DNA from: an uncultured Pelagibacteraceae bacterium
GTDB lineage: Bacteria; Pseudomonadota; Alphaproteobacteria; Pelagibacterales; Pelagibacteraceae
Direction of reading: 5' to 3'
Length of the DNA: 64,000 nt
Assembly (NCBI GenBank): GCA_902555435.1
Contig: CACDRL010000001.1
Span: 3,758 to 67,757, forward strand
In this document: one piece after another, positions 1 to 64,000 of the stretch
Layout of the letters: every line of letters begins with the position of its first letter
Position numbering within the stretch: the first letter of the stretch is position 1
Translations under genes and position numbers: made by a program
The notes under the pieces: generated by a model
What the model was told of the DNA's origin: nothing
The model's database searches: none
The model's input: the letters and a program-made list of their open reading frames with translations, nothing else

Positions 1-273
1 AGTGTAAGCTTCTTGGTTTGGTAACCAAATATCAGGGTGAACATCAATCTCACCTTTTCCTCTGTCAATTGCAGCATAAATTGCAGTATTGTTTCCAGGA
101 ACTAGTTCTGCTTCACCACCCATTTTGTCTATAACTACTGCAGCAAGTAAATTTGCAATTGCAGTTGCACCTGTCCAACCTGGATCTCCAATTTTAACTT
201 TTTCTGCGTTTGCAGAGAAAATTGATAAAATAGAAATTAATCCAGCTACAAGTGTAGTTTTGATTATTTTCAT
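1..273 (-). CDS. Glycine betaine/proline-type ABC transporter substrate-binding protein (ProX/OpuAC family), 5' part only, runs off the left edge
   Basis: Not in the ORF track. Manual translation from ATG at 273 (GGAG SD upstream): MKIIKTTLVAGLISILSIFSANAEKVKIGDPGWTGATAIANLLAAVVIDKMGGEAELVPG...GEIDVHPDIWLPN, a signal peptide plus OpuAC-like N-terminus. Confidence 0.8.
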   Translation of the reverse strand, partial: MKIIKTTLVAGLISILSIFSANAEKVKIGDPGWTGATAIANLLAAVVIDKMGGEAELVPGNNTAIYAAIDRGKGEIDVHPDIWLPNQEAYT

Positions 274-351
274 TTACTCTCCTTATTATTTAAAAATAAA
301 GTCTAACGCGAATTGAGATAATGAGTCAAAGAAAATCAGATACTAAAATGA

Positions 352-1125
352 TTAAATATTTTTAATAAATTCTATAATATTTTTTGATACTTCACGTGGT
401 GCCTCAATAAGAAATGAATGCTTATATTTGGGTAAAATAACTAATTTTGAATTTTTTATCTCTTTTGCCATTTTTTTATTATGTTCAGGGCTACAACCGC
501 CATCATTTTCTCCTGTCATTAACAAACATGGTGTAGTTAATTTTTTTAGCCATGAAATCATTTCCGTATTTGCATAAATTTTAAAAACGTTAAGAAAAAC
601 CTCTGGGTCTGTATCAATAACTTGTTTTAATCTGTTATTTACTAAATCAGGATTTGTTTTTATAAAGTCATCAGTAAACCATCTAGAAGTAAGATTTTGA
701 AGTGTATGTTCAATTCCAGTGCTTTCCATCTCATTAATTATTTTTAACACCTTATTTTTATCTTCTTGAGATCGACCAGCAACTGTAGAAAGTAAACCAA
801 CTGATAATACTCTATTAGGAAAATTTATTGCATAAGCAGGTGCTATCATGCCCCCTAATGAGTGACCCATAAAATGAGCTTTTTCGATATTTGTTTTTTC
901 TCTTATTTTTTCTAGGTCTAAAACTAAATCCTCTAAAGTAAAATTTTTATTTGTAACAGGCGAATTCCCATGACCTCTTAGGTCATATGTAACAACTGTA
1001 AAATATTTTGATAGTTCGGATATCATGAAACGCCAAGCATTCTTGGCCGCTCCTATTCCATGAGTTAAAAATAAAGCAGGTCCTGATCCTTGGACAGAAA
1101 AATCACAATCAATTGCATTAGACAT
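352..1125 (-). CDS. Alpha/beta hydrolase (PcaD/TgnD-like)
   Basis: HGIG oxyanion motif, GHSLGG nucleophile elbow, TGEND acid, C-terminal His; 257 aa. Confidence 0.85.
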   Translation of the reverse strand: MSNAIDCDFSVQGSGPALFLTHGIGAAKNAWRFMISELSKYFTVVTYDLRGHGNSPVTNKNFTLEDLVLDLEKIREKTNIEKAHFMGHSLGGMIAPAYAINFPNRVLSVGLLSTVAGRSQEDKNKVLKIINEMESTGIEHTLQNLTSRWFTDDFIKTNPDLVNNRLKQVIDTDPEVFLNVFKIYANTEMISWLKKLTTPCLLMTGENDGGCSPEHNKKMAKEIKNSKLVILPKYKHSFLIEAPREVSKNIIEFIKNI

Positions 1126-1131
1126 TTGATA

Positions 1132-2166
1132 TTAAGCAACTTGATATTTTAAATTTTTAAAATATGGGATTATCTCTTCACTTATTTTATGCATTGACTC
1201 TATAATTTCATTTTGTTCCTGACCAAAACTTGAACTAATTATAAATTCATCTACTCCAGACTCTGCATAAATACTCAACTTATCAATTAATTCATTTATA
1301 GTGCATATAAGTAAATTTTCTTTCATTTCTTCAAAACTTTGTTTTCTAGGTAATGGCACAATATTTCCACTTTTAACTTTACCAGGGCCAGTAAACATAT
1401 TATCAAATCTTTTATAATATTCGTAAGCAAGTCTATTTTTTTTTTCTACATCATCCTGATCTTTTGCAACAAACATCATTCTTTGCATCGAAAGTTTTAA
1501 TAATTTCCCTTTTTCACCTAATTCTTCACATCCTTCTTTAAAAGCATTAACTCTCTCCATTAAAAGTTCTTTAGTGCCTGATAGAACAGTGGACTGCACA
1601 TGAAAACCTCTTGATGCTGCATTTTTTATGCTTTTAGGATCCATTGCAGCTATCATTATAGGGACAGGTTGAGTAATAGGTCTTGGCATAATTGTTAATG
1701 CATCAAAATTATAATATTTACCTTTATAAGAAACTTCTTCCTCAGCTAACAACTTTTGAAGCACTTCCAATGATTCAATAAATTTTTCTTTTGATTTTTC
1801 TATAGGTGTGCCTAATCTTTCCATTTCCCATGGGAAAGCACCTCTAGCTACTCCTAAGATTAGTCTTCCATCTGTCAAGATGTCGGCTGTTGAAACTTCT
1901 CCAGCATATGTTCTCATATCATGCAAAGGTAAAACTGCTACGCTTGTTGATACTGAAATATTTTTTGTTAAAGCAGCAATTTTGACAGCCATCTGCAATG
2001 GTGATGGCATCATAAGTAAATTTATTAAATGATGTTCGGGGATAGAAACAGTTTTATAACCAAGTTTTTCAGCTAATATTGATTGCTCAATCATATTTTG
2101 AAAATGTATTTTTGATCCAATATTTGGATCTGGCATATAACTTGTTAAGAAATGATTAAAATCCAT
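1132..2166 (-). CDS. LLM-class (luciferase-like) flavin-dependent monooxygenase
   Basis: PEHH motif, DILTDGRLILGVARG signature; 344 aa. Confidence 0.9.
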   Translation of the reverse strand: MDFNHFLTSYMPDPNIGSKIHFQNMIEQSILAEKLGYKTVSIPEHHLINLLMMPSPLQMAVKIAALTKNISVSTSVAVLPLHDMRTYAGEVSTADILTDGRLILGVARGAFPWEMERLGTPIEKSKEKFIESLEVLQKLLAEEEVSYKGKYYNFDALTIMPRPITQPVPIMIAAMDPKSIKNAASRGFHVQSTVLSGTKELLMERVNAFKEGCEELGEKGKLLKLSMQRMMFVAKDQDDVEKKNRLAYEYYKRFDNMFTGPGKVKSGNIVPLPRKQSFEEMKENLLICTINELIDKLSIYAESGVDEFIISSSFGQEQNEIIESMHKISEEIIPYFKNLKYQVA

Positions 2167-2249
2167 TTTAAAATTATATACTTATAAATAATTAATCCAA
2201 ATAATATTTATTTCGATATTTAAAAACTACAAAAATTTATTAATTTCAA

Positions 2250-2660
2250 TTATTTTGGATTCGCTGTGAGTGTCTTTATCTCTAATATGTTTTCATTTGG
2301 ATCTTTTACAAAAAATGTTTCTTGCTCGTATTTTGTACCTTTAAATCTCAAATAAGGTTCGTCATAATATTTTGTACCACTATCTTTTAATCTTTGTTTA
2401 AGAGCATCAAAATCTTTTCTAGATAGATGTACGCCAAAATGTGGGACAGATACATTGCCCATGTCAACGTCATGTCTTTCGTTATCGAGTTTATGATCAC
2501 TTTTATGAAGAGTTAATTCATTTCCCCAAAAATCAACATCAGCCCATTCCTGTGCTGAGTTATCTAACCTGCATCCTAAGGTCTCACTATAAAACTTCTT
2601 GGCTATCTCTAAATCTCCACAAGGTATAGCTAAATGAAAACAATTTGTATTCTTATACAT
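2250..2660 (-). CDS. VOC/glyoxalase family protein
   Basis: [33 protein letters not shown] metal-binding pattern. Confidence 0.85.
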
Positions 2661-2742
2661 TTCAACCCTCTTTAAATTGCGTATTTTATTACTATATAAG
2701 GCATGTAATTTTTTTTATCAACCGCAACAAATTAAAAGAAAT

Positions 2743-3327
2743 ATGAGTGATTTTTTACAATCAATAATTGATAGAGACCCTGCTGCTAAATCAAAACTAA
2801 GTCTAATTTTAACTTATCCAGGTGTTAAAGCGGTATTCCTTCACAGAATAGCTAATTTTTTTAGTACAGCTAAATTTTATTTGATTGCAAGAATCATTTC
2901 ACAATTCTCAAGATTCTTAACAGGAATAGAAATTCATCCAAATGCAAAAATTGGAAAAAATTTATTTATTGATCACGGTATGGGAGTAGTAATTGGAGAA
3001 ACATCTGAAATTGGTGATAACGTAACTATTTATCATATGGTTACATTGGGTGGAATTGCTCCAAGTATAAATTCAAATGACCAGCGTAATATGAAAAGAC
3101 ATCCGACTATAAAAGAAGATGTGGTTATCGGATCTGGAGCGCAAGTTTTAGGGCCTGTTACTGTAGGTAGAGGCGCAAGAATTGGTGCAAATGCAGTTAT
3201 AACAAAAGATGTTCCTGAAAATTCTGTTATGGTTGGAATTCCAGCAAGAAGTGTTGGCATTGCTGATAGTGAATTTAAACCTTACGGAATAACACCTGAT
3301 AGTGATAAAAAACTAGATGATGAATAA
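2743..3327 (+). CDS. cysE: Serine O-acetyltransferase
   Basis: [34 protein letters not shown] hexapeptide region; start moved from 2677 to ATG 2743 where family similarity begins. Confidence 0.93.
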
Positions 3328-4321
3328 TACTCAAAACGACTTTATTTCAGGAATAGGAAATACTCCACTAATTAAATTAAGAGCTGCCTCTGAAATTACA
3401 GGATGTAATATTTATGGAAAAGCAGAATTTTTAAATCCTGGTGGATCAGTTAAGGATAGAGCTGCTCTTGCATTAATTAAAGATGCACAAGACAAAAAAC
3501 TAATTACTAAAGGTGGAACAGTTGTTGAAGGTACTGCTGGCAATACTGGAATTGGTTTAGGTCTATTGGGGAATTCTTTGGGTTATAAAACAATTATTGT
3601 AATGAATGACAATCAAACTCAGGAGAAAAAAGATTTACTTAGAAATCTTGGAGCTGAACTAAGACTAGTTCCACCTAAGCCTTATAAAGATGACAACAAT
3701 TTTGTTAAAGTTGCCGCAAGACTGGCGGATGAGTTAAGACCAACAAATAATAACGGTGTAATTTGGGCTAACCAGTTTGATAATACAGCAAATGCTAAAG
3801 GTCATTATGAAGGGACAGGACAAGAAATTTGGGAACAAACTGAAGGTAAAATAGATGGTTTTGTCTGCTCTTCTGGAACTGGAGGAACTATTTCTGGTGT
3901 AAGTAATGCTCTTAAAGAAAAGAACAAAGATATAAAAATTTATTTATCAGATCCAAAAGGATCAGCTCTCTATAACTATATCAAGAATGGTGAACTTAAG
4001 TCAGAAGGTGGTTCAATTACTGAAGGAATTGGATCAAGTAGAGTAACAGCTAACTTTGGTGAAGCTAAAATTGATGATGCCTACTCTATTGATGATCATG
4101 AAGCTCTACCTATTCTTTATGATCTTATTCAAAATGAAGGATTAAGTTTAGGAACTAGTTGTGGAATAAATATTGCAGGAGCTATTAGAATGGGAAAAGA
4201 ATTAGGACCTGGAAAAACCATCGTGACCATTCTTTGTGACAGAAGTGATAAATACGCAACTAAAATGTTCAATAAAAAATTCTTAGAGGAAAAAGGTTTA
4301 CCAATTCCTAAATGGTTTTAG
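3317..4321 (+). CDS. cysK: Cysteine synthase (PLP-dependent O-acetylserine sulfhydrylase)
   Basis: [21 protein letters not shown]-lysine motif, [13 protein letters not shown]; overlaps the end of cysE. Confidence 0.93.
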
Positions 4322-4734
4322 ATATAAATCTTGTCTGCTAATCCGTAACAAAGGATTGCACTTAACAAAGTTAAAATACCTGGCGCAATAATTCCTTCAT
4401 TAGATGTTTGTGGAGTATGACCTAACTTATTTATTTTAATTGTATAAATCCCCACACAAAAAGCTGAAAGATTTTGTAAAAATACTAAATTAAAAAATGC
4501 CCATGTTCCTTGAAGCCCATCAGGTCTAATAAAGCCAACCCATATTGCCATTACAACAGCACCTATAAATAAAGAACCAAAAAATCTTGTCATTCCTGCA
4601 CCAGTGTCATCGATACCAAATTTATCTAAAAATTTCTTCGTAGCGAAAACTGTCTGATATGCGTAAACAGCAAAAATCACAAAATGTACTAAAAATACAA
4701 TTAAATAAAAAATTCCATTAAATTTTTCAATCAT
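4318..4734 (-). CDS. Hypothetical membrane protein (about 4 TM)
   Basis: 138 aa with several hydrophobic segments; convergent overlap with cysK stop. Confidence 0.7.
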   Translation of the reverse strand: MIEKFNGIFYLIVFLVHFVIFAVYAYQTVFATKKFLDKFGIDDTGAGMTRFFGSLFIGAVVMAIWVGFIRPDGLQGTWAFFNLVFLQNLSAFCVGIYTIKINKLGHTPQTSNEGIIAPGILTLLSAILCYGLADKIYI

Positions 4735-4913
4735 TGTTAAACGTTATCAAAAATTAAAATTAAATAAAACAATTAATTCAACGAGTTTTACAGTCTAAAA
4801 CTGCATATCTGTCGCGCGATATAAACACAAGAGACTCCGCAATAAAAATGTAACATTCTTCACTTATAGTTCAATTATTCGGAAAGGAATATTAACAAAA
4901 AAAGGAGAAAAAA

Positions 4914-5195
4914 ATGAAAGATATATTGGTAGTAGGAAAACTAAAAGAAGGAGCCTTTGAAAAATTTATGGGCTTTATGCAATCAGATGAAGGTATGGCT
5001 GAAAGAAAAAAAGTAGCAGATGTTACTAAAACAATAGCCAGTGTCTCACCTGATAAATCAACAGTAATGTTTAAAATTGTAGTTCATGACATGGCAGCAC
5101 TTCATTCATTTATGGATGGATCAAATCCAGTTTCAAAACCTGTATTTGATGAAGTTATGGATGGTTATGAAATATACGAATTAGCTAAAGTTTAA
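4914..5195 (+). CDS. Small hypothetical protein (possible dimeric alpha/beta barrel)
   Basis: 93 aa, strong AAGGAG SD; fold is a guess from residue pattern. Confidence 0.7.
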   Translation: MKDILVVGKLKEGAFEKFMGFMQSDEGMAERKKVADVTKTIASVSPDKSTVMFKIVVHDMAALHSFMDGSNPVSKPVFDEVMDGYEIYELAKV

Positions 5196-5267
5196 AAAGA
5201 ACAGAGACTCCACATGTTGGATTTTCTCTGCTAGACTTTGTAATTAAATTATAATTAACGAGGAGGA

Positions 5268-5621
5268 ATGATGGCTGGGATAGAAGTAAAAAGTTTTGAT
5301 AAAGCAGATGAAGTGAATGATAATTTTAATAATGCAAAAATTGAAGCAGTCAAAGTCGGAAACCAAAGATTGATGAAGCTTACTTTGCAACCTGGTTGGC
5401 AATGGTCGAAAGATATAAAACCAACGGTTGGTGGTGATAGCTGTCAAGCAACACATCTAGGTATTATAATTTCTGGAGCTGTTTGTGCAAAACATAATGA
5501 CGGAACTGAACTAACTTATAAAGCTGGAGATGCATATTCAATCCAACCTGGACATGATGGATGGGTTGTAGGAGATAAGCCAGCAGTAGTATATGAATTT
5601 CATGGAATGTGGGGAGAATAA
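5268..5621 (+). CDS. Cupin domain protein
   Basis: CQATHLG and PGHDGWVVG cupin motifs; GAGGAGG SD. Confidence 0.85.
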   Translation: MMAGIEVKSFDKADEVNDNFNNAKIEAVKVGNQRLMKLTLQPGWQWSKDIKPTVGGDSCQATHLGIIISGAVCAKHNDGTELTYKAGDAYSIQPGHDGWVVGDKPAVVYEFHGMWGE

Positions 5622-5944
5622 TGTCTAAATTTTATGTAATTGGAAAGGCAAGTCCTGAGTTATTAAAAAAAATGCATGCTGACCCTACCGCAGATAGAGG
5701 TGCAGTAATGAAATCGATGTGTGATAGCTTAGGAGTAAAAGCTATAAGTTACGAATGGTTAAGAGGGCGTTTTGATGTTCTTTTCTGTGTTGAAGGAGAT
5801 TATGAAAGTGTTCTTGCTATGAAAGTAACTGTTCTAAATAGTGGAATGATGTCGGACCTGATGGTTCATGAAGTATTTGATTACAACAGTGCTTTTAAAA
5901 AAGCAGCTGATGTGTCAAAAAGTTATAAAAAACCAGGTGAATAA
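5621..5944 (+). CDS. GYD domain-like protein
   Basis: GRFD corresponds to the G.YD motif; start moved to ATG 5621 (TAATG coupling with cupin, GGGGAG SD). Confidence 0.7.
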   Translation: MSKFYVIGKASPELLKKMHADPTADRGAVMKSMCDSLGVKAISYEWLRGRFDVLFCVEGDYESVLAMKVTVLNSGMMSDLMVHEVFDYNSAFKKAADVSKSYKKPGE

Positions 5945-5959
5945 ATAGAAAGGAACAAT

Positions 5960-6280
5960 ATGTCTATATTAGAAAAATATAGTGCTGCAATAAAAAATAA
6001 AGATGAAGCAGTGATGAATGATCTTTTGCATGATGATTTTAAATTCACAATGCATAAGTCAGGGAATGTTTTGGGTAAAGGTGATGTTATCAAATGGGCA
6101 ATGAGCGGCGACATTAATCAAGATAAAGTAAGAGTTGTTTATGAAAATGACGAAGTTGGTGTTCATCATTCATTTGTTACTTTTGATGATGGAAATGTAG
6201 AGGCGGTAATGGCAGTTTATAAATATGACAACGGAAAAATTGTTAGTTTAGAAACTGGTGCTACACCAATGCCAAAATAA
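5960..6280 (+). CDS. NTF2/SnoaL-like protein
   Basis: LLHDDF.F, YENDEVGV.H, terminal KIVSLETG pattern; AAGGA SD. Confidence 0.75.
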   Translation: MSILEKYSAAIKNKDEAVMNDLLHDDFKFTMHKSGNVLGKGDVIKWAMSGDINQDKVRVVYENDEVGVHHSFVTFDDGNVEAVMAVYKYDNGKIVSLETGATPMPK

Positions 6281-6871
6281 GTGAGTGAAATTGATTTTTA
6301 TTTTTCGATAGGAAGCACATATACCTATCTATCCGTAACTAGAATACTTGATGTTGAAAAACAACATCAAGTAAAATTCAACTGGAAACCTTTTTCAGTA
6401 AGAGCAATCATGAAAGAGATGAACAATATTCCTTTTCCAAAGGATAAAATGAATAAAGTCAATTACATGTGGAGAGATATTGAAAGAAGAGCTGAGGGTT
6501 ACGGTTTTTTTGCCAAAACACCAGTACCCTATCCATTATCAGAATTTGATTTAGCAAATCAAATTGCAATTCTTGGATTTAAAGAAGGCTGGGGAGAAAA
6601 ATTTGTAATGTTGACTTATAAAAAATGGTTCCAGGAGGGTAAAGAGCCTGCAATTGATCCTAGCATTTCTGAAGTTTGTACTGAATTAAATTTAAATAAA
6701 GATGACATAATATCTAAAGCAAAGTCAGAAATTATAGAGGCACAATATAATGAAAACACAAATTCAGCTCGTGAAAATAAAATTTTTGGCAGTCCATCTT
6801 TTATAGTGAAAAATGAAGTCTTCTGGGGAGATGATCGAATGGAAGATGCCATTAAATGGTCTCTTAAATAA
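6281..6871 (+). CDS. DsbA-family 2-hydroxychromene-2-carboxylate isomerase / GST-kappa-like protein
   Basis: IDFYFSIGSTYTY, YMWRDIERRA, IFGSPSF...FWGDDR; GTG start directly after previous stop. Confidence 0.88.
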   Translation: MSEIDFYFSIGSTYTYLSVTRILDVEKQHQVKFNWKPFSVRAIMKEMNNIPFPKDKMNKVNYMWRDIERRAEGYGFFAKTPVPYPLSEFDLANQIAILGFKEGWGEKFVMLTYKKWFQEGKEPAIDPSISEVCTELNLNKDDIISKAKSEIIEAQYNENTNSARENKIFGSPSFIVKNEVFWGDDRMEDAIKWSLK

Positions 6872-6909
6872 TTATATATATTCTAATTAAATTCATTTAA
6901 AGTCACTGT

Positions 6910-7242
6910 ATGAGTCTTGCTAGTTCATATCTTTTTTTAGCTGTTGCAGTATTTTTAGGGGTTACTTCAAACAGTTTTGCAAAAAGTGCTGAAGGATTTA
7001 CACTTCTTGTTCCAAGTATAATTACAGCAATTACAATTGTTTTGTGCATGTATGCACTTTCATTAGTGATGAAAAATATTCCAATGGGTATCACTTATGC
7101 TTCATTCGCAGGATTAACAATTATTGCAACAGTTATAGTTGGTATAATTAAATATAACCAAGTTCCCAATCTTTATTCTATGATTGGATTAGCATTTATA
7201 ATTATTGGAGTTTTAATGGTTAATTTGTTAGGTAATAAATAA
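6910..7242 (+). CDS. SMR/DMT-family small multidrug transporter paralog 1
   Basis: 110 aa, 4 TM, EGFT loop, PMGITYA..AG, IG...II.GV; Gly at the usual Glu14 position. Confidence 0.85.
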   Translation: MSLASSYLFLAVAVFLGVTSNSFAKSAEGFTLLVPSIITAITIVLCMYALSLVMKNIPMGITYASFAGLTIIATVIVGIIKYNQVPNLYSMIGLAFIIIGVLMVNLLGNK

Positions 7243-7243
7243 T

Positions 7244-7579
7244 ATGAAGCCTTTGTTAGGATACTTATTTTTAGCTAACGGTATAATTTTTGGTATCGCA
7301 TCAAATAGTTTTGCTAAAATTTCTGAGGGATTCACAAAATTAACTCCTTCTGTTTTATGTATTTTATTTATGTGTATTACAATGTTTTCAATTGCAAAAG
7401 CTATGTCTGCACTTCCAGTTGGGTTTGCCTACTCAACTTATAGCGGTTTGACAGTAACAGGTGTTGTTCTTTTTGCTGTTTTAAAATTTAATCAAGTGCC
7501 TAATATTTATGGAACTATAGGAATTATTTTAATTATTATTGGTGTAGTAATGGTTAATTATCTTGGACGACTAAACTGA
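7244..7579 (+). CDS. SMR/DMT-family small multidrug transporter paralog 2
   Basis: 111 aa, 4 TM, SEGFTK, LPVGFAYS.YSG; Gly at the usual Glu14 position. Confidence 0.85.
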   Translation: MKPLLGYLFLANGIIFGIASNSFAKISEGFTKLTPSVLCILFMCITMFSIAKAMSALPVGFAYSTYSGLTVTGVVLFAVLKFNQVPNIYGTIGIILIIIGVVMVNYLGRLN

Positions 7580-7929
7580 TACTTTTTTAATATCTCAGGA
7601 AGCTGATGGCTTCCGTCTTCATTTAATGGCAAGTCATATTCATTCACAACGGTGGTAGTATCTAAAGATGAATACAAATGGGGATACATATCTCCATTAG
7701 ATGCCTGCTCCCATAATAAATGTTCAAGTTTAAAAGCATTTACTCTCAATAAAACTAGGTTTTCTTTTTTTGGATAATATTTTTTTAATGTTTCCTCAAC
7801 CTGATCCTCCTCTGAAAAATGAATATATCCATCTTTAAGATCTTTTTCAGATCCACCATAAGTCCCAGATTGTTTGGCTTTTTGCCATTCTTCTTTATCT
7901 ATTACTTTGAAAATAAATTCTAAATTCAT
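7558..7929 (-). CDS. DUF952 domain protein
   Basis: DLKDGYIHFS, YPHLY motifs. Confidence 0.85.
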   Translation of the reverse strand: MNLEFIFKVIDKEEWQKAKQSGTYGGSEKDLKDGYIHFSEEDQVEETLKKYYPKKENLVLLRVNAFKLEHLLWEQASNGDMYPHLYSSLDTTTVVNEYDLPLNEDGSHQLPEILKKYQFSRPR

Positions 7930-7930
7930 T

Positions 7931-8494
7931 TTACCAAGAAGAGTTTGGTCCTTTTAAAAATTCTAGTTCTTCTTCGGTAGATTCTCTTCCTAAAATTTCG
8001 TTTCTATGTGGATATCTGTGAAATTGTCTAATTGCTTTTGTATGATCTTGCCAAAATTTTTTTATTTCGTTGTAACCATCGTGCTCTCTTAAATATTTAT
8101 TTAATAAATAATATGCCATCTCATGATCGCTTATTTCTTCACTGTGAATTAAAGGTAACAACATAAAAAATCTTTGATTTACATTCATAGCTTCTAAATA
8201 ACCTGAATAAACTGCATCATTTACAATCAATCTGGTTTTTTGATCTTGTGCGAACGCCTTTTTGTCATTTCTAAACATATTTCGTGAAAACTGATCAAAC
8301 AAAATAACTAGTGCTAAACAACTCATAGGATTATCTTGCCAATCATCATATTCATTTTGACAAGCAAGTTCATAATCTTTCAAAAAATTATTTTTAATTT
8401 TTTTATCAAAATTTTCATCTTTTTTAAAACGCATTTCAGAAGGAGTTTCTTTAAACCAGAAATCTAAAATTGTTTGCGCTCTTTCTGGTATCAT
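7931..8494 (-). CDS. DUF924 family protein
   Basis: ILDFWF, LFDQFSRNMFR, F.RYPHRNEILGREST.EE. Confidence 0.9.
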   Translation of the reverse strand: MIPERAQTILDFWFKETPSEMRFKKDENFDKKIKNNFLKDYELACQNEYDDWQDNPMSCLALVILFDQFSRNMFRNDKKAFAQDQKTRLIVNDAVYSGYLEAMNVNQRFFMLLPLIHSEEISDHEMAYYLLNKYLREHDGYNEIKKFWQDHTKAIRQFHRYPHRNEILGRESTEEELEFLKGPNSSW

Positions 8495-9297
8495 TCAGCT
8501 AAAGGCTTTAATAGTTTTAATATTTGTTTATGATTTGTTTTATTATTTGAGACAATAATATTTCCTCCTACCACAGGATTTTTATTTCCCCATGTAGTTA
8601 CTATAGCACCACTTGCTCTCACTATTGGCATAATCGGATGGATATCCCAAATTTTGTTTGCACATTGCGCAACCATTTCAAGTCTACCTTCAGCTAGTTG
8701 ACAATATGTTAAAGCATCAAAACATGGAAATTGCATTCGTTTTATAAATTTTTGAATTTTAGATTGTTGTTTTAGAGTTAATTGATTGTGAAATGCTGCA
8801 GCTAATTTTGCATTAGCAAAATTTAATTTAGAATTAACCTTTAGTTTTCTTTTTTTATTATTTTCAAAAACGTATGCAGTATTTTTATTTACATTTAAAT
8901 AATATTTTTTCATTTTAGGAAAATTTGCTAATCCTAAAATTGGTTCCCCATCATAATTTAATGAAATCAAATTACTCCAACTAGGATTGCCTACAACATA
9001 TGATCTGGTTCCATCAATTGGGTCGATTACCCATGAAAACTCACTTTTAGTAAGTTTATGACCATACTCCTCACCAATGATCTGGTGGTTTGGAAATTTT
9101 TTTGAAATTTTAGACCTTATAAATTTTTCAAATGCTTTATCAGATGTAGTTACTGGATCATATCCTTTACCTTTCATCTTGTTGGTTATCTTGAATGGTT
9201 TATCTAATTTGGCGTAGTAAAATTTTGTTAAATCTTTAGCAAGTTGATTTAAAAAGCTTGCATATATTGGATATTTTTTTGAATCAAATTTTTTCAC
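8491..9297 (-). CDS. hisN: Inositol monophosphatase family protein, probably histidinol-phosphatase
   Basis: DPVT..D, IIGEE, WVIDPIDGT, WDI; alphaproteobacterial HisN type. Confidence 0.7.
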   Translation of the reverse strand: MKKFDSKKYPIYASFLNQLAKDLTKFYYAKLDKPFKITNKMKGKGYDPVTTSDKAFEKFIRSKISKKFPNHQIIGEEYGHKLTKSEFSWVIDPIDGTRSYVVGNPSWSNLISLNYDGEPILGLANFPKMKKYYLNVNKNTAYVFENNKKRKLKVNSKLNFANAKLAAAFHNQLTLKQQSKIQKFIKRMQFPCFDALTYCQLAEGRLEMVAQCANKIWDIHPIMPIVRASGAIVTTWGNKNPVVGGNIIVSNNKTNHKQILKLLKPLAE

Positions 9298-9364
9298 ATT
9301 GAACTCTTACTATTTAATTTATGTTGATTAAAGTTAAATTTTAAATAATCCTTACCTTTGTATT

Positions 9365-10468
9365 ATGAAAATTGAGCTAATTGAAAATAAAGTTTATTTT
9401 AATAATGGATCTGAAAAAAAAGAAATTCACCCATTCTGGTTACGTGAAAGGGCAAATGGTGAAGAATATTTAGATAAAGGAACTCAGCAAAGACTTTTTG
9501 ATCCTACTTTTCTGAGTAATAATATTTCAATAAATAGAGCCAATATTAATGAAAAATATTTAGAAGTTAATTTTAATGATGGTGTTAATTCAAAATTAGA
9601 AATAGATAAAATTGCTTCTGAGTTTTTTAAAGAAGACACTGTAATTAGATCTATAGAAAAGACTAAATGGGACTCCACTCTAAAAAATATTAAAAATTTC
9701 GAATACCAAGAAAATTTTTATGAGAGTAGAGAAATGCATGATTTGCTTGTTTCTTTCTATAAATTTGGATTTGTAGTAGTAAAAAATATTCCAACATCAA
9801 AAAATTACATCGTGGAATTTGCAAATTCTATAGGAAGTGTTCGAAGAACAAATTTTGGTGAATATTTTGATGTAAAATCTAAACCTGATCCTAACGATCT
9901 AGCTTATACATCCTTAGCTCTTGCGCCTCATACTGATAATCCCTATAGAAATCCTGTTCCTTGTATTCAGCTTTTACATTGTATTGAGAGTAAAGTTTCA
10001 GGAGGATTATCAACATTAGTAGATGGTTATACAGTTACTGAAGATTTAAAAAATGAATATCCAGAATTTTACAAAATATTAACAGAGGTAAAAGTAAGAT
10101 TTAGATTTATTGATAAAGAAGTTATTTTAGAAACAATTTCTCCTTTAGTTGAATTAAATGATGATAAAAGTTTTAAACAGGTAAGATTTAGTCCTAGATT
10201 AGACTATGTTCCTATTTTAGAAAAAGAAAAATTAGATCTTTACTATAGTGCGAGAAAAAAAATATCTGAAATGTATAATTCAGATAAATATAGAATTGAA
10301 TTTAAACTCGAGCCAAAAGACTTAATGATGATGGATAATCATAGATTACTTCATGGACGAACAGTCTATGATGCAAATGAAGGAGAAAGATTTTTACAAG
10401 GTTGTTATATCGACTACGATAGTACTGAAGGAAAATTGAGACACTTAAAAAGAAAGTTTAATCTATAG
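9365..10468 (+). CDS. Fe(II)/2-oxoglutarate dioxygenase, gamma-butyrobetaine hydroxylase-like (TauD family)
   Basis: N-terminal FWLR domain, HTDNPYR (HxD) and DNHRLLHGR motifs, RFLQGCY. Confidence 0.88.
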   Translation: MKIELIENKVYFNNGSEKKEIHPFWLRERANGEEYLDKGTQQRLFDPTFLSNNISINRANINEKYLEVNFNDGVNSKLEIDKIASEFFKEDTVIRSIEKTKWDSTLKNIKNFEYQENFYESREMHDLLVSFYKFGFVVVKNIPTSKNYIVEFANSIGSVRRTNFGEYFDVKSKPDPNDLAYTSLALAPHTDNPYRNPVPCIQLLHCIESKVSGGLSTLVDGYTVTEDLKNEYPEFYKILTEVKVRFRFIDKEVILETISPLVELNDDKSFKQVRFSPRLDYVPILEKEKLDLYYSARKKISEMYNSDKYRIEFKLEPKDLMMMDNHRLLHGRTVYDANEGERFLQGCYIDYDSTEGKLRHLKRKFNL

Positions 10469-11045
10469 AAATATTTTCTATTTGAGCTTCTGCATCTCTG
10501 ATTGATTTTTCATAATCTAAGGCCATTTGATCAGCACTAATTACTTCAATTTTTTCTATTCCAAAAAAGTTTAAAATAAATTTTAACCAAGGCGTTAAAA
10601 AATCCTCAGAGCTATTTAGTTTAGTTCCACCTGAAGTAATGACTAGATATGCTTTTTTGTTTTTTAATAACCCTTCTCTTCTACCATTAGGTTTAAATTT
10701 AAAAGTTTCCCCTATTCTAGCAGCTAAATCTGACCAAGCTTTAAGTGTTGCTGGGGGACCATAATTATAAATTGGGGCTGAAATAATAATAATGTCACTT
10801 TCTTTTAATTCTTTTACAAACTTGTCAGAAAGTTCAAACATTTTTTTATGTTCTTCTGTTTGATCTTTTTCATCAATATTCATTCCAGACTCTGTTAAGC
10901 CACTTACAAAAAGCATCTCATCATCTAAATCTCTATAAATTACCTCATCTCCTGGTTTTTTGATTTTTTCTAAAAGTTTTTTTGCTAAAGCTCTAGAAGT
11001 AGAGCCTTTCTTTCTAGCGCTGGAGTCTATTTGATAAATTTTCAT
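10458..11045 (-). CDS. azoR: FMN-dependent NADH-azoreductase/quinone reductase
   Basis: IDSSAR..GS.SR, PIYNY..PA.LKAW.D, TSGG. Confidence 0.85.
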   Translation of the reverse strand: MKIYQIDSSARKKGSTSRALAKKLLEKIKKPGDEVIYRDLDDEMLFVSGLTESGMNIDEKDQTEEHKKMFELSDKFVKELKESDIIIISAPIYNYGPPATLKAWSDLAARIGETFKFKPNGRREGLLKNKKAYLVITSGGTKLNSSEDFLTPWLKFILNFFGIEKIEVISADQMALDYEKSIRDAEAQIENISID

Positions 11046-11053
11046 TCAATAAA

Positions 11054-11761
11054 CTAACCAAAATTTTGCATAAAAGGAAAGATCTTAATTATGTAAAATC
11101 CAATTACTTGTAATTGATTAGTTAAAATCAAAGTTCCGGTTATGAGTAGAGTTATACCGCCAATTTTTGAAATTAAATTAATATTCTTTTTAAAATTTTT
11201 AGAAAATAATAAAAATCTTTGAATTAAGTATCCAGATAAGACAAAAGGAATAGCAAGACCTAATGAATAAGAAATTAACAAGATTACAGCTCTTGATAAA
11301 GTTTCTTCAATTGATGCTAAAGCTAAAATTGAACCCAAAATTGGTCCAATGCATGGTGTCCAGCCAAAACCAAAAGCAACACCAATTACATATGGAAATA
11401 GAATATTTCTTGATTCTTTTGCATCAAATCTTTTTTCAAAATTTAAATATGGAATATTGATTATTCCAATTAATTGAAGAGAAAAAATTATGATAACTAT
11501 TCCAGCTAAAATTCTTAACACTTCCGAATTTTGTAATAGTGCCTGTCCTAAAAATGATGCTGATGCACCTAAAATAACAAAAACAGTCGAGAAGCCTAAA
11601 CAAAATAAAATTAATGGAAAAATATTTATTTTTCTTTGATTTAAAATTTCTTGTAATGATTGACCGGAAATATAAGAAATATATCCAGGTATCAAAGGTA
11701 GAACACATGGAGACAAGAAACTTATAAGTCCTGCTCCAAAAGCAATTAAGTATTCAAACAT
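11054..11761 (-). CDS. ccdA: Cytochrome c biogenesis protein CcdA (DsbD TM domain)
   Basis: SFLSPCVLPLIP and FGWTPCIGPILG cysteine motifs. Confidence 0.93.
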   Translation of the reverse strand: MFEYLIAFGAGLISFLSPCVLPLIPGYISYISGQSLQEILNQRKINIFPLILFCLGFSTVFVILGASASFLGQALLQNSEVLRILAGIVIIIFSLQLIGIINIPYLNFEKRFDAKESRNILFPYVIGVAFGFGWTPCIGPILGSILALASIEETLSRAVILLISYSLGLAIPFVLSGYLIQRFLLFSKNFKKNINLISKIGGITLLITGTLILTNQLQVIGFYIIKIFPFMQNFG

Positions 11762-14452
11762 TTATCCAGTATTTTTCATTGCTGCAGAGATACCTGCAAT
11801 CGATGTCATTAAAGCATCTTCAAGAAATTTTTTATCTAAATTTTTATATTTTTTATTTGTTAATTTATTCATGACATTTGCCTGTAGTATATTTAACATC
11901 TCTGTATAATTGTTTCTTATAAATAACGCTTTTCTAAATTCTTTTCTCTCTTTTACCACTTCCTTAGGAGTAATTTTATTATGCAATTTGACCAGTGCAT
12001 CAAATTGAAATCTTAATTTTTTACCAATTCTCTTTAATGAGGCATCAGCTAAATTATTTTCATAAATAACTGATATTTCTGGATCCACCTTAGAAATTAC
12101 CATATCCAAAATATCCATGGTTGATACAAAGTATGGCCAATTTCTTTCCATATCTGTCATTGTTCTTCTAAACTTTTTAATAGAACCATATCTAAGCGCT
12201 TCAGTTGTGCCTAGCCAAGCAGGTAACATTAGTCTAATTTGCGTCCAAGCAAATACCCAAGGAATAGCTCTTAAGCTCTGAATATTGTCGACATTCTTTC
12301 TTTTGGTTGGTCTTGATCCAATAGCAAGCTTTCCAAGTGATTTATGTGGAGTAACCGTTTTGAAGTAACGAATAAAATCCTGACTTTGATTTAGATATTT
12401 TCTGTATGAAGATGTAGAAATTTCTGACATTTTTTGAATTAATTCACGCCAATTAGTTTTTGATCTTGGTGGAGGATTTAAAGAAGCATCCATTACTGAA
12501 CCGATATAGCTACAGAGGTTATATTCAGCTAAAGGTTTGTAACCGTACTTTTGTTGAATTACTTCACCTTGATCAGTAATTCTAATTTTTCCATTAACTG
12601 TACCTGAAGGTTGTGATTTTAAAGTAGCCTGAATTGGACCACCTCCTCTTCCTGGAGATCCGCCTCTACCGTGGAAGAAAACAAGATCTATCTTATATTT
12701 TTTTGCTAAATTTCTAAGCTCCTCTTGAAGTTTGTATTGATGCCAACTTGCAGATAATTTTCCAGCATCTTTACTCGAGTCCGAGTACCCAATCATCACT
12801 TCCTGTTTTGACTTAATCATTTTTCTGTACCATGGAAGTTTGAATAAATTTGTCATGACGCTGTTAGCATTTTTTAGATCATCCAAAGTTTCAAAAAGTG
12901 GCACAACTCTTAATAAATTTTTGGTTTTTGCCTGCATTTGTAAAAAATAAACTGATAAGATATCTGATGCTGTTGAAGTCATTGATATTACATATGCACC
13001 TAGGCATTCAATTGGTGTTTTTGCAATCTGTTTGAAAGTATTCCAAACTTCTTTATTTTCTTTATCTTTTAATTTTATTTTATCTACAAAAGATTTTTTT
13101 TCTTTTATAGATTTATTTAATAATTTTATTTTTTTTTCTTCAGTTAAAGAAGAATATTTTATATTTTTTTTCTTTTTAAAAATTTCGTTTAAAAGTTTTT
13201 CATGTCTATCTGCCTCTTGTCTTATATCTAATCTTGCTAAATTAATTCCAAAACACCTCACTCTTCTCATTAAATCTAATAAGTCTGCGTTTGCAATATG
13301 CTCTCCTCTATTTGCTTTTAATGAGTTTCTTACTTCTCTTAATGGAAGAGTTATTTCGTTTTTATTTTGAATTAATTTTTTTTCATCTAAAGGTACATTT
13401 TTATTTAAATGATTTTCGATTAATTGATGGGTTAGTCTTACCTTGTCTCTAATTGGTCTCAAATAAACTCTATAAGGTTCATAACTGTTTCCTGTTGCTC
13501 TTTTAATTTTTGTTGAGCATTCTTCCATTGATAAATCTTGTATCAATTTAGTAAGTTCTTTCTCATATAATTTTGCAGCTTGCCATCTAGAAAATAAAAT
13601 TACTTTCTTGGTTACTTCTGCAGTTACATTTGGATTTCCATCTCTGTCTCCGCCCATCCATGAACCAAATTGAATAGGATTAAAATCACGAGGCAAATCT
13701 TTCTTTAAATTTTTTCTAAAAATGTCGTTAAGTCTTTTGTAAACTTTAGGAATGGTATCCCACAAACTATCTTCTATTACGGCTAATCCCCATCTTGCTT
13801 CGTCTAATGGAGAAGGCTTTGTTCTTTTAAGTTCATCTGTTTTCCATATTATTGCAATTTCTGAGTATAGTTTTCTATCTAATTCGATGATTTTTGAGGG
13901 GTATTTTTTATAGAGATGTCTATGCTCCATAATTTCAGTTAAATTTGCATATTTTTGAATTAAGGTTCTTCTTTTAACTTCTGTTGGATGCGCAGTAAGA
14001 ACTATTCCAATATCTAGTTTTGTTGCTAAATTATAAATTTTATTATTTGTAATATTTTTATTTTTAAAAAGTCCCTCAATAATATCCTCAATAAATAAGT
14101 TTTGATTTTTGCTTTTAAAGTATGGATTTTCATATTCATTTAATTTTCTAGAAGCATCCAATGACTCAGCTAAATTCATTAAATTAAGGATGTGTGAAAA
14201 AGCCCTTGTGATTTTAAAAGTTTTTTCTGGTGAAAGTTTTTTTACTTCCTTTGATATTTTTGAGAAAACTTTACTTTTATTTTTGTCTGATAAAGTGCTT
14301 TTTGATAATAATCTAAATCTTTCAACAATTTGAAAAAAAACTGAACCTTCTTGATCTTTAATTACTTTTCCTAGGAATGTCCCTAATAATCTAATATCTT
14401 CTCTTAAGAGCTTTGTAGGTATTCGCTCATAGTAAAGATCTCTTTTCTTCAT
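11762..14452 (-). CDS. ppc: Phosphoenolpyruvate carboxylase
   Basis: LTAHPTE, GGDRDGNP, MIGYSDS.KDAG, FHGRGG, SLRAIPWVFAWTQ, terminal MKNTG. Confidence 0.97.
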   Translation of the reverse strand: MKKRDLYYERIPTKLLREDIRLLGTFLGKVIKDQEGSVFFQIVERFRLLSKSTLSDKNKSKVFSKISKEVKKLSPEKTFKITRAFSHILNLMNLAESLDASRKLNEYENPYFKSKNQNLFIEDIIEGLFKNKNITNNKIYNLATKLDIGIVLTAHPTEVKRRTLIQKYANLTEIMEHRHLYKKYPSKIIELDRKLYSEIAIIWKTDELKRTKPSPLDEARWGLAVIEDSLWDTIPKVYKRLNDIFRKNLKKDLPRDFNPIQFGSWMGGDRDGNPNVTAEVTKKVILFSRWQAAKLYEKELTKLIQDLSMEECSTKIKRATGNSYEPYRVYLRPIRDKVRLTHQLIENHLNKNVPLDEKKLIQNKNEITLPLREVRNSLKANRGEHIANADLLDLMRRVRCFGINLARLDIRQEADRHEKLLNEIFKKKKNIKYSSLTEEKKIKLLNKSIKEKKSFVDKIKLKDKENKEVWNTFKQIAKTPIECLGAYVISMTSTASDILSVYFLQMQAKTKNLLRVVPLFETLDDLKNANSVMTNLFKLPWYRKMIKSKQEVMIGYSDSSKDAGKLSASWHQYKLQEELRNLAKKYKIDLVFFHGRGGSPGRGGGPIQATLKSQPSGTVNGKIRITDQGEVIQQKYGYKPLAEYNLCSYIGSVMDASLNPPPRSKTNWRELIQKMSEISTSSYRKYLNQSQDFIRYFKTVTPHKSLGKLAIGSRPTKRKNVDNIQSLRAIPWVFAWTQIRLMLPAWLGTTEALRYGSIKKFRRTMTDMERNWPYFVSTMDILDMVISKVDPEISVIYENNLADASLKRIGKKLRFQFDALVKLHNKITPKEVVKERKEFRKALFIRNNYTEMLNILQANVMNKLTNKKYKNLDKKFLEDALMTSIAGISAAMKNTG

Positions 14453-15338
14453 TACTTAATATAAATTTTTTTTGTAAAACTCCTTTTGCATTTGTTTTTA
14501 CACTAAAAAAGAATCCTGAATATCTAAATTTTCGCAAATCAGCTTTGTCCATTCCTTTTGTTGCAGTTGAAACATACAGTTCTTGATTATTCTTTCCTCC
14601 AAATGCACAATTAGTTATGTTTTTAGCTGGAAATTGAATTCTATGAATTAATTTTGCTCTACTATTAAATACTGAGACACATGCCCCACGAAAATGTGCA
14701 ACCCATAAATTTTTATTTTTATCTAAAGTCATTCCGTCTGGAACTCCTTCCTCAGGTGTTAACTTTTTAAATATTTTTTTACTAATTATTTTATTATTTT
14801 TATTTATCTTAATTTTATAGATAATTTTTTTAGGACTATCAGTGTGGTAAAAGTTATGTTCATCAATAAATGCTGGACCATTTGTAATTCTATAATTTTT
14901 ATCAACTCTAGTTAATTTTAGATTTTTATCTAATTTATACAAAGATCCTTTTTCAATTTTTCTCTCTAAATTATCCATAGTACCAAACCAAAGATTTCCA
15001 GCAGGATCGGTTTTACCATCGTTTATTCTATTTAACTTTATTTTTGGCTCTATAGGTATTGATTTTAAAACTTTTTTTGATTTTAAATTTTGAATTCTTA
15101 ATTCACCTTGCAATCCTAAAATAAATATATGATCTTTTATATGAGCAATGAAACCTACTTCTTTATTAACTTTAAAGATTTTCTTTTTTTTATTTTTGAT
15201 ATTTAAAGAACAAATTTTTTTTTTCTTTATATCTACAAAATAAATACAGTTATGCTCTTTAACCCAAAGTGTTCCTTCACCTAAAGTACATCTTATTTTC
15301 CAAATTGCTTTTGGTTCTGTAGTTTTAATTTTATTCAT
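14427..15338 (-). CDS. SMP-30/gluconolactonase family sugar lactonase (XylC-like)
   Basis: LGEG, RINDGK.DP.G.LWFGTM, TNGPAF, PDGMTLD, TNCAFGG. Confidence 0.9.
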   Translation of the reverse strand: MNKIKTTEPKAIWKIRCTLGEGTLWVKEHNCIYFVDIKKKKICSLNIKNKKKKIFKVNKEVGFIAHIKDHIFILGLQGELRIQNLKSKKVLKSIPIEPKIKLNRINDGKTDPAGNLWFGTMDNLERKIEKGSLYKLDKNLKLTRVDKNYRITNGPAFIDEHNFYHTDSPKKIIYKIKINKNNKIISKKIFKKLTPEEGVPDGMTLDKNKNLWVAHFRGACVSVFNSRAKLIHRIQFPAKNITNCAFGGKNNQELYVSTATKGMDKADLRKFRYSGFFFSVKTNAKGVLQKKFILSNEEKRSLL

Positions 15339-16503
15339 TTACCTCAAACTCTTTAATAAAGTCTTCATTGGGGTTTATACCAATACCTACATTGTCTGTC
15401 ACTGATGCAAATCCATTATTATTTTTGACCTGATCTAAAATTGAAAAATTCTCTTTTGGTAAATCTGTAATAAATATATTTTTCTCTGTCGTATCAAACT
15501 CTAGCATAGATTTTGTAGGGAATAGTCCCCCTGGCATGTCGGGTTGTGCAGTCAACAAATGAAGATTTACCGCTATACTTACAGCAGATCCCCAAACATG
15601 ATTGATTACTGGAACAAAGTTAGCCTGAGCTAAAGCTGCAACCTTCAAATATTCAGTGATGCCACCTAAACCACACACCTCTGGTTGAGCTATATCAATG
15701 CATTCATTGGTAATTAATTTATTCCATCCATACTTTGTAAATTCTGCTTCACCCCCTGCCACACTGGTTGATATTTTTTTTTTCAATTCTCGATAACCAT
15801 TGTAATCTTCAGGAGCAACAGGTTCTTCAAACCAATAAATATCTAATTCATCAAGTCCTTTTCCAACATAAAGAGCATCTTTCAAATTATAAGTATGGTT
15901 AGCATCCACCATTAATTTAAAATCTTTACCTATAGAATTTCTAACTGCTTGAACTAACTTTAAATCTTCTTTTGGGCCCAATCCAACTTTCATTTTCATG
16001 GCTTTAAAATTTTTTGATTTAATTTCTTTTGACTCTTCTTGAAATAATGGAATTAATTCATCAACTGATTTTTTTTGTAACATCATTCCATATCCATACA
16101 CAGGAACTTCATTGTTACATTTTCCGCCAACAAGTTGGTAGAGAGGAGAGTTTGTTTTTTTTCCTAAGATATCCCATAGAGCTATATCCACTCCTGACAA
16201 AGCTTGTATTGGCATTCCTTTTTGACCGCTATCTCTTAAAAGATTGTAGACTTTTTGCCAGATATGTTCTTTATTCAATGGATCTTCGCCAATTACTAGA
16301 GGCTGAATTACCTTTTCAACTATATATTTATTGGCTAAAGCAATATTACCTGGACCAAAACACTCTCCCCATCCAGTAATACCTTCGTCGGTTTGTACTT
16401 CAACTAAATGAGCTGTACGGTGCTTATAATATTGTTGTGAATAACCTAATTCTTTTTCTAACTCATATTTAAGTACATGACTTTTAATAGAAGTTATTTT
16501 CAC
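15331..16503 (-). CDS. Mandelate racemase/enolase superfamily enzyme, galactarolactone cycloisomerase (Gci)-like
   Basis: KMK, DANH, WFEEP, GGE, HVWG, LEFD; recalled similarity to Agrobacterium Gci (LRD.GQ.G, HVWG). Confidence 0.8.
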   Translation of the reverse strand: MKITSIKSHVLKYELEKELGYSQQYYKHRTAHLVEVQTDEGITGWGECFGPGNIALANKYIVEKVIQPLVIGEDPLNKEHIWQKVYNLLRDSGQKGMPIQALSGVDIALWDILGKKTNSPLYQLVGGKCNNEVPVYGYGMMLQKKSVDELIPLFQEESKEIKSKNFKAMKMKVGLGPKEDLKLVQAVRNSIGKDFKLMVDANHTYNLKDALYVGKGLDELDIYWFEEPVAPEDYNGYRELKKKISTSVAGGEAEFTKYGWNKLITNECIDIAQPEVCGLGGITEYLKVAALAQANFVPVINHVWGSAVSIAVNLHLLTAQPDMPGGLFPTKSMLEFDTTEKNIFITDLPKENFSILDQVKNNNGFASVTDNVGIGINPNEDFIKEFEVNE

Positions 16504-16509
16504 AAAAAA

Positions 16510-17352
16510 TTACAAAGCAACTACTTTAGAGTTTTGCTCTCCTAGGTTTTCAATTGATAATTTCATTGTATCACCAGCTTTCAAGAATTGTTGAGGTTTC
16601 ATTCCCATACCAACTCCGGGAGGCGTACCTGTTGTAATAATATCACCCGGTTGTAATGACATAAATTTACTCAAATAAGAAACAATAATGTTAACATCAA
16701 AAATCATAGTATTAGTATTTCCAGTCTGCATTCTTTGACCATTAACATCTAAACTCATTTTTAAATTATTAATATCAGCAATTTCATCTTTGGTTACCAA
16801 GTAAGGTCCAATCGGTCCATAAGTATCATGAGATTTTCCTTTAACCCATTGACCCATCTTTTCTATTTGCCATTCTCTTTCGCTAATATCATTGACCAAA
16901 CAATATCCTAAGATGTGATCTTGTGACTGAGCTTCTGAAATATGTTTTGTATGTTTTCCAATTACAATTCCTAATTCTACTTCCCAGTCTAATTTTTTTG
17001 AACCTGAAACAATTTCAATGTCATCGTTAGGACCATTAATACAACTTGTAGCTTTCATAAAAGTAATTGGTTCAGATGGAACCTCTGCCCCTGTTTCTGC
17101 AGCGTGATCTGAAAAGTTTAAACCTATTGCAACAAATTTTCCTGGTTTTGTAATACATGAACCAATTCTTTCACTTGAAGATAATTCAGGAAGAGACGAT
17201 AAATCAGCATTTTGTAAATTTGAGATAGTTTCAAAATTTAAATGATCAGGATTTAAATCTGAAATATGTGAACTGATATCTCTGATTTTTCCATCTTTGT
17301 CTAAAGCTGCTGGTTTTTCTTGTCCTTTTTGACCTACTCTTAATAATTTCAT
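16510..17352 (-). CDS. Fumarylacetoacetate hydrolase family protein (2,4-diketo-acid hydrolase type)
   Basis: IGLNF.DH, DWEVELG, NDISER, GKS.DT, TGTPPGVG. Confidence 0.9.
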   Translation of the reverse strand: MKLLRVGQKGQEKPAALDKDGKIRDISSHISDLNPDHLNFETISNLQNADLSSLPELSSSERIGSCITKPGKFVAIGLNFSDHAAETGAEVPSEPITFMKATSCINGPNDDIEIVSGSKKLDWEVELGIVIGKHTKHISEAQSQDHILGYCLVNDISEREWQIEKMGQWVKGKSHDTYGPIGPYLVTKDEIADINNLKMSLDVNGQRMQTGNTNTMIFDVNIIVSYLSKFMSLQPGDIITTGTPPGVGMGMKPQQFLKAGDTMKLSIENLGEQNSKVVAL

Positions 17353-17373
17353 AATTGTCCTTTTGTTATTAAA

Positions 17374-18117
17374 TTATATTGAAATTCCGCCATCAACATG
17401 AATTGTACTTCCTGTTGTAAATGTTGCATCATCACTTGCTAGATAAACTGCAACTGCAGCAATCTCTTCTGCTGTACCTAATCTTCCCATGGGTTGTCTT
17501 GCTATAAAATCTTTTTTTGCCTGAACTGGATCTGGGCTCTGGTTTACTCTATCTTGCCAAGAAGGTGAAAATACTGTTCCAGGTGCAATTGAATTACATC
17601 TGATATTTTGTTTAACAAAATCTGCTGCAATCGCTTTTGTTAAACCAATAACTGCTCCCTTTGTTGTTCCATAAACAAATCTATTTGGAAAACCTTTAAA
17701 ACTTGATGCACATGAAGATATATTAATAATACTTCCACCATTTTGTTTGATCATTAAAGGTAAAATAGCTTTGCACATAAAGTACATCGACTTAACGTTT
17801 ACATTAGAAGAAAAATCCCAATCTTTTTCATCACATTCTAATATTGTTCCATGATGAACAAAACCAACAGCATTAAACAAAACATCAACCTTATCTAAAG
17901 TTTTAGTAAATTCTATAATTGCATTGTTATCAGTTGAATCTAATTTTTGCACTTTTATCTCAGGATATTCTTTATTTAAATCAGCTAAGGTTTTATCATT
18001 TAAATCGGTTGCAGTGACATGAGCGCCTTCTTTATGAAATGCAATTGCAGTTGCTTTTCCAATTCCTTGACCTGCAGCTGTTACAAGAATTTTTTTACCT
18101 TCTAATCTTCCACTCAT
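17374..18117 (-). CDS. SDR oxidoreductase, 2-keto-3-deoxy-sugar-acid 4-dehydrogenase (DHRS6/KDF dehydrogenase-like)
   Basis: TAAGQGIG, YGTTK (YxxxK), AADF...IRCN.I.PGT..SPS. Confidence 0.8.
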   Translation of the reverse strand: MSGRLEGKKILVTAAGQGIGKATAIAFHKEGAHVTATDLNDKTLADLNKEYPEIKVQKLDSTDNNAIIEFTKTLDKVDVLFNAVGFVHHGTILECDEKDWDFSSNVNVKSMYFMCKAILPLMIKQNGGSIINISSCASSFKGFPNRFVYGTTKGAVIGLTKAIAADFVKQNIRCNSIAPGTVFSPSWQDRVNQSPDPVQAKKDFIARQPMGRLGTAEEIAAVAVYLASDDATFTTGSTIHVDGGISI

Positions 18118-18983
18118 TTTTTATTTATCCTTTCGATTTCATTATAAAGTGAACTATGATCAGTGTTTCCATGACCATTATCGACAAGGGTCTTATACAT
18201 TTCTTTCACTAAATTTGAAATAGGTAAATGTGTATTATATGAATTTGCACACTCTAAAATGTTATTCATGTCTTTCAAATGAGTGTAAGTCTTACCCTTT
18301 GGACTAAAATCTTTGTCTATCATTCTTTTTCCATGAGTTTGTAAAATTTTACTATCTGCCCAACCTCCAGAAAGAGCTTTAATCAATTTATTAGGGTCAG
18401 CTCCAGCCTTTTCACACAATGTTATGGCTTCAGCAACAGCACCTATTGTAACCCCAACAACAATTTGATTTGCTAGTTTTGAAACTTGTCCACTTCCAAC
18501 TGGTCCGACTAATGTTGGGTTTCCCATTGCCTTTAAAATTTTTTCAGAATTATCAAAAACACTTTGTTCTCCACCAACCATTATAGCTAGTGAAGCTTCT
18601 TCTGCTCCAATAGTTCCTCCTGAAACTGGTGCATCTAAATAATTTACATTTTTCGATTTTAAATTTTCTCTATGTTTTATTGCTGTTGTGGGTTTAACAG
18701 AACTCATATCAATAACTGTTGAGCCAGATTTTAAGTTGTCTAAAAAATCTGTACTAGAAGTTATTGCATCAACTGCACTATCATCAGTTAACATGGTAAA
18801 AATAAAATCACTGTCCTTTACTACATTACTTATTGATTTTGAAATTTCTGCACCGAACTCTTTTAGTGGTTCTGCTTTTTCTATTGATCGATTAAAAGCT
18901 TTTAATTTAAATCCAGATTTTAATATATTTTTAGCCATTGGAAGGCCCATCAGGCCTGTTCCAATAAATCCAATTGTTATCAT
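18114..18983 (-). CDS. 3-hydroxyisobutyrate dehydrogenase / 2-hydroxy-3-oxopropionate reductase family protein
   Basis: GFIGTGLMG, DAPVSGG, KLANQ catalytic Lys. Confidence 0.88.
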   Translation of the reverse strand: MITIGFIGTGLMGLPMAKNILKSGFKLKAFNRSIEKAEPLKEFGAEISKSISNVVKDSDFIFTMLTDDSAVDAITSSTDFLDNLKSGSTVIDMSSVKPTTAIKHRENLKSKNVNYLDAPVSGGTIGAEEASLAIMVGGEQSVFDNSEKILKAMGNPTLVGPVGSGQVSKLANQIVVGVTIGAVAEAITLCEKAGADPNKLIKALSGGWADSKILQTHGKRMIDKDFSPKGKTYTHLKDMNNILECANSYNTHLPISNLVKEMYKTLVDNGHGNTDHSSLYNEIERINKK

Positions 18984-20296
18984 GGTTTAGGTTTAAATTC
19001 GTGGAAGTTTTGTGTCATTGCTTCAGGGAAGAACATAACACATGCTAATACAATTAATTGGATTACTATAAACGGTGCAAAACCTCTAAAGATATCTGTT
19101 AAAGATATATGAGGAGGAGCGACCGATTTTAAATAGAAAGCAGCGGGCCCAAATGGTGGGCTTAAAAATGAAACTTGCATGTTTACACAGAATAATATTC
19201 CGAACCAAATCGGATCAAAACCAAGTGCAATCACTATAGGTAAAAATACTGGCATTGCTAACAATACAATTCCAACCCAATCCATAAATGCTCCCATGAT
19301 TAAGAACATAATCTGCATCATGAAAATTAAATACATTGGTTTTAAATCATAAGCTAAAATTGTTTCTGCTACATATTTTGGACCACCAGCAAGAGAATAA
19401 GCTCCTGCTAAAACTGTTGCACCAAAAGTAATAGTCAAAATAGTTCCAGATGCTTTGAAAGTTCTTGTTAATGCATCTTTAAATAAAAACCATGTCAGTT
19501 CTTTTCTTGCAAAAATAATAATTAAAGTAGCAACAACACCCATTCCTGCCGCTTCAGTAATACCAGTCATTCCAGAATAAATTGAACCTAATACAATAAT
19601 TACAATTCCAATTGGTGGAAGAAGACCTGGAAGGTAAGACATTTTTTCTTTTAATGTTAAAGCTGGCTCATCACTTAATGGAGCTAAATGAGGTTGTAAC
19701 CTTGTTCTAATAAGAATGTATGTAATAATTAAACCTGAAATCATTAAACCTGGAACAATTGCTTCTTGGAATAACATGGTAATAGAAGTCTCTGTTGTTA
19801 ATCCATAAATAATTAAAACAATCGATGGAGGTATCATTGTTCCTAAAGATCCAGATGCACAAATGATACCGATAGACATGTCTTGATCATATTTAAGTCT
19901 CAACATTTGTGGTAGTGCGATTAATCCTAATAAAACTATTTCTCCTCCAATAATTCCGCTCATTGCAGCCATGATGGTTGCCATGATTGCAGTAACTACA
20001 CCTACTCCACCTCTAGTTTTTCTTAACCAAGCGTTTAAAGCATCATAAAGATCTCTTGCAATGTTCGAGCGTTCGAGCAAGGACGCCATAAAGATAAATA
20101 AAGGCACAGATAAAAATGAATAAGTAACGACTAATGAGTAATATCTTGAAAGCAATATTCCTAATGCATGCTCACCTATATATAAAAATACTAGTACTGC
20201 ACCCATAAACCCTGATGCAAAACCCATCGGAACACCTATAGATATAAGTAATAATAATCCAACTATAAGTATTATCGAAAGTGATCCAATATCCAT
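18980..20296 (-). CDS. dctM: TRAP transporter large permease
   Basis: VPLFIFM, G.LGTMIPPS, FGILF..N.Q...L.PPFG. Confidence 0.93.
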   Translation of the reverse strand: MDIGSLSIILIVGLLLLISIGVPMGFASGFMGAVLVFLYIGEHALGILLSRYYSLVVTYSFLSVPLFIFMASLLERSNIARDLYDALNAWLRKTRGGVGVVTAIMATIMAAMSGIIGGEIVLLGLIALPQMLRLKYDQDMSIGIICASGSLGTMIPPSIVLIIYGLTTETSITMLFQEAIVPGLMISGLIITYILIRTRLQPHLAPLSDEPALTLKEKMSYLPGLLPPIGIVIIVLGSIYSGMTGITEAAGMGVVATLIIIFARKELTWFLFKDALTRTFKASGTILTITFGATVLAGAYSLAGGPKYVAETILAYDLKPMYLIFMMQIMFLIMGAFMDWVGIVLLAMPVFLPIVIALGFDPIWFGILFCVNMQVSFLSPPFGPAAFYLKSVAPPHISLTDIFRGFAPFIVIQLIVLACVMFFPEAMTQNFHEFKPKP

Positions 20297-20297
20297 T

Positions 20298-20867
20298 TTA
20301 TTTCAATTCTTTAGAAGGGTCGTATTGTTTTTCTTTAGGATTTCTCCAATCAATTATTAAGTTGTTTACAGATTGAAGAGCTATAAGAAAAACACATATA
20401 AGTGTAAGTGGTTTCATAGTAGCCGGAATTGGTGGATCCCAATAAGTTGCAAATCTCTCCCAATTTATAAATGATCTATAAGCATCTTCCATGCCCCCAT
20501 AAATTACGGCTGCTGCAAAAAGAACAATAATCAAAGTACTAATTAAATCAAAAATTCTCTGTGTTGGTCTGCTAACCCAATCATATAATAATACTATTCT
20601 AATATGGCTTCTCAATCTTGTTGCATAAATTCCACCCACTAAATAACAAACACCAGCCAACCACAAACATAATTCGTTAGCCCAAAGTGTAGGCTTAAAT
20701 AAAACGTACCTCATAAATATCTCGTACATCATTACTATTACAATTACAGGAATTAGGTACTTTATTGTGTGGCTTAAAAATAAGGAAATTCTATCAATCC
20801 AATTTATTGGAAAATCATCTTTACTTGCAACTTTTTCATTCTGTTCTTGTAACTCTTTATCGATCAT
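20298..20867 (-). CDS. dctQ: TRAP transporter small permease
   Basis: 4 TM, RYV...PT.WA.EL, HIRI. Confidence 0.9.
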   Translation of the reverse strand: MIDKELQEQNEKVASKDDFPINWIDRISLFLSHTIKYLIPVIVIVMMYEIFMRYVLFKPTLWANELCLWLAGVCYLVGGIYATRLRSHIRIVLLYDWVSRPTQRIFDLISTLIIVLFAAAVIYGGMEDAYRSFINWERFATYWDPPIPATMKPLTLICVFLIALQSVNNLIIDWRNPKEKQYDPSKELK

Positions 20868-20892
20868 TAAATAAAAAAATTTTAAGTTAATA

Positions 20893-20916
20893 TGAAGGGC
20901 CTTCGCAGGCCCTTCA
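20893..20916 (-). terminator. GC-rich stem-loop after dctP (terminator or mRNA-stabilising hairpin)
   Basis: TGAAGGGCCT-TCGC-AGGCCCTTCA perfect 10-bp inverted repeat; no clean U-tract. Confidence 0.7.
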
Positions 20917-20928
20917 AGATTTTATTAA

Positions 20929-21945
20929 TTACATAATGCCATTAGCTTTCATGTAAGCTTTGTGTATTTCAATCAAAGCAGCAGCTTCTGGAGATTTAGT
21001 CTTCCATTCTTCCCAAGCAGCAAGTGCAGCTGTTCTGAATTTAAGTCTATCTTCTCTAGACCAGTCATGAAGAGTAACGCCCATTTCATTTAAAGCTTTA
21101 ACAGCTTCAGCGTTTTTTCTCTCAACTAAACTAGTAATAGTTCTTCCAGCGATTTCTATTCCTGCTTTCATAGCACCTTGCTCATGAGGCTTTAACTTGT
21201 TCCAAACTTTTGTGTTACAAGCTAAGTGGTCAGCCGGCATAGAGTGGAAACCTGGGTATGTAGCATATTTGTTTTGCTCATAGTGTCCACCAGCATAGTT
21301 AGTTGCTAAAGATGAATAGTCAGCACCATCGATTAGACCAGTTTGTAAAGCTGTAGGAACTTCACCAAAGTCCATTACGATTGGTTTTGCACCTAAAGTT
21401 GTAAAGATCATACTTTCCATTCCTGGAGGCGATCTAAATTTAAAGTCTTTCAATGAAGCAACATCTGGAATTGGTCTGCTAGAAATTAAAGACTCGTGTC
21501 CTGGTATCCACCAACCAATTAAAGTCATTCCATATTTGTTGTAAAGTGCATCAACAGCTTCTTGAGCTCCTGGGAAATTCAAGAATTCATATTGTTGGTA
21601 TGGGTTATCGTATCCACCCATTACATCACCTGCGAATTGGAAAGCTGCATTTTTACCAGTTTGGTAACCAGCACCAGTCATATCACAATCGATAATACCA
21701 GTTTGTGCAGAGTTAAATACCTCAGCAGATTTACCTGTTACTGAAGATGAGTAGAACATTTCAATTTTCAAGCTTCCACCAGAAAACATTTCTACATTTT
21801 TTGCGAACTGAGCCGCAACTTCACCATTTGGTGAACTAGCAGTAAAGTGAGTTTCAATCTTTAAAGTCTTTGCATTTGCAGAGCCAAATAAAGCAACTGA
21901 AACCATAGCCACTGCTGCTAAAGTTTTAGATATTAATTTAAACAT
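20929..21945 (-). CDS. dctP: TRAP transporter substrate-binding protein
   Basis: Signal peptide, KFRSPPG (conserved Arg), EVPTALQTG.IDG; start moved to ATG 21945 behind a GAGGA SD. Confidence 0.92.
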   Translation of the reverse strand: MFKLISKTLAAVAMVSVALFGSANAKTLKIETHFTASSPNGEVAAQFAKNVEMFSGGSLKIEMFYSSSVTGKSAEVFNSAQTGIIDCDMTGAGYQTGKNAAFQFAGDVMGGYDNPYQQYEFLNFPGAQEAVDALYNKYGMTLIGWWIPGHESLISSRPIPDVASLKDFKFRSPPGMESMIFTTLGAKPIVMDFGEVPTALQTGLIDGADYSSLATNYAGGHYEQNKYATYPGFHSMPADHLACNTKVWNKLKPHEQGAMKAGIEIAGRTITSLVERKNAEAVKALNEMGVTLHDWSREDRLKFRTAALAAWEEWKTKSPEAAALIEIHKAYMKANGIM

Positions 21946-22001
21946 TATCTTCCTCTCGTTTATGTTTTTTCGAAAGTTAATCATAAATGATTTTCTATTT
22001 C

Positions 22002-22019
22002 AATTAAATCGGTTTAATT
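22002..22019. promoter_or_regulatory. Putative LacI-family operator
   Basis: AATTAAATC|GGTTTAATT, 18-bp palindrome with one mismatch and central CG, upstream of dctP. Confidence 0.55.
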
Positions 22020-22070
22020 ATTATATATAGAAATTATATATATTTTATAAACATAGAACTTAGAATTGTT

Positions 22071-23039
22071 CTAAATTACTTCTGAAATCAAGGGTTTTTT
22101 ATTAAAAAAACAACAAATATTGTCAACTGCCATCATGCTCATTGCAAGACGTGTTTCATGTGTCGCACTACCTACGTGTGGAAGAACAAAACAGTTATCT
22201 AATTTTAAATATCTCTTATCTAAATTTGGTTCATTGTTAAATACATCTAAGCCTGCTGCATAAATTTTTTTATTTTGTAATGCATCTATCAATGCATCAT
22301 CATCAATTGTTGATCCTCTTGAAGTATTTATCACGACAGCATGTTTGGGTAATAAACTAATTGTATCTTTGTTTAAAATATATTTTGTTTCTGCAGTTGC
22401 TGGGGTGTGTATGCTTACAAAATCACAGTTTGGTAACATTGAATTTAAATCTGAATAATATTTCGCACCATCTTCTAAATCATCAGAAAGTTTATTCCTA
22501 TTGTAATAAATTATTTTCATCCCAAATGCTTTTGCACATTTAGCTGCCATTCTTCCTATTCGCCCCATGCCAATGATACCTAGAGTTTTGCCAGTGACTG
22601 AATTACCAATCATAAATTTAGTTAAATCAGGTTTTTGATTTTTCCAATTATCAGTTCTTACTAAATTATAAGCTTCACCAATTCTTCTTGATGCAGCCAA
22701 AATTAAAAGAATTGTAAGCTCTGCAACAGCTTCATTTAATACATTGGGTGTATTAGTAACTTTTATATTTTTTTCTAAAGCTGAGTTAATAGATATATTA
22801 TCGTAACCTACGCCTACCTGAGCAATAATTTTTAATTTACCATTAAGATTATTAAAAAAATTCTCTCCAATTTTATCAAATCCTGTGGAAATCATCCCAT
22901 CATAGTCGTTAATAATTTTAATTAACTCACTTTCAGGAATTGGTTCATCTTTTAGATTAAAGGTTACATCAAACTCTTTACTAAGTTTTTCTTCTGCTAA
23001 ATCTGAAATTTTTCTAGAAACTAATATCTTTTGTTTCAT
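22071..23039 (-). CDS. D-2-hydroxyacid dehydrogenase (glyoxylate/hydroxypyruvate reductase, GhrB/GyaR-like)
   Basis: VTNTP.VL, GIIGMGRIG, INTSRG, GLDVF..EP, LPHVGSAT. Confidence 0.9.
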   Translation of the reverse strand: MKQKILVSRKISDLAEEKLSKEFDVTFNLKDEPIPESELIKIINDYDGMISTGFDKIGENFFNNLNGKLKIIAQVGVGYDNISINSALEKNIKVTNTPNVLNEAVAELTILLILAASRRIGEAYNLVRTDNWKNQKPDLTKFMIGNSVTGKTLGIIGMGRIGRMAAKCAKAFGMKIIYYNRNKLSDDLEDGAKYYSDLNSMLPNCDFVSIHTPATAETKYILNKDTISLLPKHAVVINTSRGSTIDDDALIDALQNKKIYAAGLDVFNNEPNLDKRYLKLDNCFVLPHVGSATHETRLAMSMMAVDNICCFFNKKPLISEVI

Positions 23040-24824
23040 TTAATGTGAATCTCTAGGTAAACCTTTTGTGTGAGATACATCCAAATATTTTCCTCTAGAA
23101 TTAATACATGCACCATCATCCAGTTGACCTACAGTATTCCTAAATATTTCTTGCCAAGGTGTTTGGTTATTTGGTTTAAATACTTTTTTGTTTTTTCTAC
23201 GTTTTTTAAATTCAGCTTGAGAAATCAACAAATCAACTCTTCTTTTATTTAAGTCTATTTTTATTTTATCGTAAGTTTTTACAATGCCTAGATCTCCGCC
23301 TACCGCTGACTCTGGTGAAACATGAAGTATTGATGGGCTTTCTGATGTTCCGCTCTGTCTTCCATCTCCAAGAGTTGGTAAATGTCTTATTCCTTTTTTT
23401 AATAATCTGTCTGGTGGTTGCATGTTAACTACTTCTGCTGATCCAGGATAACCAACAGGTCCACAACCTCTAATAATTAATAAAGAGTTTTCATCTATTT
23501 TTAACTTCTTATCATTAAGTCTTTTATGATAATCTTCAGGACCTTCAAAAACTATAGCTTTACATTCAAAAACATTTGGATGTTTAGGATTTGATAAATA
23601 TTGATCTCTAAATTCTTTGCTGATTACTGATGTTTTCATGATAGCGGATGAGAAAAAGTTACTTTTCATAACTAAAAATCCAGCTTTTTCAGTTAATGCA
23701 TTCTTAAATGTTTTGATTACTTTATTGTCTATATCAACTTTCTTTCTTAAATTTTCTCCTACAGTTTTTCCTGTAACTGTCTTTATTTTTGTATGAATTT
23801 TTTTGTTTTTAATTAATTCTTTCATTACAGCTGGTATTGCTCCAGCTCTATGAAAACTTTCCATTAAATATTCTCCTGCGGGTTGGCAATTCACTAATAA
23901 AGGAATGTTATGCCCAAGTTTTTGCCAATCAGAAAGATCAAATTTAATTCCCATATGCTTCGCAATAGCACTTAGATGAGCTGTGCAGTTGCTTGATCCA
24001 CCAATAGCACTTGCAACCACTACTGCGTTTTCAAAAGCTTTACGTGTCATAATTTTTGAAGGAGTTAAATCTTCATGAACCATTCCAACAATTCTTTTTC
24101 CTGTTTCATAGGAAATTTGTTCTCTTTCTCTATAAGGAGCTGGAATAACTGCACCCCCTGGTAGAGACATTCCTAAAGCTTCAGCAACAGAGTTCATTGA
24201 AGAAGCTGTTCCCATAGTATTACAATGTCCAGCACTTGGTGCAGAAGATGCAACCATATCCATAAATTCTTCGTATTTAATTTCTCCTTTGGCTAACATT
24301 TTCCTTGCTTCCCAAACTACCATTCCTGAACCAGCTAATTTTCCTTTGTAAACTCCATCTAACATTGGACCACCTGATAAAACTATTGCAGGAATATTTA
24401 CCGTTGCTGCTGCCATCAAAGCAGCTGGAGTAGTTTTGTCACATCCTGTTGTTAGGATAACTCCATCAATTGGATATCCATACAAAACTTCAACTAGTGA
24501 CAAATAAGAAAGATTTCTATCCAACATTGCTGTTGGTCTTTTTCCAGTTTCTTGAATTGGGTGGGTAGGAAATTCCATTGGAATCCCACCAGCTCTTCTA
24601 ATTCCATCTTTTATTCTTTTACTCAAAGACATGAAATGCCTGTTGCATGGAGAAAGATCACTGCCAGATTGTGCTATTCCAATAATTGGATTTCCAGATT
24701 GTAATTCTTTTCTTGTAAGACCATAATTTAAATACCTTTCTAGATATAAAGCCGTCATGTCAGGGTTTTTTGGGTTATTGAACCACTGTTGACTTCGGAA
24801 ACTCTTTTTTCTTTTTTTAGGCAT
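23040..24824 (-). CDS. xylD: IlvD/Edd-family aldonate dehydratase, D-xylonate dehydratase (XylD)-like
   Basis: WF.NP...DMTALYLER, SDLSPCN, GCDKT, GHCNTMGTAS, SAEVVNMQPP, GDGRQSGT; closely matches the recalled Caulobacter XylD sequence. Confidence 0.75.
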   Translation of the reverse strand: MPKKRKKSFRSQQWFNNPKNPDMTALYLERYLNYGLTRKELQSGNPIIGIAQSGSDLSPCNRHFMSLSKRIKDGIRRAGGIPMEFPTHPIQETGKRPTAMLDRNLSYLSLVEVLYGYPIDGVILTTGCDKTTPAALMAAATVNIPAIVLSGGPMLDGVYKGKLAGSGMVVWEARKMLAKGEIKYEEFMDMVASSAPSAGHCNTMGTASSMNSVAEALGMSLPGGAVIPAPYREREQISYETGKRIVGMVHEDLTPSKIMTRKAFENAVVVASAIGGSSNCTAHLSAIAKHMGIKFDLSDWQKLGHNIPLLVNCQPAGEYLMESFHRAGAIPAVMKELIKNKKIHTKIKTVTGKTVGENLRKKVDIDNKVIKTFKNALTEKAGFLVMKSNFFSSAIMKTSVISKEFRDQYLSNPKHPNVFECKAIVFEGPEDYHKRLNDKKLKIDENSLLIIRGCGPVGYPGSAEVVNMQPPDRLLKKGIRHLPTLGDGRQSGTSESPSILHVSPESAVGGDLGIVKTYDKIKIDLNKRRVDLLISQAEFKKRRKNKKVFKPNNQTPWQEIFRNTVGQLDDGACINSRGKYLDVSHTKGLPRDSH

Positions 24825-24870
24825 AATTAATATAATGGTTTGTTTAACTTATTGGTTATATAATAAATTT

Positions 24871-26376
24871 ATGAATAATCTAATAGTTTTAAATGGCAAT
24901 GACAATGTTGGCGTAAGTCAATTTATCATACCAGAAAAAACAAAAATTGAAGGTCATGATATAAGTACATTGGATCCAATCCCTTTTGGTCATAAAGTAT
25001 GTTTAAAAGAGATTAAAAAAGGTGATCCTATTATCAAATATGATCAAATTATTGGTTTTGCATTAGATGATATTAAGCCTGGTCAGCATGTTCATTCACA
25101 TAATTTAGAATTTAGAGAGTTTAAAAGAGATTTTAAAGTCACAGATAAAAAACATATTATTGATGAAAAAGCAGACACCTTCTTTAATGGAATTTTAAGA
25201 GATAATGGACAGGTTGCTACAAGAAATTACATTGGAATTGTAAGTACTGTTAATTGCTCAGCAACTGTCACTAAGATGATCGTTGAGAGAATTAAATATT
25301 CTGACATTTTAAAAGATTACCCAAACATTGATGGCATAGTACCAATTACTCACTCTACAGGATGTGGAATGAATACTGAAAGTGAAGGAATGCAAATTTT
25401 TCAAAGAACTATTGATGGATTTAAAAATCACCCTAATTTTTCTCATGTTTTTGTTATAGGTTTAGGATGTGAATGTGCGCAAGTCAGTTTGTTTGATGAA
25501 TCATTAAAGAAACATAACCGAATTCATTTTTTAACTATCCAAGATGAAGGCGGAACTAAAAAAATAGTAGAGAAAGTATTGTCTCAAATTAAAAATTTAC
25601 TTTCAGAAGCTAATAATGTTCAAAGAACTTCTCAACCAGTAAGTCATCTTACTTTAGCTCTTCAATGTGGTGGTTCTGATGGATATTCTGGTATAACAGC
25701 AAATCCCGCATTAGGAGTCGCAGCAGATCTCTTAGTTAAAAAAGGTGGAAGTTCAATTTTATCAGAAACTCCAGAAATTTATGGAGCTGAACATTTGTTA
25801 ATTAATAGAGCTAGCTCACAAGAGACTGCTGATAAGCTTATAAAAAGAATTGAATGGTGGAGACATTATACTTCAATCAATAAAAGTTCTATGGATAACA
25901 ATCCTGCACCAGGAAATAAAAAAGGTGGTCTTACTACTATATTAGAAAAATCTTTAGGTGCTGTTGCAAAAGGAGGAAATTCTATCCTTCAAGATGTATT
26001 GCACTATGCAGAGCCTTTAAAAAACAAAGGTTTTAATTTTATGGACTCACCAGGCTATGATCCTGTATCAGTTACTGGTCAAGTCGCATCAGGTGCAAAT
26101 GTAATTTGTTTTACAACTGGACGTGGATCTTGCTTTGGTTGTAAGCCAGTACCAAGTTTAAAACTTTCTACTAACTCAGCAATGTTTGAAAGAATGTCTG
26201 AAGATATGGATATTAATTGTGGGACAATTGCTGAAGGAAAAGAAAAAGTTGAAGAAGTTGGTCAAAAAATATTTGAATTAGTTGTAAATACTGCATCAGG
26301 AAATAAATCAAAAAGTGAAATCAACGGCTACGGTGACGAGGAGTTTAATCCTTGGCAAGTTGGCGTTGTAATGTAA
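24871..26376 (+). CDS. uxaA: UxaA/GarD (altronate dehydratase) family dehydratase with N-terminal SAF domain
   Basis: PFGHK, GLGCE, LQCGGSDG.SG.TANPA.G, NP.PGN..GGL.T..EKSLG; start moved to ATG 24871. Confidence 0.8.
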   Translation: MNNLIVLNGNDNVGVSQFIIPEKTKIEGHDISTLDPIPFGHKVCLKEIKKGDPIIKYDQIIGFALDDIKPGQHVHSHNLEFREFKRDFKVTDKKHIIDEKADTFFNGILRDNGQVATRNYIGIVSTVNCSATVTKMIVERIKYSDILKDYPNIDGIVPITHSTGCGMNTESEGMQIFQRTIDGFKNHPNFSHVFVIGLGCECAQVSLFDESLKKHNRIHFLTIQDEGGTKKIVEKVLSQIKNLLSEANNVQRTSQPVSHLTLALQCGGSDGYSGITANPALGVAADLLVKKGGSSILSETPEIYGAEHLLINRASSQETADKLIKRIEWWRHYTSINKSSMDNNPAPGNKKGGLTTILEKSLGAVAKGGNSILQDVLHYAEPLKNKGFNFMDSPGYDPVSVTGQVASGANVICFTTGRGSCFGCKPVPSLKLSTNSAMFERMSEDMDINCGTIAEGKEKVEEVGQKIFELVVNTASGNKSKSEINGYGDEEFNPWQVGVVM

Positions 26377-26388
26377 TTAAAATTTCCT

Positions 26389-27252
26389 GTGCCACAACAA
26401 ACATCATTAATTAATGTAATTTTATTAGCTGCTGGTGGTTTTTTTATGTTCGTTTGTATGGACTCTACAGCAAAATATCTTGGAACTGTAATGCCTATTA
26501 CTCAAGCAATTTGGGGAAGATTTTTTTTTCACTTGTTATCTTTAATTATTTTTTTTTTAATTTTTAAGCCAAAAGTAAATTTAAAGAAAAATTTTAAAGT
26601 ACAAATAATTAGATCAATATTAATGGTTACTGCTACCACATTTATGTTCTATTCTTTGCAGAAATTTGACTTGGTAGATATTTATGTTGTTTTTTTTACA
26701 GCTCCTTTAATCGTTTCATTGCTTTCAGCATACTTTCTAAAAGATATCTTGAGTACAAAGGGCATACTTTTAATGTTATTGAGCTTTGGCTCGATTGTTT
26801 ATTCACTAGGTCCAAGCATGAGAATATTTAGTTTAGATTTAATATTCCCAATTGTTCCTCCAATTTGCTGGGCTCTTTATCAATTTTTTACCAAAGTTGT
26901 ATCAGGTGATAACGATCCATTTGCTGCTATATTTTATACTTCAATTTTAGGTGCAATAATTTTTAGTATTTTTATATTTTTTAATTGGGTGCCATTAGAG
27001 AAGAATATCTTTTGGCTTTATTTGGTAATTCTAGGTGTGGCAGGTTTTGTAAGTCATTCTTTAATTATATATGCAATACAACTTTCTAACTTGTCATTTG
27101 TAACTAATTTTCAATATTCTCAATTAGTTTGGTCTACAATTATTAATTTCTTCATTTTCGGCGTACCTTTTGATTATAATAAAATTGTTGGGGTGATAGG
27201 AATTATTGTTTTTGGTATTATGTTCATAAGAACAGAAGGTAAAAAAAGTTAA
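26389..27252 (+). CDS. DMT/EamA family permease
   Basis: About 10 TM in a duplicated EamA pattern; GTG start. Confidence 0.85.
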   Translation: MPQQTSLINVILLAAGGFFMFVCMDSTAKYLGTVMPITQAIWGRFFFHLLSLIIFFLIFKPKVNLKKNFKVQIIRSILMVTATTFMFYSLQKFDLVDIYVVFFTAPLIVSLLSAYFLKDILSTKGILLMLLSFGSIVYSLGPSMRIFSLDLIFPIVPPICWALYQFFTKVVSGDNDPFAAIFYTSILGAIIFSIFIFFNWVPLEKNIFWLYLVILGVAGFVSHSLIIYAIQLSNLSFVTNFQYSQLVWSTIINFFIFGVPFDYNKIVGVIGIIVFGIMFIRTEGKKS

Positions 27253-27266
27253 ACAGTGAGGTTTGA

Positions 27267-28124
27267 ATGAAAAATATAGGCTTTATCGGTGTTGGATATA
27301 TGGGCTATGGAATAGCTAAAAATATTCTAAAACATAAAAATAATCTTTTTGTCATTGCTAATAAAAATAGAAAACCTATTGAGAAAATTATTAGCGATGG
27401 AGCTGAAGAAGTAAAATCTTTTGAAGATTTTTCTAGTAAAAATTTAGATGCGATGTTTATGTGTGTTACCAACACTCCTATAGCAAAATTAATTTCTGAA
27501 AAAATATCTGATATTTTAGATGGTAAAACTTTAATTATTGATATCACTACTCACAATAAAACTGGCTCAATGGAAACTGAGGAAATATTCAAAGCAAAAA
27601 ATATTAATTATGTTGAATGTCCTGTAATGGGAGGACCTGTTCAAGCAGAGGAAGGTATATTAGGAGGAATTGTTGGAGCCTCAGATGAAAATTTTAAAAT
27701 TGCTGAGCCATACTTTAATTTTTTTTGTAAAGAATATTTTCACTTTGGACCTGTTGGAATGGGAGCAAAATCTAAGCTTTTAAATAATTTTTTATCCCTT
27801 GGAAATGCTGCATTAGTTAATCATTTAGCTAAAAGCGCTAAAGAAATGGGTTTAGATTTAAAAAAAGTATTTGATGTTGCAAAACTTGGTTCTGGAAATT
27901 CTGCAGCTCTAAATCGAGTTTTTGATAATCTGTTAAAAGGAGATTTTACAGGCTTTAAATTTACTGCAAGTAATTCAGTTAAAGATTTAACTTACATTCA
28001 AGATCTTTTAAAAGATTTTCCTGAGGCTGAAAGAGTTGCTGAAGTAAATAAAAACTATTTCCAAAAAGCTGTTGATGACGGTTATGGTGAAAATTTTATT
28101 AGTGAATTAATAAATAAAAAATAA
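27267..28124 (+). CDS. NAD(P)-dependent beta-hydroxyacid dehydrogenase (HIBADH/6PGDH family), second paralog
   Basis: GFIGVGYMG, ECPVMGGP, KLLNN. Confidence 0.85.
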   Translation: MKNIGFIGVGYMGYGIAKNILKHKNNLFVIANKNRKPIEKIISDGAEEVKSFEDFSSKNLDAMFMCVTNTPIAKLISEKISDILDGKTLIIDITTHNKTGSMETEEIFKAKNINYVECPVMGGPVQAEEGILGGIVGASDENFKIAEPYFNFFCKEYFHFGPVGMGAKSKLLNNFLSLGNAALVNHLAKSAKEMGLDLKKVFDVAKLGSGNSAALNRVFDNLLKGDFTGFKFTASNSVKDLTYIQDLLKDFPEAERVAEVNKNYFQKAVDDGYGENFISELINKK

Positions 28125-28259
28125 TTTTAGGAAGTAATTTAAGTTACCGGGAATCTACTAAAGCAGTAGGTTGTATTCAACAAATATATTTTTATTAAAT
28201 GTAAATAAATTTATTGAAAATAATTTTTATATAATTACCTTTTTATATGAAGGAGGTTT

Positions 28260-28289
28260 ATGTTAAAATTACTACCACCTGATACTTAG
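28260..28289 (+). other. Candidate micro-ORF MLKLLPPDT inside a structured intergenic region
   Basis: AAGGAGGT directly upstream, but SD spacing is very short; no homology support. Confidence 0.25.
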
Positions 28290-28362
28290 CTGAAGATCTT
28301 TAGATATCAAAAAACTTAAAATAATAAAATCCGTTTGGATTAAATGCCAAAGAGGCGATAAA

Positions 28363-28401
28363 AAGGGAGCTCTTTAGGTATCAACTAAAGAGCGAACCCT
28401 T
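28363..28401 (-). terminator. Rho-independent terminator for the 28407-28934 gene
   Basis: GCTCTTTAG/CTAAAGAGC 9-bp stem plus outer AAGGG/CCCTT, followed by a U-tract on the minus strand. Confidence 0.75.
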
Positions 28402-28406
28402 AAAAA

Positions 28407-28934
28407 TTAATTTTTAGACTTCAATATTTCTAGTGGAAGTGGAGCTTCTGGGTATTTTTTTTGACATAACTTTTCATAGTTTTTACAAAAACTCATGATT
28501 GTTGTTTGAACTTCTTTTTTATTTTTATTTAAAAAATTAAGCTCTTTAATTAATTCACTACAATTTTTTTCTAATTCTTTTATTTGCTCACCTGAAAAAA
28601 ATTCTCCTGTTTCTATTTCCCAATAAGTATCTTCAAGCTCATCATCACTTAAATCATTTAATTTTTTTTGTAATAATTTAATTGTTTCATCCTCAGTTTC
28701 CTTATCTCTCATGGGAGAATTCTTAAGTTTTCCAAGGCATTTATCTCTTAATCCATCAATAAAGTGAAAATAAGGTTTACCCTCTGAAAAATCTCTAAAA
28801 TGGTTTGTATTAAAATACTTATCAATAGCGGTTTCTGTTGAAACTTTTTCTTTACCTTTAATTATAGCTATTTGGACATAAACTTCTTGGCTAATATATT
28901 CTTCAATATGATCTTTAACTTTTTGAGGTATCAT
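28407..28934 (-). CDS. Hypothetical soluble protein
   Basis: 175 aa open frame, Lys/Glu-rich, own terminator; no family recognised. Confidence 0.7.
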   Translation of the reverse strand: MIPQKVKDHIEEYISQEVYVQIAIIKGKEKVSTETAIDKYFNTNHFRDFSEGKPYFHFIDGLRDKCLGKLKNSPMRDKETEDETIKLLQKKLNDLSDDELEDTYWEIETGEFFSGEQIKELEKNCSELIKELNFLNKNKKEVQTTIMSFCKNYEKLCQKKYPEAPLPLEILKSKN

Positions 28935-28947
28935 CTTTTGTAAGTAG

Positions 28948-29415
28948 CTAATGTTCTTCTCTATATCTACTGTGGCAAGCTTTACAATTACTCCACATAA
29001 ATTGTTTTAGAGTGCCTCTTATATCTTCAGCGTCTTCAATTACAGATGTAAGTTTTATCATATCATCAGATGCTTTTGTCATTAACGCATTAAAAGCATC
29101 TTTTTCCTCCCAAACAGTTGGTAAAGCTTCAGTGTCAAATTCATCTTCAGTATTTTCGGGAAATAGATCTATTAAAACTTTATAATTTTCACTCATTTCA
29201 ATCATTAGTTTTTTTGCTTTTTCAAAATCTCCTTTTGATGAAAAAGCTTGTACTCTTTTTGCTGTACTATAATTTTTACTAAACAATGCTTGCCTACTCT
29301 TAACAATATCTTCAACTGTTAACTCGGCATTACTAGATGAGACGAAAAATACGCTTAAAATTGAGAATAAAATTATTTTAATATATTTTTTTATGTGATT
29401 AAATAAATCATGCAT
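28948..29415 (-). CDS. Cytochrome c' (class II cytochrome c)
   Basis: Signal peptide, C-terminal CKACH, T.ALP.VW. Confidence 0.9.
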   Translation of the reverse strand: MHDLFNHIKKYIKIILFSILSVFFVSSSNAELTVEDIVKSRQALFSKNYSTAKRVQAFSSKGDFEKAKKLMIEMSENYKVLIDLFPENTEDEFDTEALPTVWEEKDAFNALMTKASDDMIKLTSVIEDAEDIRGTLKQFMWSNCKACHSRYREEH

Positions 29416-29937
29416 GTAACAAATACCGTAACAGAGTATGGCATTATATCAAAAGCGTTACATTGGCTCAGTGCAATTATTCTTTTTATACAAATACCTT
29501 TGGGTTTTTATCTAGTTGATTTAGATTTTGGCGAACAAAGAATAACTATTGAAGATATTCATGTTACATTAGGTTTAACCGTTTTTTATATAATTATAAT
29601 AAGATTAATAAATAATATACTTAACCCTACCCCAAAATTAGATCCAAGTATTTTTAAAGGACAAAGGTTTCTAGCAAAGATGAACCATGTACTTTTATAT
29701 ATTGCTATTTTAACAATAACAATTTCAGGAATATTAAAAAAATTATTTAATGGAGAAACATTAATAATAATTTTTAGAGAAATTCAGATTAATGAAAATT
29801 TTGATTTAGCAGATCAGTTTTATGAAATTCATATTTTTGCAAATTATACCCTTATCGGTTTAATAGCGCTTCATATAACTGCTGTTATTATTCATAAACT
29901 ATTTTTTGGGGACAATTTATTAAAAAGAATTCTTTAA
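29410..29937 (+). CDS. Cytochrome b561 family protein
   Basis: YG...K.LHWL, HVTLG, H..LY, LH..A...H heme-ligand His pattern. Confidence 0.9.
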   Translation: MHVTNTVTEYGIISKALHWLSAIILFIQIPLGFYLVDLDFGEQRITIEDIHVTLGLTVFYIIIIRLINNILNPTPKLDPSIFKGQRFLAKMNHVLLYIAILTITISGILKKLFNGETLIIIFREIQINENFDLADQFYEIHIFANYTLIGLIALHITAVIIHKLFFGDNLLKRIL

Positions 29938-29939
29938 TC

Positions 29940-30377
29940 TTAATGGCAAGCAATTCCAAACTTTTTTAATCTCCAGTAATTATAAGGCCAAGGTGTTAAA
30001 AAACCTACAATCAGCATTATTGGCACCACCCACCACGTTAAAATTGCACCTCCAGTTAACACATAATCAGTCAAGTTCATCATGATTTCCATGCTGATCA
30101 TTGAAATTAAACTCATGCCACAAGCTGTTTTGAATGCGTTAACAAAATTAAAATTTTGTGTCATTAAAATTATTGTTTCTAAAATAATACTTGTGATCAA
30201 TCCGTTAATGATTGCTAAAATCATTATTCCTAAAACTGGAAAAGGAATTTGAGTTAATTGAAAAAATAATATTGTTCCAAAATCTCCAATCGCACAACCT
30301 AGTACACACCAAGCTGTATTTTTTGCACTTCTTTTCCAGGTATGTCTACAAGACCAATGAAATGTAGTCGCTGTCAT
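29940..30377 (-). CDS. DUF4396 domain membrane protein
   Basis: T.WC.LGC.IGD, Met-rich MS.ISM..ME, PWPYNYWRL. Confidence 0.85.
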   Translation of the reverse strand: MTATTFHWSCRHTWKRSAKNTAWCVLGCAIGDFGTILFFQLTQIPFPVLGIMILAIINGLITSIILETIILMTQNFNFVNAFKTACGMSLISMISMEIMMNLTDYVLTGGAILTWWVVPIMLIVGFLTPWPYNYWRLKKFGIACH

Positions 30378-30379
30378 AA

Positions 30380-30814
30380 TTACTTACTCATATTAATTTG
30401 ATATTCATACTTATCAATAGGCCAAAAGGACTTTACATAAGCCAATATACTATCAATTTCTTTATCAGATAATTGATCTTCAAATCCTATCATTTTACCT
30501 TCATAATTTTTTACTAATTTTGCTAATCCATATTTAATTATTGCATGTAAAGTTTTATCATCATGATGCCAAGTATGACCTGTTCCGTTTAACGGAGGAG
30601 CTTTTCTATGCCCATCTTCATCCATACCTTTCCAGTTTTCAGCACCAGCTAAATTAATCATATGACAAGAAACACAATTTTTTTCATATGCAATTTTACC
30701 TCTTTCAATCATGAGTTTAGAATCAGTAGTTATTGGAAAATGATTGTGGGCACTTACTGTATTTGAAAAAGTGAATGTAAAGAAAACAATAATAAATGAA
30801 ATATGTTTAACCAT
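30380..30814 (-). CDS. Class I cytochrome c
   Basis: Signal peptide, CVSCH, APPLNGTGHTWHH, distal Met. Confidence 0.9.
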   Translation of the reverse strand: MVKHISFIIVFFTFTFSNTVSAHNHFPITTDSKLMIERGKIAYEKNCVSCHMINLAGAENWKGMDEDGHRKAPPLNGTGHTWHHDDKTLHAIIKYGLAKLVKNYEGKMIGFEDQLSDKEIDSILAYVKSFWPIDKYEYQINMSK

Positions 30815-30869
30815 AAGGATGATATGGATATTTGATTTATTATAACAAGTACATGTGTTACTTTAAGTC

Positions 30870-31553
30870 ATGATCTTTAAGCAAGTTTTTGACACGAAAT
30901 CATCAACTTACACTTACATAATTGCATCTAGTAAAGGCCGAGAAGCTGTAATAATTGATCCAGTTATAGAAAATGTTGAAAGCTATATTGGGCTACTAAA
31001 CGAATTAGATTTAAAACTAGTTAAGGTAATTGATACCCATATTCATGCTGACCATGTAACTGGTGCAAGTAAACTTAAGCAAGCAACAAATTGCTCTACG
31101 CTAATGGGGGAACACACCCCTGCTGATGCTGTAGAAATTAAAGTAAAAGATGATGAAATAATAAAAATTGATCAAATAGAAATCAAAGCGATGTATACAC
31201 CTGGTCATACTTCTGACAGTTATAGTTTCTTAATGGATAACTATTTATTTTCAGGGGATACTCTTTTAATTAATGGCACTGGTCGAACTGATTTTCAAAA
31301 TGGTAGCTCAAAAGATGCTTATAATTCTATTTTTAATAGATTATTAAAATTACCTGAGGATACCATTTTGTATCCTGGTCATGACTATAATGGCAAAGAA
31401 TCTAGTACAATTGGTAATGAAAAAAAATTTAATCCAAGATTGCAGGTTAAAAATGTTGATGAGTATGTTGAACTTATGTCAAATCTTAATTTAGCAAAAC
31501 CAAAATTAATAGATATCAATGTAAGTAAAAATATAAAATTAGGTGCTAATTAA
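30870..31553 (+). CDS. MBL-fold hydrolase, ETHE1/persulfide dioxygenase-like
   Basis: DTHIHADHVTG, TPGHT, GTGRTDFQ, YPGHDY, NPRL. Confidence 0.85.
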   Translation: MIFKQVFDTKSSTYTYIIASSKGREAVIIDPVIENVESYIGLLNELDLKLVKVIDTHIHADHVTGASKLKQATNCSTLMGEHTPADAVEIKVKDDEIIKIDQIEIKAMYTPGHTSDSYSFLMDNYLFSGDTLLINGTGRTDFQNGSSKDAYNSIFNRLLKLPEDTILYPGHDYNGKESSTIGNEKKFNPRLQVKNVDEYVELMSNLNLAKPKLIDINVSKNIKLGAN

Positions 31554-31863
31554 ATACTACAAATATTAAAAACCAATAAGAAACTAATCCAGCTGAAATT
31601 GTTGCAATAATATTTTTTGAAAAATAACCTACAATAACAGCAACTAATGCTCCAAAAATTTTGGGATCATTCATTTCTATAAAAGTTCCAAAATCATTTA
31701 TAAATATTCCTGGAAATATTATTGCTGGGAATACTGCAGAAGGAACATATTCTAACACTGCTTTAATTTTGTCTCCAAGCATATCTCTACTAATTAAAGC
31801 GATCATAGTCATTCTAGTAAAGTAAGTTAATATTCCAGCAAAAATTATTGCAGTAAGAGTCAT
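31546..31863 (-). CDS. azlD: AzlD-family membrane protein
   Basis: TYFTR, LEYVP.AVF.A; follows azlC. Confidence 0.85.
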   Translation of the reverse strand: MTLTAIIFAGILTYFTRMTMIALISRDMLGDKIKAVLEYVPSAVFPAIIFPGIFINDFGTFIEMNDPKIFGALVAVIVGYFSKNIIATISAGLVSYWFLIFVVFN

Positions 31864-32546
31864 TTTTTTAACCTCAATAACAGTGCGGCTACAAATAAAG
31901 CAATTATTGGTGAAATTATTATGTAAGATTTAAATGGAGCATCAAAAAATAATAATGAGCTTAAACCACAAGTAATCATAACAATTACATGATCTAATTT
32001 TTTTAAATCCTGAACAACAATTGCTATAAAAGTTAATGGAATAGCAAATTTTAATCCAAGTTCTTCTGGAACAAATGATCCTAAAACAATTCCTGATAAA
32101 GTTGCTATCTGCCAACAAACCCACATTGTGCAACCTGTACCAATTAAATGATAATGTAAAAATTCCTCATTTCTATTTTTTTTAAAAAATTTATTAGACT
32201 CGGCAAATCCTTGATCCACAACAACATAAGAAATTAATAATTTTTTAATGAAAGATAATTTTTCTAAATATTCAGATAACACTGCTCCATATAATAAATG
32301 TCGAGAATTTATAATTCCAACTGATGCAACTGCAACTAAACTAGATGCACCACCTGACAACAACTGTAAAAAAACTATTTGTGAAGCTCCTCCAAAAATT
32401 ATGAAAGACATCGCATAGACCAAATATGGATCAAATCCAAGTTCGACACCAATTGCTCCACAAATTATTCCAAATGGAATTACTGAAAGCATATGTGGAG
32501 AAATATCCAACATCCCTCTAGTAAATAATTGTTTTTTGGTAAGCAT
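31860..32546 (-). CDS. azlC: AzlC-family permease
   Basis: PFG...G, GASQ, IN.RHLLYG. Confidence 0.9.
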   Translation of the reverse strand: MLTKKQLFTRGMLDISPHMLSVIPFGIICGAIGVELGFDPYLVYAMSFIIFGGASQIVFLQLLSGGASSLVAVASVGIINSRHLLYGAVLSEYLEKLSFIKKLLISYVVVDQGFAESNKFFKKNRNEEFLHYHLIGTGCTMWVCWQIATLSGIVLGSFVPEELGLKFAIPLTFIAIVVQDLKKLDHVIVMITCGLSSLLFFDAPFKSYIIISPIIALFVAALLLRLKK

Positions 32547-32558
32547 TTGCTTGTTTTA

Positions 32559-33620
32559 TTAAAAACAAACTATGTGATCAATATTAATCGGTCTTTTAAT
32601 TCCAAACTTTTCATCAGCTTCATGTTGGTGTTCATGATGAGAATGAACAAAAACTGGTATTAATAATTCGCTATTAGTTTTCAAAGTATAAATAAAGTTT
32701 GTTCCTCTAAATTTTCTATCAACTACTTCAAGTTTTAGATTGCTTTTGTCATCATGCTCTAGGTCTTCTGGCTGTAATAATAATTGTACATTAGAACCTT
32801 TAGGATAATGCTTAATAAAATTTCCTTTAATTGTTCCAAGATCTTCATTTTCTAATGAATTTTCACCTGTTACTTTTGCTGGAATTAAAATTCCACGATT
32901 TAAAAAATTTACTACTTCGACAGAATTTGGAAAGTGATAAACGTTGTATGGGTCATCAAACTGTTTAATTTGACTATCTAATATAATTGCACATTTGGTG
33001 CCAAGATAAAAAGCTTCGTAAGAGTCGTGTGTAACGATTATTGTAGTAATCTTTAATTTACTTAAAATTTTTTTTAATTTTACTTGAATTTCCTCTTTAA
33101 AGCTTTGATCAACATTGGATAGTGGTTCATCTAATAGTAAAAGGTCAGGCTGTGTTAATAGTGATCTCGCAAGTGAAGCTCTTTGCGCCTCTCCTGCGCT
33201 AATTTCATGTGGATATTTTGGTAATATTTTTTCTATATCAAGGAAATCTATTATTTCTTTAAAACTAAGCTTTTTCTTTCTTTTACCTTTGTTTCTCTCA
33301 GCACCTAATAAAATATTTTTTTCAACTGTGTAATGAGGAAACAAACTGTTGTCCTGAAAAGCTAAAGATATGTTTCTATCTTCAGGTTCTACGTTTTGAT
33401 CTTTAGATGATAGCAATTTACCATTTAGTTTAATTGAACCTTTATCAATTTTTTCTAAACCAGCTATAGTTCTAAGTATTGTAGTTTTGCCAATTCCAGA
33501 TGGACCAAGAATACACAAAGTATCCCCTTCGTTTTCAATCGAAAAAGATGCATTTTTGACTTTAATCTTTCCGCCTATAGTGAAATCAACATTTTTAATC
33601 TCTAAAAAACTATCGCTCAT
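32559..33620 (-). CDS. fbpC: Fe(III) ABC transporter ATP-binding subunit
   Basis: GPSGIGKT, ISAGEAQR, LLLLDEP, HD..EA. Confidence 0.9.
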   Translation of the reverse strand: MSDSFLEIKNVDFTIGGKIKVKNASFSIENEGDTLCILGPSGIGKTTILRTIAGLEKIDKGSIKLNGKLLSSKDQNVEPEDRNISLAFQDNSLFPHYTVEKNILLGAERNKGKRKKKLSFKEIIDFLDIEKILPKYPHEISAGEAQRASLARSLLTQPDLLLLDEPLSNVDQSFKEEIQVKLKKILSKLKITTIIVTHDSYEAFYLGTKCAIILDSQIKQFDDPYNVYHFPNSVEVVNFLNRGILIPAKVTGENSLENEDLGTIKGNFIKHYPKGSNVQLLLQPEDLEHDDKSNLKLEVVDRKFRGTNFIYTLKTNSELLIPVFVHSHHEHQHEADEKFGIKRPINIDHIVCF

Positions 33621-35238
33621 TTTCCCTCAATATATATTTAGATGTAAGCATTATAAATAGAGTTGCAATCAAAATTAAAAATAGTGAAGGAACAGCTGCG
33701 GCTTCTAATAAGTCCTCTGAAGCAGATATATAAGCAGTTGTTGCAAATGTTTCAAAATTAAAAGGTCTTAAAATCAAAGTGATTGGCAGCTCTCTTATTA
33801 TTTCTAAAGAAATTAGTATTCCAACAAATAAAAGAGAATTTCTTAAGAAAGGTACATGAATATTCATAAAAGTTTTCTTTTTCGAATAACCAAGTAAATA
33901 TGAACTTTCATCAACAGAAATATTAATTTTTTCATAACCAGATTTTATTCCATTAAAAGCCAAAGAATAGAATCTTACAAAATAAACTAGAACAAGTCCT
34001 AGAATAGAACCAATAAATATTTTTTTAATGGATAAAAAACCAAGTGCTTTTACAACATTGTCATCAAACCAAGCAATAAAAGTTATAAATGCCACTGCTA
34101 AAATTACTCCTGGAATTGCATAACCAGAAATTGACAAAGTAGATAAAGCATTTAAGGTTTTATTTTTAGAAACTCTATTTCCATAATTAGAAATTAAAGA
34201 AAAAATTATTAAAACTAAGCTTGATAGTAACACCAAGTACAGAGTGTTTAATGTTAAAGTTATTACTGGAATATCAAAAAGATTTTCTGGAAATTTTAAG
34301 GTCCAGTAAAGCATTTGACTTAGTGGAAATAAAAAACTTAAGAAAAAAACTAAGAAACAAATTGAGAATGCAAAAAATGCTTTAGTTCCTGATAGTTGAA
34401 TTTTTTCTTTTTGTTTAAATCCTCCTTTAGTATTGGCGTGATACCTTGCTTTCTTTCTAGATAAATTTTCTAAAATAAATATTGCAAAAATAAATAATAG
34501 AAGAAAAAAAGATATCCTGTTTGAGAAAGCTAAGTCATCGAATGTTATCCAAGAATTATAAATACCTGTTGTTAAAGTATTTATAGAAAAAAAATCAACT
34601 GCACCAAATTCAGCTAAAGTTTCCATTGCAACTAGAGAAAGACCTGCAACAATTGCTGGTCTTGCAGCTGGTAAAATTAATGAATAGAAGGATTTTGCTT
34701 TTGAAAATCCTAAATTTCTACCTAGATCAATTAAATTTTGAGATTGATACAAGAATGATGCTCTTGAAAGAATATAAACATAAGCAAATAAGGAAAAAGA
34801 TAACGAAAGTAAAGCACCTACTAAACCATCAAATTTTGGAATATTTTGATTATAATTTGCCTCTCCAAATAGATTTTTCAATAAAGAATACAAAGTACCA
34901 TAATTCTCAAAGAAAGCTGTCAATGAATATGCATAAATATAAGGTGGTACAGCAAAAGATAAGATAAGAGCCCATTTAAAAAAATCACTAAAAGGAAATT
35001 TGTAAAAAGAAACTAGGTAAGCAGTAGTAGTTCCAATTAAAAAAGTTAAAACTAAAACGCAAATAAGTAAAATTAATGAATTTAAAATGTACTCAAACAA
35101 AAAGGTATCTTTTAATATTTGATAATAATTTGAAGTATCCTCAAAAAAACTAGTAAATACAGTAACGATTGGTATAGCTACAAAGATTGATACTAATAAC
35201 GAACTTAAAAACCAAAAATTAATTTTTTTTAAATACAC
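33610..35238 (-). CDS. fbpB: Fe(III) ABC transporter permease
   Basis: Two permease repeats, E.L..FG, ELP.T..LRP.NF.T; GTG start. Confidence 0.92.
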   Translation of the reverse strand: MYLKKINFWFLSSLLVSIFVAIPIVTVFTSFFEDTSNYYQILKDTFLFEYILNSLILLICVLVLTFLIGTTTAYLVSFYKFPFSDFFKWALILSFAVPPYIYAYSLTAFFENYGTLYSLLKNLFGEANYNQNIPKFDGLVGALLSLSFSLFAYVYILSRASFLYQSQNLIDLGRNLGFSKAKSFYSLILPAARPAIVAGLSLVAMETLAEFGAVDFFSINTLTTGIYNSWITFDDLAFSNRISFFLLLFIFAIFILENLSRKKARYHANTKGGFKQKEKIQLSGTKAFFAFSICFLVFFLSFLFPLSQMLYWTLKFPENLFDIPVITLTLNTLYLVLLSSLVLIIFSLISNYGNRVSKNKTLNALSTLSISGYAIPGVILAVAFITFIAWFDDNVVKALGFLSIKKIFIGSILGLVLVYFVRFYSLAFNGIKSGYEKINISVDESSYLLGYSKKKTFMNIHVPFLRNSLLFVGILISLEIIRELPITLILRPFNFETFATTAYISASEDLLEAAAVPSLFLILIATLFIMLTSKYILRENER

Positions 35239-35255
35239 TTTTACCCTTTTGTTTC

Positions 35256-35304
35256 AGTGAACATAATCAATAGTAGGGTAAATAACTATTGAGTTATGTT
35301 CACT
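35256..35304 (-). other. Long intercistronic RNA hairpin (19-bp stem, one bulge, 10-nt loop)
   Basis: AGTGAACATAA/TTATGTTCACT and TCAATAGT/ACTATTGA inverted repeats. Confidence 0.8.
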
Positions 35305-35313
35305 TTTTGAAAA

Positions 35314-35508
35314 TCAACTTTTTAAATCAAAAACATTAATGACATGATCAATATCATTTTTTTTGATTTCAGATAATTTTCTATTATTTATCTTTCTTTT
35401 AATTCTTTCACACTCTGACGAACACGGTTCACATGTTATCTGACCCTCAAGTGAATCGTCTTTTACAGAAGAATTATATAAATTAAAATCAAATAAATTT
35501 TTTTTCAC
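35314..35508 (-). CDS. Small protein with CxxCxxxC motif inside the iron operon
   Basis: 64 aa, GTG start with GGGGA SD 7 nt after the fbpA stop; CEPCSSEC. Confidence 0.6.
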   Translation of the reverse strand: MKKNLFDFNLYNSSVKDDSLEGQITCEPCSSECERIKRKINNRKLSEIKKNDIDHVINVFDLKS

Positions 35509-35515
35509 TTTCCCC

Positions 35516-36544
35516 TTACTTCCATCCAGCAGAAGTCATTACCTCTAATGCTGCTGCTTGATTTTTTCCGTAACTTGAAACTTTAGTTGTTAGATCTTGT
35601 TTAAAATCTAATCCTAAATTGTTCACTACTAATGGATTTGGTGATACCCCTGCAATCATCGGAAACTCAAAAGTATTATTTGTGAAATGTTCCTGAGCCT
35701 CTGGTGATAGCAAGAAGTCTACAAGTGCAATAGCATTTGCCTTATTAGGAGCTCCTTTAATTAAAGCGGCACAACTAATATTCATGTGCGTTCCTCTGTC
35801 ATTTTGATTAGGAAAAAATGCCTTAACTTTTTTAGCAGCTGCTTGTTGTTCTGCTCCTTTATTACCAGATAGCATAAGTGCTAGGTAATAAGTGTTTGCT
35901 ACAGCAATATCAGCTTCTCCAGCTGCAACTGCCATAATTTGAGCTCTGTCGTTTCCTTTTGGTGTTCTTGCCATATTTGCAACAACTCCTTTAGACCATT
36001 CAGCAGCAGCTTTCTTTCCATTATTTTCAATTAATGATGCTACAAGAGATTTGTTATAAATGTTGCTTGATTTTCTAATTACTAATCTGCCTTTCCATTT
36101 TGGATCGGCTAGACCTTCATATGTAAGACCTGATAATTCAGCACCACTTACTCTTTCTGGTGAATAGTAGATTATTCTTGCTCTCTTAGCTACTCCTACC
36201 CAGTGTGTAGTTCTAAAATTTTTTGGAACAGAAGATTTAATTGTTGGAGAAACCAAACCACTTTGAGTCATTCCTTTAGCTTTAAAAGCTCCACATCTTC
36301 CAGCATCAGCAGTGATATAAAGATCAGCAGAAGAGTCTGAGCCCTCTTCAATCATTCTTTTTTCTAATGCACCAGCCTTTCCATTAATCAGATTTACTTT
36401 AATTCCAGTTTTGTCGGTAAATTTGCTATAAAGCTCATTGTCTGCTTTGTAATGTCTTGCATTGAAGATATTTACTTCATTTGCAATTGCAAAAGATGAG
36501 ACTATTAAAGAAACAAATAAACTTATTATTGTTACTTTTTTCAT
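35516..36544 (-). CDS. fbpA: Fe(III) ABC transporter substrate-binding protein (FutA/SfuC type)
   Basis: ARHY..D..LY..F...TGIKVN, ITADAG, YN.SLVAS, ANTYY Tyr ligands. Confidence 0.93.
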   Translation of the reverse strand: MKKVTIISLFVSLIVSSFAIANEVNIFNARHYKADNELYSKFTDKTGIKVNLINGKAGALEKRMIEEGSDSSADLYITADAGRCGAFKAKGMTQSGLVSPTIKSSVPKNFRTTHWVGVAKRARIIYYSPERVSGAELSGLTYEGLADPKWKGRLVIRKSSNIYNKSLVASLIENNGKKAAAEWSKGVVANMARTPKGNDRAQIMAVAAGEADIAVANTYYLALMLSGNKGAEQQAAAKKVKAFFPNQNDRGTHMNISCAALIKGAPNKANAIALVDFLLSPEAQEHFTNNTFEFPMIAGVSPNPLVVNNLGLDFKQDLTTKVSSYGKNQAAALEVMTSAGWK

Positions 36545-36572
36545 TGTATCCTTTTCTTTACCCTATTTGATT

Positions 36573-36609
36573 TGCGAATGAGAATTATTCTCAATGCGAA
36601 TGATTATCA
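36573..36609. promoter_or_regulatory. Tandem Fur-type 7-1-7 boxes upstream of the iron operon
   Basis: TGAGAAT-T-ATTCTCA (36579-36593, perfect) and TGCGAAT-G-ATTATCA (36595-36609). Confidence 0.8.
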
Positions 36610-36665
36610 ATCGCATATTTTGTCTCAGAAAACAAGGGCTTTTTTTATATTATTTATGGGTAGGG

Positions 36666-37553
36666 TTATTTCCAGTCGCCGATTTTGCTAAATAAAAAGT
36701 TTCTAAAAGCTTGGACTCTCGCTGTATTTTTTAAAGATTGTGGGTAAACAAAGTGAGCTTCTGTTATAGGTCCTTCTACTTTTGGAAGTACTTTGATTAC
36801 GTTGTTTGAATTTGATACTAAATATTCTGGAAGTGCTGCCAATCCTACACCAGACTCAACTGCTAACAAAAGTCCCATTACACTATTTACTTTCATAATT
36901 GTTTTTCTCTTTTTACCATCGTGCATACCAATTTTTAAAGCCCAATCTGGGTTATAAACTGGAGAAGGAGCACCTTTTCCAAAAGAAATAAATTTATGTT
37001 TATTTAAATCGTTAATTGTTTTTGGCATTCCATTTTTTTCTAAGTACTTATTTGATCCATAAATATAGTACTTAATATCAACTAATTTTTTCTGAATATA
37101 ATTAAGCTGTTTCGGTCTTCTCATAAAAATTCCTATATCAGCTTGCCTTGTACTTAAATCTAATTCTTTGTCATCAAAAACTAACTCTATCTCAATCTCT
37201 GGATTAAGTCCCATAAATTCTTGAATTCTAGGTGTTAACCAGTGAGTACCAAAACTTCTTACTGTTGTTATGGTTAATTTTCCTGTTGGTTTATTCTTTT
37301 GATCACCTAAAGATGTTTCGACTTCTTTAAGTTTACTAATTACTTCATGGGCTGTTTTAAAAACATATTCACCATTTTCTGTAAGAGTTAATCCTCGTGC
37401 ATGCCTTTCAAAGAGTTGTACTTTTAAATCTTGCTCTAAAGATTGTATCTGTCTACTAATAGCCGATTGGCTTAGGTTTAAATTTACAGTAGCATTTGTG
37501 AAACTTCCAGCTTCCGCTACTGCATGAAAAATTTTTAATTTATCCCAATCCAT
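36666..37553 (-). CDS. LysR-family transcriptional regulator (VtlR/LsrB-like N-terminus)
   Basis: MDWDKLKIFHAVAEAGSFT...LSQSAISRQI..LE...LFERHARGL HTH. Confidence 0.92.
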   Translation of the reverse strand: MDWDKLKIFHAVAEAGSFTNATVNLNLSQSAISRQIQSLEQDLKVQLFERHARGLTLTENGEYVFKTAHEVISKLKEVETSLGDQKNKPTGKLTITTVRSFGTHWLTPRIQEFMGLNPEIEIELVFDDKELDLSTRQADIGIFMRRPKQLNYIQKKLVDIKYYIYGSNKYLEKNGMPKTINDLNKHKFISFGKGAPSPVYNPDWALKIGMHDGKKRKTIMKVNSVMGLLLAVESGVGLAALPEYLVSNSNNVIKVLPKVEGPITEAHFVYPQSLKNTARVQAFRNFLFSKIGDWK

Positions 37554-38554
37554 TATTTACTTAAATCAACTAATACCCTTCCAGCAATTTCACCCTTTAA
37601 AATTTTTGGATAAGTTTCAACTAATTCCTCCAAACTAACAGTTAAAACTGATTTTTCAATTAAATCAAAATCAATTAATTTAGATGCTTCACCCCAAATA
37701 AATTCTCTTCTTTTAATACTACAATTTGCAGAGTCCATTCCCCAAACCTTAATTCCTCTTAACATAAATGGTAGTAAATTAGTGTTAAGCTCGTTGCTAT
37801 TTGCATTACCGCATACCGCTATGATTCCATTTGGTTTTGTTTGAGCAATTGCATTCGCTAAAATTTTTCCACCAACAGTATCAACTACCCCATCCCATAA
37901 GCCTTTATCTATTGGTCTTGGATCTTTATCAAATTCAGCCCTATTTATAATGTTTTTAGCGCCTAATGATTTTAAATAATCAGACTTTGAATCTTTTCCT
38001 GTTACTGCGGTAACGTTGTAACCTAATTTAGTTAAAGCCATAACCGCTAAACTACCAACTCCACCTGTTGCACCAGTTACCAAAACATCATTAACTTTTT
38101 CTCCCAACAAAATACTTTCTCTTGCTTGAATAGCAAATGCACTCATTAAAGAAGTTAGACCTGCTGTTCCTAAAATCATTGCTTGTTTGCTGGTTAAACT
38201 ATTTGGTTTTTTTACTAAAAAATCTCCACTTACTTTTGCAATTTGTGAAAACCCTCCAAAAAAAACTTCTCCCACTCTAAAACCAGTAAGGATTACTTCA
38301 TCACCTTCTTTAAATTTTGAATTATCGCTTTGAATAACAGTTCCAGAAAAATCTATTCCTGGAATATGAGGATATTCTTTAACTAATCTTCCCCCATTCT
38401 TTAGAATCATTCCATCTTTAAAGTTTAAGTCTGAATAATCTACTTTTACAGTTACATCTCCGTGTTTTAAGAAACTTCTATCTAAGGATTTTACTTCACG
38501 CGAAAAATTTTCGCCTTCTTGGTTAAGGACTATCGCTTTGAATTGATCAGACAC
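37553..38554 (-). CDS. acuI: Acryloyl-CoA reductase (YhdH/AcuI family)
   Basis: LNFKDG, PHIPGID, GTAGLT, VTGATGGVGS, DTVGG. Confidence 0.8.
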   Translation of the reverse strand: MSDQFKAIVLNQEGENFSREVKSLDRSFLKHGDVTVKVDYSDLNFKDGMILKNGGRLVKEYPHIPGIDFSGTVIQSDNSKFKEGDEVILTGFRVGEVFFGGFSQIAKVSGDFLVKKPNSLTSKQAMILGTAGLTSLMSAFAIQARESILLGEKVNDVLVTGATGGVGSLAVMALTKLGYNVTAVTGKDSKSDYLKSLGAKNIINRAEFDKDPRPIDKGLWDGVVDTVGGKILANAIAQTKPNGIIAVCGNANSNELNTNLLPFMLRGIKVWGMDSANCSIKRREFIWGEASKLIDFDLIEKSVLTVSLEELVETYPKILKGEIAGRVLVDLSK

Positions 38555-38555
38555 A

Positions 38556-39176
38556 CTAATCTTTTAACGTAGTGCTGATAAATCGTAAATATCTATTTTG
38601 ATAACTCAAATCTTCTTTGAATTGACCTAAGTAAAAATTAGTCACTGTTGTTGCTTGTTCTTTTTTAATACCTCTCATGGTCATACACTGATGAGTTGAA
38701 TCTATTGTAACAGCTACACCTTTTGCATCCAAAGCTTCCATCAAAGTGTTTGCTATCTGAACTGTTAATCTTTCTTGTGTTTGTAATCTTTTTGAAAATA
38801 TTTCAACTACTCTTGCAATTTTACTTAACCCCACAACTCTTTCATTGGGTATATAGGCAACATGGGCTTTTCCTATTATTGGAGCCATATGATGTTCACA
38901 ATGACTTTGTACTGAGATGTTTTTTTGAACAACCATGTCACTGTAACCTTCGACATCACCAAAAGTTTTATCTAATACTTTTTTTGCATCCTCATTGTAA
39001 CCTTGAAAATATTCTTTGAATGCTTTTACAACTCTTTTTGGAGTTTCTAATAACCCCTCTCTCTTAGGATCTTCCCCCATCCAAGATAAAATGGTTCTAA
39101 TAGCCTCTTCAGCTTCGTGATCTGAGACCTTTTTTGTATCTAAATTTTTGTCGTCTGTGTCTTTTACTAATTTCAT
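38556..39176 (-). CDS. folE: GTP cyclohydrolase I
   Basis: GEDP.REGL.ETP.RV, SHCEHH, GLSK, LQTQER, HQCM..RG. Confidence 0.97.
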   Translation of the reverse strand: MKLVKDTDDKNLDTKKVSDHEAEEAIRTILSWMGEDPKREGLLETPKRVVKAFKEYFQGYNEDAKKVLDKTFGDVEGYSDMVVQKNISVQSHCEHHMAPIIGKAHVAYIPNERVVGLSKIARVVEIFSKRLQTQERLTVQIANTLMEALDAKGVAVTIDSTHQCMTMRGIKKEQATTVTNFYLGQFKEDLSYQNRYLRFISTTLKD

Positions 39177-39253
39177 AGCGCCTTTTTATACAGTAATTAC
39201 CTTAATTTAAAAATATTTAATATATTTAGATATGTGCTACATAATCACCCCGT

Positions 39254-39721
39254 ATGTTCAAAAAAAGAGAAAATATCTATGATATTGAAGAAGGAAGTCT
39301 TCTATCACCAAAATTTGATAATGACGGGTTAATCCCAGTTATTACTATGTGTTCAAAAACCAAGGACATTTTAATGCACGGTTATATGAATGTGGAAGCT
39401 CTTAAAAAGACAATTGAAACTAAAGAAGCACACTATTTTAGTAGATCAAGAAAAGCTATCTGGCACAAAGGTAAAACGAGTGGTTTTACGCAAAAGGTTA
39501 CTGAAATAAGAATTGATGATGATCAAGATTCTATATGGTTAACGGTTGATATTGGTGACGGAGCTAGTTGTCATGTTGGATACAGATCTTGCTTTTACAG
39601 ATCTATTCCAATGGGACCAATTGATAATGGACGAAAAGTAGAAATGAAATTTCTTGAGAAAGAAAAAAAATTTGATCCTGAAGAAGTTTATAAAGGTCAA
39701 CCTAATCCAACTAAAATTTAA
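39254..39721 (+). CDS. hisI: Phosphoribosyl-AMP cyclohydrolase
   Basis: YFSRSR..IWHKG.TSG, DDDQD, CHVGYRSCFYR. Confidence 0.95.
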   Translation: MFKKRENIYDIEEGSLLSPKFDNDGLIPVITMCSKTKDILMHGYMNVEALKKTIETKEAHYFSRSRKAIWHKGKTSGFTQKVTEIRIDDDQDSIWLTVDIGDGASCHVGYRSCFYRSIPMGPIDNGRKVEMKFLEKEKKFDPEEVYKGQPNPTKI

Positions 39722-40096
39722 ATGAGTGAAAAACAAAAAAATGTTCTAGGTGAAGACCTGGAAGAATGTTCAAATGATCCTTTAACAGGTTGGTTTCGTG
39801 ATGGTTGTTGTAATACTGACGAGAATGATCATGGACTTCATACAGTTTGCGCTAAAGTTACTACCGAATGCTTAGAGTGGATGAAAGAAGCGGGTAACGA
39901 CTTAATTACTCCTCATCCTGAATTTGGGTTTCCAGGTTTAAAAGATGGAGATGGATGGTGTTTGTGTGCAAGTTGGTATGCAAGAGCAGTTGAGGCCGGT
40001 AAAGGATGTCCAATATTTTTGAAAAGAACTCACGAAAACACTCTTAAATATGTACCTATTGAAACTTTAAAAAAGTTTGCAATAGATTTGTCCTAA
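39722..40096 (+). CDS. DUF2237 family protein
   Basis: NVLG..LE.CS.DP.TG..RDG.C, GLK.GD.WC.CA..W. Confidence 0.92.
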   Translation: MSEKQKNVLGEDLEECSNDPLTGWFRDGCCNTDENDHGLHTVCAKVTTECLEWMKEAGNDLITPHPEFGFPGLKDGDGWCLCASWYARAVEAGKGCPIFLKRTHENTLKYVPIETLKKFAIDLS

Positions 40097-40097
40097 T

Positions 40098-41717
40098 TTA
40101 CATATTTCCATATCTTGGACCACCGCTACCCTCTGGAGTAACCCAAGTAATATTTTGTGATGGTTCTTTAATATCACAAGTTTTACAATGAATACAATTT
40201 TGAGAATTAATTACAAATTTGTTTATATCATTTTCTTTTTGAACTTCATACACACCTGCAGGACAATATCTTTGAGCAGGTTCATCAAATTTTTCTAAAG
40301 TATAATTTATTGGCAAATCAGGATCTTTAAGTTTTAGATGAACTGGTTGATTGTCTGCATGATTGGTTCCTGTTAGATAAACTGAGCTTGTTTTATCAAA
40401 AGTAATTACATTATCATATTTTGGATAATCTATTTTTGGCATTTGATTTGCAGGTTTTAATGTTTCATGATCGGCATGTTTATGTTTAAGTGTAAAAGGA
40501 AGTTTTCCTCTAAATAAAATTTGATCGATACCTGTGAAAATTATTCCTAAAATTAATCCCCAGCTAAAACTAGGTTTCACATTCCGAGCTTCATAAAGCT
40601 CTTTATGTAACCAACTATTTTTAAATTTATTTTCATAAATTGATAAATCTTTGTTTTCTTTTAAATGTTCATTGATAGTTTCAGCTGCAATCATCCCGCT
40701 TTTCATTGCTGTATGAGAACCTTTAATTTTTGGCATATTCAAAATTCCAGCATCGCAACCAACTAATAAAGCTCCAGGCATAAACATTTTTGGTAAACTT
40801 TGAAATCCACCTTCAATTAAAGCTCTTGCACCGTAAGAAATCCTTTTACCACCTTCTATTATTTTTTTTATTGCCGGATGTGTTTTAAATCTCTGAAATT
40901 CATCATAAGGAGATAAATGTGGATTTTTGTAATCTAAACCAATTACATAGCCTAAAAATACTTGTTTATTTTCAGCGTGGTACATAAAGCTTCCACCATA
41001 AGTATTATTATCAAGTGGCCATCCTGCTGTATGCATAACCAGTCCTTCTTCATGATTTTTTTCATCTATTTCCCATATTTCTTTAAAACCAATTCCATAT
41101 TGCTGAGGATCTTTTCCTTTACTCAATTCAAATTTTTGAATTAATTGTTTTCCTAAATGACCTCTGCAACCTTCAGCAAATACCGTTACTTTTCCTAAAA
41201 GCTCAATCCCTGGTTCAAAACTATCTTTTTTGTTTCCCTCTTTATCTATGCCCATATCTTGAGTAGCTACTCCTTTAACAGACCCATCATCGTTATATAA
41301 AATTTCACTTGCTGGGAAACCTGGAAAAATCTCTACACCTAAACCTTCTGCTTGTTCAGCTAACCATCTGCATAGGTTAGCTAAACTAATAATATAGTTT
41401 TTGTGATTTTGTTGAACTGCTGGCAAAAGCCAAGTTGGCCAACTTAAGGATTTTGTTTTTCCTAAGAATAAAAATTTTTCTTTTGTTACTTTTGTTTTAA
41501 TTGGTGAGTTCAGTTCTCTCCAGTTAGGCAATAATTCATCTAGTGCTCTTGTCTCAAAAACATTCCCGCTTAAAATATGTGCTCCTATCTCTGAAGCTTT
41601 TTCAAGTAAGCAAACATTTAAATTTGAATCTAATTGTTTTAATTTAATTGCAGTTGCTAATCCTGATGGACCACCACCAATGATTACAACATCGTATTCC
41701 ATAGATTCTCTAGACAT
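40098..41717 (-). CDS. etfdh: Electron transfer flavoprotein-ubiquinone oxidoreductase
   Basis: GGGPSGL, HILSG, PKIKG.HTAM.SG, CPAGVYE, NCIHCKTCDIK. Confidence 0.96.
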   Translation of the reverse strand: MSRESMEYDVVIIGGGPSGLATAIKLKQLDSNLNVCLLEKASEIGAHILSGNVFETRALDELLPNWRELNSPIKTKVTKEKFLFLGKTKSLSWPTWLLPAVQQNHKNYIISLANLCRWLAEQAEGLGVEIFPGFPASEILYNDDGSVKGVATQDMGIDKEGNKKDSFEPGIELLGKVTVFAEGCRGHLGKQLIQKFELSKGKDPQQYGIGFKEIWEIDEKNHEEGLVMHTAGWPLDNNTYGGSFMYHAENKQVFLGYVIGLDYKNPHLSPYDEFQRFKTHPAIKKIIEGGKRISYGARALIEGGFQSLPKMFMPGALLVGCDAGILNMPKIKGSHTAMKSGMIAAETINEHLKENKDLSIYENKFKNSWLHKELYEARNVKPSFSWGLILGIIFTGIDQILFRGKLPFTLKHKHADHETLKPANQMPKIDYPKYDNVITFDKTSSVYLTGTNHADNQPVHLKLKDPDLPINYTLEKFDEPAQRYCPAGVYEVQKENDINKFVINSQNCIHCKTCDIKEPSQNITWVTPEGSGGPRYGNM

Positions 41718-41740
41718 AATCTAGTTTTTAACGGTAAGGA

Positions 41741-42694
41741 TTATTTTTGTATAGTGTTTAATTTGTTCAGCTCTTCCATGAACTGAGGCAAGGCTTCAAA
41801 AAGATCTGCTTCAAGACCGTAATCAGCTACACTAAAAATTGGTGCTTCACCATCTTTATTAATTGCAACTATAACTTTACTCTCTTTCATACCTGCTAAA
41901 TGCTGAATTGCTCCTGATATTCCAACAGCTATGTATAAATCTGGCACAACAACTTTTCCGGTTTGTCCAACTTGGTGATCATTACTTATATAACCTGCAT
42001 CAACTGCTGCTCTCGATGCTCCAATTGCTGCACCTAGTTTGTCAGCAATCTCTGTAATTAATTTAAAGTTATCTCCACTTTGCATACCTCTTCCACCTGA
42101 TACAACAATTCTTGCAGTTCCAAGCTCAGGTCTGTCAGATTTAATTTCTTCTCTTTTTATAAATTTTGTATTTGAAAATTCCTCAGCAGCATCAATTTTC
42201 TCAATTGGCGCTGAACCCCCTGAACTTTCACAAGGATCAAATGAAGTAGGTCTTATTGTAACACATTTTTTAGCATCATTACTTTTAACTGTTGCAAAAG
42301 CATTTCCAGCATAAATTGGTCTAACAAAAGTGTCAGATGATATTACTTTTATAATGTCGCTAACTTGTGAAGTATCAAGATGAGCTGCAATCCTTGGCAT
42401 TAAATTTTTACCAAATGTATTTGCTGAACAAATAATATGGGAATAATTTTCTGCTAACTTAACCACAACTGGAGCAAAATTTTCTGCTGTAAAATTTTCA
42501 TAGTGTGGTGCTTCAACGCTTAAGACTTTTTTAATTACTGGAAGTTCTGATAGTTGTTTTGCTGCCTCAGCACTATTATTTCCAATTAATAACGCATGAA
42601 CATCATTGTCAATTTGTGAAGCTGCTGTAGCAGCATTTAATGTAAATGGTCTTAACTCTTTATTGTTATGTTCAGCTATAAGTAAAACTGCCAT
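41741..42694 (-). CDS. etfA: ETF alpha subunit
   Basis: VVSGGRGM, GASRAAVDAG, QVGQTGK, GISGAIQHLAGM. Confidence 0.97.
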   Translation of the reverse strand: MAVLLIAEHNNKELRPFTLNAATAASQIDNDVHALLIGNNSAEAAKQLSELPVIKKVLSVEAPHYENFTAENFAPVVVKLAENYSHIICSANTFGKNLMPRIAAHLDTSQVSDIIKVISSDTFVRPIYAGNAFATVKSNDAKKCVTIRPTSFDPCESSGGSAPIEKIDAAEEFSNTKFIKREEIKSDRPELGTARIVVSGGRGMQSGDNFKLITEIADKLGAAIGASRAAVDAGYISNDHQVGQTGKVVVPDLYIAVGISGAIQHLAGMKESKVIVAINKDGEAPIFSVADYGLEADLFEALPQFMEELNKLNTIQK

Positions 42695-43443
42695 TATATT
42701 ACCTTTGCTTCATTTTTTAATTTTTGAACTAATTCTGCTACATTAGCCACTTTAATACCTGCTTTTCTTTTTGGTGGCTCTTCTACTTTAATTTGCTCTA
42801 CCCTTGGAGAAGTATCAACACCTAGGTCAGATGCAGCAATTTCTTCTATTGGTTTTTTCTTCGCTTTCATAATATTTGGAAGAGAAGCGTATCGTGGTTC
42901 GTTTAATCTTAGATCACAAGTTACAATAGCAGGAACATTTATTTCAATCGTTTCAAGTCCCTCATCTATTTCTCTAGTAACTTCTAGTTTGTTATCTTTT
43001 ACATCAATCTTTGATGCAAAAGTTGCTTGCGGCCAATTTAATAATGCACTCAACATTTGACCTGTTTGATTACAATCATCATCAATTGCTTGTTTTCCCA
43101 TAAAAACTAAATCTGGTTTTTCTTTTTCAACAACCTTTTGTAAAATTTTTGAAACAGCTAATGGTTCTAGTATTCCATCTGCTTTGACATGAATTCCTCT
43201 ATCTGCACCAACTGCTAAAGCCTTTCTAACAGTTTCTTGAGCTTTTTCTTCACCGACAGTAATTGCAACCACCTCTGTTGCCTTTCCTGCTTCTTTAATT
43301 TTCACCGCTTCTTCTATTGCATTATCATCTGGTGGATTAGTTGACATTTTTACGTTGTCTGTAACAACACCAGTACCATCTTCTTTAACTCTGATTTGAA
43401 CGTTGTAATCAATAACTCTTTTTACTGCTACTAGGATTTTCAT
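42694..43443 (-). CDS. etfB: ETF beta subunit
   Basis: [36 protein letters not shown]. Confidence 0.97.
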
Positions 43444-45875
43444 TAAGCTCTCAATAAATTATTTTCTGTATCATATGGACTTTCATCTAGAACCGTAGCG
43501 TCATACATTTCACCTAATATATCAACTTGTAATTTGTCGCCCACATTAGAACAATCAGGTTTTACCATTGCAAGAGCAATTGATTTATCTAATCTAAATC
43601 CAAACTCACCACCTGTTGCTCTTCCAACCACTTTACCGTCTTTAAATATAGGGTTGTTTCCCAAAACATCTGCATCTTTAGTATTATGAACTTCTAAAGT
43701 TACCAACTTGTTATCAAAACCTTTTTCTCTCCATTTATTAAGTGCCTCTAAACCAATAAAGTTTCCTTTATTTGGATGAATAAATCTATCTAGTCCTGAT
43801 TCATATGGAGAATATTCAATCGATAATTCTGTTCCAACTAGTTTATAAGATTTTTCTACTCTTAAACTATTCATTGCTCTGATACCAAATGGTTTAATTC
43901 CTAAATCTTTACCAGCTTCCATTAATTTATCGAAAATATGATTTTGATATTCAATTGGATGATGAAGTTCCCAGCCAAGTTCACCAACAAAATTTACTCT
44001 CATAGCATTAACTGGTGCATACCCTACATTCACATTTTTTGCAGTAAGCCACTTAAAATTTTCATTTGAAAAATCATCAGTTGAAACTTTTTGCATTAGC
44101 TGTCTAGCTTTAGGACCAGCTACAACCAATACACCTGTGCTATTAGTTAAATCTTCAAAAATTACAGACCCATCATCTGGCATCCATTTTTGTATCCAAT
44201 CATGGTCTAATCTTAAATTTGCTCCAGCTGATACTAAATAATAACTATTCTCAGCTTCTTTCATGATTGTAAATTCTGAATGCACACCACCTTTAGTATT
44301 TAATGCATGACACAAGTTTATTCTTCCAATTTTTTTTGGAAGTTTGTTGGCAACTAAATAGTCTAAAAACTCTTCTGCTTTAGGTCCTCTTATTCTGCAT
44401 TTTGCAAAAGCAGTCATATCTAAAAGACCAACATTTTCTTTTACATTTTGACATTCCTTTTTAATTGCATCAAACCATTTTGATCTTCTAAATGACCAAT
44501 CGTCTTTTTGCTCCATTCCATCTGTTGCAAAAAAGTTAGGTCTTTCCCATCCAAATTTTTGACCAAAGACTGCACCTAAATTTTTCATTCTTTCATAACA
44601 TGGAGCTGTTCTTAAGGGTCTAGCTGCCGGTCTTTCTTCATCTGGATAGTGCACTATAAATACATGACTGTACGCCTCTTCATTTTTAGCTTTCAAATAA
44701 GATTTAGTTGCATAGTTTCCATATCGTCTTGGTTCAACTCCCAACATATCGATTGTAGGTTCTCCATCTACAATCCATTCAGCAAGTTGCCAACCAGCAC
44801 CGCCTGCAGCAGTTATTCCAAAACTATGACCTTCATTAATCCAAAAATTCTTTAGTCCCCAAGCAGGTCCTACAATTGGATTTCCATCAGGTGTATAACA
44901 AATTGCTCCGTTATAAACTTTCTTAACTCCAACTTCTCCAAAAGCAGGAACTCTATGTATTGCTCCTTCAATGTGTGGAGCTAATCTATCTAAATCTTCC
45001 TGAAATAATTCGTATTCGGAATTCTTTGATGGTCCCTCAACATAACAAGCTGGTGCACCATCTTCATAAGGTCCTAATATTAATCCACCTGCTTCTTCCC
45101 TCATATACCATCTGCTATCACTATCTCTTAAAACTCCCATTTCTGGTAAACCATCTTTTTTTCTTTGTTGAATTGCAGGATGCGGTTCAGTTACGATGTA
45201 TTGATGTTCAACAGGGATGACTGGAATATCTAATCCAACCATTTCACCAGTTTGTCTTGCAAAATTTCCAGAGCAAGAAATTACATGTTCACACTCAATT
45301 GATCCTTTATCTGTTTCAACAATCCATCCATCTTTTGTTTGTCTCATTGATAGAACAGCTGTGTTCCTATAAATCTCAGCTCCTCTATTTCTTGCACCAG
45401 TAGCTAAAGCTTGTGTTAAATCTGCAGGTTGGATGTATCCATCTTCTGGGTGTTGAATTGCTCCAACTAAATCATCTGTATGACACAAAGGCCAAATTTC
45501 TTTTACTTGTTGTGGAGTTAAAAATTTTACATCCACTCCAATTGTTCGAGCAACACCTGCGTACTGATGGTACTCATCCATTCTATCTTTTGTGCTTGCT
45601 AAACGAATATTTGAAACAACACTAAAGCCAACATTTTTTCCCGTTTCTTCTTCTAAAGTTTTATAAAGATTAACAGCATATTTATGGAGCTGTCCTACTG
45701 AGTAACTCATGTTAAACAACGGCAATAAACCCGCGGCATGCCAAGTTGAACCTGAGGTTAACTCTTTTCTTTCAACGAGCACTACATCAGACCAACCCTT
45801 TTTTGCTAAATGATAAAGAGCACTAACCCCTACTACTCCACCACCAACAACTACGACTTTAGTTTTTGTTTTCAT
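43443..45875 (-). CDS. FAD/THF-dependent dimethylglycine/sarcosine dehydrogenase family protein (GcvT-fused), paralog 1
   Basis: [30 protein letters not shown]. Confidence 0.92.
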
Positions 45876-45932
45876 TTCGTGATTCCTACTAAATTTTTAT
45901 TAGTAACGAAACAAAAATGTATCTGATAATAA

Positions 45933-46409
45933 TCAAATTGAGCTACCAAGAGGGATTGGACTTGAGACCATTGTGGTCATCCAGCAATCTTTTAAAACTC
46001 CTTCGTCTGTATATTTTTCAACCTGCCAATTGAACTTATGATAAATCTTATCCTTATCTAATATGATGACCTCAAATTGAGCCCATTTGTCACTACTACC
46101 AACCTCTGTGATTGTATGACTTAGATGATTAATCATCATTTTGTAGGATGCTCCTTTAATCATTAACTTAAAATTACTTAGGGGACCTGTCACTCTTTTA
46201 TTGTTAGGGTGAGCAAAGGTCCAGGTTTGCTCTATCCCTCTGTCTTTATATTCTAAATCATTTTTTTTCAGACCATTAAGTTGAATTTCAACAACTTCTT
46301 TTGGAGTAATTTTTTTGTTTGGATTTATCAACTCTGAATATGAATAAACAGTTGTTAATAAGAGAATTAATAAAGTACTAAATATTATTCGCAGTTTTTC
46401 TAACATCAT
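45933..46409 (-). CDS. DUF4864-like exported protein
   Basis: Signal peptide, P.EVV..QL..L..N, FA.P.N, F..M....Y..M. Confidence 0.6.
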   Translation of the reverse strand: MMLEKLRIIFSTLLILLLTTVYSYSELINPNKKITPKEVVEIQLNGLKKNDLEYKDRGIEQTWTFAHPNNKRVTGPLSNFKLMIKGASYKMMINHLSHTITEVGSSDKWAQFEVIILDKDKIYHKFNWQVEKYTDEGVLKDCWMTTMVSSPIPLGSSI

Positions 46410-46947
46410 CTAAGAACTCTTGTCTTTTTGAGTCGCTCACAAAAGGTACTGCAAAATATCTTCGATAGGTAATGTTATATATGCCACACATGTGAAATAC
46501 CCCTCTTTTCAATCTTCTAATGGGTAAATTCAAAAAAAACGTAGTGATTGCAAGTCTTGGTGAACCATAAGTGCAAAAAATTACTGCTTTCTTTTTTCTT
46601 AAATTACCAATTGGATAACCATAGTTTCCAACAAGTTGTTTAAATCTAAATGCCCAAGGTGGTGCCAATACTTTATCAATCCATCCTTCAACTATTGCTG
46701 GCATTCTAAAATTCCATATTGGTGCAACTAATACAATTGTATCGCACTCCTCTATTCTCTTACGATGATCTAAAACTTCAGCGCTTGGCTCTTCTCCGGC
46801 AAATACAGGATCAAATTTTTCTTTATATAAGTCTACAACGTCTACTTTGTTACCTTTTAATTCGGAGTGTTTTATAAATTCATTTTTAATTGCTGCGTTA
46901 AACGAATTCTCATTATAATGACCGTAAACTAAGAAAATTTTTTTCAT
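46378..46947 (-). CDS. NAD(P)H-dependent flavodoxin-fold oxidoreductase (NQO-type)
   Basis: H....SFN.AI, DLY...FDP, PIW...PA...GWID.V. Confidence 0.88.
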   Translation of the reverse strand: MKKIFLVYGHYNENSFNAAIKNEFIKHSELKGNKVDVVDLYKEKFDPVFAGEEPSAEVLDHRKRIEECDTIVLVAPIWNFRMPAIVEGWIDKVLAPPWAFRFKQLVGNYGYPIGNLRKKKAVIFCTYGSPRLAITTFFLNLPIRRLKRGVFHMCGIYNITYRRYFAVPFVSDSKRQEFLDDVRKTANNI

Positions 46948-46993
46948 AATTTTTAATTAACAAAAAAAAACAAAAAAACTATAAAATTATTGA

Positions 46994-48604
46994 TTATTCT
47001 GAAGTTTTGTACTTACTATTGTTAATTATATAGACAAATAGAATTGGTAAAATAAGAGTTAGTAAAGTTACTACAATTAATAATATCCCAAGTTCTGAAT
47101 AATCAGCAGTTGTTTGGATTTCACCTGATACTTTATCTTTTACTTCTCTAGTAACTGTAAAAATTTGATTTAAATATTTAGTTCCTAAAGCACTTGCTGA
47201 AAGAGCTAAATTTGTAAAAGAAGCAAAGACTGCAAAAAAAGTTGCTTTAAGATGTGAAGGAGCATTTTTAGCAATCCAAGCTAATAATGGGATCATTGAT
47301 ACTTGTCCTAATGGAGACTCAAGTGCTGTATTAAGTATCGCAATAAATTTAGCATCAACTACACCTCCTGTTAATGAGGCAGTCCAGTTATGAAATCCAT
47401 AATACATCCCAACACTTGGTAAAAATAAAACTGCTCCAGCTATACTTAATACAACAATAATTTTTGCAATTGAGTTATTAGCCATAAATGGTCTTAATAA
47501 AACTATTCCAGCCAATGTTAAAATAGATGCTAGTAAAGATAAAATTGAAAAAAATTGTTCATTAAAACCAAGTTCATCAATTTCAAACCAAGTTAGTCCA
47601 GGTCCAGGTCCAGGCATTGCTCTAAATATAAAGATAATTACCGCAGTACCAACAATCGTTAACCTTAAATTCTCTGGTAACTCTTTGATTAGTTTAAACA
47701 TCAAAAATAAAATTATAATAACCGAACCAATAAAAACAATCTCCTGAGCAAAAGGAACTTTGAAAGATCCAATAGACAAAGTGAAAATAACAAATATTAA
47801 ACTTCCTCCGAGTATCCACCAATTAATTTTAGTTTTCTCAGATCCTCTTTCCTCTTTAAGTTCAAGTCCTTTAGATTTTAAATTTTGAATTTGTTTATTC
47901 CTTAAATATTTTGCTAAAAACACTCCCATGATTGAAACAACTGGGATAACTAATGCATATATGTAAATTTTACCATATAGAGCAATTTTAGCATTTTGTT
48001 CTAGACTATCTACGTCTCTAAATAAAATTACATTTACTAAAGCTACTAAAACTGTACCTCCAATAATTGCAAATCGACCAAGGGTTTGCATTGTTGTATG
48101 CATGATCTTAACTTGATCTTTGCTGTAATCATTTCCACTCTCATCAGTCAGTGGCACAGCTTCTACAGTCATAGCATCAGCAACGACATCTTGAATTACG
48201 TAACCAACAGGAGCTAAAATTACACTAATTACGAACCATGTCTCGACAGTGAAAATTTCCGACATGTCTTCTGTATGAATTATAAGTCCATACATAATGA
48301 GTAAACTTATCGCGATTAAAGAAGCGCCAAAGTAAACCATATAATTTTTTCTATCCCATATAAGATCAACTAAATGTCCTAGAGGCATTTTTAATGCCCA
48401 TGGAATTCCAGCCCAAAACCCAAGTCCAGCTAAAAAGGCTGCAGATAAATTTAAGTAATCTTTAACAAAAAAAGTTCCAACTATTCCAGTTAATCCAGAA
48501 ATACCAGCTGCAACATAAACCATCAAAGGAGGTAAATAAGTCCATTTAAATTGTCGGCCTAAATCTAAAAAAGTACTGTCTAAAAATTTTAAAATTTTAT
48601 TCAT
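46994..48604 (-). CDS. BT1-family folate/biopterin transporter (MFS)
   Basis: PWALK...G...D, DVVADA..VE, PL....A..AP....AT.FA...S..NL. Confidence 0.75.
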   Translation of the reverse strand: MNKILKFLDSTFLDLGRQFKWTYLPPLMVYVAAGISGLTGIVGTFFVKDYLNLSAAFLAGLGFWAGIPWALKMPLGHLVDLIWDRKNYMVYFGASLIAISLLIMYGLIIHTEDMSEIFTVETWFVISVILAPVGYVIQDVVADAMTVEAVPLTDESGNDYSKDQVKIMHTTMQTLGRFAIIGGTVLVALVNVILFRDVDSLEQNAKIALYGKIYIYALVIPVVSIMGVFLAKYLRNKQIQNLKSKGLELKEERGSEKTKINWWILGGSLIFVIFTLSIGSFKVPFAQEIVFIGSVIIILFLMFKLIKELPENLRLTIVGTAVIIFIFRAMPGPGPGLTWFEIDELGFNEQFFSILSLLASILTLAGIVLLRPFMANNSIAKIIVVLSIAGAVLFLPSVGMYYGFHNWTASLTGGVVDAKFIAILNTALESPLGQVSMIPLLAWIAKNAPSHLKATFFAVFASFTNLALSASALGTKYLNQIFTVTREVKDKVSGEIQTTADYSELGILLIVVTLLTLILPILFVYIINNSKYKTSE

Positions 48605-48608
48605 AAAA

Positions 48609-49043
48609 TTAATTACTCAAAACCGGAAAAGCCTGTCTTATTTTTAAAAAAAATTTTTGATATTCCATTTTGGTACATTTGTTTTCTACATATTCTATAT
48701 TATTTTTTTCTACTAGTTGCTTGGCATTTTCGTCTCTTATTCCAAGTTGCAACCATAATACTTTAGCTCCAATTTTTACTGTATCCTCTGCTATGCCAAA
48801 AGCTTCTTTAGAAGGTCTAAACACATCTACAATGTCTATAGGATCTTTGATATCTGTTATCGAAGCATAAACTTCCTCACCTAAAATTTTTTTACCTTTA
48901 GCTGAAGGGTTTACTGGATAAACTTTGTAACCATACTCTTGCATATATTTCATGACTATGGTTGAAGTTTTTTTTAAATCACTACTAACACCAACCATTG
49001 CAATAGATTTAGAATTTTCTAAAATTCTCTTTATGTCACTCAT
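48609..49043 (-). CDS. CoA-binding protein (YccU-like)
   Basis: IA.VG.S, GY.V.PVNP, VDVFR, LWLQLG, C.K.E. Confidence 0.92.
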   Translation of the reverse strand: MSDIKRILENSKSIAMVGVSSDLKKTSTIVMKYMQEYGYKVYPVNPSAKGKKILGEEVYASITDIKDPIDIVDVFRPSKEAFGIAEDTVKIGAKVLWLQLGIRDENAKQLVEKNNIEYVENKCTKMEYQKFFLKIRQAFPVLSN

Positions 49044-49050
49044 TTAATTA

Positions 49051-49248
49051 TTACTTTTCTTTTTTAATTTGTTCTTCACAAAATTTTCTTGCTTCATTCA
49101 AATCAGTAATTTTGGTCTCAGATAATTTTTGACTTCCTGCAATACAAGCATCTACTGCTCTCTTAAAGTTGTGATCTTTAAAATTTAATACAAAGTACAT
49201 TCCAAAAATAATAAATAAAATAATGAGTATATTTTTTTTATTCTTCAT
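49051..49248 (-). CDS. Small hypothetical membrane-anchored protein with two Cys
   Basis: 65 aa, one N-terminal hydrophobic helix; tight operon packing. Confidence 0.65.
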   Translation of the reverse strand: MKNKKNILIILFIIFGMYFVLNFKDHNFKRAVDACIAGSQKLSETKITDLNEARKFCEEQIKKEK

Positions 49249-49250
49249 TA

Positions 49251-50030
49251 TTACTTATGTTTCCAATTTGGTTTTCTTTTTTCTAAAAAAGCTGAAATAC
49301 CCTCTTTTGCATCCATAGCCATCATATTAATAGTCATCATTTTGCTAGTATACGCATAAGCTTTTCTTAAAGGCATTTCTAATTGTTTATAAAAAGCTTG
49401 CTTACCAATTTTAATGGTTAAGTTTGATTTAGATGCAATTTTTTTTGCTACCTTTAAAACTTCATCATTTAATTTTGATTTAGAAAAATGATCATTTATT
49501 AAACCAATTTCTTTTGCATAATTTGCTTTAATAGGTTCTCCTGTTAACAGCATGTGCATCATTGGTTTACGGTTAATTTTTCTACTAACCGCTACCATTG
49601 GAGTGCTGCAAAACAATCCAATATTTACACCTGGTGTCGCAAATAAAGAGTCTTTAGTGCTATATGCTAGATCACAACTTGCAACTAATTGGCAGCCTGC
49701 TGCAAAAGCTGCACCATGAACTTTTGCGATAACTGGTTTTTTTCCCTCAACAATTTGCAACATAACTTGTGAGCAAAGATTAAATAACTTTTGATATTTG
49801 TCTTTTTTTTTAAGACTTTTAACTTCTTTTAGATTGTGACCAGCACTAAATCCTTTTCCAGCACCCTCTATAATTATTACTTTTACTTTTTTATCAGTAT
49901 CTAATTTTTTTAATGATTTTAATAAATCGGAAAGATTTTTAAATGAAAGAGAATTGTATGTTTTTGGTTCATCAATTATAATTGACGAAATCTGAGAATT
50001 AATTCTCTTTATTTTAATATTACTAGTCAT
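49251..50030 (-). CDS. Enoyl-CoA hydratase/isomerase (ECHDC3-like)
   Basis: FSAGHNLKE, AAGCQLVASCD, FATPGVNIGLFCSTP. Confidence 0.92.
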   Translation of the reverse strand: MTSNIKIKRINSQISSIIIDEPKTYNSLSFKNLSDLLKSLKKLDTDKKVKVIIIEGAGKGFSAGHNLKEVKSLKKKDKYQKLFNLCSQVMLQIVEGKKPVIAKVHGAAFAAGCQLVASCDLAYSTKDSLFATPGVNIGLFCSTPMVAVSRKINRKPMMHMLLTGEPIKANYAKEIGLINDHFSKSKLNDEVLKVAKKIASKSNLTIKIGKQAFYKQLEMPLRKAYAYTSKMMTINMMAMDAKEGISAFLEKRKPNWKHK

Positions 50031-50882
50031 TTAATCAGTTAGTCCGTCGGATCTAGCCTGATTTCTTTCTATATGAATTGGTAAAACTTTACCATAAATT
50101 GCTTTTGAGTGTTCTGGGGTATTTACTCTGTAAGGATCTAATACATAAGCTGGAATACACATATATCTTGATTTTTGACCTTCTACTTTTGTTACTCTAT
50201 GCAATGTAAATCTTCCTTTAAAAATTTGAAGATCTCCAGGTTCTAATTTGAGCCGTCTTACTCTTGATCTGTCTCCCTCTAAAACTTTTTTAACCTCATC
50301 AAAATTTTCATTTCCTGGTGCTCTTATATTTGGGCAATATTCAAAAATGCCTCCTTTTTCTGGTTTCTGTATCATCAAGCTTAGAGTGAATTCACAACTA
50401 TCAAAATGCCAAGGTAAAATACCATCAGGCTCCATAACATTGTAAGCATGACAAGCTAAAGGGTCTGCCCATCTATAAATAGGAGAAATTCCTAAACATG
50501 CAGAAACAAATTTTAAAAGTTCTTCAGTTTCATAGAGATATTTCATTTCTGAATTTTTTGGAAAGCAATCTGAATTTAAATATCCATTATACCTTTCCAT
50601 AAAGTTTCTCTTTGGATGTTTTTCAGGTAAACTTGGGTCATCTTTAGCATAAAGATATGCATTGATGCTTTCTTTAGACATATAAACTTCATCAAGTTGT
50701 TTTTCTAATTCTGAATTCATTACCTCTAAAGATTTTGGTAAAATAAAATTTGGAATAGTTGAACAACTATATAGGTCTAATTCTTCCTTACATTTTTTTA
50801 CTAAATTTTTAATGATTGGAGAATTTAAATCGTGAATAGGATATCTTTTTAAATCGACAATAGTGTTTAATCTATCGTTCAT
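50031..50882 (-). CDS. Fe(II)/2OG dioxygenase of the BesD/HalD-like family, hydroxylase-type (HxD)
   Basis: PWHFD, GG.FEYCP.IR, PGDL..F.GR.TLHRVT, distal Arg. Confidence 0.75.
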   Translation of the reverse strand: MNDRLNTIVDLKRYPIHDLNSPIIKNLVKKCKEELDLYSCSTIPNFILPKSLEVMNSELEKQLDEVYMSKESINAYLYAKDDPSLPEKHPKRNFMERYNGYLNSDCFPKNSEMKYLYETEELLKFVSACLGISPIYRWADPLACHAYNVMEPDGILPWHFDSCEFTLSLMIQKPEKGGIFEYCPNIRAPGNENFDEVKKVLEGDRSRVRRLKLEPGDLQIFKGRFTLHRVTKVEGQKSRYMCIPAYVLDPYRVNTPEHSKAIYGKVLPIHIERNQARSDGLTD

Positions 50883-50888
50883 TAAAGG

Positions 50889-51263
50889 TTATTTTAGTTT
50901 ACCCTCTTCTCTCATTTGAGCTCTAATTTTGGTAGCTGAAATTTTTTGAGTTTCTTCGTCTAAAACTATTTCCTCAATTTTGTATCCAACACCTCTTCCG
51001 TAACAAATATTTGTAATATTAGGTACCAACATAATTTTAAATTGACCTTCAAATTCAGGATTTAATCTTTCTTCAATATTTTTTTTTACAGTTTCAAAAT
51101 CAAATGGATTGTCATCAACACCTTGTACATCTCTTATTTGGATACAAACTTGTCCTGTTTTTTTAATTATCTCTTTAAACAAAGTATAATGTCCATCGTG
51201 AAAAGGTTGCCATCTTCCTAGCATTTGAGCTGTTGGTTTTTTGTTATCCCATTGATATGTCAT
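50889..51263 (-). CDS. HIGH-superfamily nucleotidyltransferase (cytidyltransferase/NMNAT-like), single domain
   Basis: GRWQPFHDGH (HxGH) and ISATKIR motifs. Confidence 0.8.
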   Translation of the reverse strand: MTYQWDNKKPTAQMLGRWQPFHDGHYTLFKEIIKKTGQVCIQIRDVQGVDDNPFDFETVKKNIEERLNPEFEGQFKIMLVPNITNICYGRGVGYKIEEIVLDEETQKISATKIRAQMREEGKLK

Positions 51264-51670
51264 TTTTTAATCTCCTCAATAATTAAAGGTGCCCATTTTT
51301 TAGCATCCTGCGTTGTTACATGATAGTTAAAGTTCTTTGGATTAACAAACATTTGATTAGTATCTTCAAATCTACCTTTCTTGATAGTATCTACCCAAAC
51401 TCTAAAATCAGCTGGAAATAAGCTTCTTGCCTCAGGTGTTGGGGCTACAAAGTCTGCAATTACATAATTACCTTCTGATTTTAATTTAAGAGCAAATTCA
51501 GCCATCCTTTTAGCCTGCCTTACTCTACCCTCTTCTGAAAAATCCCAATCATTTGCTGCTTTTCTAACTTCATCAGCATTCAATCTTTTAGCATTTAATA
51601 AAGGAGCCATTTCATCTGCTAAAGTTGTTTTACCTGCACCAGGTAATCCCATTACTAAAATTATTTTCAT
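51260..51670 (-). CDS. Short P-loop kinase, adenylyl-sulfate kinase (CysC)-like
   Basis: GLPGAGKTT, LNADEVR...DWDFS.EGR.RQA.RM, ADFVAP; only 136 aa. Confidence 0.75.
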   Translation of the reverse strand: MKIILVMGLPGAGKTTLADEMAPLLNAKRLNADEVRKAANDWDFSEEGRVRQAKRMAEFALKLKSEGNYVIADFVAPTPEARSLFPADFRVWVDTIKKGRFEDTNQMFVNPKNFNYHVTTQDAKKWAPLIIEEIKK

Positions 51671-52905
51671 TAAATGTCTTCTAACGGATGATGGGACATT
51701 AATTCAAGTCCATTTTCGCCAATTAGGTATTGTTGCTCAAGTTTAACACCTTCTTTACCACCAACTTTACCAATATAACTCTCAAGTGTAATTGTCATGT
51801 TCTTCTCAAAAGTTCCACCTTCTTCTCCACCGTCAGTTGGATATCTTATTTGAGGCCACTCATCACACAAACCAATTCCATGAACCATACATGAATACCT
51901 ATTTCCATAATACTCATCAGGCAAAACCCAAGATTTTTTTATAAATTCTTTAAAACTCATTCCTGGTTTTATTAATCTAAAATTATGATCAATTTGATTT
52001 CTGGCCATTGAATATAGTTTTTTTTGCTCATCATTAAATTTATGTCCAACTACAAAGGCTCTTGATATGTCAGCACAGTATCCATAGGGACCAACCATAT
52101 CTGTATCAAAAGCAACAATTTCTCCTTGTTGCATAACTTTATTACTACTCTCTTGCATCCATGGATTTGTTCTTTCACCAGACGATAAAATCCTACACTC
52201 AATCCACTCACCTCCATTTTCAATATTCGTTTTATGTAAAATTGACCACAATTCATCTTCAGTCATTCCTGGCTTAAGATCTGATCTCATTTTTGATACA
52301 CCTTTTTCTGCAACTTCTATTGCTGCTTTCATACAAGTCAATTCATCAGGTGATTTTATTACTCTTGCTTGTTCTAAAATCAATTTTGCATCTACAACTT
52401 CAATTCCTTCTTTATTTAAAGCTGTAACCGCAGGACCATTTAAAACATCGATTGCAATTTTTTTAGTTTTAAAATAATTTTTTGATAAATCTTTAACTTC
52501 ATTTATCCATTTTAATAATTGATTGTCTGCTTGGTCTCCATTACTAAAATAATCCCATGTAATTGCTGGTCTTATTTCGTCAATTAGATTTAAATGCTTC
52601 GATAATATTTCACAATTAAAATACTCATAAAGAATAGTTGGTCCATTGACTGGTACAAAACAATATCTTGTTAAATTATGCATATTATAGACACTCATGT
52701 TCACAGTATCTAAAGCATAACGAACATTCACTGGATCAAATAGAATACAAGCCTCTAAATTGTTTTTTACTAATTCTTTTCTAACCCTATCTAAACGATA
52801 TGATCTTAACTTATCGAAATCAATCTCGTCTTCTCTTAATCTTTTTTTAGTAATAAAATTTTGTCTTGGTTTTATCTCAGGAGCTATTTTTCTACTAAAC
52901 CTCAT
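51670..52905 (-). CDS. M24 metallopeptidase-fold protein, DddP (DMSP lyase)-like
   Basis: FDP.NVRYA, GGEWIE.R..SSG.RTNPW.QE, FDTD, ADISR, HGIGLCDEWP, E/E metal ligands. Confidence 0.8.
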   Translation of the reverse strand: MRFSRKIAPEIKPRQNFITKKRLREDEIDFDKLRSYRLDRVRKELVKNNLEACILFDPVNVRYALDTVNMSVYNMHNLTRYCFVPVNGPTILYEYFNCEILSKHLNLIDEIRPAITWDYFSNGDQADNQLLKWINEVKDLSKNYFKTKKIAIDVLNGPAVTALNKEGIEVVDAKLILEQARVIKSPDELTCMKAAIEVAEKGVSKMRSDLKPGMTEDELWSILHKTNIENGGEWIECRILSSGERTNPWMQESSNKVMQQGEIVAFDTDMVGPYGYCADISRAFVVGHKFNDEQKKLYSMARNQIDHNFRLIKPGMSFKEFIKKSWVLPDEYYGNRYSCMVHGIGLCDEWPQIRYPTDGGEEGGTFEKNMTITLESYIGKVGGKEGVKLEQQYLIGENGLELMSHHPLEDI

Positions 52906-53528
52906 AATACCCTATACAAACCTAACCATGCGTTAACATCTTTGCTTGCAATGTAGTCGGATTTAAAAAATTCTACTTCTTCCCACTTCTTGCTATCTTT
53001 CAGTATATCAATTTTTTTATCAAAACCATACTCTTCATGAATTCCTTCATTAATTGTGAAACAAATTAAACCACCTGGTTTTGTTATTCTTATAAATTCA
53101 TCTAATGCGTTTGGTTTTACATGCCCAAAAGTAAATGTTCCAACACACATAACTCCACCATAAAAGTTTTCCTCAACTTCTATTGGTTTATTTAAATCAA
53201 CCTTTACTAATTTTTGATAAAGATCTTTTGGTACAGTATCTAATAAAGTTTGAGATAAATCAGCTCCATGAAAATTTTTAAAACTATATTTTTTAAGCTC
53301 CATTCCAACTAAACCTGTTCCACATCCAGCATCAAAAATTAAAGTATCTTTATTTTTCTCATATTTGTTAAATATTTCAGCGGTTTCTTTGGGTCCAGTA
53401 TAGTTCCAATCAACCATGTCTTTATTATATTTATCTTTGTCTCCCCACTCATCGTAGTACTTCATAACTTCATCTGTGGTTTTAAGTTTATAAATTGGAA
53501 TTTTGTTTCCTACGTCTTTTTGAGCCAT
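52902..53528 (-). CDS. Class I SAM-dependent methyltransferase (METTL27-like)
   Basis: YD.W...Y..D, FDAGCGTGLVG, GADLS, VGTFT.GHV. Confidence 0.88.
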   Translation of the reverse strand: MAQKDVGNKIPIYKLKTTDEVMKYYDEWGDKDKYNKDMVDWNYTGPKETAEIFNKYEKNKDTLIFDAGCGTGLVGMELKKYSFKNFHGADLSQTLLDTVPKDLYQKLVKVDLNKPIEVEENFYGGVMCVGTFTFGHVKPNALDEFIRITKPGGLICFTINEGIHEEYGFDKKIDILKDSKKWEEVEFFKSDYIASKDVNAWLGLYRVL

Positions 53529-55933
53529 TAGCTTCTCATTTTTTGACCACTTGGATCGTAAAGTGGTTCTTTAATAATTGAACAATTAAATAAATCTCCA
53601 TTTATCTCTACTTGAATTTTATTTTCAGATTTAAAGTTTTTTTGATCAACAAAAGTAAACGCTACACTTTTGTTTACAAAATGAGCAAACCCACCTGAAG
53701 TTACATAGCCAATACTTTGATCTCCATTCAAGACGGCTTCATTATTTGTTACATCAATTTCATTTGTTTCAACAATTAATGGTACGAGTTTATTTGAAGA
53801 ATTTTCCTTTTGTGCACTTTCTTTACCAATAAACTCTTTATCCCAATTTATAAAAGCATCTAAGCCTGTCTCTTTTGCAGTAAAATCAGGTCTATAATCT
53901 AAAGTCCAAGCTCCCCAATTTTTCTCCAACCTCATTGACATTAATGCTCTTCCACCAAAAGGTTTAATATTAAATTCTTTTCCAGCTTCCATTAATTCTT
54001 CATAAAGTTTTAGTTGATAGTGAGGTGCTACATAAATTTCATAACCGAGTTCGCCAGTAAATGAAATTCTATTTATTATAGCTGGAACTCCACCAACAAA
54101 CATTCTTCTAGAATCTCTAAATTTAAATTTTTCATTTGAAACATCATCTCTTACAATTTTTTCCAAAACTTTCCTTGAATTTGGTCCTGCAATAGACAAA
54201 CCATGATACTCATCAGATCTATTAGAATAACTTAAATTAAATTTATCTAAATGACTCTCAAACCAACGTCTATGCATTTCTTGAGCAGCGCCAGAGCCAA
54301 ATACCATAAATTCATTTTCATCTAAACATGCCACAGTTAGATCACCACATAATTTTCCTCTGTATGATAACATTGGGGATAAAGATATTCTTCCTGGCTT
54401 TGGAAGTCTTCCAGCCATTATGTGATCTAAAAATTTTCTAGCATCAGGACCTTTGAATTCATGTTTTGAAAAGTTAGCAACCTCGATTAAACCAACATTT
54501 TCTCTTACATTAATAACTTCTTTTGAAACATAGTCGTGTGATCTCGATCTTTTAATAGTAGGCTCTTCGTGTGCATCTTCTTTATTGTTTGCAAACCACA
54601 AAACATTTTCCAATCCAAAACTATCTCCCATAACAGCACCTTGATTTACAAAACGATCATACAGCGAAGTAGTTTTTTGTTTTCTTCCCTTTGGTAAAGT
54701 TTCGTTTGGAAAAGTCATAATAAATCTTCGCTCATAATTTTCTGAGGATTTTATTGTTCCATATTGAGGTGATGCATAATCTCCAAATCTTGCAACATCC
54801 ATTGCCCAAACATCTATTGATGGTTCTCCGTCAATAATCCATTCTGCTATACACTTTCCAACACCACCCCCTTGGCAAAATCCAGCCATAACACCAACAG
54901 CAACCCAATAATTTTTCATTCCTGGTACTGGACCAATCAAAGGACTTCCGTCTGGACCAAAAGTAAAAGGTCCATTAACTATATTTTTTATACCTGCGCG
55001 CTCTAAAGCAGGCATTCTCTCAAACCCAATTGCTAATCGATCTTCAATATTATCTAATTTTGGCTCCAATAATTCATGACCGAAATTCATTGGTGTACCT
55101 TCAACTTTCCAAGGTGTTGATTTAGGTTCATATGTTCCAAGCAACATCCCTTTTCCTTCTTGTCTAAAGTAAATATTTCCCTCAAAATCAGTTCCTATTG
55201 GCAATCTTTGATCACCCATTGCTTCAATTTCAGGAATGGATTCAGTGATTAGATAATGGTGCTCCATTGGTTGTACAGGAAGATTTAATCCAGCTAATTG
55301 CCCAACTTCTCTTGCCCATAAACCACCAGCGTTAATTACTATTTCAGCATTAATATTTCCTTTTTCAGTAAAGACATCCCAAGTCCCGTCTTCTTTTTGT
55401 TTCGTGTCCTTAACCACTGTGTGTGTGTAATATTTTCCACCATGAACTTTTGCAGCTTTTGCAAAAGCGTAAGTAACTCCTGAAGGATCAACTTCACCAT
55501 CGATAGGATCCCATAAGGCCAACAAATATCTAGATGGATCAATTAGAGGATTTTTCTTTTTAACTTCCTCTAAAGAAATAAATTCTTGGTCAAGTCCCAT
55601 GTATCTTGCTTTTGATCTTTCTCTCTTTAAATAATCAGCCCACACTTCATTTGAAGCTAAATAAAAACCTCCACTAGGTTTAAAGCCTACAGAATGACCT
55701 GACTCTTTTTCAATCTCTTTATATAATCCTATTGTGTAAGCCATCATCCGAGAAATATTTGGGTCAGAAGAAATTACATGAACATTTCCCGCTGCGTGCC
55801 ATGACGATCCTGAGGTAAGTTCGTTTCTCTCAAGTAAAATGCAATCCTTTAATCCAAATTTAGATAAATGGTAAAGAATAGAACAACCCACCACACCACC
55901 ACCTATGATTACAACTTTAGCATTTTTCTCCAT
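53528..55933 (-). CDS. FAD/THF-dependent dimethylglycine/sarcosine dehydrogenase family protein (GcvT-fused), paralog 2
   Basis: GGGVVG, TSGSSWHAAG, GPFTF.PDG, R.EK.W. Confidence 0.92.
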   Translation of the reverse strand: MEKNAKVVIIGGGVVGCSILYHLSKFGLKDCILLERNELTSGSSWHAAGNVHVISSDPNISRMMAYTIGLYKEIEKESGHSVGFKPSGGFYLASNEVWADYLKRERSKARYMGLDQEFISLEEVKKKNPLIDPSRYLLALWDPIDGEVDPSGVTYAFAKAAKVHGGKYYTHTVVKDTKQKEDGTWDVFTEKGNINAEIVINAGGLWAREVGQLAGLNLPVQPMEHHYLITESIPEIEAMGDQRLPIGTDFEGNIYFRQEGKGMLLGTYEPKSTPWKVEGTPMNFGHELLEPKLDNIEDRLAIGFERMPALERAGIKNIVNGPFTFGPDGSPLIGPVPGMKNYWVAVGVMAGFCQGGGVGKCIAEWIIDGEPSIDVWAMDVARFGDYASPQYGTIKSSENYERRFIMTFPNETLPKGRKQKTTSLYDRFVNQGAVMGDSFGLENVLWFANNKEDAHEEPTIKRSRSHDYVSKEVINVRENVGLIEVANFSKHEFKGPDARKFLDHIMAGRLPKPGRISLSPMLSYRGKLCGDLTVACLDENEFMVFGSGAAQEMHRRWFESHLDKFNLSYSNRSDEYHGLSIAGPNSRKVLEKIVRDDVSNEKFKFRDSRRMFVGGVPAIINRISFTGELGYEIYVAPHYQLKLYEELMEAGKEFNIKPFGGRALMSMRLEKNWGAWTLDYRPDFTAKETGLDAFINWDKEFIGKESAQKENSSNKLVPLIVETNEIDVTNNEAVLNGDQSIGYVTSGGFAHFVNKSVAFTFVDQKNFKSENKIQVEINGDLFNCSIIKEPLYDPSGQKMRS

Positions 55934-55941
55934 AAATTTAT

Positions 55942-57021
55942 TTATAACCTTTCTTTTTCAAAATTTACAATATTGTCTTCAAAATAAATATTTTTTAATT
56001 TGGACAATCTCTTTTGAAGAATATTTATATTTTTTTTAGTAAATGAAACTTTTTTTTGCTCTATTTCAGAAACTTGTCCCACATAGTTAATTGCATTCCA
56101 GACAGAAAAAATATTATTTAGTGAGAATTCCTTCAAATTGATAGATAAATTATTAAAGGTATATTTTAGTTTTTCTAGTTTTATTTTAAATTTATCTTTT
56201 TCTATATTTTTTTTTATTTGAGATATTAATTTTTTAGGTTCTGAATTTTTATAAAAACCATTCCTTGGATAGTAATATTTAAGAAATGATCCTGTAAAAT
56301 CTTTTCCTGATGAGTATATAAGGAACATTTTTCCCTTAAAATTTAACAAAGATAAAAGAGGTTTAATAACATTTTTTACAGTCTGAGTTAAAGGAGACCG
56401 AAGCTTAAAACATTGAGATGCAATAATAAAATCATATTTTTTTGGAATTTCACTTATATTTCTAGGTATAAAGTCTTTTAATTTTTTTTTTTGATCTTTT
56501 CTGTAAATAGTCAAAAAAATTTTTGACTTGGGTTTAATTGAACCATTTTTGTTAAAAGATAATTTCCAATTTTTTCTAATATAAGGACTTAAACTCATTA
56601 AGATCTTAGTAAAATCAATACCTTTTTTTCCAACTAATTCTAATTTTTCAAATTTTACATTGTCAGATGTAGAGTTATTTATATCTTTATAGCTACAATT
56701 AGTAATATTAAAAATTAAAGTTTTATGTTCAGCAAATCTATCCCCTAAAAAACTTAGAAGCACATTAATATCATCGATACTTATTTCTTTACCTACAACA
56801 AATATAGGTTTATTTGGCAAATATTTATGCAGACCTGACAAAAAAGTAGATATAATTGTTCCCTCACCAGTACCCGCGTCTAAAACATTAAAAATTGGTG
56901 ACCGAGTACTGATTTTTTCTATTTTTTTAAATAAATAAAAAGCAATTTTTGATTTTTCATTAGTTGAGTTTACAAATGATAAATATTTGTCTCTAGAGTC
57001 AAAAAAAGTTTTTCTCTTCAT
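55942..57021 (-). CDS. Uncharacterised SAM-binding (methyltransferase-like) protein
   Basis: FFDSRDKYL.FV...NEK, VLDAGTGEG motif I, GKEIS.DD; Lys-rich. Confidence 0.6.
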   Translation of the reverse strand: MKRKTFFDSRDKYLSFVNSTNEKSKIAFYLFKKIEKISTRSPIFNVLDAGTGEGTIISTFLSGLHKYLPNKPIFVVGKEISIDDINVLLSFLGDRFAEHKTLIFNITNCSYKDINNSTSDNVKFEKLELVGKKGIDFTKILMSLSPYIRKNWKLSFNKNGSIKPKSKIFLTIYRKDQKKKLKDFIPRNISEIPKKYDFIIASQCFKLRSPLTQTVKNVIKPLLSLLNFKGKMFLIYSSGKDFTGSFLKYYYPRNGFYKNSEPKKLISQIKKNIEKDKFKIKLEKLKYTFNNLSINLKEFSLNNIFSVWNAINYVGQVSEIEQKKVSFTKKNINILQKRLSKLKNIYFEDNIVNFEKERL

Positions 57022-57029
57022 ATTTATTA

Positions 57030-58070
57030 TTAGTATTTGATCTCCTTATTTACTTTTTTAAGAGATTTATCTGTTCCATGATGAAAATGTTTACTCATGT
57101 CTGGCATATATTTCATTGAAATTGGTTTTTTGCCAATTGCAACTGACATTTCTCTGACATGATGAGCTTCTGCGCCACAACATATACCAATAAAATTTAT
57201 TTTATTTTGAACACACTCTTTTGCAAACTCTGCCATTTCAAATCTGTTACAGAACAAATTATCTAAAGCTACAGGGAATGCATTCCCCCCAGGAATACAA
57301 CTACAACCATGATCAGTTATATTTAGAAAACCAGGTTCTTTCTCTGTTGTTCTATAAGGTACTGGAAGTCCAGCAACGTGACATGAAACTTTTTCTCTAA
57401 CTTTTTTTAATAGTTTCATTGTCATTTCAGGTCCTCGATAACAATTTAAACCAACTACATCTGCACCTAAATCTTCCATCATTTTGCAAGCATCTTCGGC
57501 GGTATGACCTTCTCTAGTTTTGTCCCCTCTAGGAATTGCAAAATTACAAACTGCAATAAGTCCAGCATCTTTAATTGCTTTTAATGCTATTTTCATTTCT
57601 TCTGTCCAATTTATTGTTTCTGCTATTACAAAATCAACACCAGCCTCTTTTGCCCAAGCTACTTGTTCTTCATACATTTGTTGACATTGTTTGTGAGTAT
57701 TAGGATCCCCTGGATCAAATACATTTGTATTAGCCACGTCTCCGCAAACCATAAGATCTAAATCTTTAAACTCAGCAGCAGCATCTTTTGCAATTTTAAG
57801 AGCACCTTTTTGCATTGGTTCTAACAAATGTTCTTTACCAATTATTCTGAGCTTTTCTCTATGACCGTAATAAGTAAATGCTTGAACAACATCAGATCCC
57901 GCTCTAATAAATTCTCTATGTAACTGAGTTACTACTTCTGGATGTTCTAAAACTACTTCTGGAACAAATGGACCTGCTGATAAATATCCTCTTCTTTCCA
58001 TTGCAAAAAGATATCCTTCAGCACACATTATTGGGCCTTCATTTAATCTAGTAATAAGATCTTTTTTCAT
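57030..58070 (-). CDS. bhmT: Betaine-homocysteine S-methyltransferase family protein
   Basis: AEGYLFAMERRGY..AG, QAFTYYGHREKL, GLNCYRGP, GICCG Zn ligands. Confidence 0.88.
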   Translation of the reverse strand: MKKDLITRLNEGPIMCAEGYLFAMERRGYLSAGPFVPEVVLEHPEVVTQLHREFIRAGSDVVQAFTYYGHREKLRIIGKEHLLEPMQKGALKIAKDAAAEFKDLDLMVCGDVANTNVFDPGDPNTHKQCQQMYEEQVAWAKEAGVDFVIAETINWTEEMKIALKAIKDAGLIAVCNFAIPRGDKTREGHTAEDACKMMEDLGADVVGLNCYRGPEMTMKLLKKVREKVSCHVAGLPVPYRTTEKEPGFLNITDHGCSCIPGGNAFPVALDNLFCNRFEMAEFAKECVQNKINFIGICCGAEAHHVREMSVAIGKKPISMKYMPDMSKHFHHGTDKSLKKVNKEIKY

Positions 58071-58081
58071 AATTTATCCTT

Positions 58082-59260
58082 TCATTTCATTATATTGTTT
58101 ACAACCCATTTGTGGAAATGATGGGTGGGATTATCCATCACAGGTGAAAAATTTCCCCCATTATAAGATGGTGACTTTCTGCCATCCTGCATTCCCTCAA
58201 TTATATTTAAATCTTCACTTTGAACTCCTTTCCAAAGTTCAAAGTTTTGTTTTCTAAGTGATTTAAATTTTTTCGAATTTGCTGCTTCATTGCCAACATA
58301 ATAAATTTCCATATGTTCTTTTGTATATTCATTATTTACTGGTTCTAGCCAGTAGGCGTAAAAATGATCTTTATGAATCCCAAGCATTACATTTGGGAAA
58401 AGAGCAACGTATTCTGCAATATGTTCTTGATCTTTTGGCCAGTTTGGGAAAGTTGGAAATTTTAAACTACTTTTAAACCTTGGATTATAAACCATAGTAC
58501 CTTGCCCAGCAAAACGATTAGGTAATCCTTGAATATGATAATGATCATCAATTTTTGAGTAAGAGTTTAATCCAGGATGAACCCACGGAAGATGATAACT
58601 TTCACAATAATTTTCTATTGCAAATTTCCAATTACATTTAGCATTTAAATTAAAATAACCATAATCGTTTGAATAAACAATTAAGTCTCTATCTTTTATT
58701 GGCCAGAATTTTTTCCATCTATCACTAAGAGGTTTAATATATTTTTCGAAATTGATTTCATTTTTGTTTAAATTTACAAAAATTAAATCTAACCAAACAT
58801 AAGATCTAACTTCCTTAAGACCGCTTTGTGCTTTGCTAAATTTATTACAATTATGTTTATTCATTCCACCAATATGAGGTGTGGCTATTAACTTGCCGCT
58901 CATGTCATATGACCAAGAATGATACGGGCATCTAATAACATTCTTAATTTTACATTTTTCTTGAAGAATCTTAAATCCTCGATGACTACAAACATTATGA
59001 AAAACTTTAATTTTATTATTTTTATCTCGTAAAATAATTAATGGAATTCCTAACAGATCAAATGGTTTCGCGTCTCCAATATTCGGTAAGGAACTGCCAA
59101 CACCAATTACTACCCATTTATTTTGAAAAATTTTTTTTCTCTCAATGGATAAATAATCTAAATCAGTATAGCACTCATTTGGTAAGCCGTGAGCTTTATG
59201 AATATTTTTATTTACTACTTTTAATTTTTTTAAATCGAGTATTTGAGATAACTTTTTCAT
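58082..59260 (-). CDS. Rieske non-heme iron oxygenase alpha subunit (choline monooxygenase/GbcA/CntA-like)
   Basis: CSH...CPYH Rieske site; ENYCESYH..WVH and EDL mononuclear Fe site. Confidence 0.9.
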   Translation of the reverse strand: MKKLSQILDLKKLKVVNKNIHKAHGLPNECYTDLDYLSIERKKIFQNKWVVIGVGSSLPNIGDAKPFDLLGIPLIILRDKNNKIKVFHNVCSHRGFKILQEKCKIKNVIRCPYHSWSYDMSGKLIATPHIGGMNKHNCNKFSKAQSGLKEVRSYVWLDLIFVNLNKNEINFEKYIKPLSDRWKKFWPIKDRDLIVYSNDYGYFNLNAKCNWKFAIENYCESYHLPWVHPGLNSYSKIDDHYHIQGLPNRFAGQGTMVYNPRFKSSLKFPTFPNWPKDQEHIAEYVALFPNVMLGIHKDHFYAYWLEPVNNEYTKEHMEIYYVGNEAANSKKFKSLRKQNFELWKGVQSEDLNIIEGMQDGRKSPSYNGGNFSPVMDNPTHHFHKWVVNNIMK

Positions 59261-59536
59261 TTCAACTTTTATTAAACCTCCTTGTTTAAGTTGGAATTAA
59301 TTAAAGCTAAATTTTTATGACTCTCTTATAATGATTTGTTGAAATACAGTCTTACAGTTTAAGATATAAACAAATTCTTTGAAAAAAAAATTTGCAGAAA
59401 ATTTCATCTAAAAACTTTATCCTTTTATAAATCTTATTTAAAGACAATTTGACTTCAACTAATGGTTGAAAGATATTTGCAATCTTTTCATTGATATGTT
59501 CTAGTGTCTAATCGAAAATTAAATAACGGAGATATA

Positions 59537-60547
59537 ATGAAAAAATTAAAAACAATTCTATTTTCCGCCCTTTTAGCATTTGGTATGACTTCTTTTGCAA
59601 ATGCTTGTGGAAAATTAGTTATCGCCGAACAAAACTGGGCATCTGCCGAGTTAATGGCAAACGTTGATAAAATCATTCTCGAAGAAGGATATGGATGTGA
59701 TGTGGAATTAGTACCCGGTGCTACTATGCCTACATTTACCTCAATGAATGATAAAGGAACTCCTGACATGAACCCTGAGCAATGGGCAAATGCAGTTTAC
59801 ACTCCTTTGAAAAAAGCGGTAAGTGAAAAAAGATTAATTATTGCAAATAAAGCTCCAATTACAGGTCTAGGAGAGGGTTGGTGGTTAAATCCAGCAGCTT
59901 TAGAAAAACATCCAGAACTTAAAGGAATGACAGCTGTTCAAATTTTAGAGCGTCCAGATTTATTTCCTGATAAAGAAGACCCGTCAAAAGGTGCTTTCAT
60001 GGGATGTCCAGCAGGTTGGGGATGTCAATTAGCTAATGCCAATTTATATAGAGCATTTGGAATGGAAAAAAAGGGTTGGAAACTTATTGATCCAGGTTCA
60101 GCTGCGGGTTTAGATGGTTCAATTGCTAAAGCATCAGACTCTGGCGAGCCATGGTTTGGATATTATTGGAATCCTACATCAATGGTTGGAAAATATAATT
60201 TACAGCCAGTAGATTTTGGTGTTCCTTTTGCAGGGAGAGATAATTGGGATAATTGTATTACTCTTGCAGAACAAGATTGTGCAGATCCAAAACCAACTGC
60301 ATGGACAAAATCTGAGGTTAACTCAATTGTAAGTGCTAACTTTGCTAAAACTGGTGGAAAAGATGTTTTAAAATATGTTGAAAGTAGAACTTTTCCAGGC
60401 CCAGTAATGAATGGAATGTTAGTTTATATGGCTGACAACCAAGCAAAAGGTTCTGATGCTGCGGTTGAGTTTTTAATTAAGCATGAAGATATTTGGACTA
60501 AGTGGGTATCTTCTAGTGCTGCAAAAAAAATCAAAAAAAGTTTATAA
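59537..60547 (+). CDS. proX: Glycine betaine/proline ABC transporter substrate-binding protein
   Basis: Signal peptide, NWASAE, GCPAGWGC, DPGS.A.LD, YYW.PT; start moved to ATG 59537 behind GGAG. Confidence 0.85.
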   Translation: MKKLKTILFSALLAFGMTSFANACGKLVIAEQNWASAELMANVDKIILEEGYGCDVELVPGATMPTFTSMNDKGTPDMNPEQWANAVYTPLKKAVSEKRLIIANKAPITGLGEGWWLNPAALEKHPELKGMTAVQILERPDLFPDKEDPSKGAFMGCPAGWGCQLANANLYRAFGMEKKGWKLIDPGSAAGLDGSIAKASDSGEPWFGYYWNPTSMVGKYNLQPVDFGVPFAGRDNWDNCITLAEQDCADPKPTAWTKSEVNSIVSANFAKTGGKDVLKYVESRTFPGPVMNGMLVYMADNQAKGSDAAVEFLIKHEDIWTKWVSSSAAKKIKKSL

Positions 60548-60558
60548 TTAACTTTTAA

Positions 60559-60587
60559 TTACGAGCCTATTTAATATAGGCTCGTAA
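60559..60587 (+). terminator. Intercistronic stem-loop after proX
   Basis: TTACGAGCCTAT-TTAAT-ATAGGCTCGTAA 12-bp inverted repeat. Confidence 0.7.
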
Positions 60588-60600
60588 AAATTTTATATTT

Positions 60601-61485
60601 ATGGAATTTTTTACTGAATTTCCAGAAATGGGAAGAAGATCCCAAATGGAGCTAAGAAAAGGTATAGATTTAGCTTTTAGAAATTTTTCAAGAGAATATG
60701 GAGATAATATAGAAGCATTTTTTGATCCATTATTATTTTTTTTAGTATCATTGGAAAAATTACTCTTATCCACACCATGGATAATAATTATTGGAACAAT
60801 TTGTGGATTAGCCTGGTTAGGTTCAAAAAGTTGGAAACTAGTTATAGGAAGTGCAATAGCTTTTTTATTAATTGGTTATTTTGGAATGTGGGAAGATTGT
60901 ATGGCAACAGTTGCAATTATTACTGTATGTACAATCATTTGTATTGTTGTTGGTATTCCAATAGGAATTGTAATGGCTAGATCAGCTAGAGCTGAAAAGG
61001 CAATACTTCCTGTATTAGATATGATGCAAACAATTCCTAGTTTTGTTTATTTGATTCCTATTTTGATGTTGTTGGGAATTGGAAAAGTTCCTGGCTTAAT
61101 TGCTGTTTGTGTCTACGCAGTTCCTCCAATTATTAGGTTAACTAATCTAGGAATTAGAGAGGTAGACAAAGAAACTTTAGAGGCTAGTGAAGCTTTTGGA
61201 GCAACTACAACTCAAAAATTAAAATCTGTTCAGATTCCACTTGCTTTACCGACTGTTTTTGCAGGCGTAAATCAAACAATAATGATGGCTCTAGCAATGG
61301 TAGTTATTGCTTCTATGATAGGTGTTAAAGGACTTGGTGTACCAATATTAAGGGCTGTTTCTAACCAATATTTAGCTCTTGGAATGATGAATGGATTAGC
61401 AATAGTGGCTCTCGCAATTGTCTTTGATAGGGTCACTCAAGAGTATGGAAGAAGAATCCAGAAGCATAGAGGTCAGATAAAATAG
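60601..61485 (+). CDS. proW: Glycine betaine/proline ABC transporter permease
   Basis: P.LD.MQT.PSFVYLIP, PP..RLT.LG, EA..AFG, AG.NQT.MMAL.MVV.ASMIG. Confidence 0.93.
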   Translation: MEFFTEFPEMGRRSQMELRKGIDLAFRNFSREYGDNIEAFFDPLLFFLVSLEKLLLSTPWIIIIGTICGLAWLGSKSWKLVIGSAIAFLLIGYFGMWEDCMATVAIITVCTIICIVVGIPIGIVMARSARAEKAILPVLDMMQTIPSFVYLIPILMLLGIGKVPGLIAVCVYAVPPIIRLTNLGIREVDKETLEASEAFGATTTQKLKSVQIPLALPTVFAGVNQTIMMALAMVVIASMIGVKGLGVPILRAVSNQYLALGMMNGLAIVALAIVFDRVTQEYGRRIQKHRGQIK

Positions 61486-61547
61486 TTGATACTTTGCTAC
61501 ATCGAATTTTCTAGACTCATATTTTAAAATAAATAAAGATCTCCTCT

Positions 61548-62276
61548 ATGAATTTTTCATTGGAAATAGGACCTAAAACAGAAATTGATACTGTTCCAGC
61601 ATTATCCGACATTTATATTACAATGCTACCTGGAGGTGATTACAAGGAAACAGCTGACAAGGCCGTAGAGCTTGTAAAAAAAGGTTTTAATCCTGTACCA
61701 CATTTTCCTGCTAGATCAATGCATGATGAAAAGGAACTTAAAGATTATGTTTCACGGTGCAAAGATGGAGGAGTTAAACAAGCTTTAATTATAGGAGGAG
61801 GTAGAGAGCCTCTTGGAAAATTTGATAGTTCGTTTCAACTTTTAGAAACAGGTTATTTTGAAAAAATGAGAATAGGAATAGCTGGACATCCAGAAGGGAG
61901 TCCTGATATATCCGACACAGAATTAGAAAAAGCAATGATAGATAAAAAGCCTTACGCTGATTATATAGTAACTCAATGGTTGCTTGATCCTCAGCCTATT
62001 ATTGATTTTATTTCTAAACAAAGCGTGCCAGTGCATGTTGGAATCACTGGGCCCTTAAAAATATCTAGCTTAATTAAATTTGCTAATATTGTTGGGGCAA
62101 AAAATTCCTTAAACTTTCTTAAATCTAATTTTAGTAAGGCGTTAGATTTATTGAAACCTAAAGACCCTAATGATTTAATTGGGAAAGTTAAATCGCACAC
62201 TGATAACTTCCACATTTATACATTCGGCGGCTTGAAGGAAACTAACAAGTGGTTGAGGGAGAATAGTTATGTCTAA
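61548..62276 (+). CDS. metF: Methylenetetrahydrofolate reductase family protein (short form)
   Basis: PVPHFPAR, GIAGHPEG, YIVTQW, HIYTFGG. Confidence 0.75.
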   Translation: MNFSLEIGPKTEIDTVPALSDIYITMLPGGDYKETADKAVELVKKGFNPVPHFPARSMHDEKELKDYVSRCKDGGVKQALIIGGGREPLGKFDSSFQLLETGYFEKMRIGIAGHPEGSPDISDTELEKAMIDKKPYADYIVTQWLLDPQPIIDFISKQSVPVHVGITGPLKISSLIKFANIVGAKNSLNFLKSNFSKALDLLKPKDPNDLIGKVKSHTDNFHIYTFGGLKETNKWLRENSYV

Positions 62277-63627
62277 TGAATTTGACTATACTAAATTAAA
62301 ACATGTTACTTCTGTTGATCAGTCAGATAGAGAAGTACCATACAATTTAAGACAAAGTGGGCCAACAAAAGTTGAAATGTTAATTTCAACAAGGGTAAGA
62401 AAATCACCTTATTGGCATTTATCAATGCAGGCAGGTTGTTGGAGAGCAACTGTATACAATCGTATTTATCACCCAAGAGGTTACGTAAAACCTGAAGATG
62501 GTGGAGCTATGGTTGAATACGATGCTATAGTAAACCATGTAACAATGTGGAACGTTGCTGTTGAAAGACAAATAAGAGTTAAGGGTCCAGATGCAGAAAA
62601 ATTTACTGACTATGTAATTACAAGAGATGCAACTAAAATTTCACCAATGAGAGCAAGATATGTAATTCTATGTAATGCATACGGTGGAGTTTTAAATGAT
62701 CCAATCCTTTTAAGAATATCTGAAGATGAATTTTGGTTTTCGTTATCAGACTCTGATATTGGAATGTATCTTCAAGGTGTAAATGCAGATGGCAGATTTG
62801 ATTGTACAATTGAAGAAATTGATGTGAGTCCAGTTCAAATTCAAGGCCCTAAATCAAAAGCATTGATGAAAGATTTATGTGGAGATCAAGTAGATTTTGA
62901 CAACATGCCTTTCTATGGATTAGCTGAAGCTAAAATTGGCGGAAGAGATGTTGTAATTTCACAATCTGGTTTCTCAGGAGAAGCTGGTTATGAAATTTAT
63001 CTAAGAAACTCTACTTTATATGCTGAAGATATGTGGAATGCTGTACTTGAAGCTGGGAAAAAACACAGCTTAATGGTTATTGCTCCTGCTCACCATAGAA
63101 GAATTCAAGCGGGTATTCTTTCATGGGGACAGGACATGGATCAACAACACAATCCATTCCAATGTAATTTAGGTTATCAAGTTTCTTTATCTGGTAAAGG
63201 AGAATGGAACAAAACTGCTGATTATGTTGGTAAGGCTGCACTAGAAAAAATGAAAGATGAATTAAAAGCAGGAAAAAAACCTTACAAACTTCAATTAGTT
63301 GGTATGGAATTAGGTGGTAAACCTATTGATAATTATGCGCCTGACTTTTGGTTAGTTTCTCCTGAAAGTGGTGGAGATCCAGTAGGATTTTTAACATCAC
63401 CTTGGTGGCATCCTGAAAAGAAAACAAACATTGCAATGGGATATGTTCCTTTTGATGGAACATTAAATTCAAATGGTTTTCCAAAAGGAAAAGTAGGAAC
63501 TAAATTTAAAGTTCATCTACCTGCAGAATATTCAGATACACCAGGAACACCTGTTGATGCTGTAGTGGTGGATATTCCATTCAAAGAGTCTTTTAACGCA
63601 AACACAAGAGAAGTTGTAAAAGGCTAA
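62269..63627 (+). CDS. GcvT/DmdA-family THF-dependent aminomethyltransferase
   Basis: R.SPYW, GPDA, NDP.LL, QIQGP, SGFSGE.GYEI, RRIQAG; overlaps the metF stop. Confidence 0.88.
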   Translation: MSNEFDYTKLKHVTSVDQSDREVPYNLRQSGPTKVEMLISTRVRKSPYWHLSMQAGCWRATVYNRIYHPRGYVKPEDGGAMVEYDAIVNHVTMWNVAVERQIRVKGPDAEKFTDYVITRDATKISPMRARYVILCNAYGGVLNDPILLRISEDEFWFSLSDSDIGMYLQGVNADGRFDCTIEEIDVSPVQIQGPKSKALMKDLCGDQVDFDNMPFYGLAEAKIGGRDVVISQSGFSGEAGYEIYLRNSTLYAEDMWNAVLEAGKKHSLMVIAPAHHRRIQAGILSWGQDMDQQHNPFQCNLGYQVSLSGKGEWNKTADYVGKAALEKMKDELKAGKKPYKLQLVGMELGGKPIDNYAPDFWLVSPESGGDPVGFLTSPWWHPEKKTNIAMGYVPFDGTLNSNGFPKGKVGTKFKVHLPAEYSDTPGTPVDAVVVDIPFKESFNANTREVVKG

Positions 63628-63636
63628 ATCTATTTA

Positions 63637-63659
63637 GGGGGAGTTATTAAAACTCCCCC
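63637..63659. terminator. GC-rich stem-loop after the GcvT-like gene
   Basis: GGGGGAGTT-ATTAA-AACTCCCCC 9-bp stem; no clear U-tract. Confidence 0.6.
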
Positions 63660-63667
63660 GAAATTCA

Positions 63668-63778
63668 ATGACAAAAGGGTTTTTAATAGCAGTTTGCATT
63701 ATTATTACGATTGCTTTAATAGTATTTCCATTAATTGTTTCATATAAAGCTCAAAAAAATAAAAGAGATAAAAATTAA
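63668..63778 (+). CDS. Small single-TM protein (36 aa)
   Basis: Not in the ORF track: MTKGFLIAVCIIITIALIVFPLIVSYKAQKNKRDKN; stop overlaps the next ATG (TAATG). Confidence 0.55.
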   Translation: MTKGFLIAVCIIITIALIVFPLIVSYKAQKNKRDKN

Positions 63779-64000
63779 TGTTTGGTGAATTTTTAAATAT
63801 AGTTTTCAAATCAATAAAATTAGATAAGACACTTTATTCTGATAACAGAAATTTTGGTGAAGCTTCAATATATTTTGCAGGCTTAATAATGATTTTAGAT
63901 GGAGTTGCTGGTGCAGTAGCAGCTAACACTATAATTAAAACTGCAATAGGAATGTCAGGTCTAACAGCAATAGTTACTTGGTTAATATGGGCTATCTTTA
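63778..64000 (+). CDS. Membrane protein, possibly YIP1-like (5' part only, runs off the right edge)
   Basis: Open frame MFGEFLNIVFKSIKLDKTLY...ASIYFAGLIMIL...WLIWAIL to the window end. Confidence 0.6.
   Translation, partial: MFGEFLNIVFKSIKLDKTLYSDNRNFGEASIYFAGLIMILDGVAGAVAANTIIKTAIGMSGLTAIVTWLIWAIF

Follow-up and report, generated by a model that had tools for sequence, protein, structure and literature searches.

A rare monooxygenase–hydrolase cassette beside a conserved ProX-type importer in Pelagibacter: neighbours, but not demonstrably one pathway

In the trigonelline pathway of Acinetobacter baylyi ADP1 (TgnAB/TgnC/TgnD; Perchat et al., 2018, as outlined in the citing passages of PMC13236597 and PMC8269262), a two-component luciferase-like monooxygenase (LLM) works together with an alpha/beta hydrolase as its partner, and uptake is of the NCS1 type. 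The Rut pyrimidine pathway offers a related arrangement, with the LLM RutA opening the N-heterocycle, the alpha/beta hydrolase RutD acting downstream and the HpaC-type reductase RutF providing the flavin. In SAR11 bacteria, homarine catabolism has been assigned to homABCD, which includes no LLM, and a literature search returned no paper that ties SAR11 to trigonelline use. With regard to uptake, roseobacters and SAR11 possess the ABC importers DmpXWV for DMSP and TmoXWV for TMAO, whereas for SAR11_0797 no high-affinity ligand was found in a systematic screen, which leaves it as the one SAR11 ProX-type system without a ligand (Clifton et al., 2024; PMC11485210).

The window analysed here, a stretch of 64,000 nucleotides from a Pelagibacter (SAR11) contig, starts with genes that recall both kinds of system. 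An earlier note on this DNA had pointed to three co-directional genes at its left end, and indeed all three lie on the minus strand, the LLM and hydrolase genes 6 bp apart and the gene of an OpuAC/ProX-type substrate-binding protein (SBP) next to them. The features that matter for the following are:

1..273, minus strand: first 91 codons of the OpuAC/ProX-type SBP gene (PF04069), cut by the window edge
274..351, minus strand: 78-bp spacer between hydrolase and SBP genes, containing the SBP leader
352-1125, minus strand: alpha/beta hydrolase gene (257 aa; PF00561, 108 bits)
1132-2166, minus strand: LLM gene (344 aa; PF00296, 151.9 bits, residues 9-304)
2250..2660, minus strand: gene of the VOC (glyoxalase/bleomycin-resistance/dioxygenase) superfamily (136 aa; PF00903), upstream of the cassette
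2677-3327, plus strand, divergent: cysE (NCBIfam EpsC/CysE, above cut-off)
3317-4321, plus strand, divergent: gene of a cysK-like PLP enzyme (PRK10717, above cut-off)
10545..11045 (HMM match), minus strand: gene of the SsuE-type NAD(P)H-FMN reductase family (PF03358, 54.2 bits)
46615..46941 (HMM match), minus strand: second FMN_red family gene (PF03358, 39.2 bits)
L001 443-4030, left of the window: remainder of the SBP gene, ATPase gene (353 aa), permease gene (503 aa) and LysE-type gene

Since the LLM TIM-barrel profile PF00296 is matched significantly and over the full length, the LLM belongs to this superfamily; none of the NCBIfam models scored above its cut-off, and the nearest solved structures are of the LuxA type (8cbb, 5e-22). 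F420 dependence of the enzyme was considered, but its top NCBIfam match lies below the cut-off, and the idea was rejected because orthologues of the LLM carry HpaC-type flavin reductases. The 257-residue protein is, judged by its motifs, an alpha/beta-fold serine hydrolase: the GxSxG nucleophile elbow (GHSLGG at 87) together with GENDGG at 205 and KHSF at 235 provides a predicted Ser89-Asp208-His236 triad, and the same motifs align in Roseovarius and TgnD-like proteins. Its best NCBIfam matches are of the PcaD type, yet below cut-off, as its TIGR02427 score of 141.4 bits (cut-off 255.85) does not identify it as a PcaD (3-oxoadipate enol-lactonase) equivalog, and the RutD and MenH models also score under their respective cut-offs.

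The LLM and hydrolase genes are predicted to be co-transcribed, very probably so, and their coupling extends far beyond SAR11. A scan for LLM relatives based on a four-sequence alignment, with neighbouring genes placed by tblastn mapping, covered 79 related loci in Alpha- and Gammaproteobacteria and Actinomycetota, and in about 70 of them the two genes stand side by side; the pair is thus a single conserved unit across phyla, in which the LLM has the hydrolase as its constant companion. On a plasmid of Roseovarius pelagicus, the LLM is 50% and the hydrolase 47% identical to the SAR11 proteins, and the similarity of these values indicates that both have been conserved in step, which further supports the coupling. 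The same plasmid, as well as Pseudomonas nitroreducens, Shinella, Rhizobium and Gordonia, carries a full operon in which the LLM and the hydrolase are joined by an HpaC-type flavin reductase, a 4-OT tautomerase, an SSADH/ALDH, a TetR regulator and, with SBP5, two permeases and an ATPase, a Dpp-type importer of its own. The reductase, tautomerase and (SS)ALDH that surround orthologous pairs are consistent with oxidative cleavage leading to succinate semialdehyde. A literature search for this copiotroph operon gave no match; as Pseudomonas, Shinella and Rhizobium can be cultivated, its substrate is accessible to experiment. In other SAR11 genomes the cassette occurs at a different site, in the order thioredoxin-like gene, LLM, hydrolase, MFS transporter and LysE, and the LLMs from both genomic sites form one clade in the tree. 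The cassette is abundant in ocean metagenomes, where the best 120 database matches are all at least 91% identical, though only a few percent of the sampled Pelagibacter species carry it.

Within the genus, the cassette is a rare accessory insert, placed here between the VOC gene and proX in a slot that is hypervariable. Of 77 genomes sampled from the genus, 3 have the LLM and 42 the SBP; 39 of these 42 carry the transporter without the cassette, and in two of the three LLM-bearing genomes LLM and SBP are located on different contigs. The flank with cysE and the cysK-like gene recurs in every Pelagibacter locus examined, and the VOC gene, which in cassette-less genomes stands directly upstream of the SBP gene (L102, L115), marks the left border of the slot as a conserved gene that is not specific to the cassette. 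The slot itself can be empty (G127, G025) or hold an ALDH alone (G031, G048); elsewhere it contains f82 together with about 2.7 kb of further sequence and an ALDH (G084), with an ALDH, a TRAP transporter and a peroxiredoxin (G093), or with an ALDH, the LLM, the hydrolase and an AOX (G087). Given this variability, adjacency alone is no proof of a common pathway, and in the compact SAR11 genomes short spacers and co-directional neighbours are weak evidence for one.

The SBP gene furthermore appears to be the start of a separately promoted unit. A promoter-like TTGACT-N18-TAGACT element at 329..300 of the window is accompanied by an AAGGAG ribosome-binding site, and the approximately 75 bp before the SBP start codon are conserved irrespective of whether a VOC, ALDH, AOX or hydrolase gene precedes them. 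The promoter is called from the consensus match and from sequence conservation, and its start is a predicted one. A hairpin terminator is located 3' of the SBP gene. The contig extends 3757 bp to the left of the window, and the suggestion of the earlier note to look there for proVW was rewarded, as the full SBP (320 aa; PF04069, 157 bits) is followed by the ATPase and the permease, and then by a LysE-type exporter gene that is cut off where the contig stops.

The binding protein is 91% identical to the product of a gene at the syntenic site of a single-contig genome that we take to be Ca. Pelagibacter ubique HTCC1062, where proX comes after the ALDH gene. The order at that site is cysK-cysE, VOC and, further on, ALDH-SBP-ProV-ProW-LysE, and the locus differs from the present one in that its genome lacks the LLM–hydrolase cassette. 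SAR11_0796 encodes an ALDH and SAR11_0797 is proX. By identity and synteny, the SBP is an orthologue of SAR11_0797 and the importer an orthologue of SAR11_0797-0799 (proXVW), with the name of the strain as our assumption. The SBP is an OpuAC/ProX-type protein with a putative onium-binding aromatic cage, which by alignment to RnDmpX (Trp35, Trp84, Trp152, Tyr200, Trp202) would consist of Trp33, Trp83, Trp157, Tyr204 and Tyr206 and which varies little or not at all among 110 orthologues. It shares the PF04069 fold and the ABC architecture with the DmpXWV and TmoXWV systems, but it has Asn62 and Gln111 in place of the ligand-tail residues Thr64 and Glu113 of DmpX, and the similarity to both is weak (7yle, 1.2e-12; 4xz6, 1.8e-4). 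Assignment as DmpX or TmoX was discarded on account of these weak structure matches and since other paralogues in the genome, one DmpX-like (1.5e-48) and one TmoX-like (3e-84), fill both roles.

From our point of view, the locus rather probably comprises two separate things, namely an accessory LLM–hydrolase cassette and the start of a conserved, separately promoted ProX-ProV-ProW importer, which are neighbours but not demonstrably parts of one pathway. The grouping of the three genes into a single functional unit, as the earlier note had it, is doubtful in view of the frequency of the transporter without the cassette, the hypervariable slot, the leader of the SBP gene and the cassette next to an MFS transporter in other SAR11. 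The pair itself belongs to a widespread, horizontally mobile orthogroup whose members are kin of TgnB and TgnD at the level of subfamilies, not orthologues. In analogy to other LLM systems, Tgn and Rut among them, and in view of the neighbours of the pair in copiotrophs, we propose that the LLM may use FMNH2 to oxygenate and open, or to oxidatively dealkylate, a small, polar molecule that probably contains nitrogen, and that the hydrolase could next cleave the product, be it a lactone, an enamide or an ester. An ALDH encoded elsewhere would then oxidise the aldehyde set free, which may be succinate semialdehyde or a similar compound, and a reductase not encoded in the cassette would have to supply the reduced flavin. 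With regard to the Rut system, the RutD model on the hydrolase and the RutF model on the Roseovarius reductase both remain far under their cut-offs, and the partners RutB, RutC and RutE are absent.

As to the source of this flavin, the copiotroph orthologues have an adjacent reductase of the HpaC/FerA type, whereas a profile search of the whole genome yielded no match to PF01613, the HpaC/TgnA-type family, and the genome has no gene of the nitroreductase family either. The earlier statement that the window lacks a flavin reductase is consequently correct for this type, but it overlooks the two SsuE-type FMN_red genes, which are 8 and 44 kb away from the LLM. Either of them could possibly supply the LLM; with no HpaC-type reductase in the genome, the flavin supply is a matter of conjecture.

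One could speculate that the cassette and the transporter do act jointly, on an onium-type algal metabolite that has so far gone unrecognised, although we regard this as doubtful. The importer would in that case take up one or several onium-type compounds, not necessarily pyridinium ones, and the slot would collect strain-specific processing enzymes such as the ALDH, the LLM–hydrolase pair or the AOX; as an example of the chemistry, oxidative C-N or C-S cleavage by the LLM would free an aldehyde. NTA, EDTA, DMS and alkanesulfonate monooxygenases are LLM enzymes with just such an alpha-hydroxylating C-N or C-S cleavage. It also speaks for a link that the ALDH present in the slot of many genomes resembles a betaine-aldehyde dehydrogenase (483 bits, below cut-off), and that the LLM orthogroup and the SBP subfamily have independently become neighbours in Rhizobiales: paralogous LLMs from this orthogroup stand directly after a ProV-ProW-SBP set in Shinella, Rhizobium and Mesorhizobium, and the SBP of that set is the closest relative known for the SAR11 protein (32% identity, E 8e-64) and retains the aromatic cage. 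We nonetheless consider this version as rather improbable, because the TRAP transporter and the peroxiredoxin among the slot cargo are unrelated to it, the cassette is also found with Dpp-type ABC or MFS transporters, and the conserved enzyme partner of the transporter is a different alpha/beta hydrolase, located after LysE. If it were true, the cassette would represent a new strain-variable catabolic route in the most abundant bacteria of the ocean. Since SAR11 genomes are minimal, strain-variable catabolic cassettes mark niche differences among near-identical populations.

A narrower reading is that LLM, hydrolase and ProX-type importer constitute one streamlined unit that would take up an N-methylpyridinium betaine, such as trigonelline or homarine, and cleave its ring. 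This had been the proposal of the earlier note, and part of its basis is sound. In the phylogeny, for which a TgnB-family member from the tgn-type gene set on the Acinetobacter venetianus plasmid CP060162 stood in for the A. baylyi protein, the LLM and the TgnB family share a subclade with good support, and E. coli SsuD lies outside it, as does the second LLM of the genome. The choice of this reference also rests on a 72%-identical relative that is named 'Flavin-dependent trigonelline monooxygenase, oxygenase component' at its source. The LLM aligns with the reference over the full length at 31% identity, the hydrolase likewise with a TgnD-like hydrolase at 28%, and the putative aromatic cage of the SBP would suit a head group of the onium or pyridinium type. 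Moreover, the pair adjoins a tgn-like set of ALDH, LLM, DUF1185 and hydrolase in the second SAR11 arrangement as well as in two MAG lineages.

However, within the common 43-row clade, the TgnB family is set apart from the SAR11 LLMs, both groups being supported by 100% SH-aLRT, and identities inside the TgnB family amount to 60-83%; the LLM is thus no orthologue of TgnB but, on the present alignment, represents a separate orthogroup at sister level to that family. The TgnB motifs from which the earlier note had argued do align with the TgnB-family protein, but they are the consensus of the entire LLM subclade and therefore not specific to TgnB. In the window, only the hydrolase accompanies the LLM, and TgnA reductase, the ALDH TgnC, the SSADH TgnE and TgnF (DUF1185) are not clustered with it. 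While the copiotroph orthologues resemble the Tgn system in carrying a flavin reductase and an (SS)ALDH, the SAR11 cassette has no reductase gene and lacks DUF1185/TgnF, TgnC and TgnE, which in the full operons are replaced by the 4-OT tautomerase, and the importers are of the Dpp, MFS or OpuAC type instead of NCS1. A set closer to tgn in its make-up sits 160 kb away in this genome, where DUF1185 (53% identical to its tgn-cluster counterpart), an ALDH (49%) and a hydrolase occur with a different LLM. As this DUF1185 cluster is present in 57 of the 77 same-genus genomes, co-occurrence with the rare cassette was ruled out. An LLM of Sinorhizobium pNGR234a, inspected as a trc/tgn candidate, lies among nif genes and outside the relevant clade. 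The assignment of SAR11 homarine catabolism to homABCD likewise speaks against this reading, and together with the mostly separate occurrence of transporter and cassette, the variable slot and the leader of the SBP gene, these points make the streamlined unit unlikely.

Lastly, two-component LLM enzymes include diketocamphane monooxygenases, but a type II Baeyer-Villiger pair, in which the LLM would insert oxygen into a nitrogen-free cyclic ketone and the hydrolase would act as lactonase, is very improbable, since, notwithstanding the sub-threshold PcaD-type enol-lactonase matches of the hydrolase and the copiotroph 4-OT tautomerase and SSADH that would suit the processing of a ring-cleavage product, the nearest characterised kin in the tree, the TgnB family, opens an N-heterocycle, the Dpp- and OpuAC-type importers point to polar or charged substrates, and no ketone-forming dehydrogenase is conserved beside the pair.

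For the importer, a further hint comes from outside SAR11. CuyA is absent from this genome and was not seen in the short flanks of SBPs of 41-62% identity from five further Alphaproteobacteria, and the SAR11 cysK-like gene was rejected as a counterpart of the PLP enzymes in the roseobacter operon because the latter are of the CuyA type. If cassette and importer did share a substrate, the LLM–hydrolase pair and this CuyA-plus-hydrolase operon would together give a chemical clue for the de-orphaning of SAR11_0797. The conserved partner hydrolase, the CuyA of the roseobacters and the invariant pocket translate into concrete compounds and strains in which a ligand of the SAR11_0797 type can be sought. 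In the roseobacters, the CuyA-plus-hydrolase operon surrounds a binding protein that is 64% identical to the SAR11 SBP and has identical pocket residues.

The source contig (283 kb, with the window at its start) belongs to a genome of 1.29 Mb and roughly 30% G+C, and close protein relatives carry the name Candidatus Pelagibacter. As the earlier note had described, a luciferase-like monooxygenase (LLM), an alpha/beta hydrolase and a substrate-binding protein (SBP) are encoded co-directionally; the strand is minus for all three.

Genes at the start of the window and in its left flank (locus L001)
Divergent from the minus-strand genes: cysE and a cysK-like gene
2250-2660, minus: VOC-superfamily gene
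1132-2166, minus: LLM, 344 aa
352-1125, minus: alpha/beta hydrolase, 257 aa, 6 bp from the LLM
273 down to 1, minus: 5' part of the OpuAC-type SBP gene (proX), 78 bp past the hydrolase
L001:443-4030, left of the window: importer set of the full 320-aa SBP, ProV-like ATPase, 503-aa ProW-like permease and LysE-type gene, the latter cut by the contig end (left flank, 3.7 kb)

The LLM and hydrolase form one widespread and horizontally mobile unit. No curated family was assigned to the LLM by NCBIfam profile comparison, its nearest solved structures are of the LuxA type (8cbb, the homodimeric Enhygromyxa luciferase), and just 86 matches below 1e-30 turned up among 1.8 billion representative proteins. 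The closest annotated relative, on a Roseovarius pelagicus plasmid, is 50% identical and adjoins a hydrolase with 47% identity to that of SAR11. When one genome per prokaryotic species was scanned, the two genes were neighbours in about 70 of the 79 loci returned (Alpha- and Gammaproteobacteria, Actinomycetota). In Pseudomonas nitroreducens, P. citronellolis, Shinella, Rhizobium, Gordonia and Roseovarius a fuller operon surrounds the pair, comprising a Dpp-type binding protein, two permeases and an ATPase, an HpaC/FerA-type flavin reductase, LLM, a 4-oxalocrotonate-tautomerase-family protein and hydrolase, together with a succinate-semialdehyde-type or other aldehyde dehydrogenase (ALDH) and a TetR regulator. 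A reduced form, consisting of LysR regulator, LLM and hydrolase and nothing more, is found in many marine MAGs. Since the LLM gene tree, a quick search with SH-aLRT as its only branch support, conflicts with taxonomy, a Gordonia sequence being nested within a Pseudomonas clade, we regard the module as mobile. That sequence, from Gordonia sp. IEGM753, lies within an entire Dpp-type operon, a clear inter-phylum transfer.

The earlier note had likened the LLM to TgnB, the oxygenase of Acinetobacter trigonelline catabolism. Our TgnB reference was a stand-in, namely the LLM of a tgn-type cluster on Acinetobacter venetianus plasmid CP060162 (AA_synth/DUF1185, alpha/beta hydrolase, flavin reductase, LLM, ALDH, NCS1 permease), a 72%-identical relative of which is source-named 'Flavin-dependent trigonelline monooxygenase, oxygenase component'. 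It aligns end to end with the SAR11 LLM at 31% identity, and the two hydrolases share 28%. The TgnB segments listed in the earlier note do align with a TgnB-family protein, but they are the consensus of the whole LLM subclade and not specific to TgnB. In a tree of 100 sequences (rooted on E. coli SsuD, quick search, SH-aLRT as the only branch support), the SAR11 LLM clade, which includes two Roseovarius paralogues, and the TgnB family each received 100% support and stand as distinct branches inside a shared 43-row clade, likewise supported at 100%. At this identity and on separate branches, the LLM is not borne out as a TgnB orthologue. The grouping with alkanesulfonate-type LLMs that had been named as counter-evidence did not occur either, as SsuD, the genome's second LLM and the pNGR234a LLM all fall outside the 43-row clade.

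Three further loci touch on this comparison. A second, co-directional cluster in the source genome, outside the window (L093, G000:C1:160000-171000), encodes two EamA proteins, 2OG-Fe(II) oxygenase, DAO-type FAD oxidoreductase, an LLM of 403 aa, TPP enzyme, AA_synth/DUF1185, alpha/beta hydrolase, ALDH and a further EamA protein. Compared with the tgn-type cluster, its DUF1185 protein shows 53% and its ALDH 49% identity, its DUF1185 gene occurs in 57/77 same-genus genomes, and in gene content this cluster comes closer to the tgn set than the window cassette does. Two lineages of marine MAGs (L054:310-7093; L064:5021-11808) have a LysR gene between the LLM-hydrolase pair and a divergent ALDH-LLM-DUF1185-hydrolase set, whose LLM is 34% identical to the TgnB-family stand-in; this layout suggests one regulator over two LLM systems. 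On Arthrobacter crystallopoietes plasmid pLDW-10, a related LLM (28.5% identity) neighbours a BCCT transporter, PucR regulator, CMD-family protein, flavin reductase, ALDH, EthD and amidohydrolase genes, and its route may act on a betaine-type substrate.

As a member of the FMN-dependent, LuxA/TgnB-like branch, the LLM would oxygenate a small polar compound with free FMNH2, and the hydrolase, for which its motifs predict a Ser89-Asp208-His236 triad, would cut the product. The resulting aldehyde could then pass to an ALDH, as suggested by the copiotroph operons and by an ALDH-containing SAR11 variant. Because HpaC-type flavin reductase and nitroreductase families are absent from the source genome, reduced flavin would have to be supplied by one of the window's two SsuE-type reductases or by some other route.

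The SBP is one of four PF04069 proteins in the genome and is far from every solved structure.

Other PF04069 binding proteins of the genome
Window 59537-60547: DmpX-like (DMSP-binding RnDmpX, 7yle, 1.5e-48)
G000:C1:99796-100740: TmoX-like (TMAO-binding TmoX, 4xz6, 3e-84)
G000:C1:149795-150811: weaker DmpX relative (2.8e-30)

In genome G084 (single contig, 1,308,759 bp), which we take to be HTCC1062, a 91%-identical SBP copy immediately follows an ALDH. As judged by gene order, this matches SAR11_0796 (ALDH) and SAR11_0797 (proX) of HTCC1062 (Clifton et al., PMC11485210, for proX). No high-affinity ligand could be assigned to SAR11_0797, the actual betaine/DMSP binder being SAR11_1336 (Clifton et al., PMC11485210). 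Alignment to RnDmpX predicts a cage of Trp33, Trp83, Trp157, Tyr204 and Tyr206, whereas the carboxylate-binding Thr64 and Glu113 of RnDmpX are replaced by Asn62 and Gln111; all seven positions are invariant or nearly so among 110 orthologues.

Roseobacters and Hoeflea have orthologues at 63-65% identity, and all four of their genomes examined share an operon, adjoining LysR, of CuyA-type PLP enzyme, SBP, ATPase, permease and alpha/beta hydrolase. The PLP enzyme exceeds the D-cysteate sulfo-lyase cut-off; CuyA was not found in the source genome. Since the operon hydrolase and the one located after LysE in SAR11 share 37% identity, we infer that this hydrolase, and not that of the window, is the importer's conserved enzyme partner. 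The SAR11_0797-type module (L001:443-4030; L061:11895-16849; L094, L095, L109 and L110) consists of SBP, ATPase, a roughly 500-aa permease and alpha/beta hydrolase, with LysE added in SAR11. Together with pocket residues that are invariant from SAR11 through roseobacters, it offers a lead toward the importer's ligand.

Among 200 sampled Pelagibacteraceae genomes, of which 77 belong to the same genus, the LLM was present in 3/77 and the SBP (at least 88% identity) in 42/77 same-genus genomes, and two of the three LLM-positive genomes carry them on separate contigs. The VOC-to-proX interval (here 2167-2249 and 274-351 around the cassette) is hypervariable between Pelagibacter genomes (L102-L107, L112-L115).

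Content of the VOC-to-proX interval
G127, G025: empty
G031, G048: ALDH alone
G084: f82 (158-aa protein), about 2.7 kb further sequence, ALDH
G093: f82, ALDH, TRAP (DctPQM) transporter, peroxiredoxin
G087: f82, ALDH, LLM, hydrolase, alternative oxidase
Window genome: LLM and hydrolase alone

Roughly 75 bp upstream of the SBP start codon are conserved regardless of the preceding gene and contain TTGACT-N18-TAGACT and a strong ribosome-binding site. In a sister SAR11 group the cassette sits at another site, with a Liv-type ABC operon on one side and, on the other, an MFS transporter plus LysE, and is convergent with a near-core cluster containing DUF1185. Distribution, variable interval, own leader and second location all weaken the cassette-SBP link. 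One result is opposed to these four: in Shinella, Rhizobium and Mesorhizobium, LLM paralogues belonging to this orthogroup immediately follow a ProV-ProW-SBP set whose SBP (32% identity, E 8e-64, aromatic cage kept) is nearer to ours than any solved structure, an adjacency that points toward a functional link. Weighing the four against the one, we therefore consider any such link doubtful, albeit conceivable. The fuller proposal, that LLM, hydrolase and importer constitute a pyridinium-betaine pathway, is decidedly improbable; the published SAR11 homarine route is homABCD and not LLM-based.

A perfect 14-bp hairpin with a T-run behind it separates proX from proV (L001:3023-3053); it resembles an attenuating terminator, through which SBP mRNA would exceed that of the membrane components. 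Some Pelagibacter genomes, one of them of 1,456,888 bp and presumably strain HTCC7211, carry an alternative oxidase gene (PF01786) between hydrolase and proX (L107:8879-9544, L085:11966-12634).

What the first reader, a model, noticed from the sequence alone, without database searches (positions are those of the whole stretch)
6910..7579. Paired SMR transporters that both lack the essential Glu14
Seen: TM1 reads AVAVFLGVTSNSFAK and ANGIIFGIASNSFAK where EmrE has AILAEVIGTTLMK, so Gly replaces the membrane Glu in both copies, and they share a novel SNSFAK motif. The EmrE Trp63 position (AYAIWSG) is Phe/Tyr (TYASFAG, AYSTYSG). Established: Glu14 is required for proton/cation exchange in EmrE and Gdx. 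Inference: an SMR subfamily that cannot be a classical H+ antiporter, possibly a facilitator or channel for neutral or anionic solutes, working as a heterodimer.
Basis: partly seen in the sequence, partly recalled or inferred. Interest (0 to 1): 0.68.

Follow-up and report, generated by a model that had tools for sequence, protein, structure and literature searches.

The report
Glutamate-less SMR transporter pair in SAR11
Two adjacent small membrane-transporter genes of the ocean bacterium Pelagibacter (SAR11) belong to a large, conserved and apparently undescribed branch of the SMR family that has swapped the proton- and cargo-binding glutamate for glycine. It must therefore work differently from every characterised drug or guanidinium exporter of that family.

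Summary
Genes A (6910-7242) and B (7244-7579) are clear SMR proteins (Pfam PF00893; gapless alignment to EmrE; model TM-score 0.83). Both carry Gly at EmrE Glu14, Asn at Thr18 and Phe/Tyr at Trp63.

This is a clade, not decay:
- In 460 full-length relatives, Gly17 always goes with Asn/Ser21 and Phe/Tyr66, and Glu always with Thr/Ser and Trp.
- With the trait columns removed, the Gly sequences still form one clade (95/96). Their sister is a Glu-bearing SAR11 group.
- dN/dS is 0.07 for A and 0.12 for B.
- No acidic residue is conserved anywhere in the proteins.

The clade was found in 111 of 116 sampled Pelagibacter genomes and in no alphaproteobacterial family outside Pelagibacteraceae among 400 sampled. 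A divergent branch lies on metagenome contigs, one carrying a giant-virus capsid gene.

The heterodimer idea is only partly supported. Pairs always combine an A type with a B or C type, but each type also occurs alone in near-complete genomes, and both subunits have near-zero Lys/Arg bias. Homodimers must therefore work.

It is not ArnE/F, Gdx or MdtIJ. The most likely function is an uncoupled facilitator of an uncharged or zwitterionic solute; the substrate is unknown. This scan reached the same reading earlier on other SAR11 DNA (e1-3123157).

The parts
6910..7242 (+). Gene A: 110-aa A-type Glu-less SMR protomer (Gly17, Asn21, Tyr63, Phe66, G68-L-T70)
   Evidence: ORF. PF00893 at 60 bits. 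Gapless alignment to EmrE, E=8e-11. AF2 model with pLDDT 92.9 and four helices at 3-26, 33-53, 59-82 and 88-107. Best fold matches are EmrE and Gdx-Clo, TM up to 0.83. dN/dS 0.066.
7244..7579 (+). Gene B: 111-aa B-type Glu-less SMR protomer (Gly17, Asn21, Tyr63, Tyr66, G68-L-T70). Its start codon lies one base after the stop of A.
   Evidence: ORF. PF00893 at 57.7 bits. Gapless alignment to EmrE, E=9e-14. dN/dS 0.124.
6958..6960 (+). Codon GGG = Gly17 of A, at the position of EmrE Glu14
   Evidence: Sequence and alignment. Gly in all 146 A-type sequences.
6970..6972 (+). Codon AAC = Asn21 of A (EmrE Thr18), one helical turn above Gly17
   Evidence: Asn in 146 of 146 A-type, 129 of 130 B-type and 124 of 124 C-type sequences.
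7105..7107 (+). Codon TTC = Phe66 of A (EmrE Trp63)
7292..7294 (+). Codon GGT = Gly17 of B, at the position of EmrE Glu14
7304..7306 (+). Codon AAT = Asn21 of B (EmrE Thr18)
7439..7441 (+). Codon TAT = Tyr66 of B (EmrE Trp63)
7598..7614 (+). Terminator-like hairpin 19 nt after the stop of B. It is the probable end of the + strand transcription unit and lies inside the convergent DUF952 gene.
   Evidence: Consensus scan only; 4 such sites were found against 0.7 expected.

Best explanation
A and B are functional four-helix SMR protomers of a Glu-less clade. The clade arose once, from EmrE/Qac-like exporters, in the SAR11 lineage. Like EmrE they most likely insert in both orientations and form antiparallel dimers: AA, BB and probably AB.

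The central chamber of EmrE is lined by two Glu14 carboxylates, Thr18 and Trp63. Here it is relined by Gly17 (no side chain, so a larger cavity), the Asn21 amide one turn above, Ser20/Ser22, the retained Tyr63 'switch' and Phe/Tyr66. No ionisable residue is conserved in the membrane. The dimer therefore cannot bind and release protons or neutralise a cation, which is how Qac, Gdx and MdtIJ work.

The most likely mechanism is uncoupled alternating access (facilitated diffusion) of a small uncharged or zwitterionic polar solute.

Shown: family, fold, residue replacements, one origin, purifying selection, distribution, occurrence as singletons, and absence of a compensating acid. Inferred: dual topology, dimer composition, uniport, and the class of substrate. 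The substrate itself is unknown.
For: Family and fold.

Residue pattern and covariation in 460 sequences: Gly17 with Asn/Ser21 and Phe/Tyr66; Glu17 with Thr/Ser21 and Trp66.

No conserved acid: E28 is the only acidic residue in A and B, and is Asn in 63% of C types.

One clade, with the five trait columns left out: UFBoot 95 / SH-aLRT 96. A Glu-bearing Pelagibacteraceae group is sister at 99/97 (quick tree).

Purifying selection: dN/dS 0.066 for A and 0.124 for B.

Near-universal in the genus: 111 of 116 genomes.

Singletons in near-complete genomes: A only in G146 and G094; B only in G008, G032, G058 and G087; C as the sole PF00893 gene in G040, G004 and G022.

Lys/Arg bias between -1.2 and -0.3, against +/-4 for fixed-topology heterodimers (PMC9574504).

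The central glutamates carry both protons and cationic substrate in Gdx, Qac and polyamine SMRs (PMC9574504).

No riboswitch lies upstream.
Against: Gene neighbourhoods differ between lineages and name no substrate: mtnP-mtnA; a HAAT-type ABC operon; ispA-dxs; ugpB; and a variable mini-gene array. The second Gly of the TM3 GXG hinge is replaced by Thr, which could mean altered or reduced conformational exchange. The same pattern of changes (uncharged centre, Trp lost, GXG lost, Tyr kept) is seen in the lipid-flipping ArnE/F proteins, so a lipid-linked substrate is not excluded. Deep branches of the tree are unresolved.
Confidence: 0.5

Rival explanations
1. Lipid or polyprenyl-phosphate-sugar flippase, a convergent analogue of ArnE/ArnF. 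The uncharged, Asn-lined chamber would hold a head group while the tail stays in the bilayer through the TM2 portal.
For: Lipid SMRs are the only known subtype with an uncharged residue (often Asn) at the central position, and they keep the Tyr switch (PMC9574504). In my alignment ArnE/F also lack Trp63 and the GXG motif. G000 has an ArnT-like PMT_2 gene next to a GT2 gene but no GtrA-type flippase. In two genomes the A-type gene follows ispA-dxs.
Against: ArnE/ArnF models score 15 bits against cut-offs of 92 and 99. The clade is nested among EmrE-like sequences, far from ArnE/F. There is no co-occurrence with the PMT_2 gene: genera g12 and g14 have PMT_2 in 5 of 5 genomes but the Gly SMR in 1 of 5 and 0 of 5, and the four genomes of the second family f209 that have the Gly SMR include two (G550, G551) listed without PMT_2, in genera scoring 0/5, 0/6 and 0/2 for PMT_2. 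No glycosyltransferase is adjacent at any locus examined.
Confidence: 0.15
2. Obligate A:B heterodimer of the classical paired-SMR kind (EbrAB, YkkCD, MdtIJ), with each subunit fixed in the opposite orientation and inactive alone.
For: The genes are one base apart. In 75 of the 80 closest Pelagibacter loci A is followed by B. All 13 pairs classified combine an A type with a B or C type, never two of one lineage. Tyr48/Phe66 in A against Phe48/Tyr66 in B and C looks like a complementary swap.
Against: A alone, B alone and C alone each occur in 99%-complete or single-contig genomes. Lys/Arg bias is near zero for both, not +/-4. In 47 of the 80 loci the two genes are separated by a DUF2798 gene.
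Confidence: 0.08
3. Anion or ion channel or leak pathway. Loss of the two carboxylates turns the chamber into a conduit for a small anion or ion rather than a carrier.
For: The negative charge is removed. Polar Ser, Asn and Tyr line the chamber.
Against: No conserved positive residue lies inside the membrane; Lys25 is the interfacial Lys22 common to all SMRs. The alternating-access elements (Tyr switch, Gly68, TM4 G93/G100) are kept. No channel is known in this fold.
Confidence: 0.07
4. Partner subunit that pairs with a Glu-bearing SMR of the same cell to give an asymmetric single-glutamate antiporter. In MdtIJ only one glutamate is essential.
For: G000 also encodes a canonical Glu14/Trp63 SMR at G000:C3:84645-84920. 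Single-Glu heterodimers of EmrE are structurally viable (PDB 8uoz).
Against: Three genomes of a sister genus (95-98% complete) have the C type as their only PF00893 gene. The canonical gene is unlinked. A and B are paired with each other, not with it.
Confidence: 0.05
5. Decaying or function-less paralogues, like Bacillus YvaD, which lost E14 under weak selection.
For: YvaD is a precedent for an SMR that lost E14 (PMC2716321).
Against: dN/dS is 0.07-0.12. Gly17, Asn21 and Tyr63 are invariant across hundreds of sequences. The genes are retained in 111 of 116 genomes of about 1.3 Mb. The model has pLDDT 92.9.
Confidence: 0.02

Closest known systems
EmrE / Qac subtype of the SMR family (PF00893; PDB 3b5d, 7mgx, 8uoz, 8uwu)
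   Same: Length and four-helix fold (TM-score 0.83). Gapless alignment at 32-33% identity. Retained features: Tyr60 switch, Lys22, Pro32, Pro55-x-Gly57, Gly65, Gln81, TM4 Gly90/Gly97, and weak Lys/Arg bias. Best-scoring NCBIfam models are Qac types. The clade sits among EmrE-like sequences in the tree.
   Different: Glu14 to Gly, Thr18 to Asn, Trp63 to Phe/Tyr, Gly67 to Thr, Pro86 to Tyr, Tyr40 to Ile/Met. Scores are 47-80 bits against curated cut-offs of 160-226. Without the glutamates, proton-coupled export of cations cannot work the same way.
ArnE/ArnF (PmrL/PmrM) lipid-flipping SMRs
   Same: The only characterised SMR subtype with an uncharged central position. They keep the Tyr switch and lack Trp63 and GXG. 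Their transport is proposed to be uncoupled (PMC9574504).
   Different: Unrelated within the family (15 bits; separate long branches in the tree). There is no arn-type operon and no co-occurrence with the ArnT-like gene of SAR11.
Paired SMRs (MdtIJ, EbrAB, YkkCD; YvaE/YvaD)
   Same: Two adjacent SMR genes. YvaD also lacks E14.
   Different: Known pairs have opposite Lys/Arg bias and at least one essential Glu. Here both subunits lack Glu, both have near-zero bias, both are under strong purifying selection, and each occurs alone in some genomes.
Glu-bearing SAR11 SMR group (sister clade, e.g. L058:8059-8400, L024, L028, L031)
   Same: 45-50% identity to A. Shares the loop-3 motif K-Y-N-Q-x-P-N and Ile at EmrE Tyr40. 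Found in the same family of bacteria.
   Different: Keeps Glu14, Thr18, Trp63 and the full GXG motif.

Membership tests
SMR family (Pfam PF00893) | Profile match above the curated threshold | tested here: met
   60.0 and 57.7 bits against 23.7
SMR family (Pfam PF00893) | About 110 residues, four transmembrane helices, EmrE/Gdx fold | tested here: met
   AF2 model of A: pLDDT 92.9, helices 3-26, 33-53, 59-82, 88-107. Foldseek: EmrE TM 0.83, Gdx-Clo TM 0.77. B was not modelled.
SMR family (Pfam PF00893) | Membrane-embedded central glutamate in TM1 (EmrE E14) | tested here: not met
   Gly17 in both proteins and in all 407 clade members. No other conserved acidic residue.
SMR family (Pfam PF00893) | Tyrosine switch (EmrE Y60) | tested here: met
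   Tyr63 is invariant
SMR family (Pfam PF00893) | Binding-site tryptophan (EmrE W63) | tested here: not met
   Phe66 in A, Tyr66 in B; never Trp in the clade
SMR family (Pfam PF00893) | TM3 GXG fulcrum (EmrE G65-x-G67) | tested here: not met
   G68-L-T70: the first Gly is kept; the second is Thr, Cys, Val or Ala throughout the clade
SMR family (Pfam PF00893) | TM4 Gly-x6-Gly dimerisation motif (EmrE G90, G97) | tested here: met
   G93 and G100 are invariant
SMR family (Pfam PF00893) | Antiparallel dimer from dual-topology or oppositely oriented protomers | tested here: inconclusive
   Lys/Arg bias between -1.2 and -0.3 fits dual topology. Topology and oligomer state cannot be measured with these tools.
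Qac / EmrE subtype | Curated NCBIfam Qac/EmrE models above cut-off | tested here: not met
   Best score is 80.1 bits against a cut-off of 160 (QacCGHJ); EmrE scores 47.6/55.6 against 226
Qac / EmrE subtype | Proton-coupled export of quaternary or aromatic cations | not testable with these tools
   Needs transport assays. The residues that do it (E14, W63, Y40) are absent.
Gdx (SugE) subtype | Gdx model above cut-off; guanidine riboswitch context | tested here: not met
   SugE model 53.1/45.4 bits against 126. No Rfam match in 1-20000 apart from a chance miRNA hit.
Polyamine subtype (MdtIJ) | MdtI/MdtJ models above cut-off; paired genes with opposite charge bias | tested here: not met
   MdtI 53.5/45.2 bits against 103; MdtJ 18.9/21.5 against 122; bias near 0
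Lipid subtype (ArnE/ArnF) | ArnE/ArnF models above cut-off; location in an arn-type lipid A modification operon | tested here: not met
   15.4 and 15.8 bits against 92 and 99. Neighbours are a DsbA-like gene and DUF952. No co-occurrence with the PMT_2 gene.
Lipid subtype (ArnE/ArnF) | Uncharged residue at the central position with the Tyr switch retained | tested here: met
   Gly17 plus Asn21 and Tyr63. This is a resemblance in mechanism only, not in descent.

The most novel reading that the evidence does not exclude
This is a fifth functional SMR subtype: a dual-topology carrier not coupled to protons, for an uncharged or zwitterionic metabolite. It arose once in SAR11 by relining the chamber of a Qac-type exporter (E14G, T18N, W63Y/F, G67T), became nearly universal in the most abundant marine bacteria, and was also acquired by marine giant viruses.
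Probability: 0.4. Interest if true: 0.75.

Novelty: new variant of a known kind. Interest (0 to 1): 0.66.

Why it matters
The SMR family is the textbook minimal transporter, and its whole mechanism is built on the paired central glutamates. A large clade under purifying selection keeps the fold, the Tyr switch and the dimer motif but has no ionisable residue. It is therefore a natural test of what the SMR scaffold can do without proton coupling.

It would add a functional subtype to the four recognised ones (Gdx, Qac, polyamine, lipid). The genes sit in nearly every sampled genome of genus Pelagibacter, where a 1.3-Mb genome spends two or three genes on SMRs. The substrate is therefore probably a metabolite of ecological weight in the surface ocean. 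The presence of a related branch on a giant-virus contig points to gene exchange between SAR11 and viruses of marine protists.

Tried and rejected
1. Compensating acidic residue: rejected. The only Asp/Glu is E28 (= EmrE E25, loop 1), and it is variable.
2. Membership of ArnE/F, Gdx, MdtIJ or curated Qac families: rejected by scores and by the tree.
3. Riboswitch or other RNA upstream: none found.
4. Substrate from gene neighbourhood: 40 Pelagibacteraceae loci and 2 from a second family were compared, and the contexts differ by lineage with no common theme.
5. Phylogenetic profile against the ArnT-like PMT_2 gene: no co-occurrence.
6. Profile against the betaine-binding OpuAC domain: no useful correlation. 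One genus lacks both, but two groups have OpuAC without the Gly SMR.
7. Viral collection scans with a virus-like member and with protein A found nothing. The alignment of virus-like members was too diverse to scan with.
8. The record behind L060 is not held, so its viral nature could not be checked further. Its large ORFs have no Pfam hits.
10. Literature: full-text searches for Glu-less SMRs, SAR11 plus SMR/EmrE, giant virus plus SMR, and DUF2798 found no description of this clade. Only YvaD and ArnE/F are recorded as lacking E14.
11. Dimer modelling was not possible, because the structure tool takes single chains only.

Full report
**What is there**

Two ORFs lie one base apart on the + strand: A (6910-7242, 110 aa) and B (7244-7579, 111 aa).
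- Both match Pfam PF00893 (SMR) at 60.0 and 57.7 bits, against a cut-off of 23.7.
- Both align to E. coli EmrE over 103 residues without a gap, at E = 8e-11 and 9e-14. A residue number here equals the EmrE number plus 3.
- An AlphaFold2 model of A, built from 40 relatives, has mean pLDDT 92.9 and four helices (3-26, 33-53, 59-82, 88-107).
- The only significant PDB fold matches of that model are EmrE (TM 0.83) and Gdx-Clo (TM 0.77-0.81).

| EmrE residue | In A | In B |
|---|---|---|
| Glu14 | Gly17 | Gly17 |
| Thr18 | Asn21 | Asn21 |
| Tyr60 | Tyr63 (kept) | Tyr63 (kept) |
| Trp63 | Phe66 | Tyr66 |

Each protein has a single acidic residue, Glu28. It corresponds to EmrE Glu25 in loop 1, not to a membrane position.

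The window belongs to a 1.29-Mb, 94%-complete Pelagibacter (SAR11) genome. That genome also has a third, unlinked SMR gene with the canonical Glu14 and Trp63.

**A clade, not an accident**

A search of 1.8 billion representative proteins, two word-index searches and genome-derived copies gave 460 full-length relatives. They split cleanly:
- Position 17 is Gly in 407 and Glu in 51.
- Every Gly sequence has Asn (or Ser) at 21 and Phe or Tyr at 66.
- Every Glu sequence has Thr or Ser at 21 and Trp at 66.

Column by column, the changes that separate the Gly group from all Glu-bearing SMRs are these:
- E14 to G.
- W63 to F or Y.
- G67 to T, C, V or A. This is the second glycine of the TM3 'GXG fulcrum'.
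- In practice also T18 to N and P86 to Y.

Position 28 is E, D, N or Q, and is Asn in 63% of one subtype. No acidic residue is therefore conserved anywhere in the clade.

**Phylogeny**

I built an IQ-TREE tree of 90 sequences with these five trait columns removed.
- The Gly sequences form one clade (ultrafast bootstrap 95, SH-aLRT 96).
- Their sister (99/97) is a Glu-, Thr- and Trp-bearing group that is itself found in Pelagibacteraceae genomes.
- E. coli EmrE, Gdx, MdtI/J and ArnE/F lie outside this grouping.
- Deeper branches are unresolved.

A quicker first tree agreed. The best-scoring curated models are Qac types, but far below their cut-offs: 80 bits against 160.

The clade has three subclades:
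- an A lineage (Phe66), supported at 100/99;
- a B+C lineage (Tyr66), at 95/96, in which B arises from within C;
- a divergent D lineage, at 97/98.

**The genes are in use**

Pairwise dN/dS among orthologues is 0.066 for A and 0.124 for B.

| Sample | Result |
|---|---|
| Genus of the window | Gly-type gene in 111 of 116 genomes, usually two |
| Sister genus g5 | 9 of 10 genomes |
| Genus g12 | 1 of 5 |
| Genus g14 | 0 of 5 |
| Second family of the order (f209) | 4 of 60 |
| 400 evenly sampled Alphaproteobacteria | About 150 bits only in Pelagibacteraceae; the best 28 hits elsewhere (92 bits or less) all carry Glu and Trp |
| One genome per prokaryote species | At least 587 loci; the best 80 are all Pelagibacter or Pelagibacteraceae |

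**Heterodimer or not**

Evidence that A and B go together:
- In 75 of the 80 closest loci A is followed by B. In 28 they are directly adjacent, as here. In 47 a 75-aa DUF2798 membrane-protein gene lies between them.
- All pairs I classified combine an A type with a B or C type.
- A has Tyr48 and Phe66 where B and C have Phe48 and Tyr66.

Evidence that neither needs the other:
- Each type also occurs alone in near-complete genomes: A only in G146 and G094, and B only in G008, G032, G058 and G087.
- In three 95-98% complete genomes of a sister genus, the C type is the only PF00893 gene of any kind.
- Lys/Arg bias across the membrane is between -1.2 and -0.3 for all types. The SMR review reports about +4 and -4 for fixed-topology heterodimer subunits (PMC9574504).

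Homodimers must therefore be functional. An obligate heterodimer, or a Glu-less subunit that depends on a Glu-bearing partner, cannot be the general rule. An AB heterodimer in this genome remains plausible.

**How it most likely works**

In Gdx, Qac and polyamine SMRs the two central glutamates bind the cation and carry the protons (PMC9574504). This clade has none, and no substitute.

It does keep several elements of the carrier:
- the Tyr switch;
- Gly68;
- the TM4 Gly-x6-Gly dimer motif;
- Lys25, Pro35, Pro58-x-Gly60 and Gln84.

The scaffold and the dimer interface look intact, but one hinge glycine is gone.

By homology, the chamber is lined by Gly17, Asn21, Ser20/22, Tyr63 and Phe/Tyr66. 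It is larger, polar and uncharged. Asn21 sits one turn above Gly17, so its amide can occupy roughly the space the Glu side chain left.

My best reading, at about 0.5, is an uncoupled facilitator for a small uncharged or zwitterionic solute. That it is not a proton/cation antiporter I hold at about 0.85.

**Rivals**

The lipid-flippase idea deserves attention. ArnE/F show the same pattern: an uncharged centre, Trp and GXG lost, Tyr kept. This genome also has an ArnT-like PMT_2 gene next to a GT2 gene but no GtrA.

Against it:
- ArnE/F models score only 15 bits.
- No glycosyltransferase is adjacent at any locus examined.
- PMT_2 is present in two genera that largely lack the Gly SMR.
- The four genomes of the second family that have the Gly SMR include two (G550, G551) listed without PMT_2, and their genera score 0/5, 0/6 and 0/2 for it.

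Decay like that of Bacillus YvaD (PMC2716321) is contradicted by the selection data.

**Substrate**

I could not name one. Contexts differ by lineage:
- translational coupling to mtnP-mtnA;
- insertion between the two permease genes of a HAAT-type ABC importer, whose best but sub-threshold matches are UrtB/UrtC;
- after ispA-dxs;
- before ugpB;
- after Fe-S assembly genes;
- here, after a variable run of mini-genes and a DsbA-like gene.

A profile against the betaine-binding OpuAC domain gave nothing useful. No riboswitch is present.

**Giant-virus branch**

The D lineage is rare and comes from metagenome contigs. On L064 the gene lies 1.2 kb from a Nucleocytoviricota major capsid protein gene (Capsid_NCLDV 199 bits, Capsid_N 171 bits) and an ATG8 homologue.

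A 66-kb contig (L060) carries a related gene among a cathepsin, a RING-finger protein and a 2814-aa ORF. One member has a poly-Gln N-terminus.

These sequences keep Gly17 and Tyr63/Tyr66.

**Novelty**

Full-text searches found no description of this clade. The review recognises four subtypes, with only the lipid type lacking the glutamate.

This scan noted the same thing before on other SAR11 DNA. One follow-up (e1-3123157) reached the same conclusion, and my results agree with it.
- the singleton and charge-bias evidence;
- the Glu-bearing sister group;
- the full set of diagnostic substitutions;
- the selection figures;
- the DUF2798 arrangement;
- the PMT_2 test;
- the giant-virus branch.

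I rate it a new variant of a known kind.

Noticed in passing
L064:1590-1943 (SMR) and L064:3166-4617 (capsid); also L060:8001-8342: A divergent Glu-less SMR (D type; Gly17, Tyr63, Tyr66) lies 1.2 kb from a giant-virus (NCLDV) major capsid protein gene and an ATG8 homologue on a 6.7-kb metagenome contig. A related copy sits on a 66-kb contig with a cathepsin, a RING finger and a 2814-aa ORF.
   Followed up: partly
L096-L175 at about 3330-3600; e.g. L048:7818-8045: In 47 of the 80 closest Pelagibacter loci a 75-aa two-helix DUF2798 gene lies on the same strand between A and B. The window and its whole genome lack DUF2798.
   Followed up: partly
G000:C3:84645-84920 (L001:1492-1824): A third SMR gene of the genome has canonical Glu14 and Trp63. 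Its start overlaps the end of an AMP-dependent synthetase-like gene.
   Followed up: partly
L051:7955-8293 and L033:7938-8276: In two Pelagibacteraceae genomes an A-type Glu-less SMR gene is embedded, with a 4-base overlap, between the two permease genes of a HAAT-family ABC importer. Their best (sub-threshold) matches are the urea permeases UrtB and UrtC.
   Followed up: partly
L023:7913-10193, L025, L027: In two other genera the A-type gene is translationally coupled (4-base overlaps) to mtnP (MTA phosphorylase) and mtnA (methylthioribose-1-phosphate isomerase).
   Followed up: no
L179:3023-7820 (G000:C3): There is an operon of an ArnT-like PMT_2 glycosyltransferase, a GT2 glycosyltransferase, DUF1800 and DUF1501. 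The genome has no GtrA-type flippase. PMT_2 is nearly universal in Pelagibacteraceae (133 of 140 genomes).
   Followed up: partly
window 7558-7579: The 3' end of gene B overlaps the 3' end of the convergent DUF952 gene (7558-7929, minus strand) by 22 bases. A terminator-like hairpin (7598-7614) lies inside that gene.
   Followed up: no
genus g14 of the order search (e.g. G014, G027, G036, G045): One Pelagibacteraceae genus lacks both the Glu-less SMR and any OpuAC (betaine-binding) domain, and has only a Gdx-like 107-aa SMR. It may be a low-salinity lineage; this was not checked.
   Followed up: no
window 9365-10468: A TauD-family dioxygenase (gamma-butyrobetaine-hydroxylase-like) lies 1.8 kb downstream on the + strand. 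A paper on Arctic SAR11 (PMC12421898) lists an SMR gene in an island with two such dioxygenases and carnitine genes. Whether that SMR is of the Glu-less type was not checked.
   Followed up: no

Follow-up and report, generated by a model that had tools for sequence, protein, structure and literature searches.

Watanabe's Route III, the diketo-hydrolase route of non-phosphorylative sugar-acid catabolism, is a known kind of pathway. In H. huttiense, its SDR and hydrolase turn D-KDP into glycolate, and a His/Glu catalytic dyad is the pair of residues specific to the hydrolases (PMC6336799). The L-KDFDH enzyme class oxidizes L-KDF, L-KDGal, D-KDP, and D-KDGlu, although the characterized enzyme handles D-KDGlu poorly (kcat/Km of 75, against 7900 for L-KDF) (PMC11199699). 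In SAR11, the glucose pathway has been named an ED variant in the literature, and the protein SAR11_0769 is known to bind glucose as a glucose/galactose-binding protein (PMC11485210). Strain HTCC1062 possesses glcDEF and can use glycolate in place of glycine, and this use of glycolate depends on the strain (PMC6775983).

The window analyzed here is a stretch of 64,000 nucleotides from an uncultured Pelagibacteraceae bacterium, the assembly of which is 94% complete. Positions 14427–28124 contain 13 genes, each of which belongs, with Pfam, NCBIfam, or PDB support, to the family named in an earlier sequence-only reading of this DNA. The 13 products gave no match to the families of aldose dehydrogenases, sugar kinases, KDPG aldolases, or aldehyde dehydrogenases; that reading had likewise seen none of the first three and no ketoglutarate-semialdehyde dehydrogenase. 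The genes overlap or are spaced by 0–86 nt, and the full set was found in the same order in 61 of the 65 related Pelagibacteraceae loci with enough flanking sequence, indicating that the arrangement is more than chance. The FAH protein is 88–100% identical to its counterparts in related Pelagibacter loci, its ortholog occurs in 58 of 74 high-quality genomes of the family, and the GC content is approximately 30%. The cluster is a real and conserved gene cluster of Pelagibacter (SAR11). Its conserved downstream neighbor is the PEP carboxylase gene ppc (11762–14452, minus strand; Pfam PEPcase, 908 bits).

Two adjoining genes on the minus strand are predicted to encode the central oxidation and cleavage steps. 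The closest solved relative of the FAH protein (16510–17352) was LRA6, an L-2,4-diketo-3-deoxyrhamnonate hydrolase (8gsr; 294 bits, 51% identity), and the next match reached 179 bits; against NF053535 it scored 398 bits, under the cut-off of 500. The sequence-only reading had named a KDX dehydratase of the XylX type as the other possible identity of this protein. Instead, His83 and Glu86, which correspond to the hydrolase dyad, were invariant, and both of the only two FAH-domain genes in the genome carry this dyad. The assignment as a hydrolase of the LRA6/FucG type, predicted to cleave a 2,4-diketo-3-deoxy acid into pyruvate and a 2-hydroxy acid, is thus well supported. The SDR (17374–18117) is a homologue of human BDH2 (2ag5; 303 bits, 57% identity) and of the L-KDFDH of H. 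huttiense (8xwk; 260 bits, 52% identity). It keeps the Ser-Tyr-Lys triad (Ser135, Tyr149, and Lys153), the type-1 R-T-R-R ligand pattern of L-KDFDH (Arg146, Thr181, Arg190, and Arg207), and Asp38-Leu39, which marks a preference for NAD+; these residues agree with those defined for L-KDFDH (PMC11199699). Since all catalytic and carboxylate-binding residues are kept, its prediction as a type-1 L-KDF/D-KDP 4-dehydrogenase acting on a 4(S)-hydroxyl is also well supported, and the oxidation of 2-keto-3-deoxy acids expected in the earlier reading is consistent with this ligand pattern. Family and residue-level matches therefore bear out the claimed diketo-acid pair, and support the view that the SDR and the FAH protein form the Route III end of a non-phosphorylative pathway.

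The enzymes predicted to act before this pair are also encoded on the minus strand. The SMP-30/gluconolactonase-family lactonase (14427–15338; Pfam SGL, 221 bits), the gene of which shares 26 nt with ppc and 8 nt with the enolase-family gene, had the Caulobacter xylonolactonase XylC as its best solved relative (7plb, 142 bits) and was found in every variant of the locus. The IlvD/Edd-family dehydratase (23040–24824) scored 850 bits against 7m3k, 799 bits against Caulobacter XylD (5oyn), and 1007 bits, over the cut-off, against NF009560. The predictions of a XylC-like aldonolactonase and a XylD-like dehydratase of the D-xylonate/D-gluconate type are well supported. Immediately beside the latter lies a GhrB-like D-isomer-specific 2-hydroxyacid dehydrogenase (22071–23039, minus strand; Pfam 2-Hacid_dh and 2-Hacid_dh_C), which resembles glyoxylate/hydroxypyruvate/2-ketoaldonate reductases (298 bits against NF009714 and 226 bits against GhrB, both under cut-off); an IlvD–2-hydroxyacid dehydrogenase pair also occurs in the non-SAR11 locus L181. 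HIBADH1 (18114–18983, minus strand), a β-hydroxyacid dehydrogenase like tartronate-semialdehyde reductase (TSR), scored 291 bits against TIGR01505 (cut-off 341), its top PDB matches 4dll, 1vpd, and 1yb4 are all TSRs, and as a core member it is retained in the minimal locus variant and in HTCC1062; we infer a role as an oxidoreductase of D-glycerate or another 3-hydroxyacid. On the plus strand, a second, divergent β-hydroxyacid dehydrogenase, HIBADH2 (27267–28124; Pfam NAD_binding_2, 94 bits, and NAD_binding_11, 49 bits), gave weak NCBIfam matches only.

Taken together, the genes present, their family and residue-level assignments, their synteny, and their distribution across genomes lead us to regard a Route III sugar-acid pathway, within a TRAP-equipped form of the SAR11 "sugar island", as the best explanation and a probable one. 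The core would be an oxidative pathway free of kinase and aldolase: the lactonase would open an aldonolactone, the IlvD/Edd enzyme would dehydrate the aldonate, of the D-xylonate or D-gluconate type, yielding a 2-keto-3-deoxy acid that bears a 4(S)-hydroxyl, the NAD+-dependent SDR would oxidize C4, and the FAH hydrolase would split the 2,4-diketo acid. The TSR-like and GhrB-like dehydrogenases, in a direction that we can only predict, probably act on the hydroxy-acid product or on keto-aldonates. Most likely, then, the cluster imports sugar acids and splits them to pyruvate and a small hydroxy acid. Of the products proposed earlier, pyruvate would remain, while glycolate would be formed from pentonates only, gluconate giving D-glycerate and fuconate L-lactate. 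Several points weigh against the Route III explanation. The FAH protein, HIBADH1, the 2-hydroxyacid dehydrogenase, the UxaA-like protein, and the enolase-family enzyme all missed equivalog cut-offs. As D-KDGlu is poor for the characterized L-KDFDH, a gluconate flux would need a shifted specificity of the SDR, in which Ile replaces Trp252 of L-KDFDH. The genome encodes an aldolase of the HpcH/HpaI family next to an aldehyde dehydrogenase (C9:37525–39765) and a second DHDPS-family gene (C5:1235–2050), either of which could give the 2-keto-3-deoxy acids another fate. Furthermore, a search of six Pelagibacter genomes for glycerate kinases of classes I and II gave no match, leaving any glycerate without an evident fate.

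The narrower proposal that the cluster is an ATP-free funnel of pentonates (xylonate and arabinonate) to pyruvate and glycolate, meeting the needs of SAR11 for pyruvate and a glycine precursor, appears rather unlikely but fares best among the alternatives. The XylC- and XylD-like enzymes point to D-xylose or D-xylonate as the substrate, as do two XylB-like aldose 1-dehydrogenases encoded elsewhere in the genome, one of them beside a CUT2-type ABC sugar importer and a mutarotase; imported aldonates or lactones, the input first proposed, are thus not the only conceivable one. The described reactions of H. huttiense and HTCC1062 also agree with such a funnel. However, its link from glycolate to glycine requires a glycolate oxidase, and neither GlcD nor FAD-oxidase_C was found in the 94%-complete assembly, although five relatives have GlcD-like genes. 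NAD-linked glycolate oxidation is thermodynamically unfavorable, and the two best-assigned dehydrogenases resemble enzymes with D-glycerate as substrate or product. In HTCC1062, moreover, it is a glucose/galactose-binding protein that supplies the homologous core, implying gluconate and therefore glycerate.

The remaining genes would form an accessory module for one or more further acid sugars. The TRAP subunits DctM (18980–20296; Pfam DctM, 252 bits), DctQ (20298–20867; Pfam DctQ, 82 bits), and DctP (20929–21984; Pfam DctP, 150 bits; top PDB match 4pe3, 171 bits) are encoded on the minus strand, and DctP orthologs are confined to one genus (19 of 36 genomes). The 61-nt spacer between dctP and dctQ holds a palindromic hairpin with a 10-bp stem (20893–20916), detected in a terminator-like scan and possibly an intercistronic stabilizer or attenuator. 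The enolase-superfamily enzyme of the mandelate-racemase subgroup (15331–16503, minus strand; Pfam MR_MLE_N and MR_MLE_C) is a candidate acid-sugar dehydratase or cycloisomerase. On the plus strand follow a UxaA/GarD-family acid-sugar dehydratase (24835–26376; Pfam SAF, GD_AH_second, and GD_AH_C), which may start at the second ATG at 24871, and a DMT-superfamily EamA transporter (26389–27252; two Pfam EamA repeats). EamA is conserved next to UxaA in SAR11, L181, too, has an EamA-family gene close to its UxaA gene, and in many genomes a glucose ABC module adjoins EamA on the HIBADH2 side.

A different use of this module together with the TSR-like dehydrogenase, for aldarates, aldaro-lactones, or anhydro-sugar acids (for example galactarate, glucarate, or 3,6-anhydrogalactonate) rather than simple aldonates, with the 2-keto-3-deoxy products joining the SDR/FAH step, seems doubtful and less probable than the pentonate funnel. 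The enolase-family enzyme had as its top PDB matches 5olc (279 bits) and 4ggb (272 bits). The former carries the deposited name "galactonate dehydratase" and the latter "putative uncharacterized protein"; we take them to be 3,6-anhydro-D-galactonate cycloisomerase and galactarolactone cycloisomerase, respectively. The enolase-family enzyme also matched the L-talarate/galactarate dehydratase model (166 bits), but every NCBIfam equivalog was far under cut-off. Similarly, galactarate dehydratase GarD was the only NCBIfam and PDB relative of the UxaA-like protein (312 bits against E. coli GarD, 6u7l), yet its score against TIGR03248 was 386 bits (cut-off 731), and D-arabinonate, L-fuconate, and L-galactonate activities are known among UxaA-family members. 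HIBADH1 resembles GarR, but it belongs to the core and is not confined to this variant, and GarL, GarK, and KdgD were not found in the cluster. TRAP binding proteins require an acid group on the ligand, and an organic acid is the expected ligand of DctP. Enolase orthologs (55–62% identity) adjoin DctP/DctQ orthologs in three other Alphaproteobacteria, with a DctM ortholog scored in L181. Outside SAR11, TRAP and enolase genes travel jointly as one module, so that the three dehydratase-family enzymes are unproven as the parallel entries claimed earlier; there, contrary to the Route III explanation, the accessory genes adjoin DgoK and a KDPG-type aldolase, not FAH.

Two further alternatives are highly improbable. 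A classical route through genes elsewhere (Weimberg, with a dehydratase and α-ketoglutarate-semialdehyde dehydrogenase; Dahms or Route I, with an aldolase; or semi-phosphorylative Entner-Doudoroff), leaving the SDR and FAH another job, could draw on the term ED variant, a PfkB-family kinase (C2:73572–74348), and the C9 and C5 genes, but these genes are all unlinked to the locus, KDPG aldolase (Eda) was found neither in this genome nor among 201 Pelagibacteraceae genomes while control genomes gave matches, no FAH protein is of the XylX type, and every variant keeps the SDR and FAH genes side by side together with those of the dehydratase and lactonase. Action of the SDR and enolase on cyclic amino-acid derivatives (cis-4-hydroxy-L-proline/4-oxoproline or hydroxyproline-betaine-type compounds) would suit the greater similarity of the SDR to BDH2, a 4-oxo-L-proline reductase, the hydroxyproline dehydratases and epimerases within the enolase superfamily (cis-3-hydroxy-L-proline dehydratase model, 106 bits), and the PhyH dioxygenase found with the TRAP-enolase pair in other taxa, but acid-sugar enzymes give the enolase higher scores, the SDR is fixed beside the hydrolase, aldonate dehydratase, and lactonase and in HTCC1062 lies in the glucose operon, and BDH2 matches the bacterial enzyme in its oxidation of L-KDF (PMC11199699).

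Finally, the cluster was compared with the SAR11 glucose ("glycolysis") operon, from which it had been said to differ. In HTCC1062, the order is SBP, two permeases, ATPase, XylB-like SDR, IlvD/Edd, SDR, FAH, lactonase, HIBADH1, FAH2, and ppc, and the SBP is SAR11_0769 (PDB 8hqq). Contrary to the claimed difference, both share the site next to ppc and the dehydratase, SDR, FAH, lactonase, and TSR-like genes, with identities of 90% for the SDR, 78% for FAH, and 77% for the dehydratase. ppc marks this chromosomal site in all locus variants; in L066, L062, and HTCC1062 (L163), the lactonase gene is followed by an ORF of 894–896 aa that matches ppc in size and position. The cluster is thus a TRAP-equipped variant of the sugar island, and its HTCC1062 homologue links it to an experimentally active operon. 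The abundance of SAR11 is what makes this probable occurrence of Route III of interest.

The cluster occupies positions 14427-28124 of the window, whose GC content is approximately 30%. Protein families were assigned by ORF listing and by searches of Pfam, NCBIfam, and PDB, and every family named in the earlier sequence-only reading was found there. The minus-strand run encodes, in the order of transcription, an IlvD/Edd dehydratase (23040-24824), a D-2-hydroxyacid dehydrogenase (2HADH; 22071-23039), a TRAP importer whose adjacent genes for DctP (20929-21984), DctQ (20298-20867), and DctM (18980-20296) were all matched by Pfam, a β-hydroxyacid dehydrogenase similar to tartronate-semialdehyde reductase (TSR), termed HIBADH1 (18114-18983), an SDR (17374-18117), an FAH protein (16510-17352), an enolase-superfamily enzyme (15331-16503), and an SMP-30 lactonase (14427-15338), followed on the same strand by the PEP carboxylase gene ppc (11762-14452). 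Divergent from this run, the plus strand encodes a UxaA/GarD dehydratase (24835-26376), an EamA protein (26389-27252), and a second, divergent HIBADH (HIBADH2; 27267-28124). In line with the sequence-only reading, no cluster product matched a kinase, aldolase, aldose dehydrogenase, or aldehyde dehydrogenase in Pfam, NCBIfam, or PDB. The intergenic spacers range from -26 to +86 nt, and the complete gene set was present in the same order in 61 of the 65 related loci with enough flanking sequence; therefore, the cluster is a selected unit. Loci encoding proteins 88-100% identical to the FAH protein were all from Pelagibacteraceae (single-cell genomes, MAGs, and HIMB isolates), which identified the source as Pelagibacter (SAR11).

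A perfect palindromic hairpin with a 10-bp stem, TGAAGGGCCT TCGC AGGCCCTTCA (20893-20916), is located just after dctP in the 61-nt dctP-dctQ spacer and could give a higher mRNA level for the binding protein than for the membrane subunits. The ppc and lactonase genes overlap by 26 nt (14427-14452), and ppc directly follows the lactonase gene in most of the locus variants examined, with HIBADH1 and a second FAH gene in between in strain HTCC1062; therefore, the sugar pathway and the anaplerotic PEP carboxylase may be transcribed together. At 24824-24871, the starts of the divergent IlvD/Edd and UxaA-like ORFs as called are 10 nt apart. The real start of the UxaA-like gene may be its second ATG (24871), giving a control region of 46 nt. 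A promoter scan returned fewer sites than expected from shuffled sequence and was thus uninformative.

The closest solved relative of the FAH protein was the L-2,4-diketo-3-deoxyrhamnonate hydrolase LRA6 (8gsr; 294 bits, 51% identity), with the runner-up at 179 bits, and the top NCBIfam model was that of the same hydrolase (NF053535; 398 bits, under the equivalog cut-off of 500). His83 and Glu86 are the hydrolase-specific catalytic pair of C785_RS20550, and KDP dehydratases have a contrasting glutamate (Watanabe et al. 2019, PMC6336799). Both residues were found at exactly those positions in the SAR11 FAH protein and were invariant among its SAR11 relatives. The alternative that this protein is a XylX-type enzyme, raised in the sequence-only reading, was dropped on the basis of this residue pattern and the best matches. 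Both FAH genes of the genome are of the hydrolase type. The second paralog, 31% identical to the window FAH protein, was considered as a marker of another sugar cluster and rejected, as its context is aromatic-type and unrelated: the region on contig C3 (C3:59690-65981; locus L081, 6690-12981) encodes an FAD monooxygenase, an extradiol dioxygenase, DctP, the FAH hydrolase, DctQ, and DctM, and is adjoined by a sulfatase gene.

The SDR showed 52% identity with the L-KDF 4-dehydrogenase (L-KDFDH) of Herbaspirillum huttiense (8xwk) and 57% identity with human BDH2, which oxidizes the 2-keto-3-deoxy acid (KD-acid) L-KDF no less well than the bacterial enzyme (PMC11199699). Alignment indicated that Ser135, Tyr149, Lys153, Arg146, Thr181, Arg190, and Arg207 correspond to Ser137, Tyr151, Lys155, Arg148, Thr183, Arg192, and Arg214 of 8xwk; the roles of these residues (catalytic Ser/Tyr/Lys, and R-T-R-R ligands of the carboxylate/hemiketal) were taken from the literature (PMC11199699). 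The NAD+-determining Asp-hydrophobic pair is kept as Asp38-Leu39, and the mapped residues were invariant in five homologues, across SAR11 variants. The pathway as first read depended on an SDR that acts on KD-acids, and the conservation of all catalytic and ligand residues of L-KDFDH argues for such an activity. Enzymes of this class use 4(S)-hydroxy acids, namely L-KDF, L-KDGal, D-KDP, and, weakly, D-KDGlu (PMC11199699). Trp252, which contacts C6 of L-KDF, is replaced with Ile in all SAR11 SDR sequences and is Trp in one non-SAR11 homologue. The IlvD/Edd dehydratase scored 799 bits against XylD of Caulobacter (5oyn), 850 bits against 7m3k, and 1007 bits against NF009560, over the cut-off of 684; it is predicted to be an acid-sugar dehydratase forming KD-acids, as expected for the diketo-hydrolase pathway of Watanabe (Route III). 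The nearest solved relative of the lactonase was Caulobacter XylC. We infer the functions of the cluster genes from homology, conserved residues, and gene context, and the assignment of the pathway type to Route III is well supported at the sequence level.

The SAR11 "glycolysis operon", a proposed Entner-Doudoroff (ED) variant, was reportedly described in Ca. P. ubique HTCC1062 by Schwalbach et al. in 2010. The operon is ordered as a substrate-binding protein (SBP), two permeases, an ATPase, a XylB-like SDR, IlvD/Edd, SDR, FAH, lactonase, HIBADH1, a second FAH, and ppc. Identities with the window proteins were 77% (IlvD/Edd), 90% (SDR), 78% (FAH), 62% (lactonase), 70% (HIBADH1), and 60% (second FAH). 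From these identities and this order, we concluded that the classical glycolysis operon holds the same Route III core as the window. The claim that the cluster differs from the SAR11 glucose/ED-variant operon is therefore incorrect: both are located at the same site upstream of ppc and have the IlvD/Edd dehydratase, SDR, FAH, lactonase, and TSR-like dehydrogenase in common. The glucose ABC importer, the XylB-like aldose dehydrogenase, and the second FAH paralog are found in the operon and not in the window, whereas the TRAP importer, enolase-family enzyme, UxaA-like protein, 2HADH, EamA protein, and HIBADH2 are found in the window instead. In HTCC1062 (locus L163, G120:C1:745000-764999; 8243-11735), the lactonase and HIBADH1 are flanked by two FAH paralogs of the hydrolase type, which share 78% and 60% identity with the window FAH protein; the HIBADH1-second FAH pair stands alone in another Pelagibacter genome (L162).

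The binding protein of the HTCC1062 operon corresponded to PDB 8hqq (SAR11_0769; 906 bits), a glucose-binding protein (Clifton et al. 2024, PMC11485210). Neither a glucose ABC importer of the SAR11_0769 type nor an aldose 1-dehydrogenase was present in the window. In other genomes, an SDRa-ROK pair stands ahead of the ABC module; in the source genome, this pair is truncated where contig C9 ends, and the glucose ABC module of this genome may simply be unassembled. The ppc-adjacent site is a modular island. Its minimal form contains only IlvD/Edd, divergent from a HIBADH1-SDR-FAH-lactonase run; a second form places genes for a ROK protein, a sugar ABC importer, and a XylB-like SDR ahead of IlvD/Edd-SDR-FAH-lactonase; and the form in the window carries the TRAP importer and accessory genes. 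Window-type clusters joined directly to the ABC module were seen in at least 20 loci. The SAR11 pathway is regarded in the literature as an ED variant or a non-phosphorylative ED pathway. KDPG aldolase (Eda, PF01081), by which an ED pathway is recognized, was detected neither in the source genome nor in any of 201 Pelagibacteraceae genomes, and the same search matched 9 of 14 control genomes. A literature search combining SAR11 with xylonate, sugar acid, or 2-keto-3-deoxy returned nothing that ties SAR11 to an SDR/FAH Route III.

The substrates had been read as imported aldonates or lactones. The cluster lacks an aldose dehydrogenase, yet XylB-like SDRs are encoded elsewhere in the genome, on contigs C4 (320 bits to NF053674) and C9 (303 bits); these explain the retention of the lactonase, and the pathway is not limited to imported aldonates. 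At C4:181-7359 (locus L165), a CUT2-type ABC sugar importer, a PhyH dioxygenase, the XylB-like SDR, an aldose 1-epimerase, and a Gfo/Idh/MocA oxidoreductase are encoded together, likely as an aldose-oxidizing upper pathway that feeds the lactonase of the window. A catabolic island at C9:36000-48868 (locus L164) encodes a PanB-like protein, an HpcH/HpaI aldolase, an aldehyde dehydrogenase, a TPP enzyme, a Gfo/Idh/MocA protein, a XylB-like SDR, a PdxA-like protein, a TctCBA transporter, an SDR, and a ROK protein whose gene is cut by the contig end. The aldolase and aldehyde dehydrogenase of this island, and a DHDPS-family gene on contig C5, could provide other fates for KD-acids. A second acid-type cluster was located by tblastn at C4:48803-70482, with a UxaA/SuyAB-like dehydratase as two adjacent pieces, EamA, two SDRs, HIBADH, DctP, and DctM.

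The FAH core is carried by 12 of 19 genera and by 58 of 74 high-quality genomes, and DctP orthologs were confined to the genus of the window (19 of 36 species representatives). Among 300 other Alphaproteobacteria, eight have orthologs of the enolase-family enzyme (55-62% identity); in three of the eight, the gene lies beside DctP and DctQ orthologs (46-50% identity) together with a PhyH dioxygenase. This adjacency outside SAR11 suggests that the TRAP ligand is probably the substrate of the enolase-family enzyme. The DctP/DctQ, enolase-family, and PhyH genes form a recurrent module in the three loci (L176, L178, and L181), and PhyH is missing from the SAR11 cluster. A DctM ortholog (52% identity) was scored only in L181. 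One of the three loci adds IlvD/Edd-2HADH, UxaA-HIBADH-EamA, an L-KDFDH-like SDR, DgoK, and a KDPG-type aldolase, and no FAH protein was detected in that 20-kb locus. Given the co-occurrence outside SAR11, the accessory genes look like one inherited module instead of the three independent entries proposed earlier. The sole library relative of the UxaA-like protein in NCBIfam and PDB was GarD, and members of the UxaA family are documented to act on D-arabinonate, L-fuconate, and L-galactonate (literature including PMC6336799). A homologue search with the enolase-family enzyme returned only near-identical SAR11 metagenome proteins with uninformative names. Its nearest solved relatives were 5olc and 4ggb, which we take to be cycloisomerases for 3,6-anhydro-D-galactonate and galactarolactone.

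XylB-, XylC-, and XylD-type enzymes commonly accept both xylose- and glucose-series substrates. Hydrolysis by FAH enzymes yields pyruvate and the acid from C4 to the chain end, so that pentonates give glycolate, gluconate gives D-glycerate, and fuconate gives L-lactate (PMC6336799, PMC11199699). The sugar feed of the HTCC1062 core comes through a glucose/galactose-binding protein (PMC11485210). Because of this feed and the acceptance of both sugar series, glycolate is one possible output and not the predicted one. Of the pyruvate and glycolate first predicted, the pyruvate-releasing pathway type is well supported, whereas glycolate as the product applies to pentonates only, and its use to satisfy a dual auxotrophy is a minority sub-case. 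The two better-assigned dehydrogenases are HIBADH1, which resembles TSR (TIGR01505, 291 bits, and TSRs in PDB), and 2HADH, which resembles glyoxylate/hydroxypyruvate reductase (NCBIfam); both types of enzyme classically act in the interconversion of D-glycerate. The source genome, HTCC1062, and four complete relatives gave no match to a glycerate kinase of class I or II; therefore, disposal of glycerate by a dehydrogenase route is plausible. A GlcD-type glycolate oxidase/FAD-oxidase_C was not found in the 94%-complete source assembly, and a GlcD-type gene is present in five close relatives; its absence reflects either a true difference between strains, as with HTCC7211, or a gap in the assembly. 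Glycolate use is strain-dependent in SAR11 (PMC6775983). The source genome also encodes an LldD-like flavoenzyme at C2:977-2068.

Here, we tentatively propose, as a reading that we hold to be somewhat short of an even chance, that the SAR11 glycolysis operon/ED variant is no ED pathway at all but a kinase-free, aldolase-free Route III. KD-acids from glucose, xylose, or acid sugars would be split into pyruvate and free D-glycerate, glycolate, or lactate, and the window would represent a TRAP-fed, acid-sugar version of this diketo-hydrolase pathway. Because no class I/II glycerate kinase was found, the TSR-like and GhrB-like dehydrogenases of the cluster would oxidize the hydroxy-acid half and transamination would follow, by which sugars would supply the glycine/serine requirement of SAR11 besides its pyruvate requirement. 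Models of marine carbon flux are shaped by the few carbon-entry routes of SAR11, the most abundant heterotroph of the surface ocean. If the core is Route III, SAR11 would use sugars without an up-front ATP cost and without triose phosphate, and the released C2 or C3 hydroxy acid would bear on the glycine/serine and pyruvate requirements of the clade. Among the Pelagibacter species representatives sampled, about half have the TRAP variant, and this variant suggests that dissolved acid sugars are an unrecognized class of substrates.

Among known systems, the galactarate/glucarate pathway of E. coli (GarD, GarL, GarR, and GarK) likewise has a GarD-family dehydratase and a GarR-like TSR; however, the SAR11 proteins score well under the equivalog cut-offs, and neither an HpcH-type (GarL) aldolase nor a GarK kinase was found in the cluster. 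The combination of an SDR 4-dehydrogenase with an FAH diketo-hydrolase is shared with the L-fucose pathway of Xanthomonas campestris (XCC4067, L-KDF dehydrogenase), said to have been described by Yew et al. in 2006, and with the L-rhamnose pathway of Sphingomonas (LRA5/LRA6, 8gsr), both of which yield pyruvate and L-lactate. Unlike in these pathways, the SAR11 dehydratase is of the IlvD/Edd type. The SAR11 SDR is of the 4(S) L-KDF type, in contrast to the 4(R) type of LRA5, and, with respect to the fucose pathway, the enolase-family enzyme is not FucD-like in the libraries used and the cluster has no fucose mutarotase or cog3618 lactonase.

The upper part of the Weimberg pathway of Caulobacter crescentus (xylXABCD) is similar to that of SAR11, in that a XylC-like lactonase and a XylD-like dehydratase are clustered; the SAR11 counterparts of XylB lie outside the cluster (302-320 bits). 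In the lower part, the SDR and hydrolase-type FAH protein replace the XylX-type KDX dehydratase and XylA dehydrogenase, and no XylX-type FAH, DHDPS-type KDX/KDP dehydratase, or α-ketoglutarate-semialdehyde dehydrogenase was found in the cluster. The Weimberg pathway ends at α-ketoglutarate, whereas the predicted SAR11 end products are pyruvate and a hydroxy acid.

Route III of H. huttiense consists of the D-xylonate dehydratase C785_RS00855, the UxaA-type D-arabinonate dehydratase C785_RS13685, the D-KDP/L-KDF 4-dehydrogenase C785_RS13675, and the hydrolase C785_RS20550 (PMC6336799). The SAR11 genes differ in being grouped compactly in a single cluster, together with those for a TRAP importer, an additional enolase-family enzyme, and three hydroxyacid dehydrogenases, in lacking the Route II genes for KDP dehydratase and α-ketoglutarate-semialdehyde dehydrogenase, and in an SDR with Ile in place of Trp252. 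Both systems have IlvD/Edd and UxaA-type dehydratases, an SDR of the L-KDFDH type whose ligand residues are identical, and an FAH protein with His83/Glu86, and, as judged from sequence, SAR11 would share the logic of H. huttiense Route III, with pyruvate and glycolate or lactate as the products.

Follow-up and report, generated by a model that had tools for sequence, protein, structure and literature searches.

The potC RNA motif (Rfam RF01751) was described by Weinberg et al. in 2010 as a marine motif located upstream of transporter or peroxiredoxin genes (PMC2864571). In six rows of its published flanked alignment, an open reading frame ending in ...RKLS[DE][IL]... stops about 20 nt before the hairpin, and the rows run on into either fbpB or a peroxiredoxin gene (PMC2864571). 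In a search of the literature after this report, no paper on the motif was found.

Other described elements can be compared with the hairpin reported here. In the malE-malF REP and the Rhodobacter puf hairpins, as in our locus, a stable stem stands between the gene of a binding protein needed in excess and the membrane components. However, REP-type elements occur in repeated copies across a genome and lack a conserved loop, whereas our hairpin is single-copy per genome and its loop is conserved. In anti-Shine-Dalgarno elements, such as riboswitch platforms and ROSE/fourU thermometers, a pyrimidine-rich complement of the Shine-Dalgarno (SD) sequence could mask the ribosome-binding site (RBS) in cis, as may be the case here. 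In contrast to these elements, the anti-SD sequence of our locus is carried by the terminal loop of a separate stable hairpin, so that masking would need a pseudoknot-like contact, and no ligand or temperature dependence is known for this hairpin. A tentative analogy is offered by the IRE/IRP and bacterial aconitase-IRE-like systems, where an iron-related mRNA likewise carries a hairpin whose loop is conserved and whose stem has a bulged C; the IRE loop CAGUGN is, however, unrelated to the loop of our hairpin.

The Fe(III)-binding protein SfuC/FbpA is used in the field as a marker of iron limitation, and post-transcriptional control, proposed without any known RNA element, has been invoked for its iron response (PMC2864753).

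The iron-uptake operon and its hairpin

The DNA analyzed (hereafter the window) is a stretch of 64,000 nt from an uncultured Pelagibacteraceae bacterium. On its minus strand, an iron-uptake operon is arranged in the order leader, fbpA, 64-aa open reading frame (ORF), hairpin, fbpB, fbpC. The features concerned are the following.

36666-37553, minus: LysR-type regulator gene (ORF and Pfam)
36574-36614, minus: two overlapping Fur-box-like palindromes in the operator/promoter region of the operon (sequence)
36557-36565, minus: leader copy UAGGGUAAA, with the second Fur box 9 nt before it and the fbpA SD AAGGA downstream of it
35516-36544, minus: fbpA/sfuC-like gene of a periplasmic Fe(III)-binding protein (ORF and Pfam)
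35314-35508, minus: small ORF of 64 aa with CxxCxxxC and a K/R-rich helix (ORF list)
35256-35304, minus: potC-type stem-loop with a 10-nt loop on a stem of 11 bp and 8 bp, which are separated by a bulged C at 35293 (sequence, fold and Rfam)
35304-35285, 35284-35275 and 35274-35256, minus: 5' arm, loop UAUUUACCCU and 3' arm of this stem-loop (sequence)
35275-35282, minus: loop octamer UUUACCCU, with a core UUACCC that is near-invariant family-wide
35248-35255, minus: linker GAAACAAA, 8 nt, from hairpin to RBS (sequence)
35240-35247, minus: AGGGUAAA, the fbpB SD region and 8-bp complement of the loop (sequence)
33610-35238, minus: gene of an fbpB-like Fe(III) ABC permease of 542 aa, starting with GTG (ORF and Pfam BPD_transp_1)
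32559-33620, minus: fbpC-like ABC ATPase gene (ORF and Pfam)

The stem contains 19 bp and is continuous save for the one bulged C. A 9-nt spacer (35313-35305) separates it from the TGA of the small ORF; on the other side, the linker is followed by AGGGUAAA, a single A and the GTG start codon of fbpB (35238-35236). The isolated hairpin folds at -20.6 kcal/mol, and a 106-nt region around this site at -22 kcal/mol (z = -3.5). An earlier note on this DNA had transcribed the hairpin exactly as it is found in the sequence; the coordinates that it gave (35239-35313) take in the 9-nt spacer, the stem beginning at 35304 and not at 35313.

A terminator scan gave no intrinsic terminator signature at the hairpin, whose 3' flank is GAAACAAAAGGG. 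The possibility of an intrinsic terminator was rejected for both strands, the sense stem having no U-tract after it and the scan being empty.

The palindromes at 36574-36614 were read as putative Fur boxes, on the assumption that the known consensus GATAATGATAATCATTATC applies. A near-identical pair was seen in the fbpA leaders of all 76 related loci examined across the genus.

Relationship to potC RNA

In a permissive scan, RF01751 matched positions 35251-35309 over the full model (1-70) with 29.2 bits (E = 2.6e-4), which is under the gathering threshold of 44 bits. The consensus loop of this family, cUUUACCCUUU, contains the octamer of the window loop, and the basal helix GUGAACAUAA/UUAUGUUCAC fits the potC base GUGCYCA.../...UGRGCAC. 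The GUG...CAC base and a terminal loop with UUUACCC are thus common to both RNAs, which are both marine and SAR11-type. The genomic context of potC was also found, since a transporter permease gene, fbpB, lies downstream of the window hairpin. Furthermore, the ORF that ends before the motif in the six published alignment rows mentioned above is a homologue of our 64-aa ORF, so that, in those rows as in the window, the same small ORF precedes the hairpin and a transporter permease or peroxiredoxin gene follows it (PMC2864571).

Differences were observed as well. The asymmetric internal loop of potC with its pyrimidine-rich 5' side (UCUCC) is absent from the window stem and is replaced by the continuous 19-bp helix with one bulge. 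In addition, the RBS that follows the window hairpin and the leader of the operon each contain a complement of the loop, which most members of the family lack. By position, loop, base helix and covariation, the hairpin belongs to the family; against this stand the Rfam score and the missing internal loop. On these sequence criteria, the window hairpin is a divergent, lineage-specific and simplified variant of the potC motif, and is not new in kind.

When other loci were scored with the same model, a sister subtype (L340) reached 32 bits and a type B locus (L332; types are defined below) 53.9 bits. Six genomes of the same genus scored above the threshold, at 48-95 bits, and all six had the order fbpA, small ORF, hairpin. 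A second potC copy in the genome of the window was searched for and none was convincing; only four matches of 14-22 bits were obtained, in a genome-wide Rfam search whose pre-filter also missed the match of the window itself. The Rfam potC model thus misses whole subfamilies, that of the window included, and the orphan motif can now be placed inside a Fur-controlled iron-uptake operon of Pelagibacter (SAR11).

Junction types in Pelagibacter

An alignment of the small protein was used for the survey and yielded 76 Pelagibacter loci. In all 76, a hairpin was present 9-25 nt past the stop codon of the small ORF, and its loop contained UUACCC save for a few variants (one UUAUCC and three CUUACCC). 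The earlier note had set conservation of the loop as a check on its proposal, and this core proved near-invariant. Genome G265, flagged as unpublished, was left out. The junctions were sorted into the types listed here.

Type A (the window): continuous stem with fbpB immediately after it; complement (A)AGGGUAA, 8-10 nt past the stem
Type A2: different stem sequence; complement AAGGGUAAU
Type B: fbpB AUG 5 nt past the stem, without SD; no complement, the base helix extends over the start
Type C / C' (the majority): peroxiredoxin-like gene next; no complement
Type D: fbpB about 80 nt downstream; no complement
Type E: small ORF missing, lower stem unlike that of type A but apical AGUUUAUUACCCUACU near-identical to it; fbpB begins AUGGGUAAUAAA, and a complement of up to 10 nt overlaps the start codon in 6 of 8 sequences
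Type F: variant of the small ORF, followed by hairpins that lack the UUACCC loop; no complement
Type G: fbpA stop immediately next to the fbpB start; hairpin absent

In most Pelagibacter genomes (L015-L060 and L067-L087), the gene between hairpin and fbpB encodes a Prx5-like peroxiredoxin, which means that the iron operon carries an oxidative-stress gene. The form MIEGFKIPK... starts with an AUG about 10 nt after the hairpin, without SD, and the form MIEGKKCSN... about 65 nt downstream of it. In the C' genomes L343-L353, a terminator-like hairpin (AACUUCCCUUGG-UAAC-...GGGAAGUU, then UCUU) sits between the peroxiredoxin gene and fbpB, about 30-60 nt before the latter, and is followed by the RBS AAGGUAAU. 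Type F (L270, L274, L331, L333, L338 and L358) has a similar, GGUGUCCAC-type base with different loops, some of which are anti-SD-like (UCUCCUCC, GUCUCCUUA); the fbpB RBS in this type is UAAGGCGGA.

The hairpins were aligned as 49 distinct sequences, that of the window and 48 others from Pelagibacter, and the window hairpin fitted in. Compensatory double changes were seen for 12 of the 14 consensus pairs, and the loop columns were the best conserved part of the alignment. This distribution bears on the possibility that the hairpin is solely an intercistronic stabilizer or processing barrier against 3' exonucleases, of the REP type found in malE-malF, whose loop has no translational action. Such a barrier would look like what is found here, a stem of high stability, without a terminator signature, that separates the highly expressed gene of a binding protein from a permease gene. 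In HTCC1062, a strain outside the hairpin comparison made here, induction under iron limitation also drops along the operon (sfuC 16x, sfuB 10x, sfuA 5x; PMC2864753). A barrier, however, needs no conserved loop, yet conservation is highest in the loop and the stems are free to covary, and the conserved complementary sites described below would be left unexplained. As the sole role of the hairpin, it is thus improbable in our judgement; as an additional role, it is compatible with the explanation that we consider best.

Complementarity between the loop and the fbpB start site

As proposed in the earlier note, the loop was found to be complementary over 8 bp to the fbpB RBS, AGGGUAAA, which lies 8 nt past the stem. 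For the sequence AGGGTAAA, 6 occurrences were counted in the window where 2.6 would be expected, and its copies include the RBS (35247-35240), the leader (36564-36557) and, as the reverse complement, the loop. The duplex between loop and fbpB start was calculated at -10.0 kcal/mol and ranked 4th among 1352 crude start regions of the genome to which the window belongs; GGGTAA is present in the RBS zone of 4 of these 1352 starts. Duplex energies were used because counting the longest complement (Watson-Crick and GU pairs) is too permissive in AU-rich sequence.

Next, type A loci were collected from metagenomes with a probe that consisted of the 5' arm only, which gave 80 loci. Every hairpin with fbpB next to it carried GGGUAA; the exceptions were L229, in which another sequence follows the hairpin, and one contig that ends early. 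At the fbpB RBS, GGGUAA was invariant in 37 of 37 distinct type A sequences, the potential loop-RBS helix being 7-11 bp long, and the linker varied in sequence while its length stayed at 8-10 nt.

Since MAFFT misregistered the GGG columns, pair counts were made on anchored sequences, and only in-register pairs were formally counted. The base 5' of UUACCC and the base 3' of GGGUAA (columns 23 and 67) formed C-G in 10 sequences, U-A in 9 and U·G in 5, and were unpaired in 12. The covariation analysis suggested in the earlier note was thus answered in part: this one extra loop-RBS pair covaries, and the remaining ones are invariant in type A. Because the sequences are related and a third of them are unpaired at this position, the statistics are weak, and the signal appears real but modest. 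In L048, a C-to-U change in the loop leaves a G·U pair with the RBS.

Complementarity was also found beyond type A. Type E shares the apical loop, and in 6 of its 8 sequences the fbpB AUG is overlapped by GGGUAAUAA, which allows up to 10 bp; type A2 (L078, L086 and L334) has a different stem with a complementarity of 7-8 bp. Types A, A2 and E are not independent of each other, as they probably share a common ancestry, with a near-identical apical 16-mer.

One may ask whether this complementarity is a coincidence without function of its own. The genome is AT-rich, many hairpins were screened, and AU-only complements of 7-8 nt turned up often in control junctions. The match of the window, however, ranks 4th of 1352 by energy and is kept in 37 distinct sequences with variable flanks, and the same architecture recurs in type E and in a second genus (g2, see below). 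The complementarity of the loop to the fbpB start exceeds chance, and we regard pure coincidence as very improbable.

The few other starts with (A)GGGUAAA in the genome of the window raise the question of action in trans, in which the hairpin would be released as a small RNA and its loop would act on RBSs bearing AGGGUAAA, in an iron-sparing manner similar to RyhB/PrrF. These starts include those of an IscR/Rrf2-like regulator and of cytochrome oxidase subunit II, both iron-related (G000:C9:4085, L088, and G000:C7:31114, L089), which are the only clear genes with such an RBS besides fbpB. Their motifs are, however, kept only in the closest relatives and not genus-wide, and both genes were therefore rejected as trans targets. 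Furthermore, the hairpin has no terminator or U-tail and no sign of processing was seen, so that release as a small RNA can be considered highly doubtful. A match to PrrF, on the other strand, reached 18.6 bits against a threshold of 90 bits. Neither the pairing in trans that the earlier note had offered as an option nor its ideas of a processed RNA or of feedback gained from the analysis: the candidate targets of the former are not conserved, and nothing was found that points to processing or feedback.

Loops without a complement and the small ORF

GGGUAA was searched for as an exact match over a range of -1400 to +700 relative to the small ORF, and was absent at these sites in the 66 loci that are neither type A nor type A2. 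Types B, C, C' and D, which comprise more than 60 loci and have no complement, nonetheless conserve the UUACCC loop equally well. RBS pairing can therefore not explain conservation of the loop family-wide, and the loop must have another, or an additional, function. For the loops of types C, C' and D, a cis partner was sought by this exact search and by a duplex-energy scan and rejected, as they gave only a weak 6-bp site within the small-ORF coding region; this site corresponds to the LEGQ codons, is missing in C' and is accounted for by conservation of the protein.

In addition, L327 has lost both small ORF and hairpin and still has AAGGGUAAAU before fbpB, where its sister L326 has AGGGCAAA, and C' genomes have AAGGUAAU before fbpB. 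From L327 and the C' genomes, it appears that the GGGUAA motif may be an ancestral SD sequence of fbpB.

The small ORF precedes the potC hairpin in nearly all types and is missing from type E. Its product of 60-64 aa has the motif KKNLF...C[ED]PCxxEC...IN[NG]RK. Among the 76 loci in which the ORF is conserved, the variable columns are distributed 11/7/21 over the three codon positions, and 47% of codon differences are synonymous. By this coding-type pattern of substitution, the small ORF is a real gene. Searches of Pfam and NCBIfam with the protein returned no match, and an AF2 model showed two helices with low confidence (pLDDT 66).

These observations are pertinent to a second explanation of the loop, namely that it is a recognition site for a protein (for example the upstream microprotein, in an IRE/IRP- or MS2-like manner) or for another RNA, the RBS and leader complements being inherited by-products of an SD of the type AAGG(G/U)UAA. 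It would account for a loop that stays invariant in more than 60 loci without complement and for the RBS that L327 keeps without a hairpin. It is also in line with the position of the hairpin after the small ORF, in 76 of 76 loci and in the six published alignment rows, and with the frequency of AAGGUAA-type RBSs in these genomes. On the other hand, GGGUAA itself is rare at RBSs genome-wide (4 of 1352) and is invariant while the adjoining bases vary. As to the microprotein, five type E genomes that are 99% complete keep loop and complement and contain no homologue of it anywhere, although the positive controls were found in 5 of 5. Type F keeps a small-ORF variant next to hairpins without the UUACCC loop, and no RNA-binding fold could be recognized in the AF2 model. 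The microprotein as an obligatory partner of the loop was thus ruled out by types E and F, at least where, as in type E, the protein does not exist. Recognition by another partner, as a whole, seems to us somewhat unlikely.

A second copy of the motif in the operon leader

The earlier note had also pointed to a match between the loop and the fbpA leader. It was located at 36557-36565, about 13-21 nt upstream of the fbpA AUG, and is conserved alongside the fbpB RBS site in type A. Downstream of the Fur boxes, the sequence (A/U)AGGGUAAAG is present in most type A loci (it is missing in L028, L039 and L054) and in 5 of 5 type E loci that have a leader, whereas none of the other types has it. When leader and start-site motifs were scored together in 80 genome loci, 11 had both, 61 neither, 7 the start-site motif only and 1 the leader motif only.

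A tree of fbpA from 77 loci, which is a quick tree and not a careful maximum-likelihood one, was discordant with hairpin type and forced at least three changes. Thus, L057 falls in the C' clade of fbpA although its leader, hairpin and RBS are those of type A, and the sister of L028 is a type D locus. This discordance indicates recombination within the operon. That the leader and start-site motifs travel together across such recombination is suggestive and hints at a functional link between them.

Possible modes of action

The explanation that we prefer, tentatively and with slightly less than even confidence, is a role of the hairpin in cis, in which pairing of the loop with the fbpB RBS would tune translation of the permease. 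After transcription, the exposed loop core UUACCC would pair with the GGGUAA of the RBS, 8-10 nt past the stem. This pairing would compete with the 30S subunit and keep the permease low relative to the abundant FbpA, and the stable stem would act as well as a 3' barrier that favors the upstream fbpA segment. The hairpin would then have a dual role, as an intercistronic stabilizer whose loop, in types A, A2 and E, may also mask fbpB initiation. The identical sequence in the leader may compete for the same loop. If true, such pairing would explain transporter subunit stoichiometry in a genome almost devoid of regulators; in any case, it provides a concrete hypothesis for potC in at least one lineage, with defined compensatory mutations.

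The geometry of such a contact is demanding. An A-form helix rises by about 2.8 Å per base pair, and a nucleotide chain extends by at most 6-7 Å per residue. With 18-19 bp to be crossed, the linker of 8-10 nt has to bridge roughly 53 Å, as far as such a chain can reach when fully stretched. A simple H-type pseudoknot across this stem would therefore be strained and is sterically marginal. As 8 nt barely span 19 bp, pairing would probably require bending at the bulged pyrimidine, which is conserved, or transient opening of the lower stem, and the steric objection that the earlier note had raised against its own proposal stands. Its broader idea, that the hairpin is more than a stabilizer and possibly forms a pseudoknot, is favored by the conserved sites with their varying spacers and by the echo in type E and genus g2, and is weakened by the loops kept without complement and by the RBS without hairpin in L327.

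The leader copy allows a more elaborate scheme to be drawn, an intramolecular toggle with three sites in which the loop UUUACCCU would alternate between AGGGUAAAG of the leader, beside the fbpA RBS, and AGGGUAAA at the fbpB RBS, 1.3 kb apart on one polycistronic mRNA. Initiating ribosomes are expected to cover part of the leader copy, which would couple fbpA initiation to masking of fbpB. Ribosome occupancy at the fbpA start would then set the masking of the permease start, and hence the ratio of binding protein to permease, with no protein regulator. We judge this scheme improbable; if it is true, a motif that has been an orphan for 16 years would gain a first mechanistic role.

An anti-SD hairpin in another SAR11 genus

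Finally, the spacer between fbpA and fbpB of genus g2 was found to contain an unrelated hairpin of 14 bp, whose loop NCUCCU is the anti-SD sequence. Located about 60-10 nt before the fbpB start, it directly precedes the SD GGAGGAG and the UUG start codon of fbpB, and its stem covaries among L284, L285, L288, L290 and L294. An alternative fold in which CCUCCUCC pairs with GGAGGAGG was only 2.4 kcal/mol above the minimum free energy, a gap small enough that a two-state translational switch may exist there.

When the loops were combined with the start sites in an energy matrix, each loop of types A, A2, E and g2 gave -10 to -13 kcal/mol with its own start site (the diagonal), and the values for types B, D and g5 were near zero. 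The g2 loop does not match the type A sites, nor do type A loops match the g2 sites. This parallel anti-SD hairpin supports the idea of pairing and, together with the matches in types A, A2 and E, makes complementarity between a hairpin loop and the fbpB start a recurring design of SAR11 at this junction.
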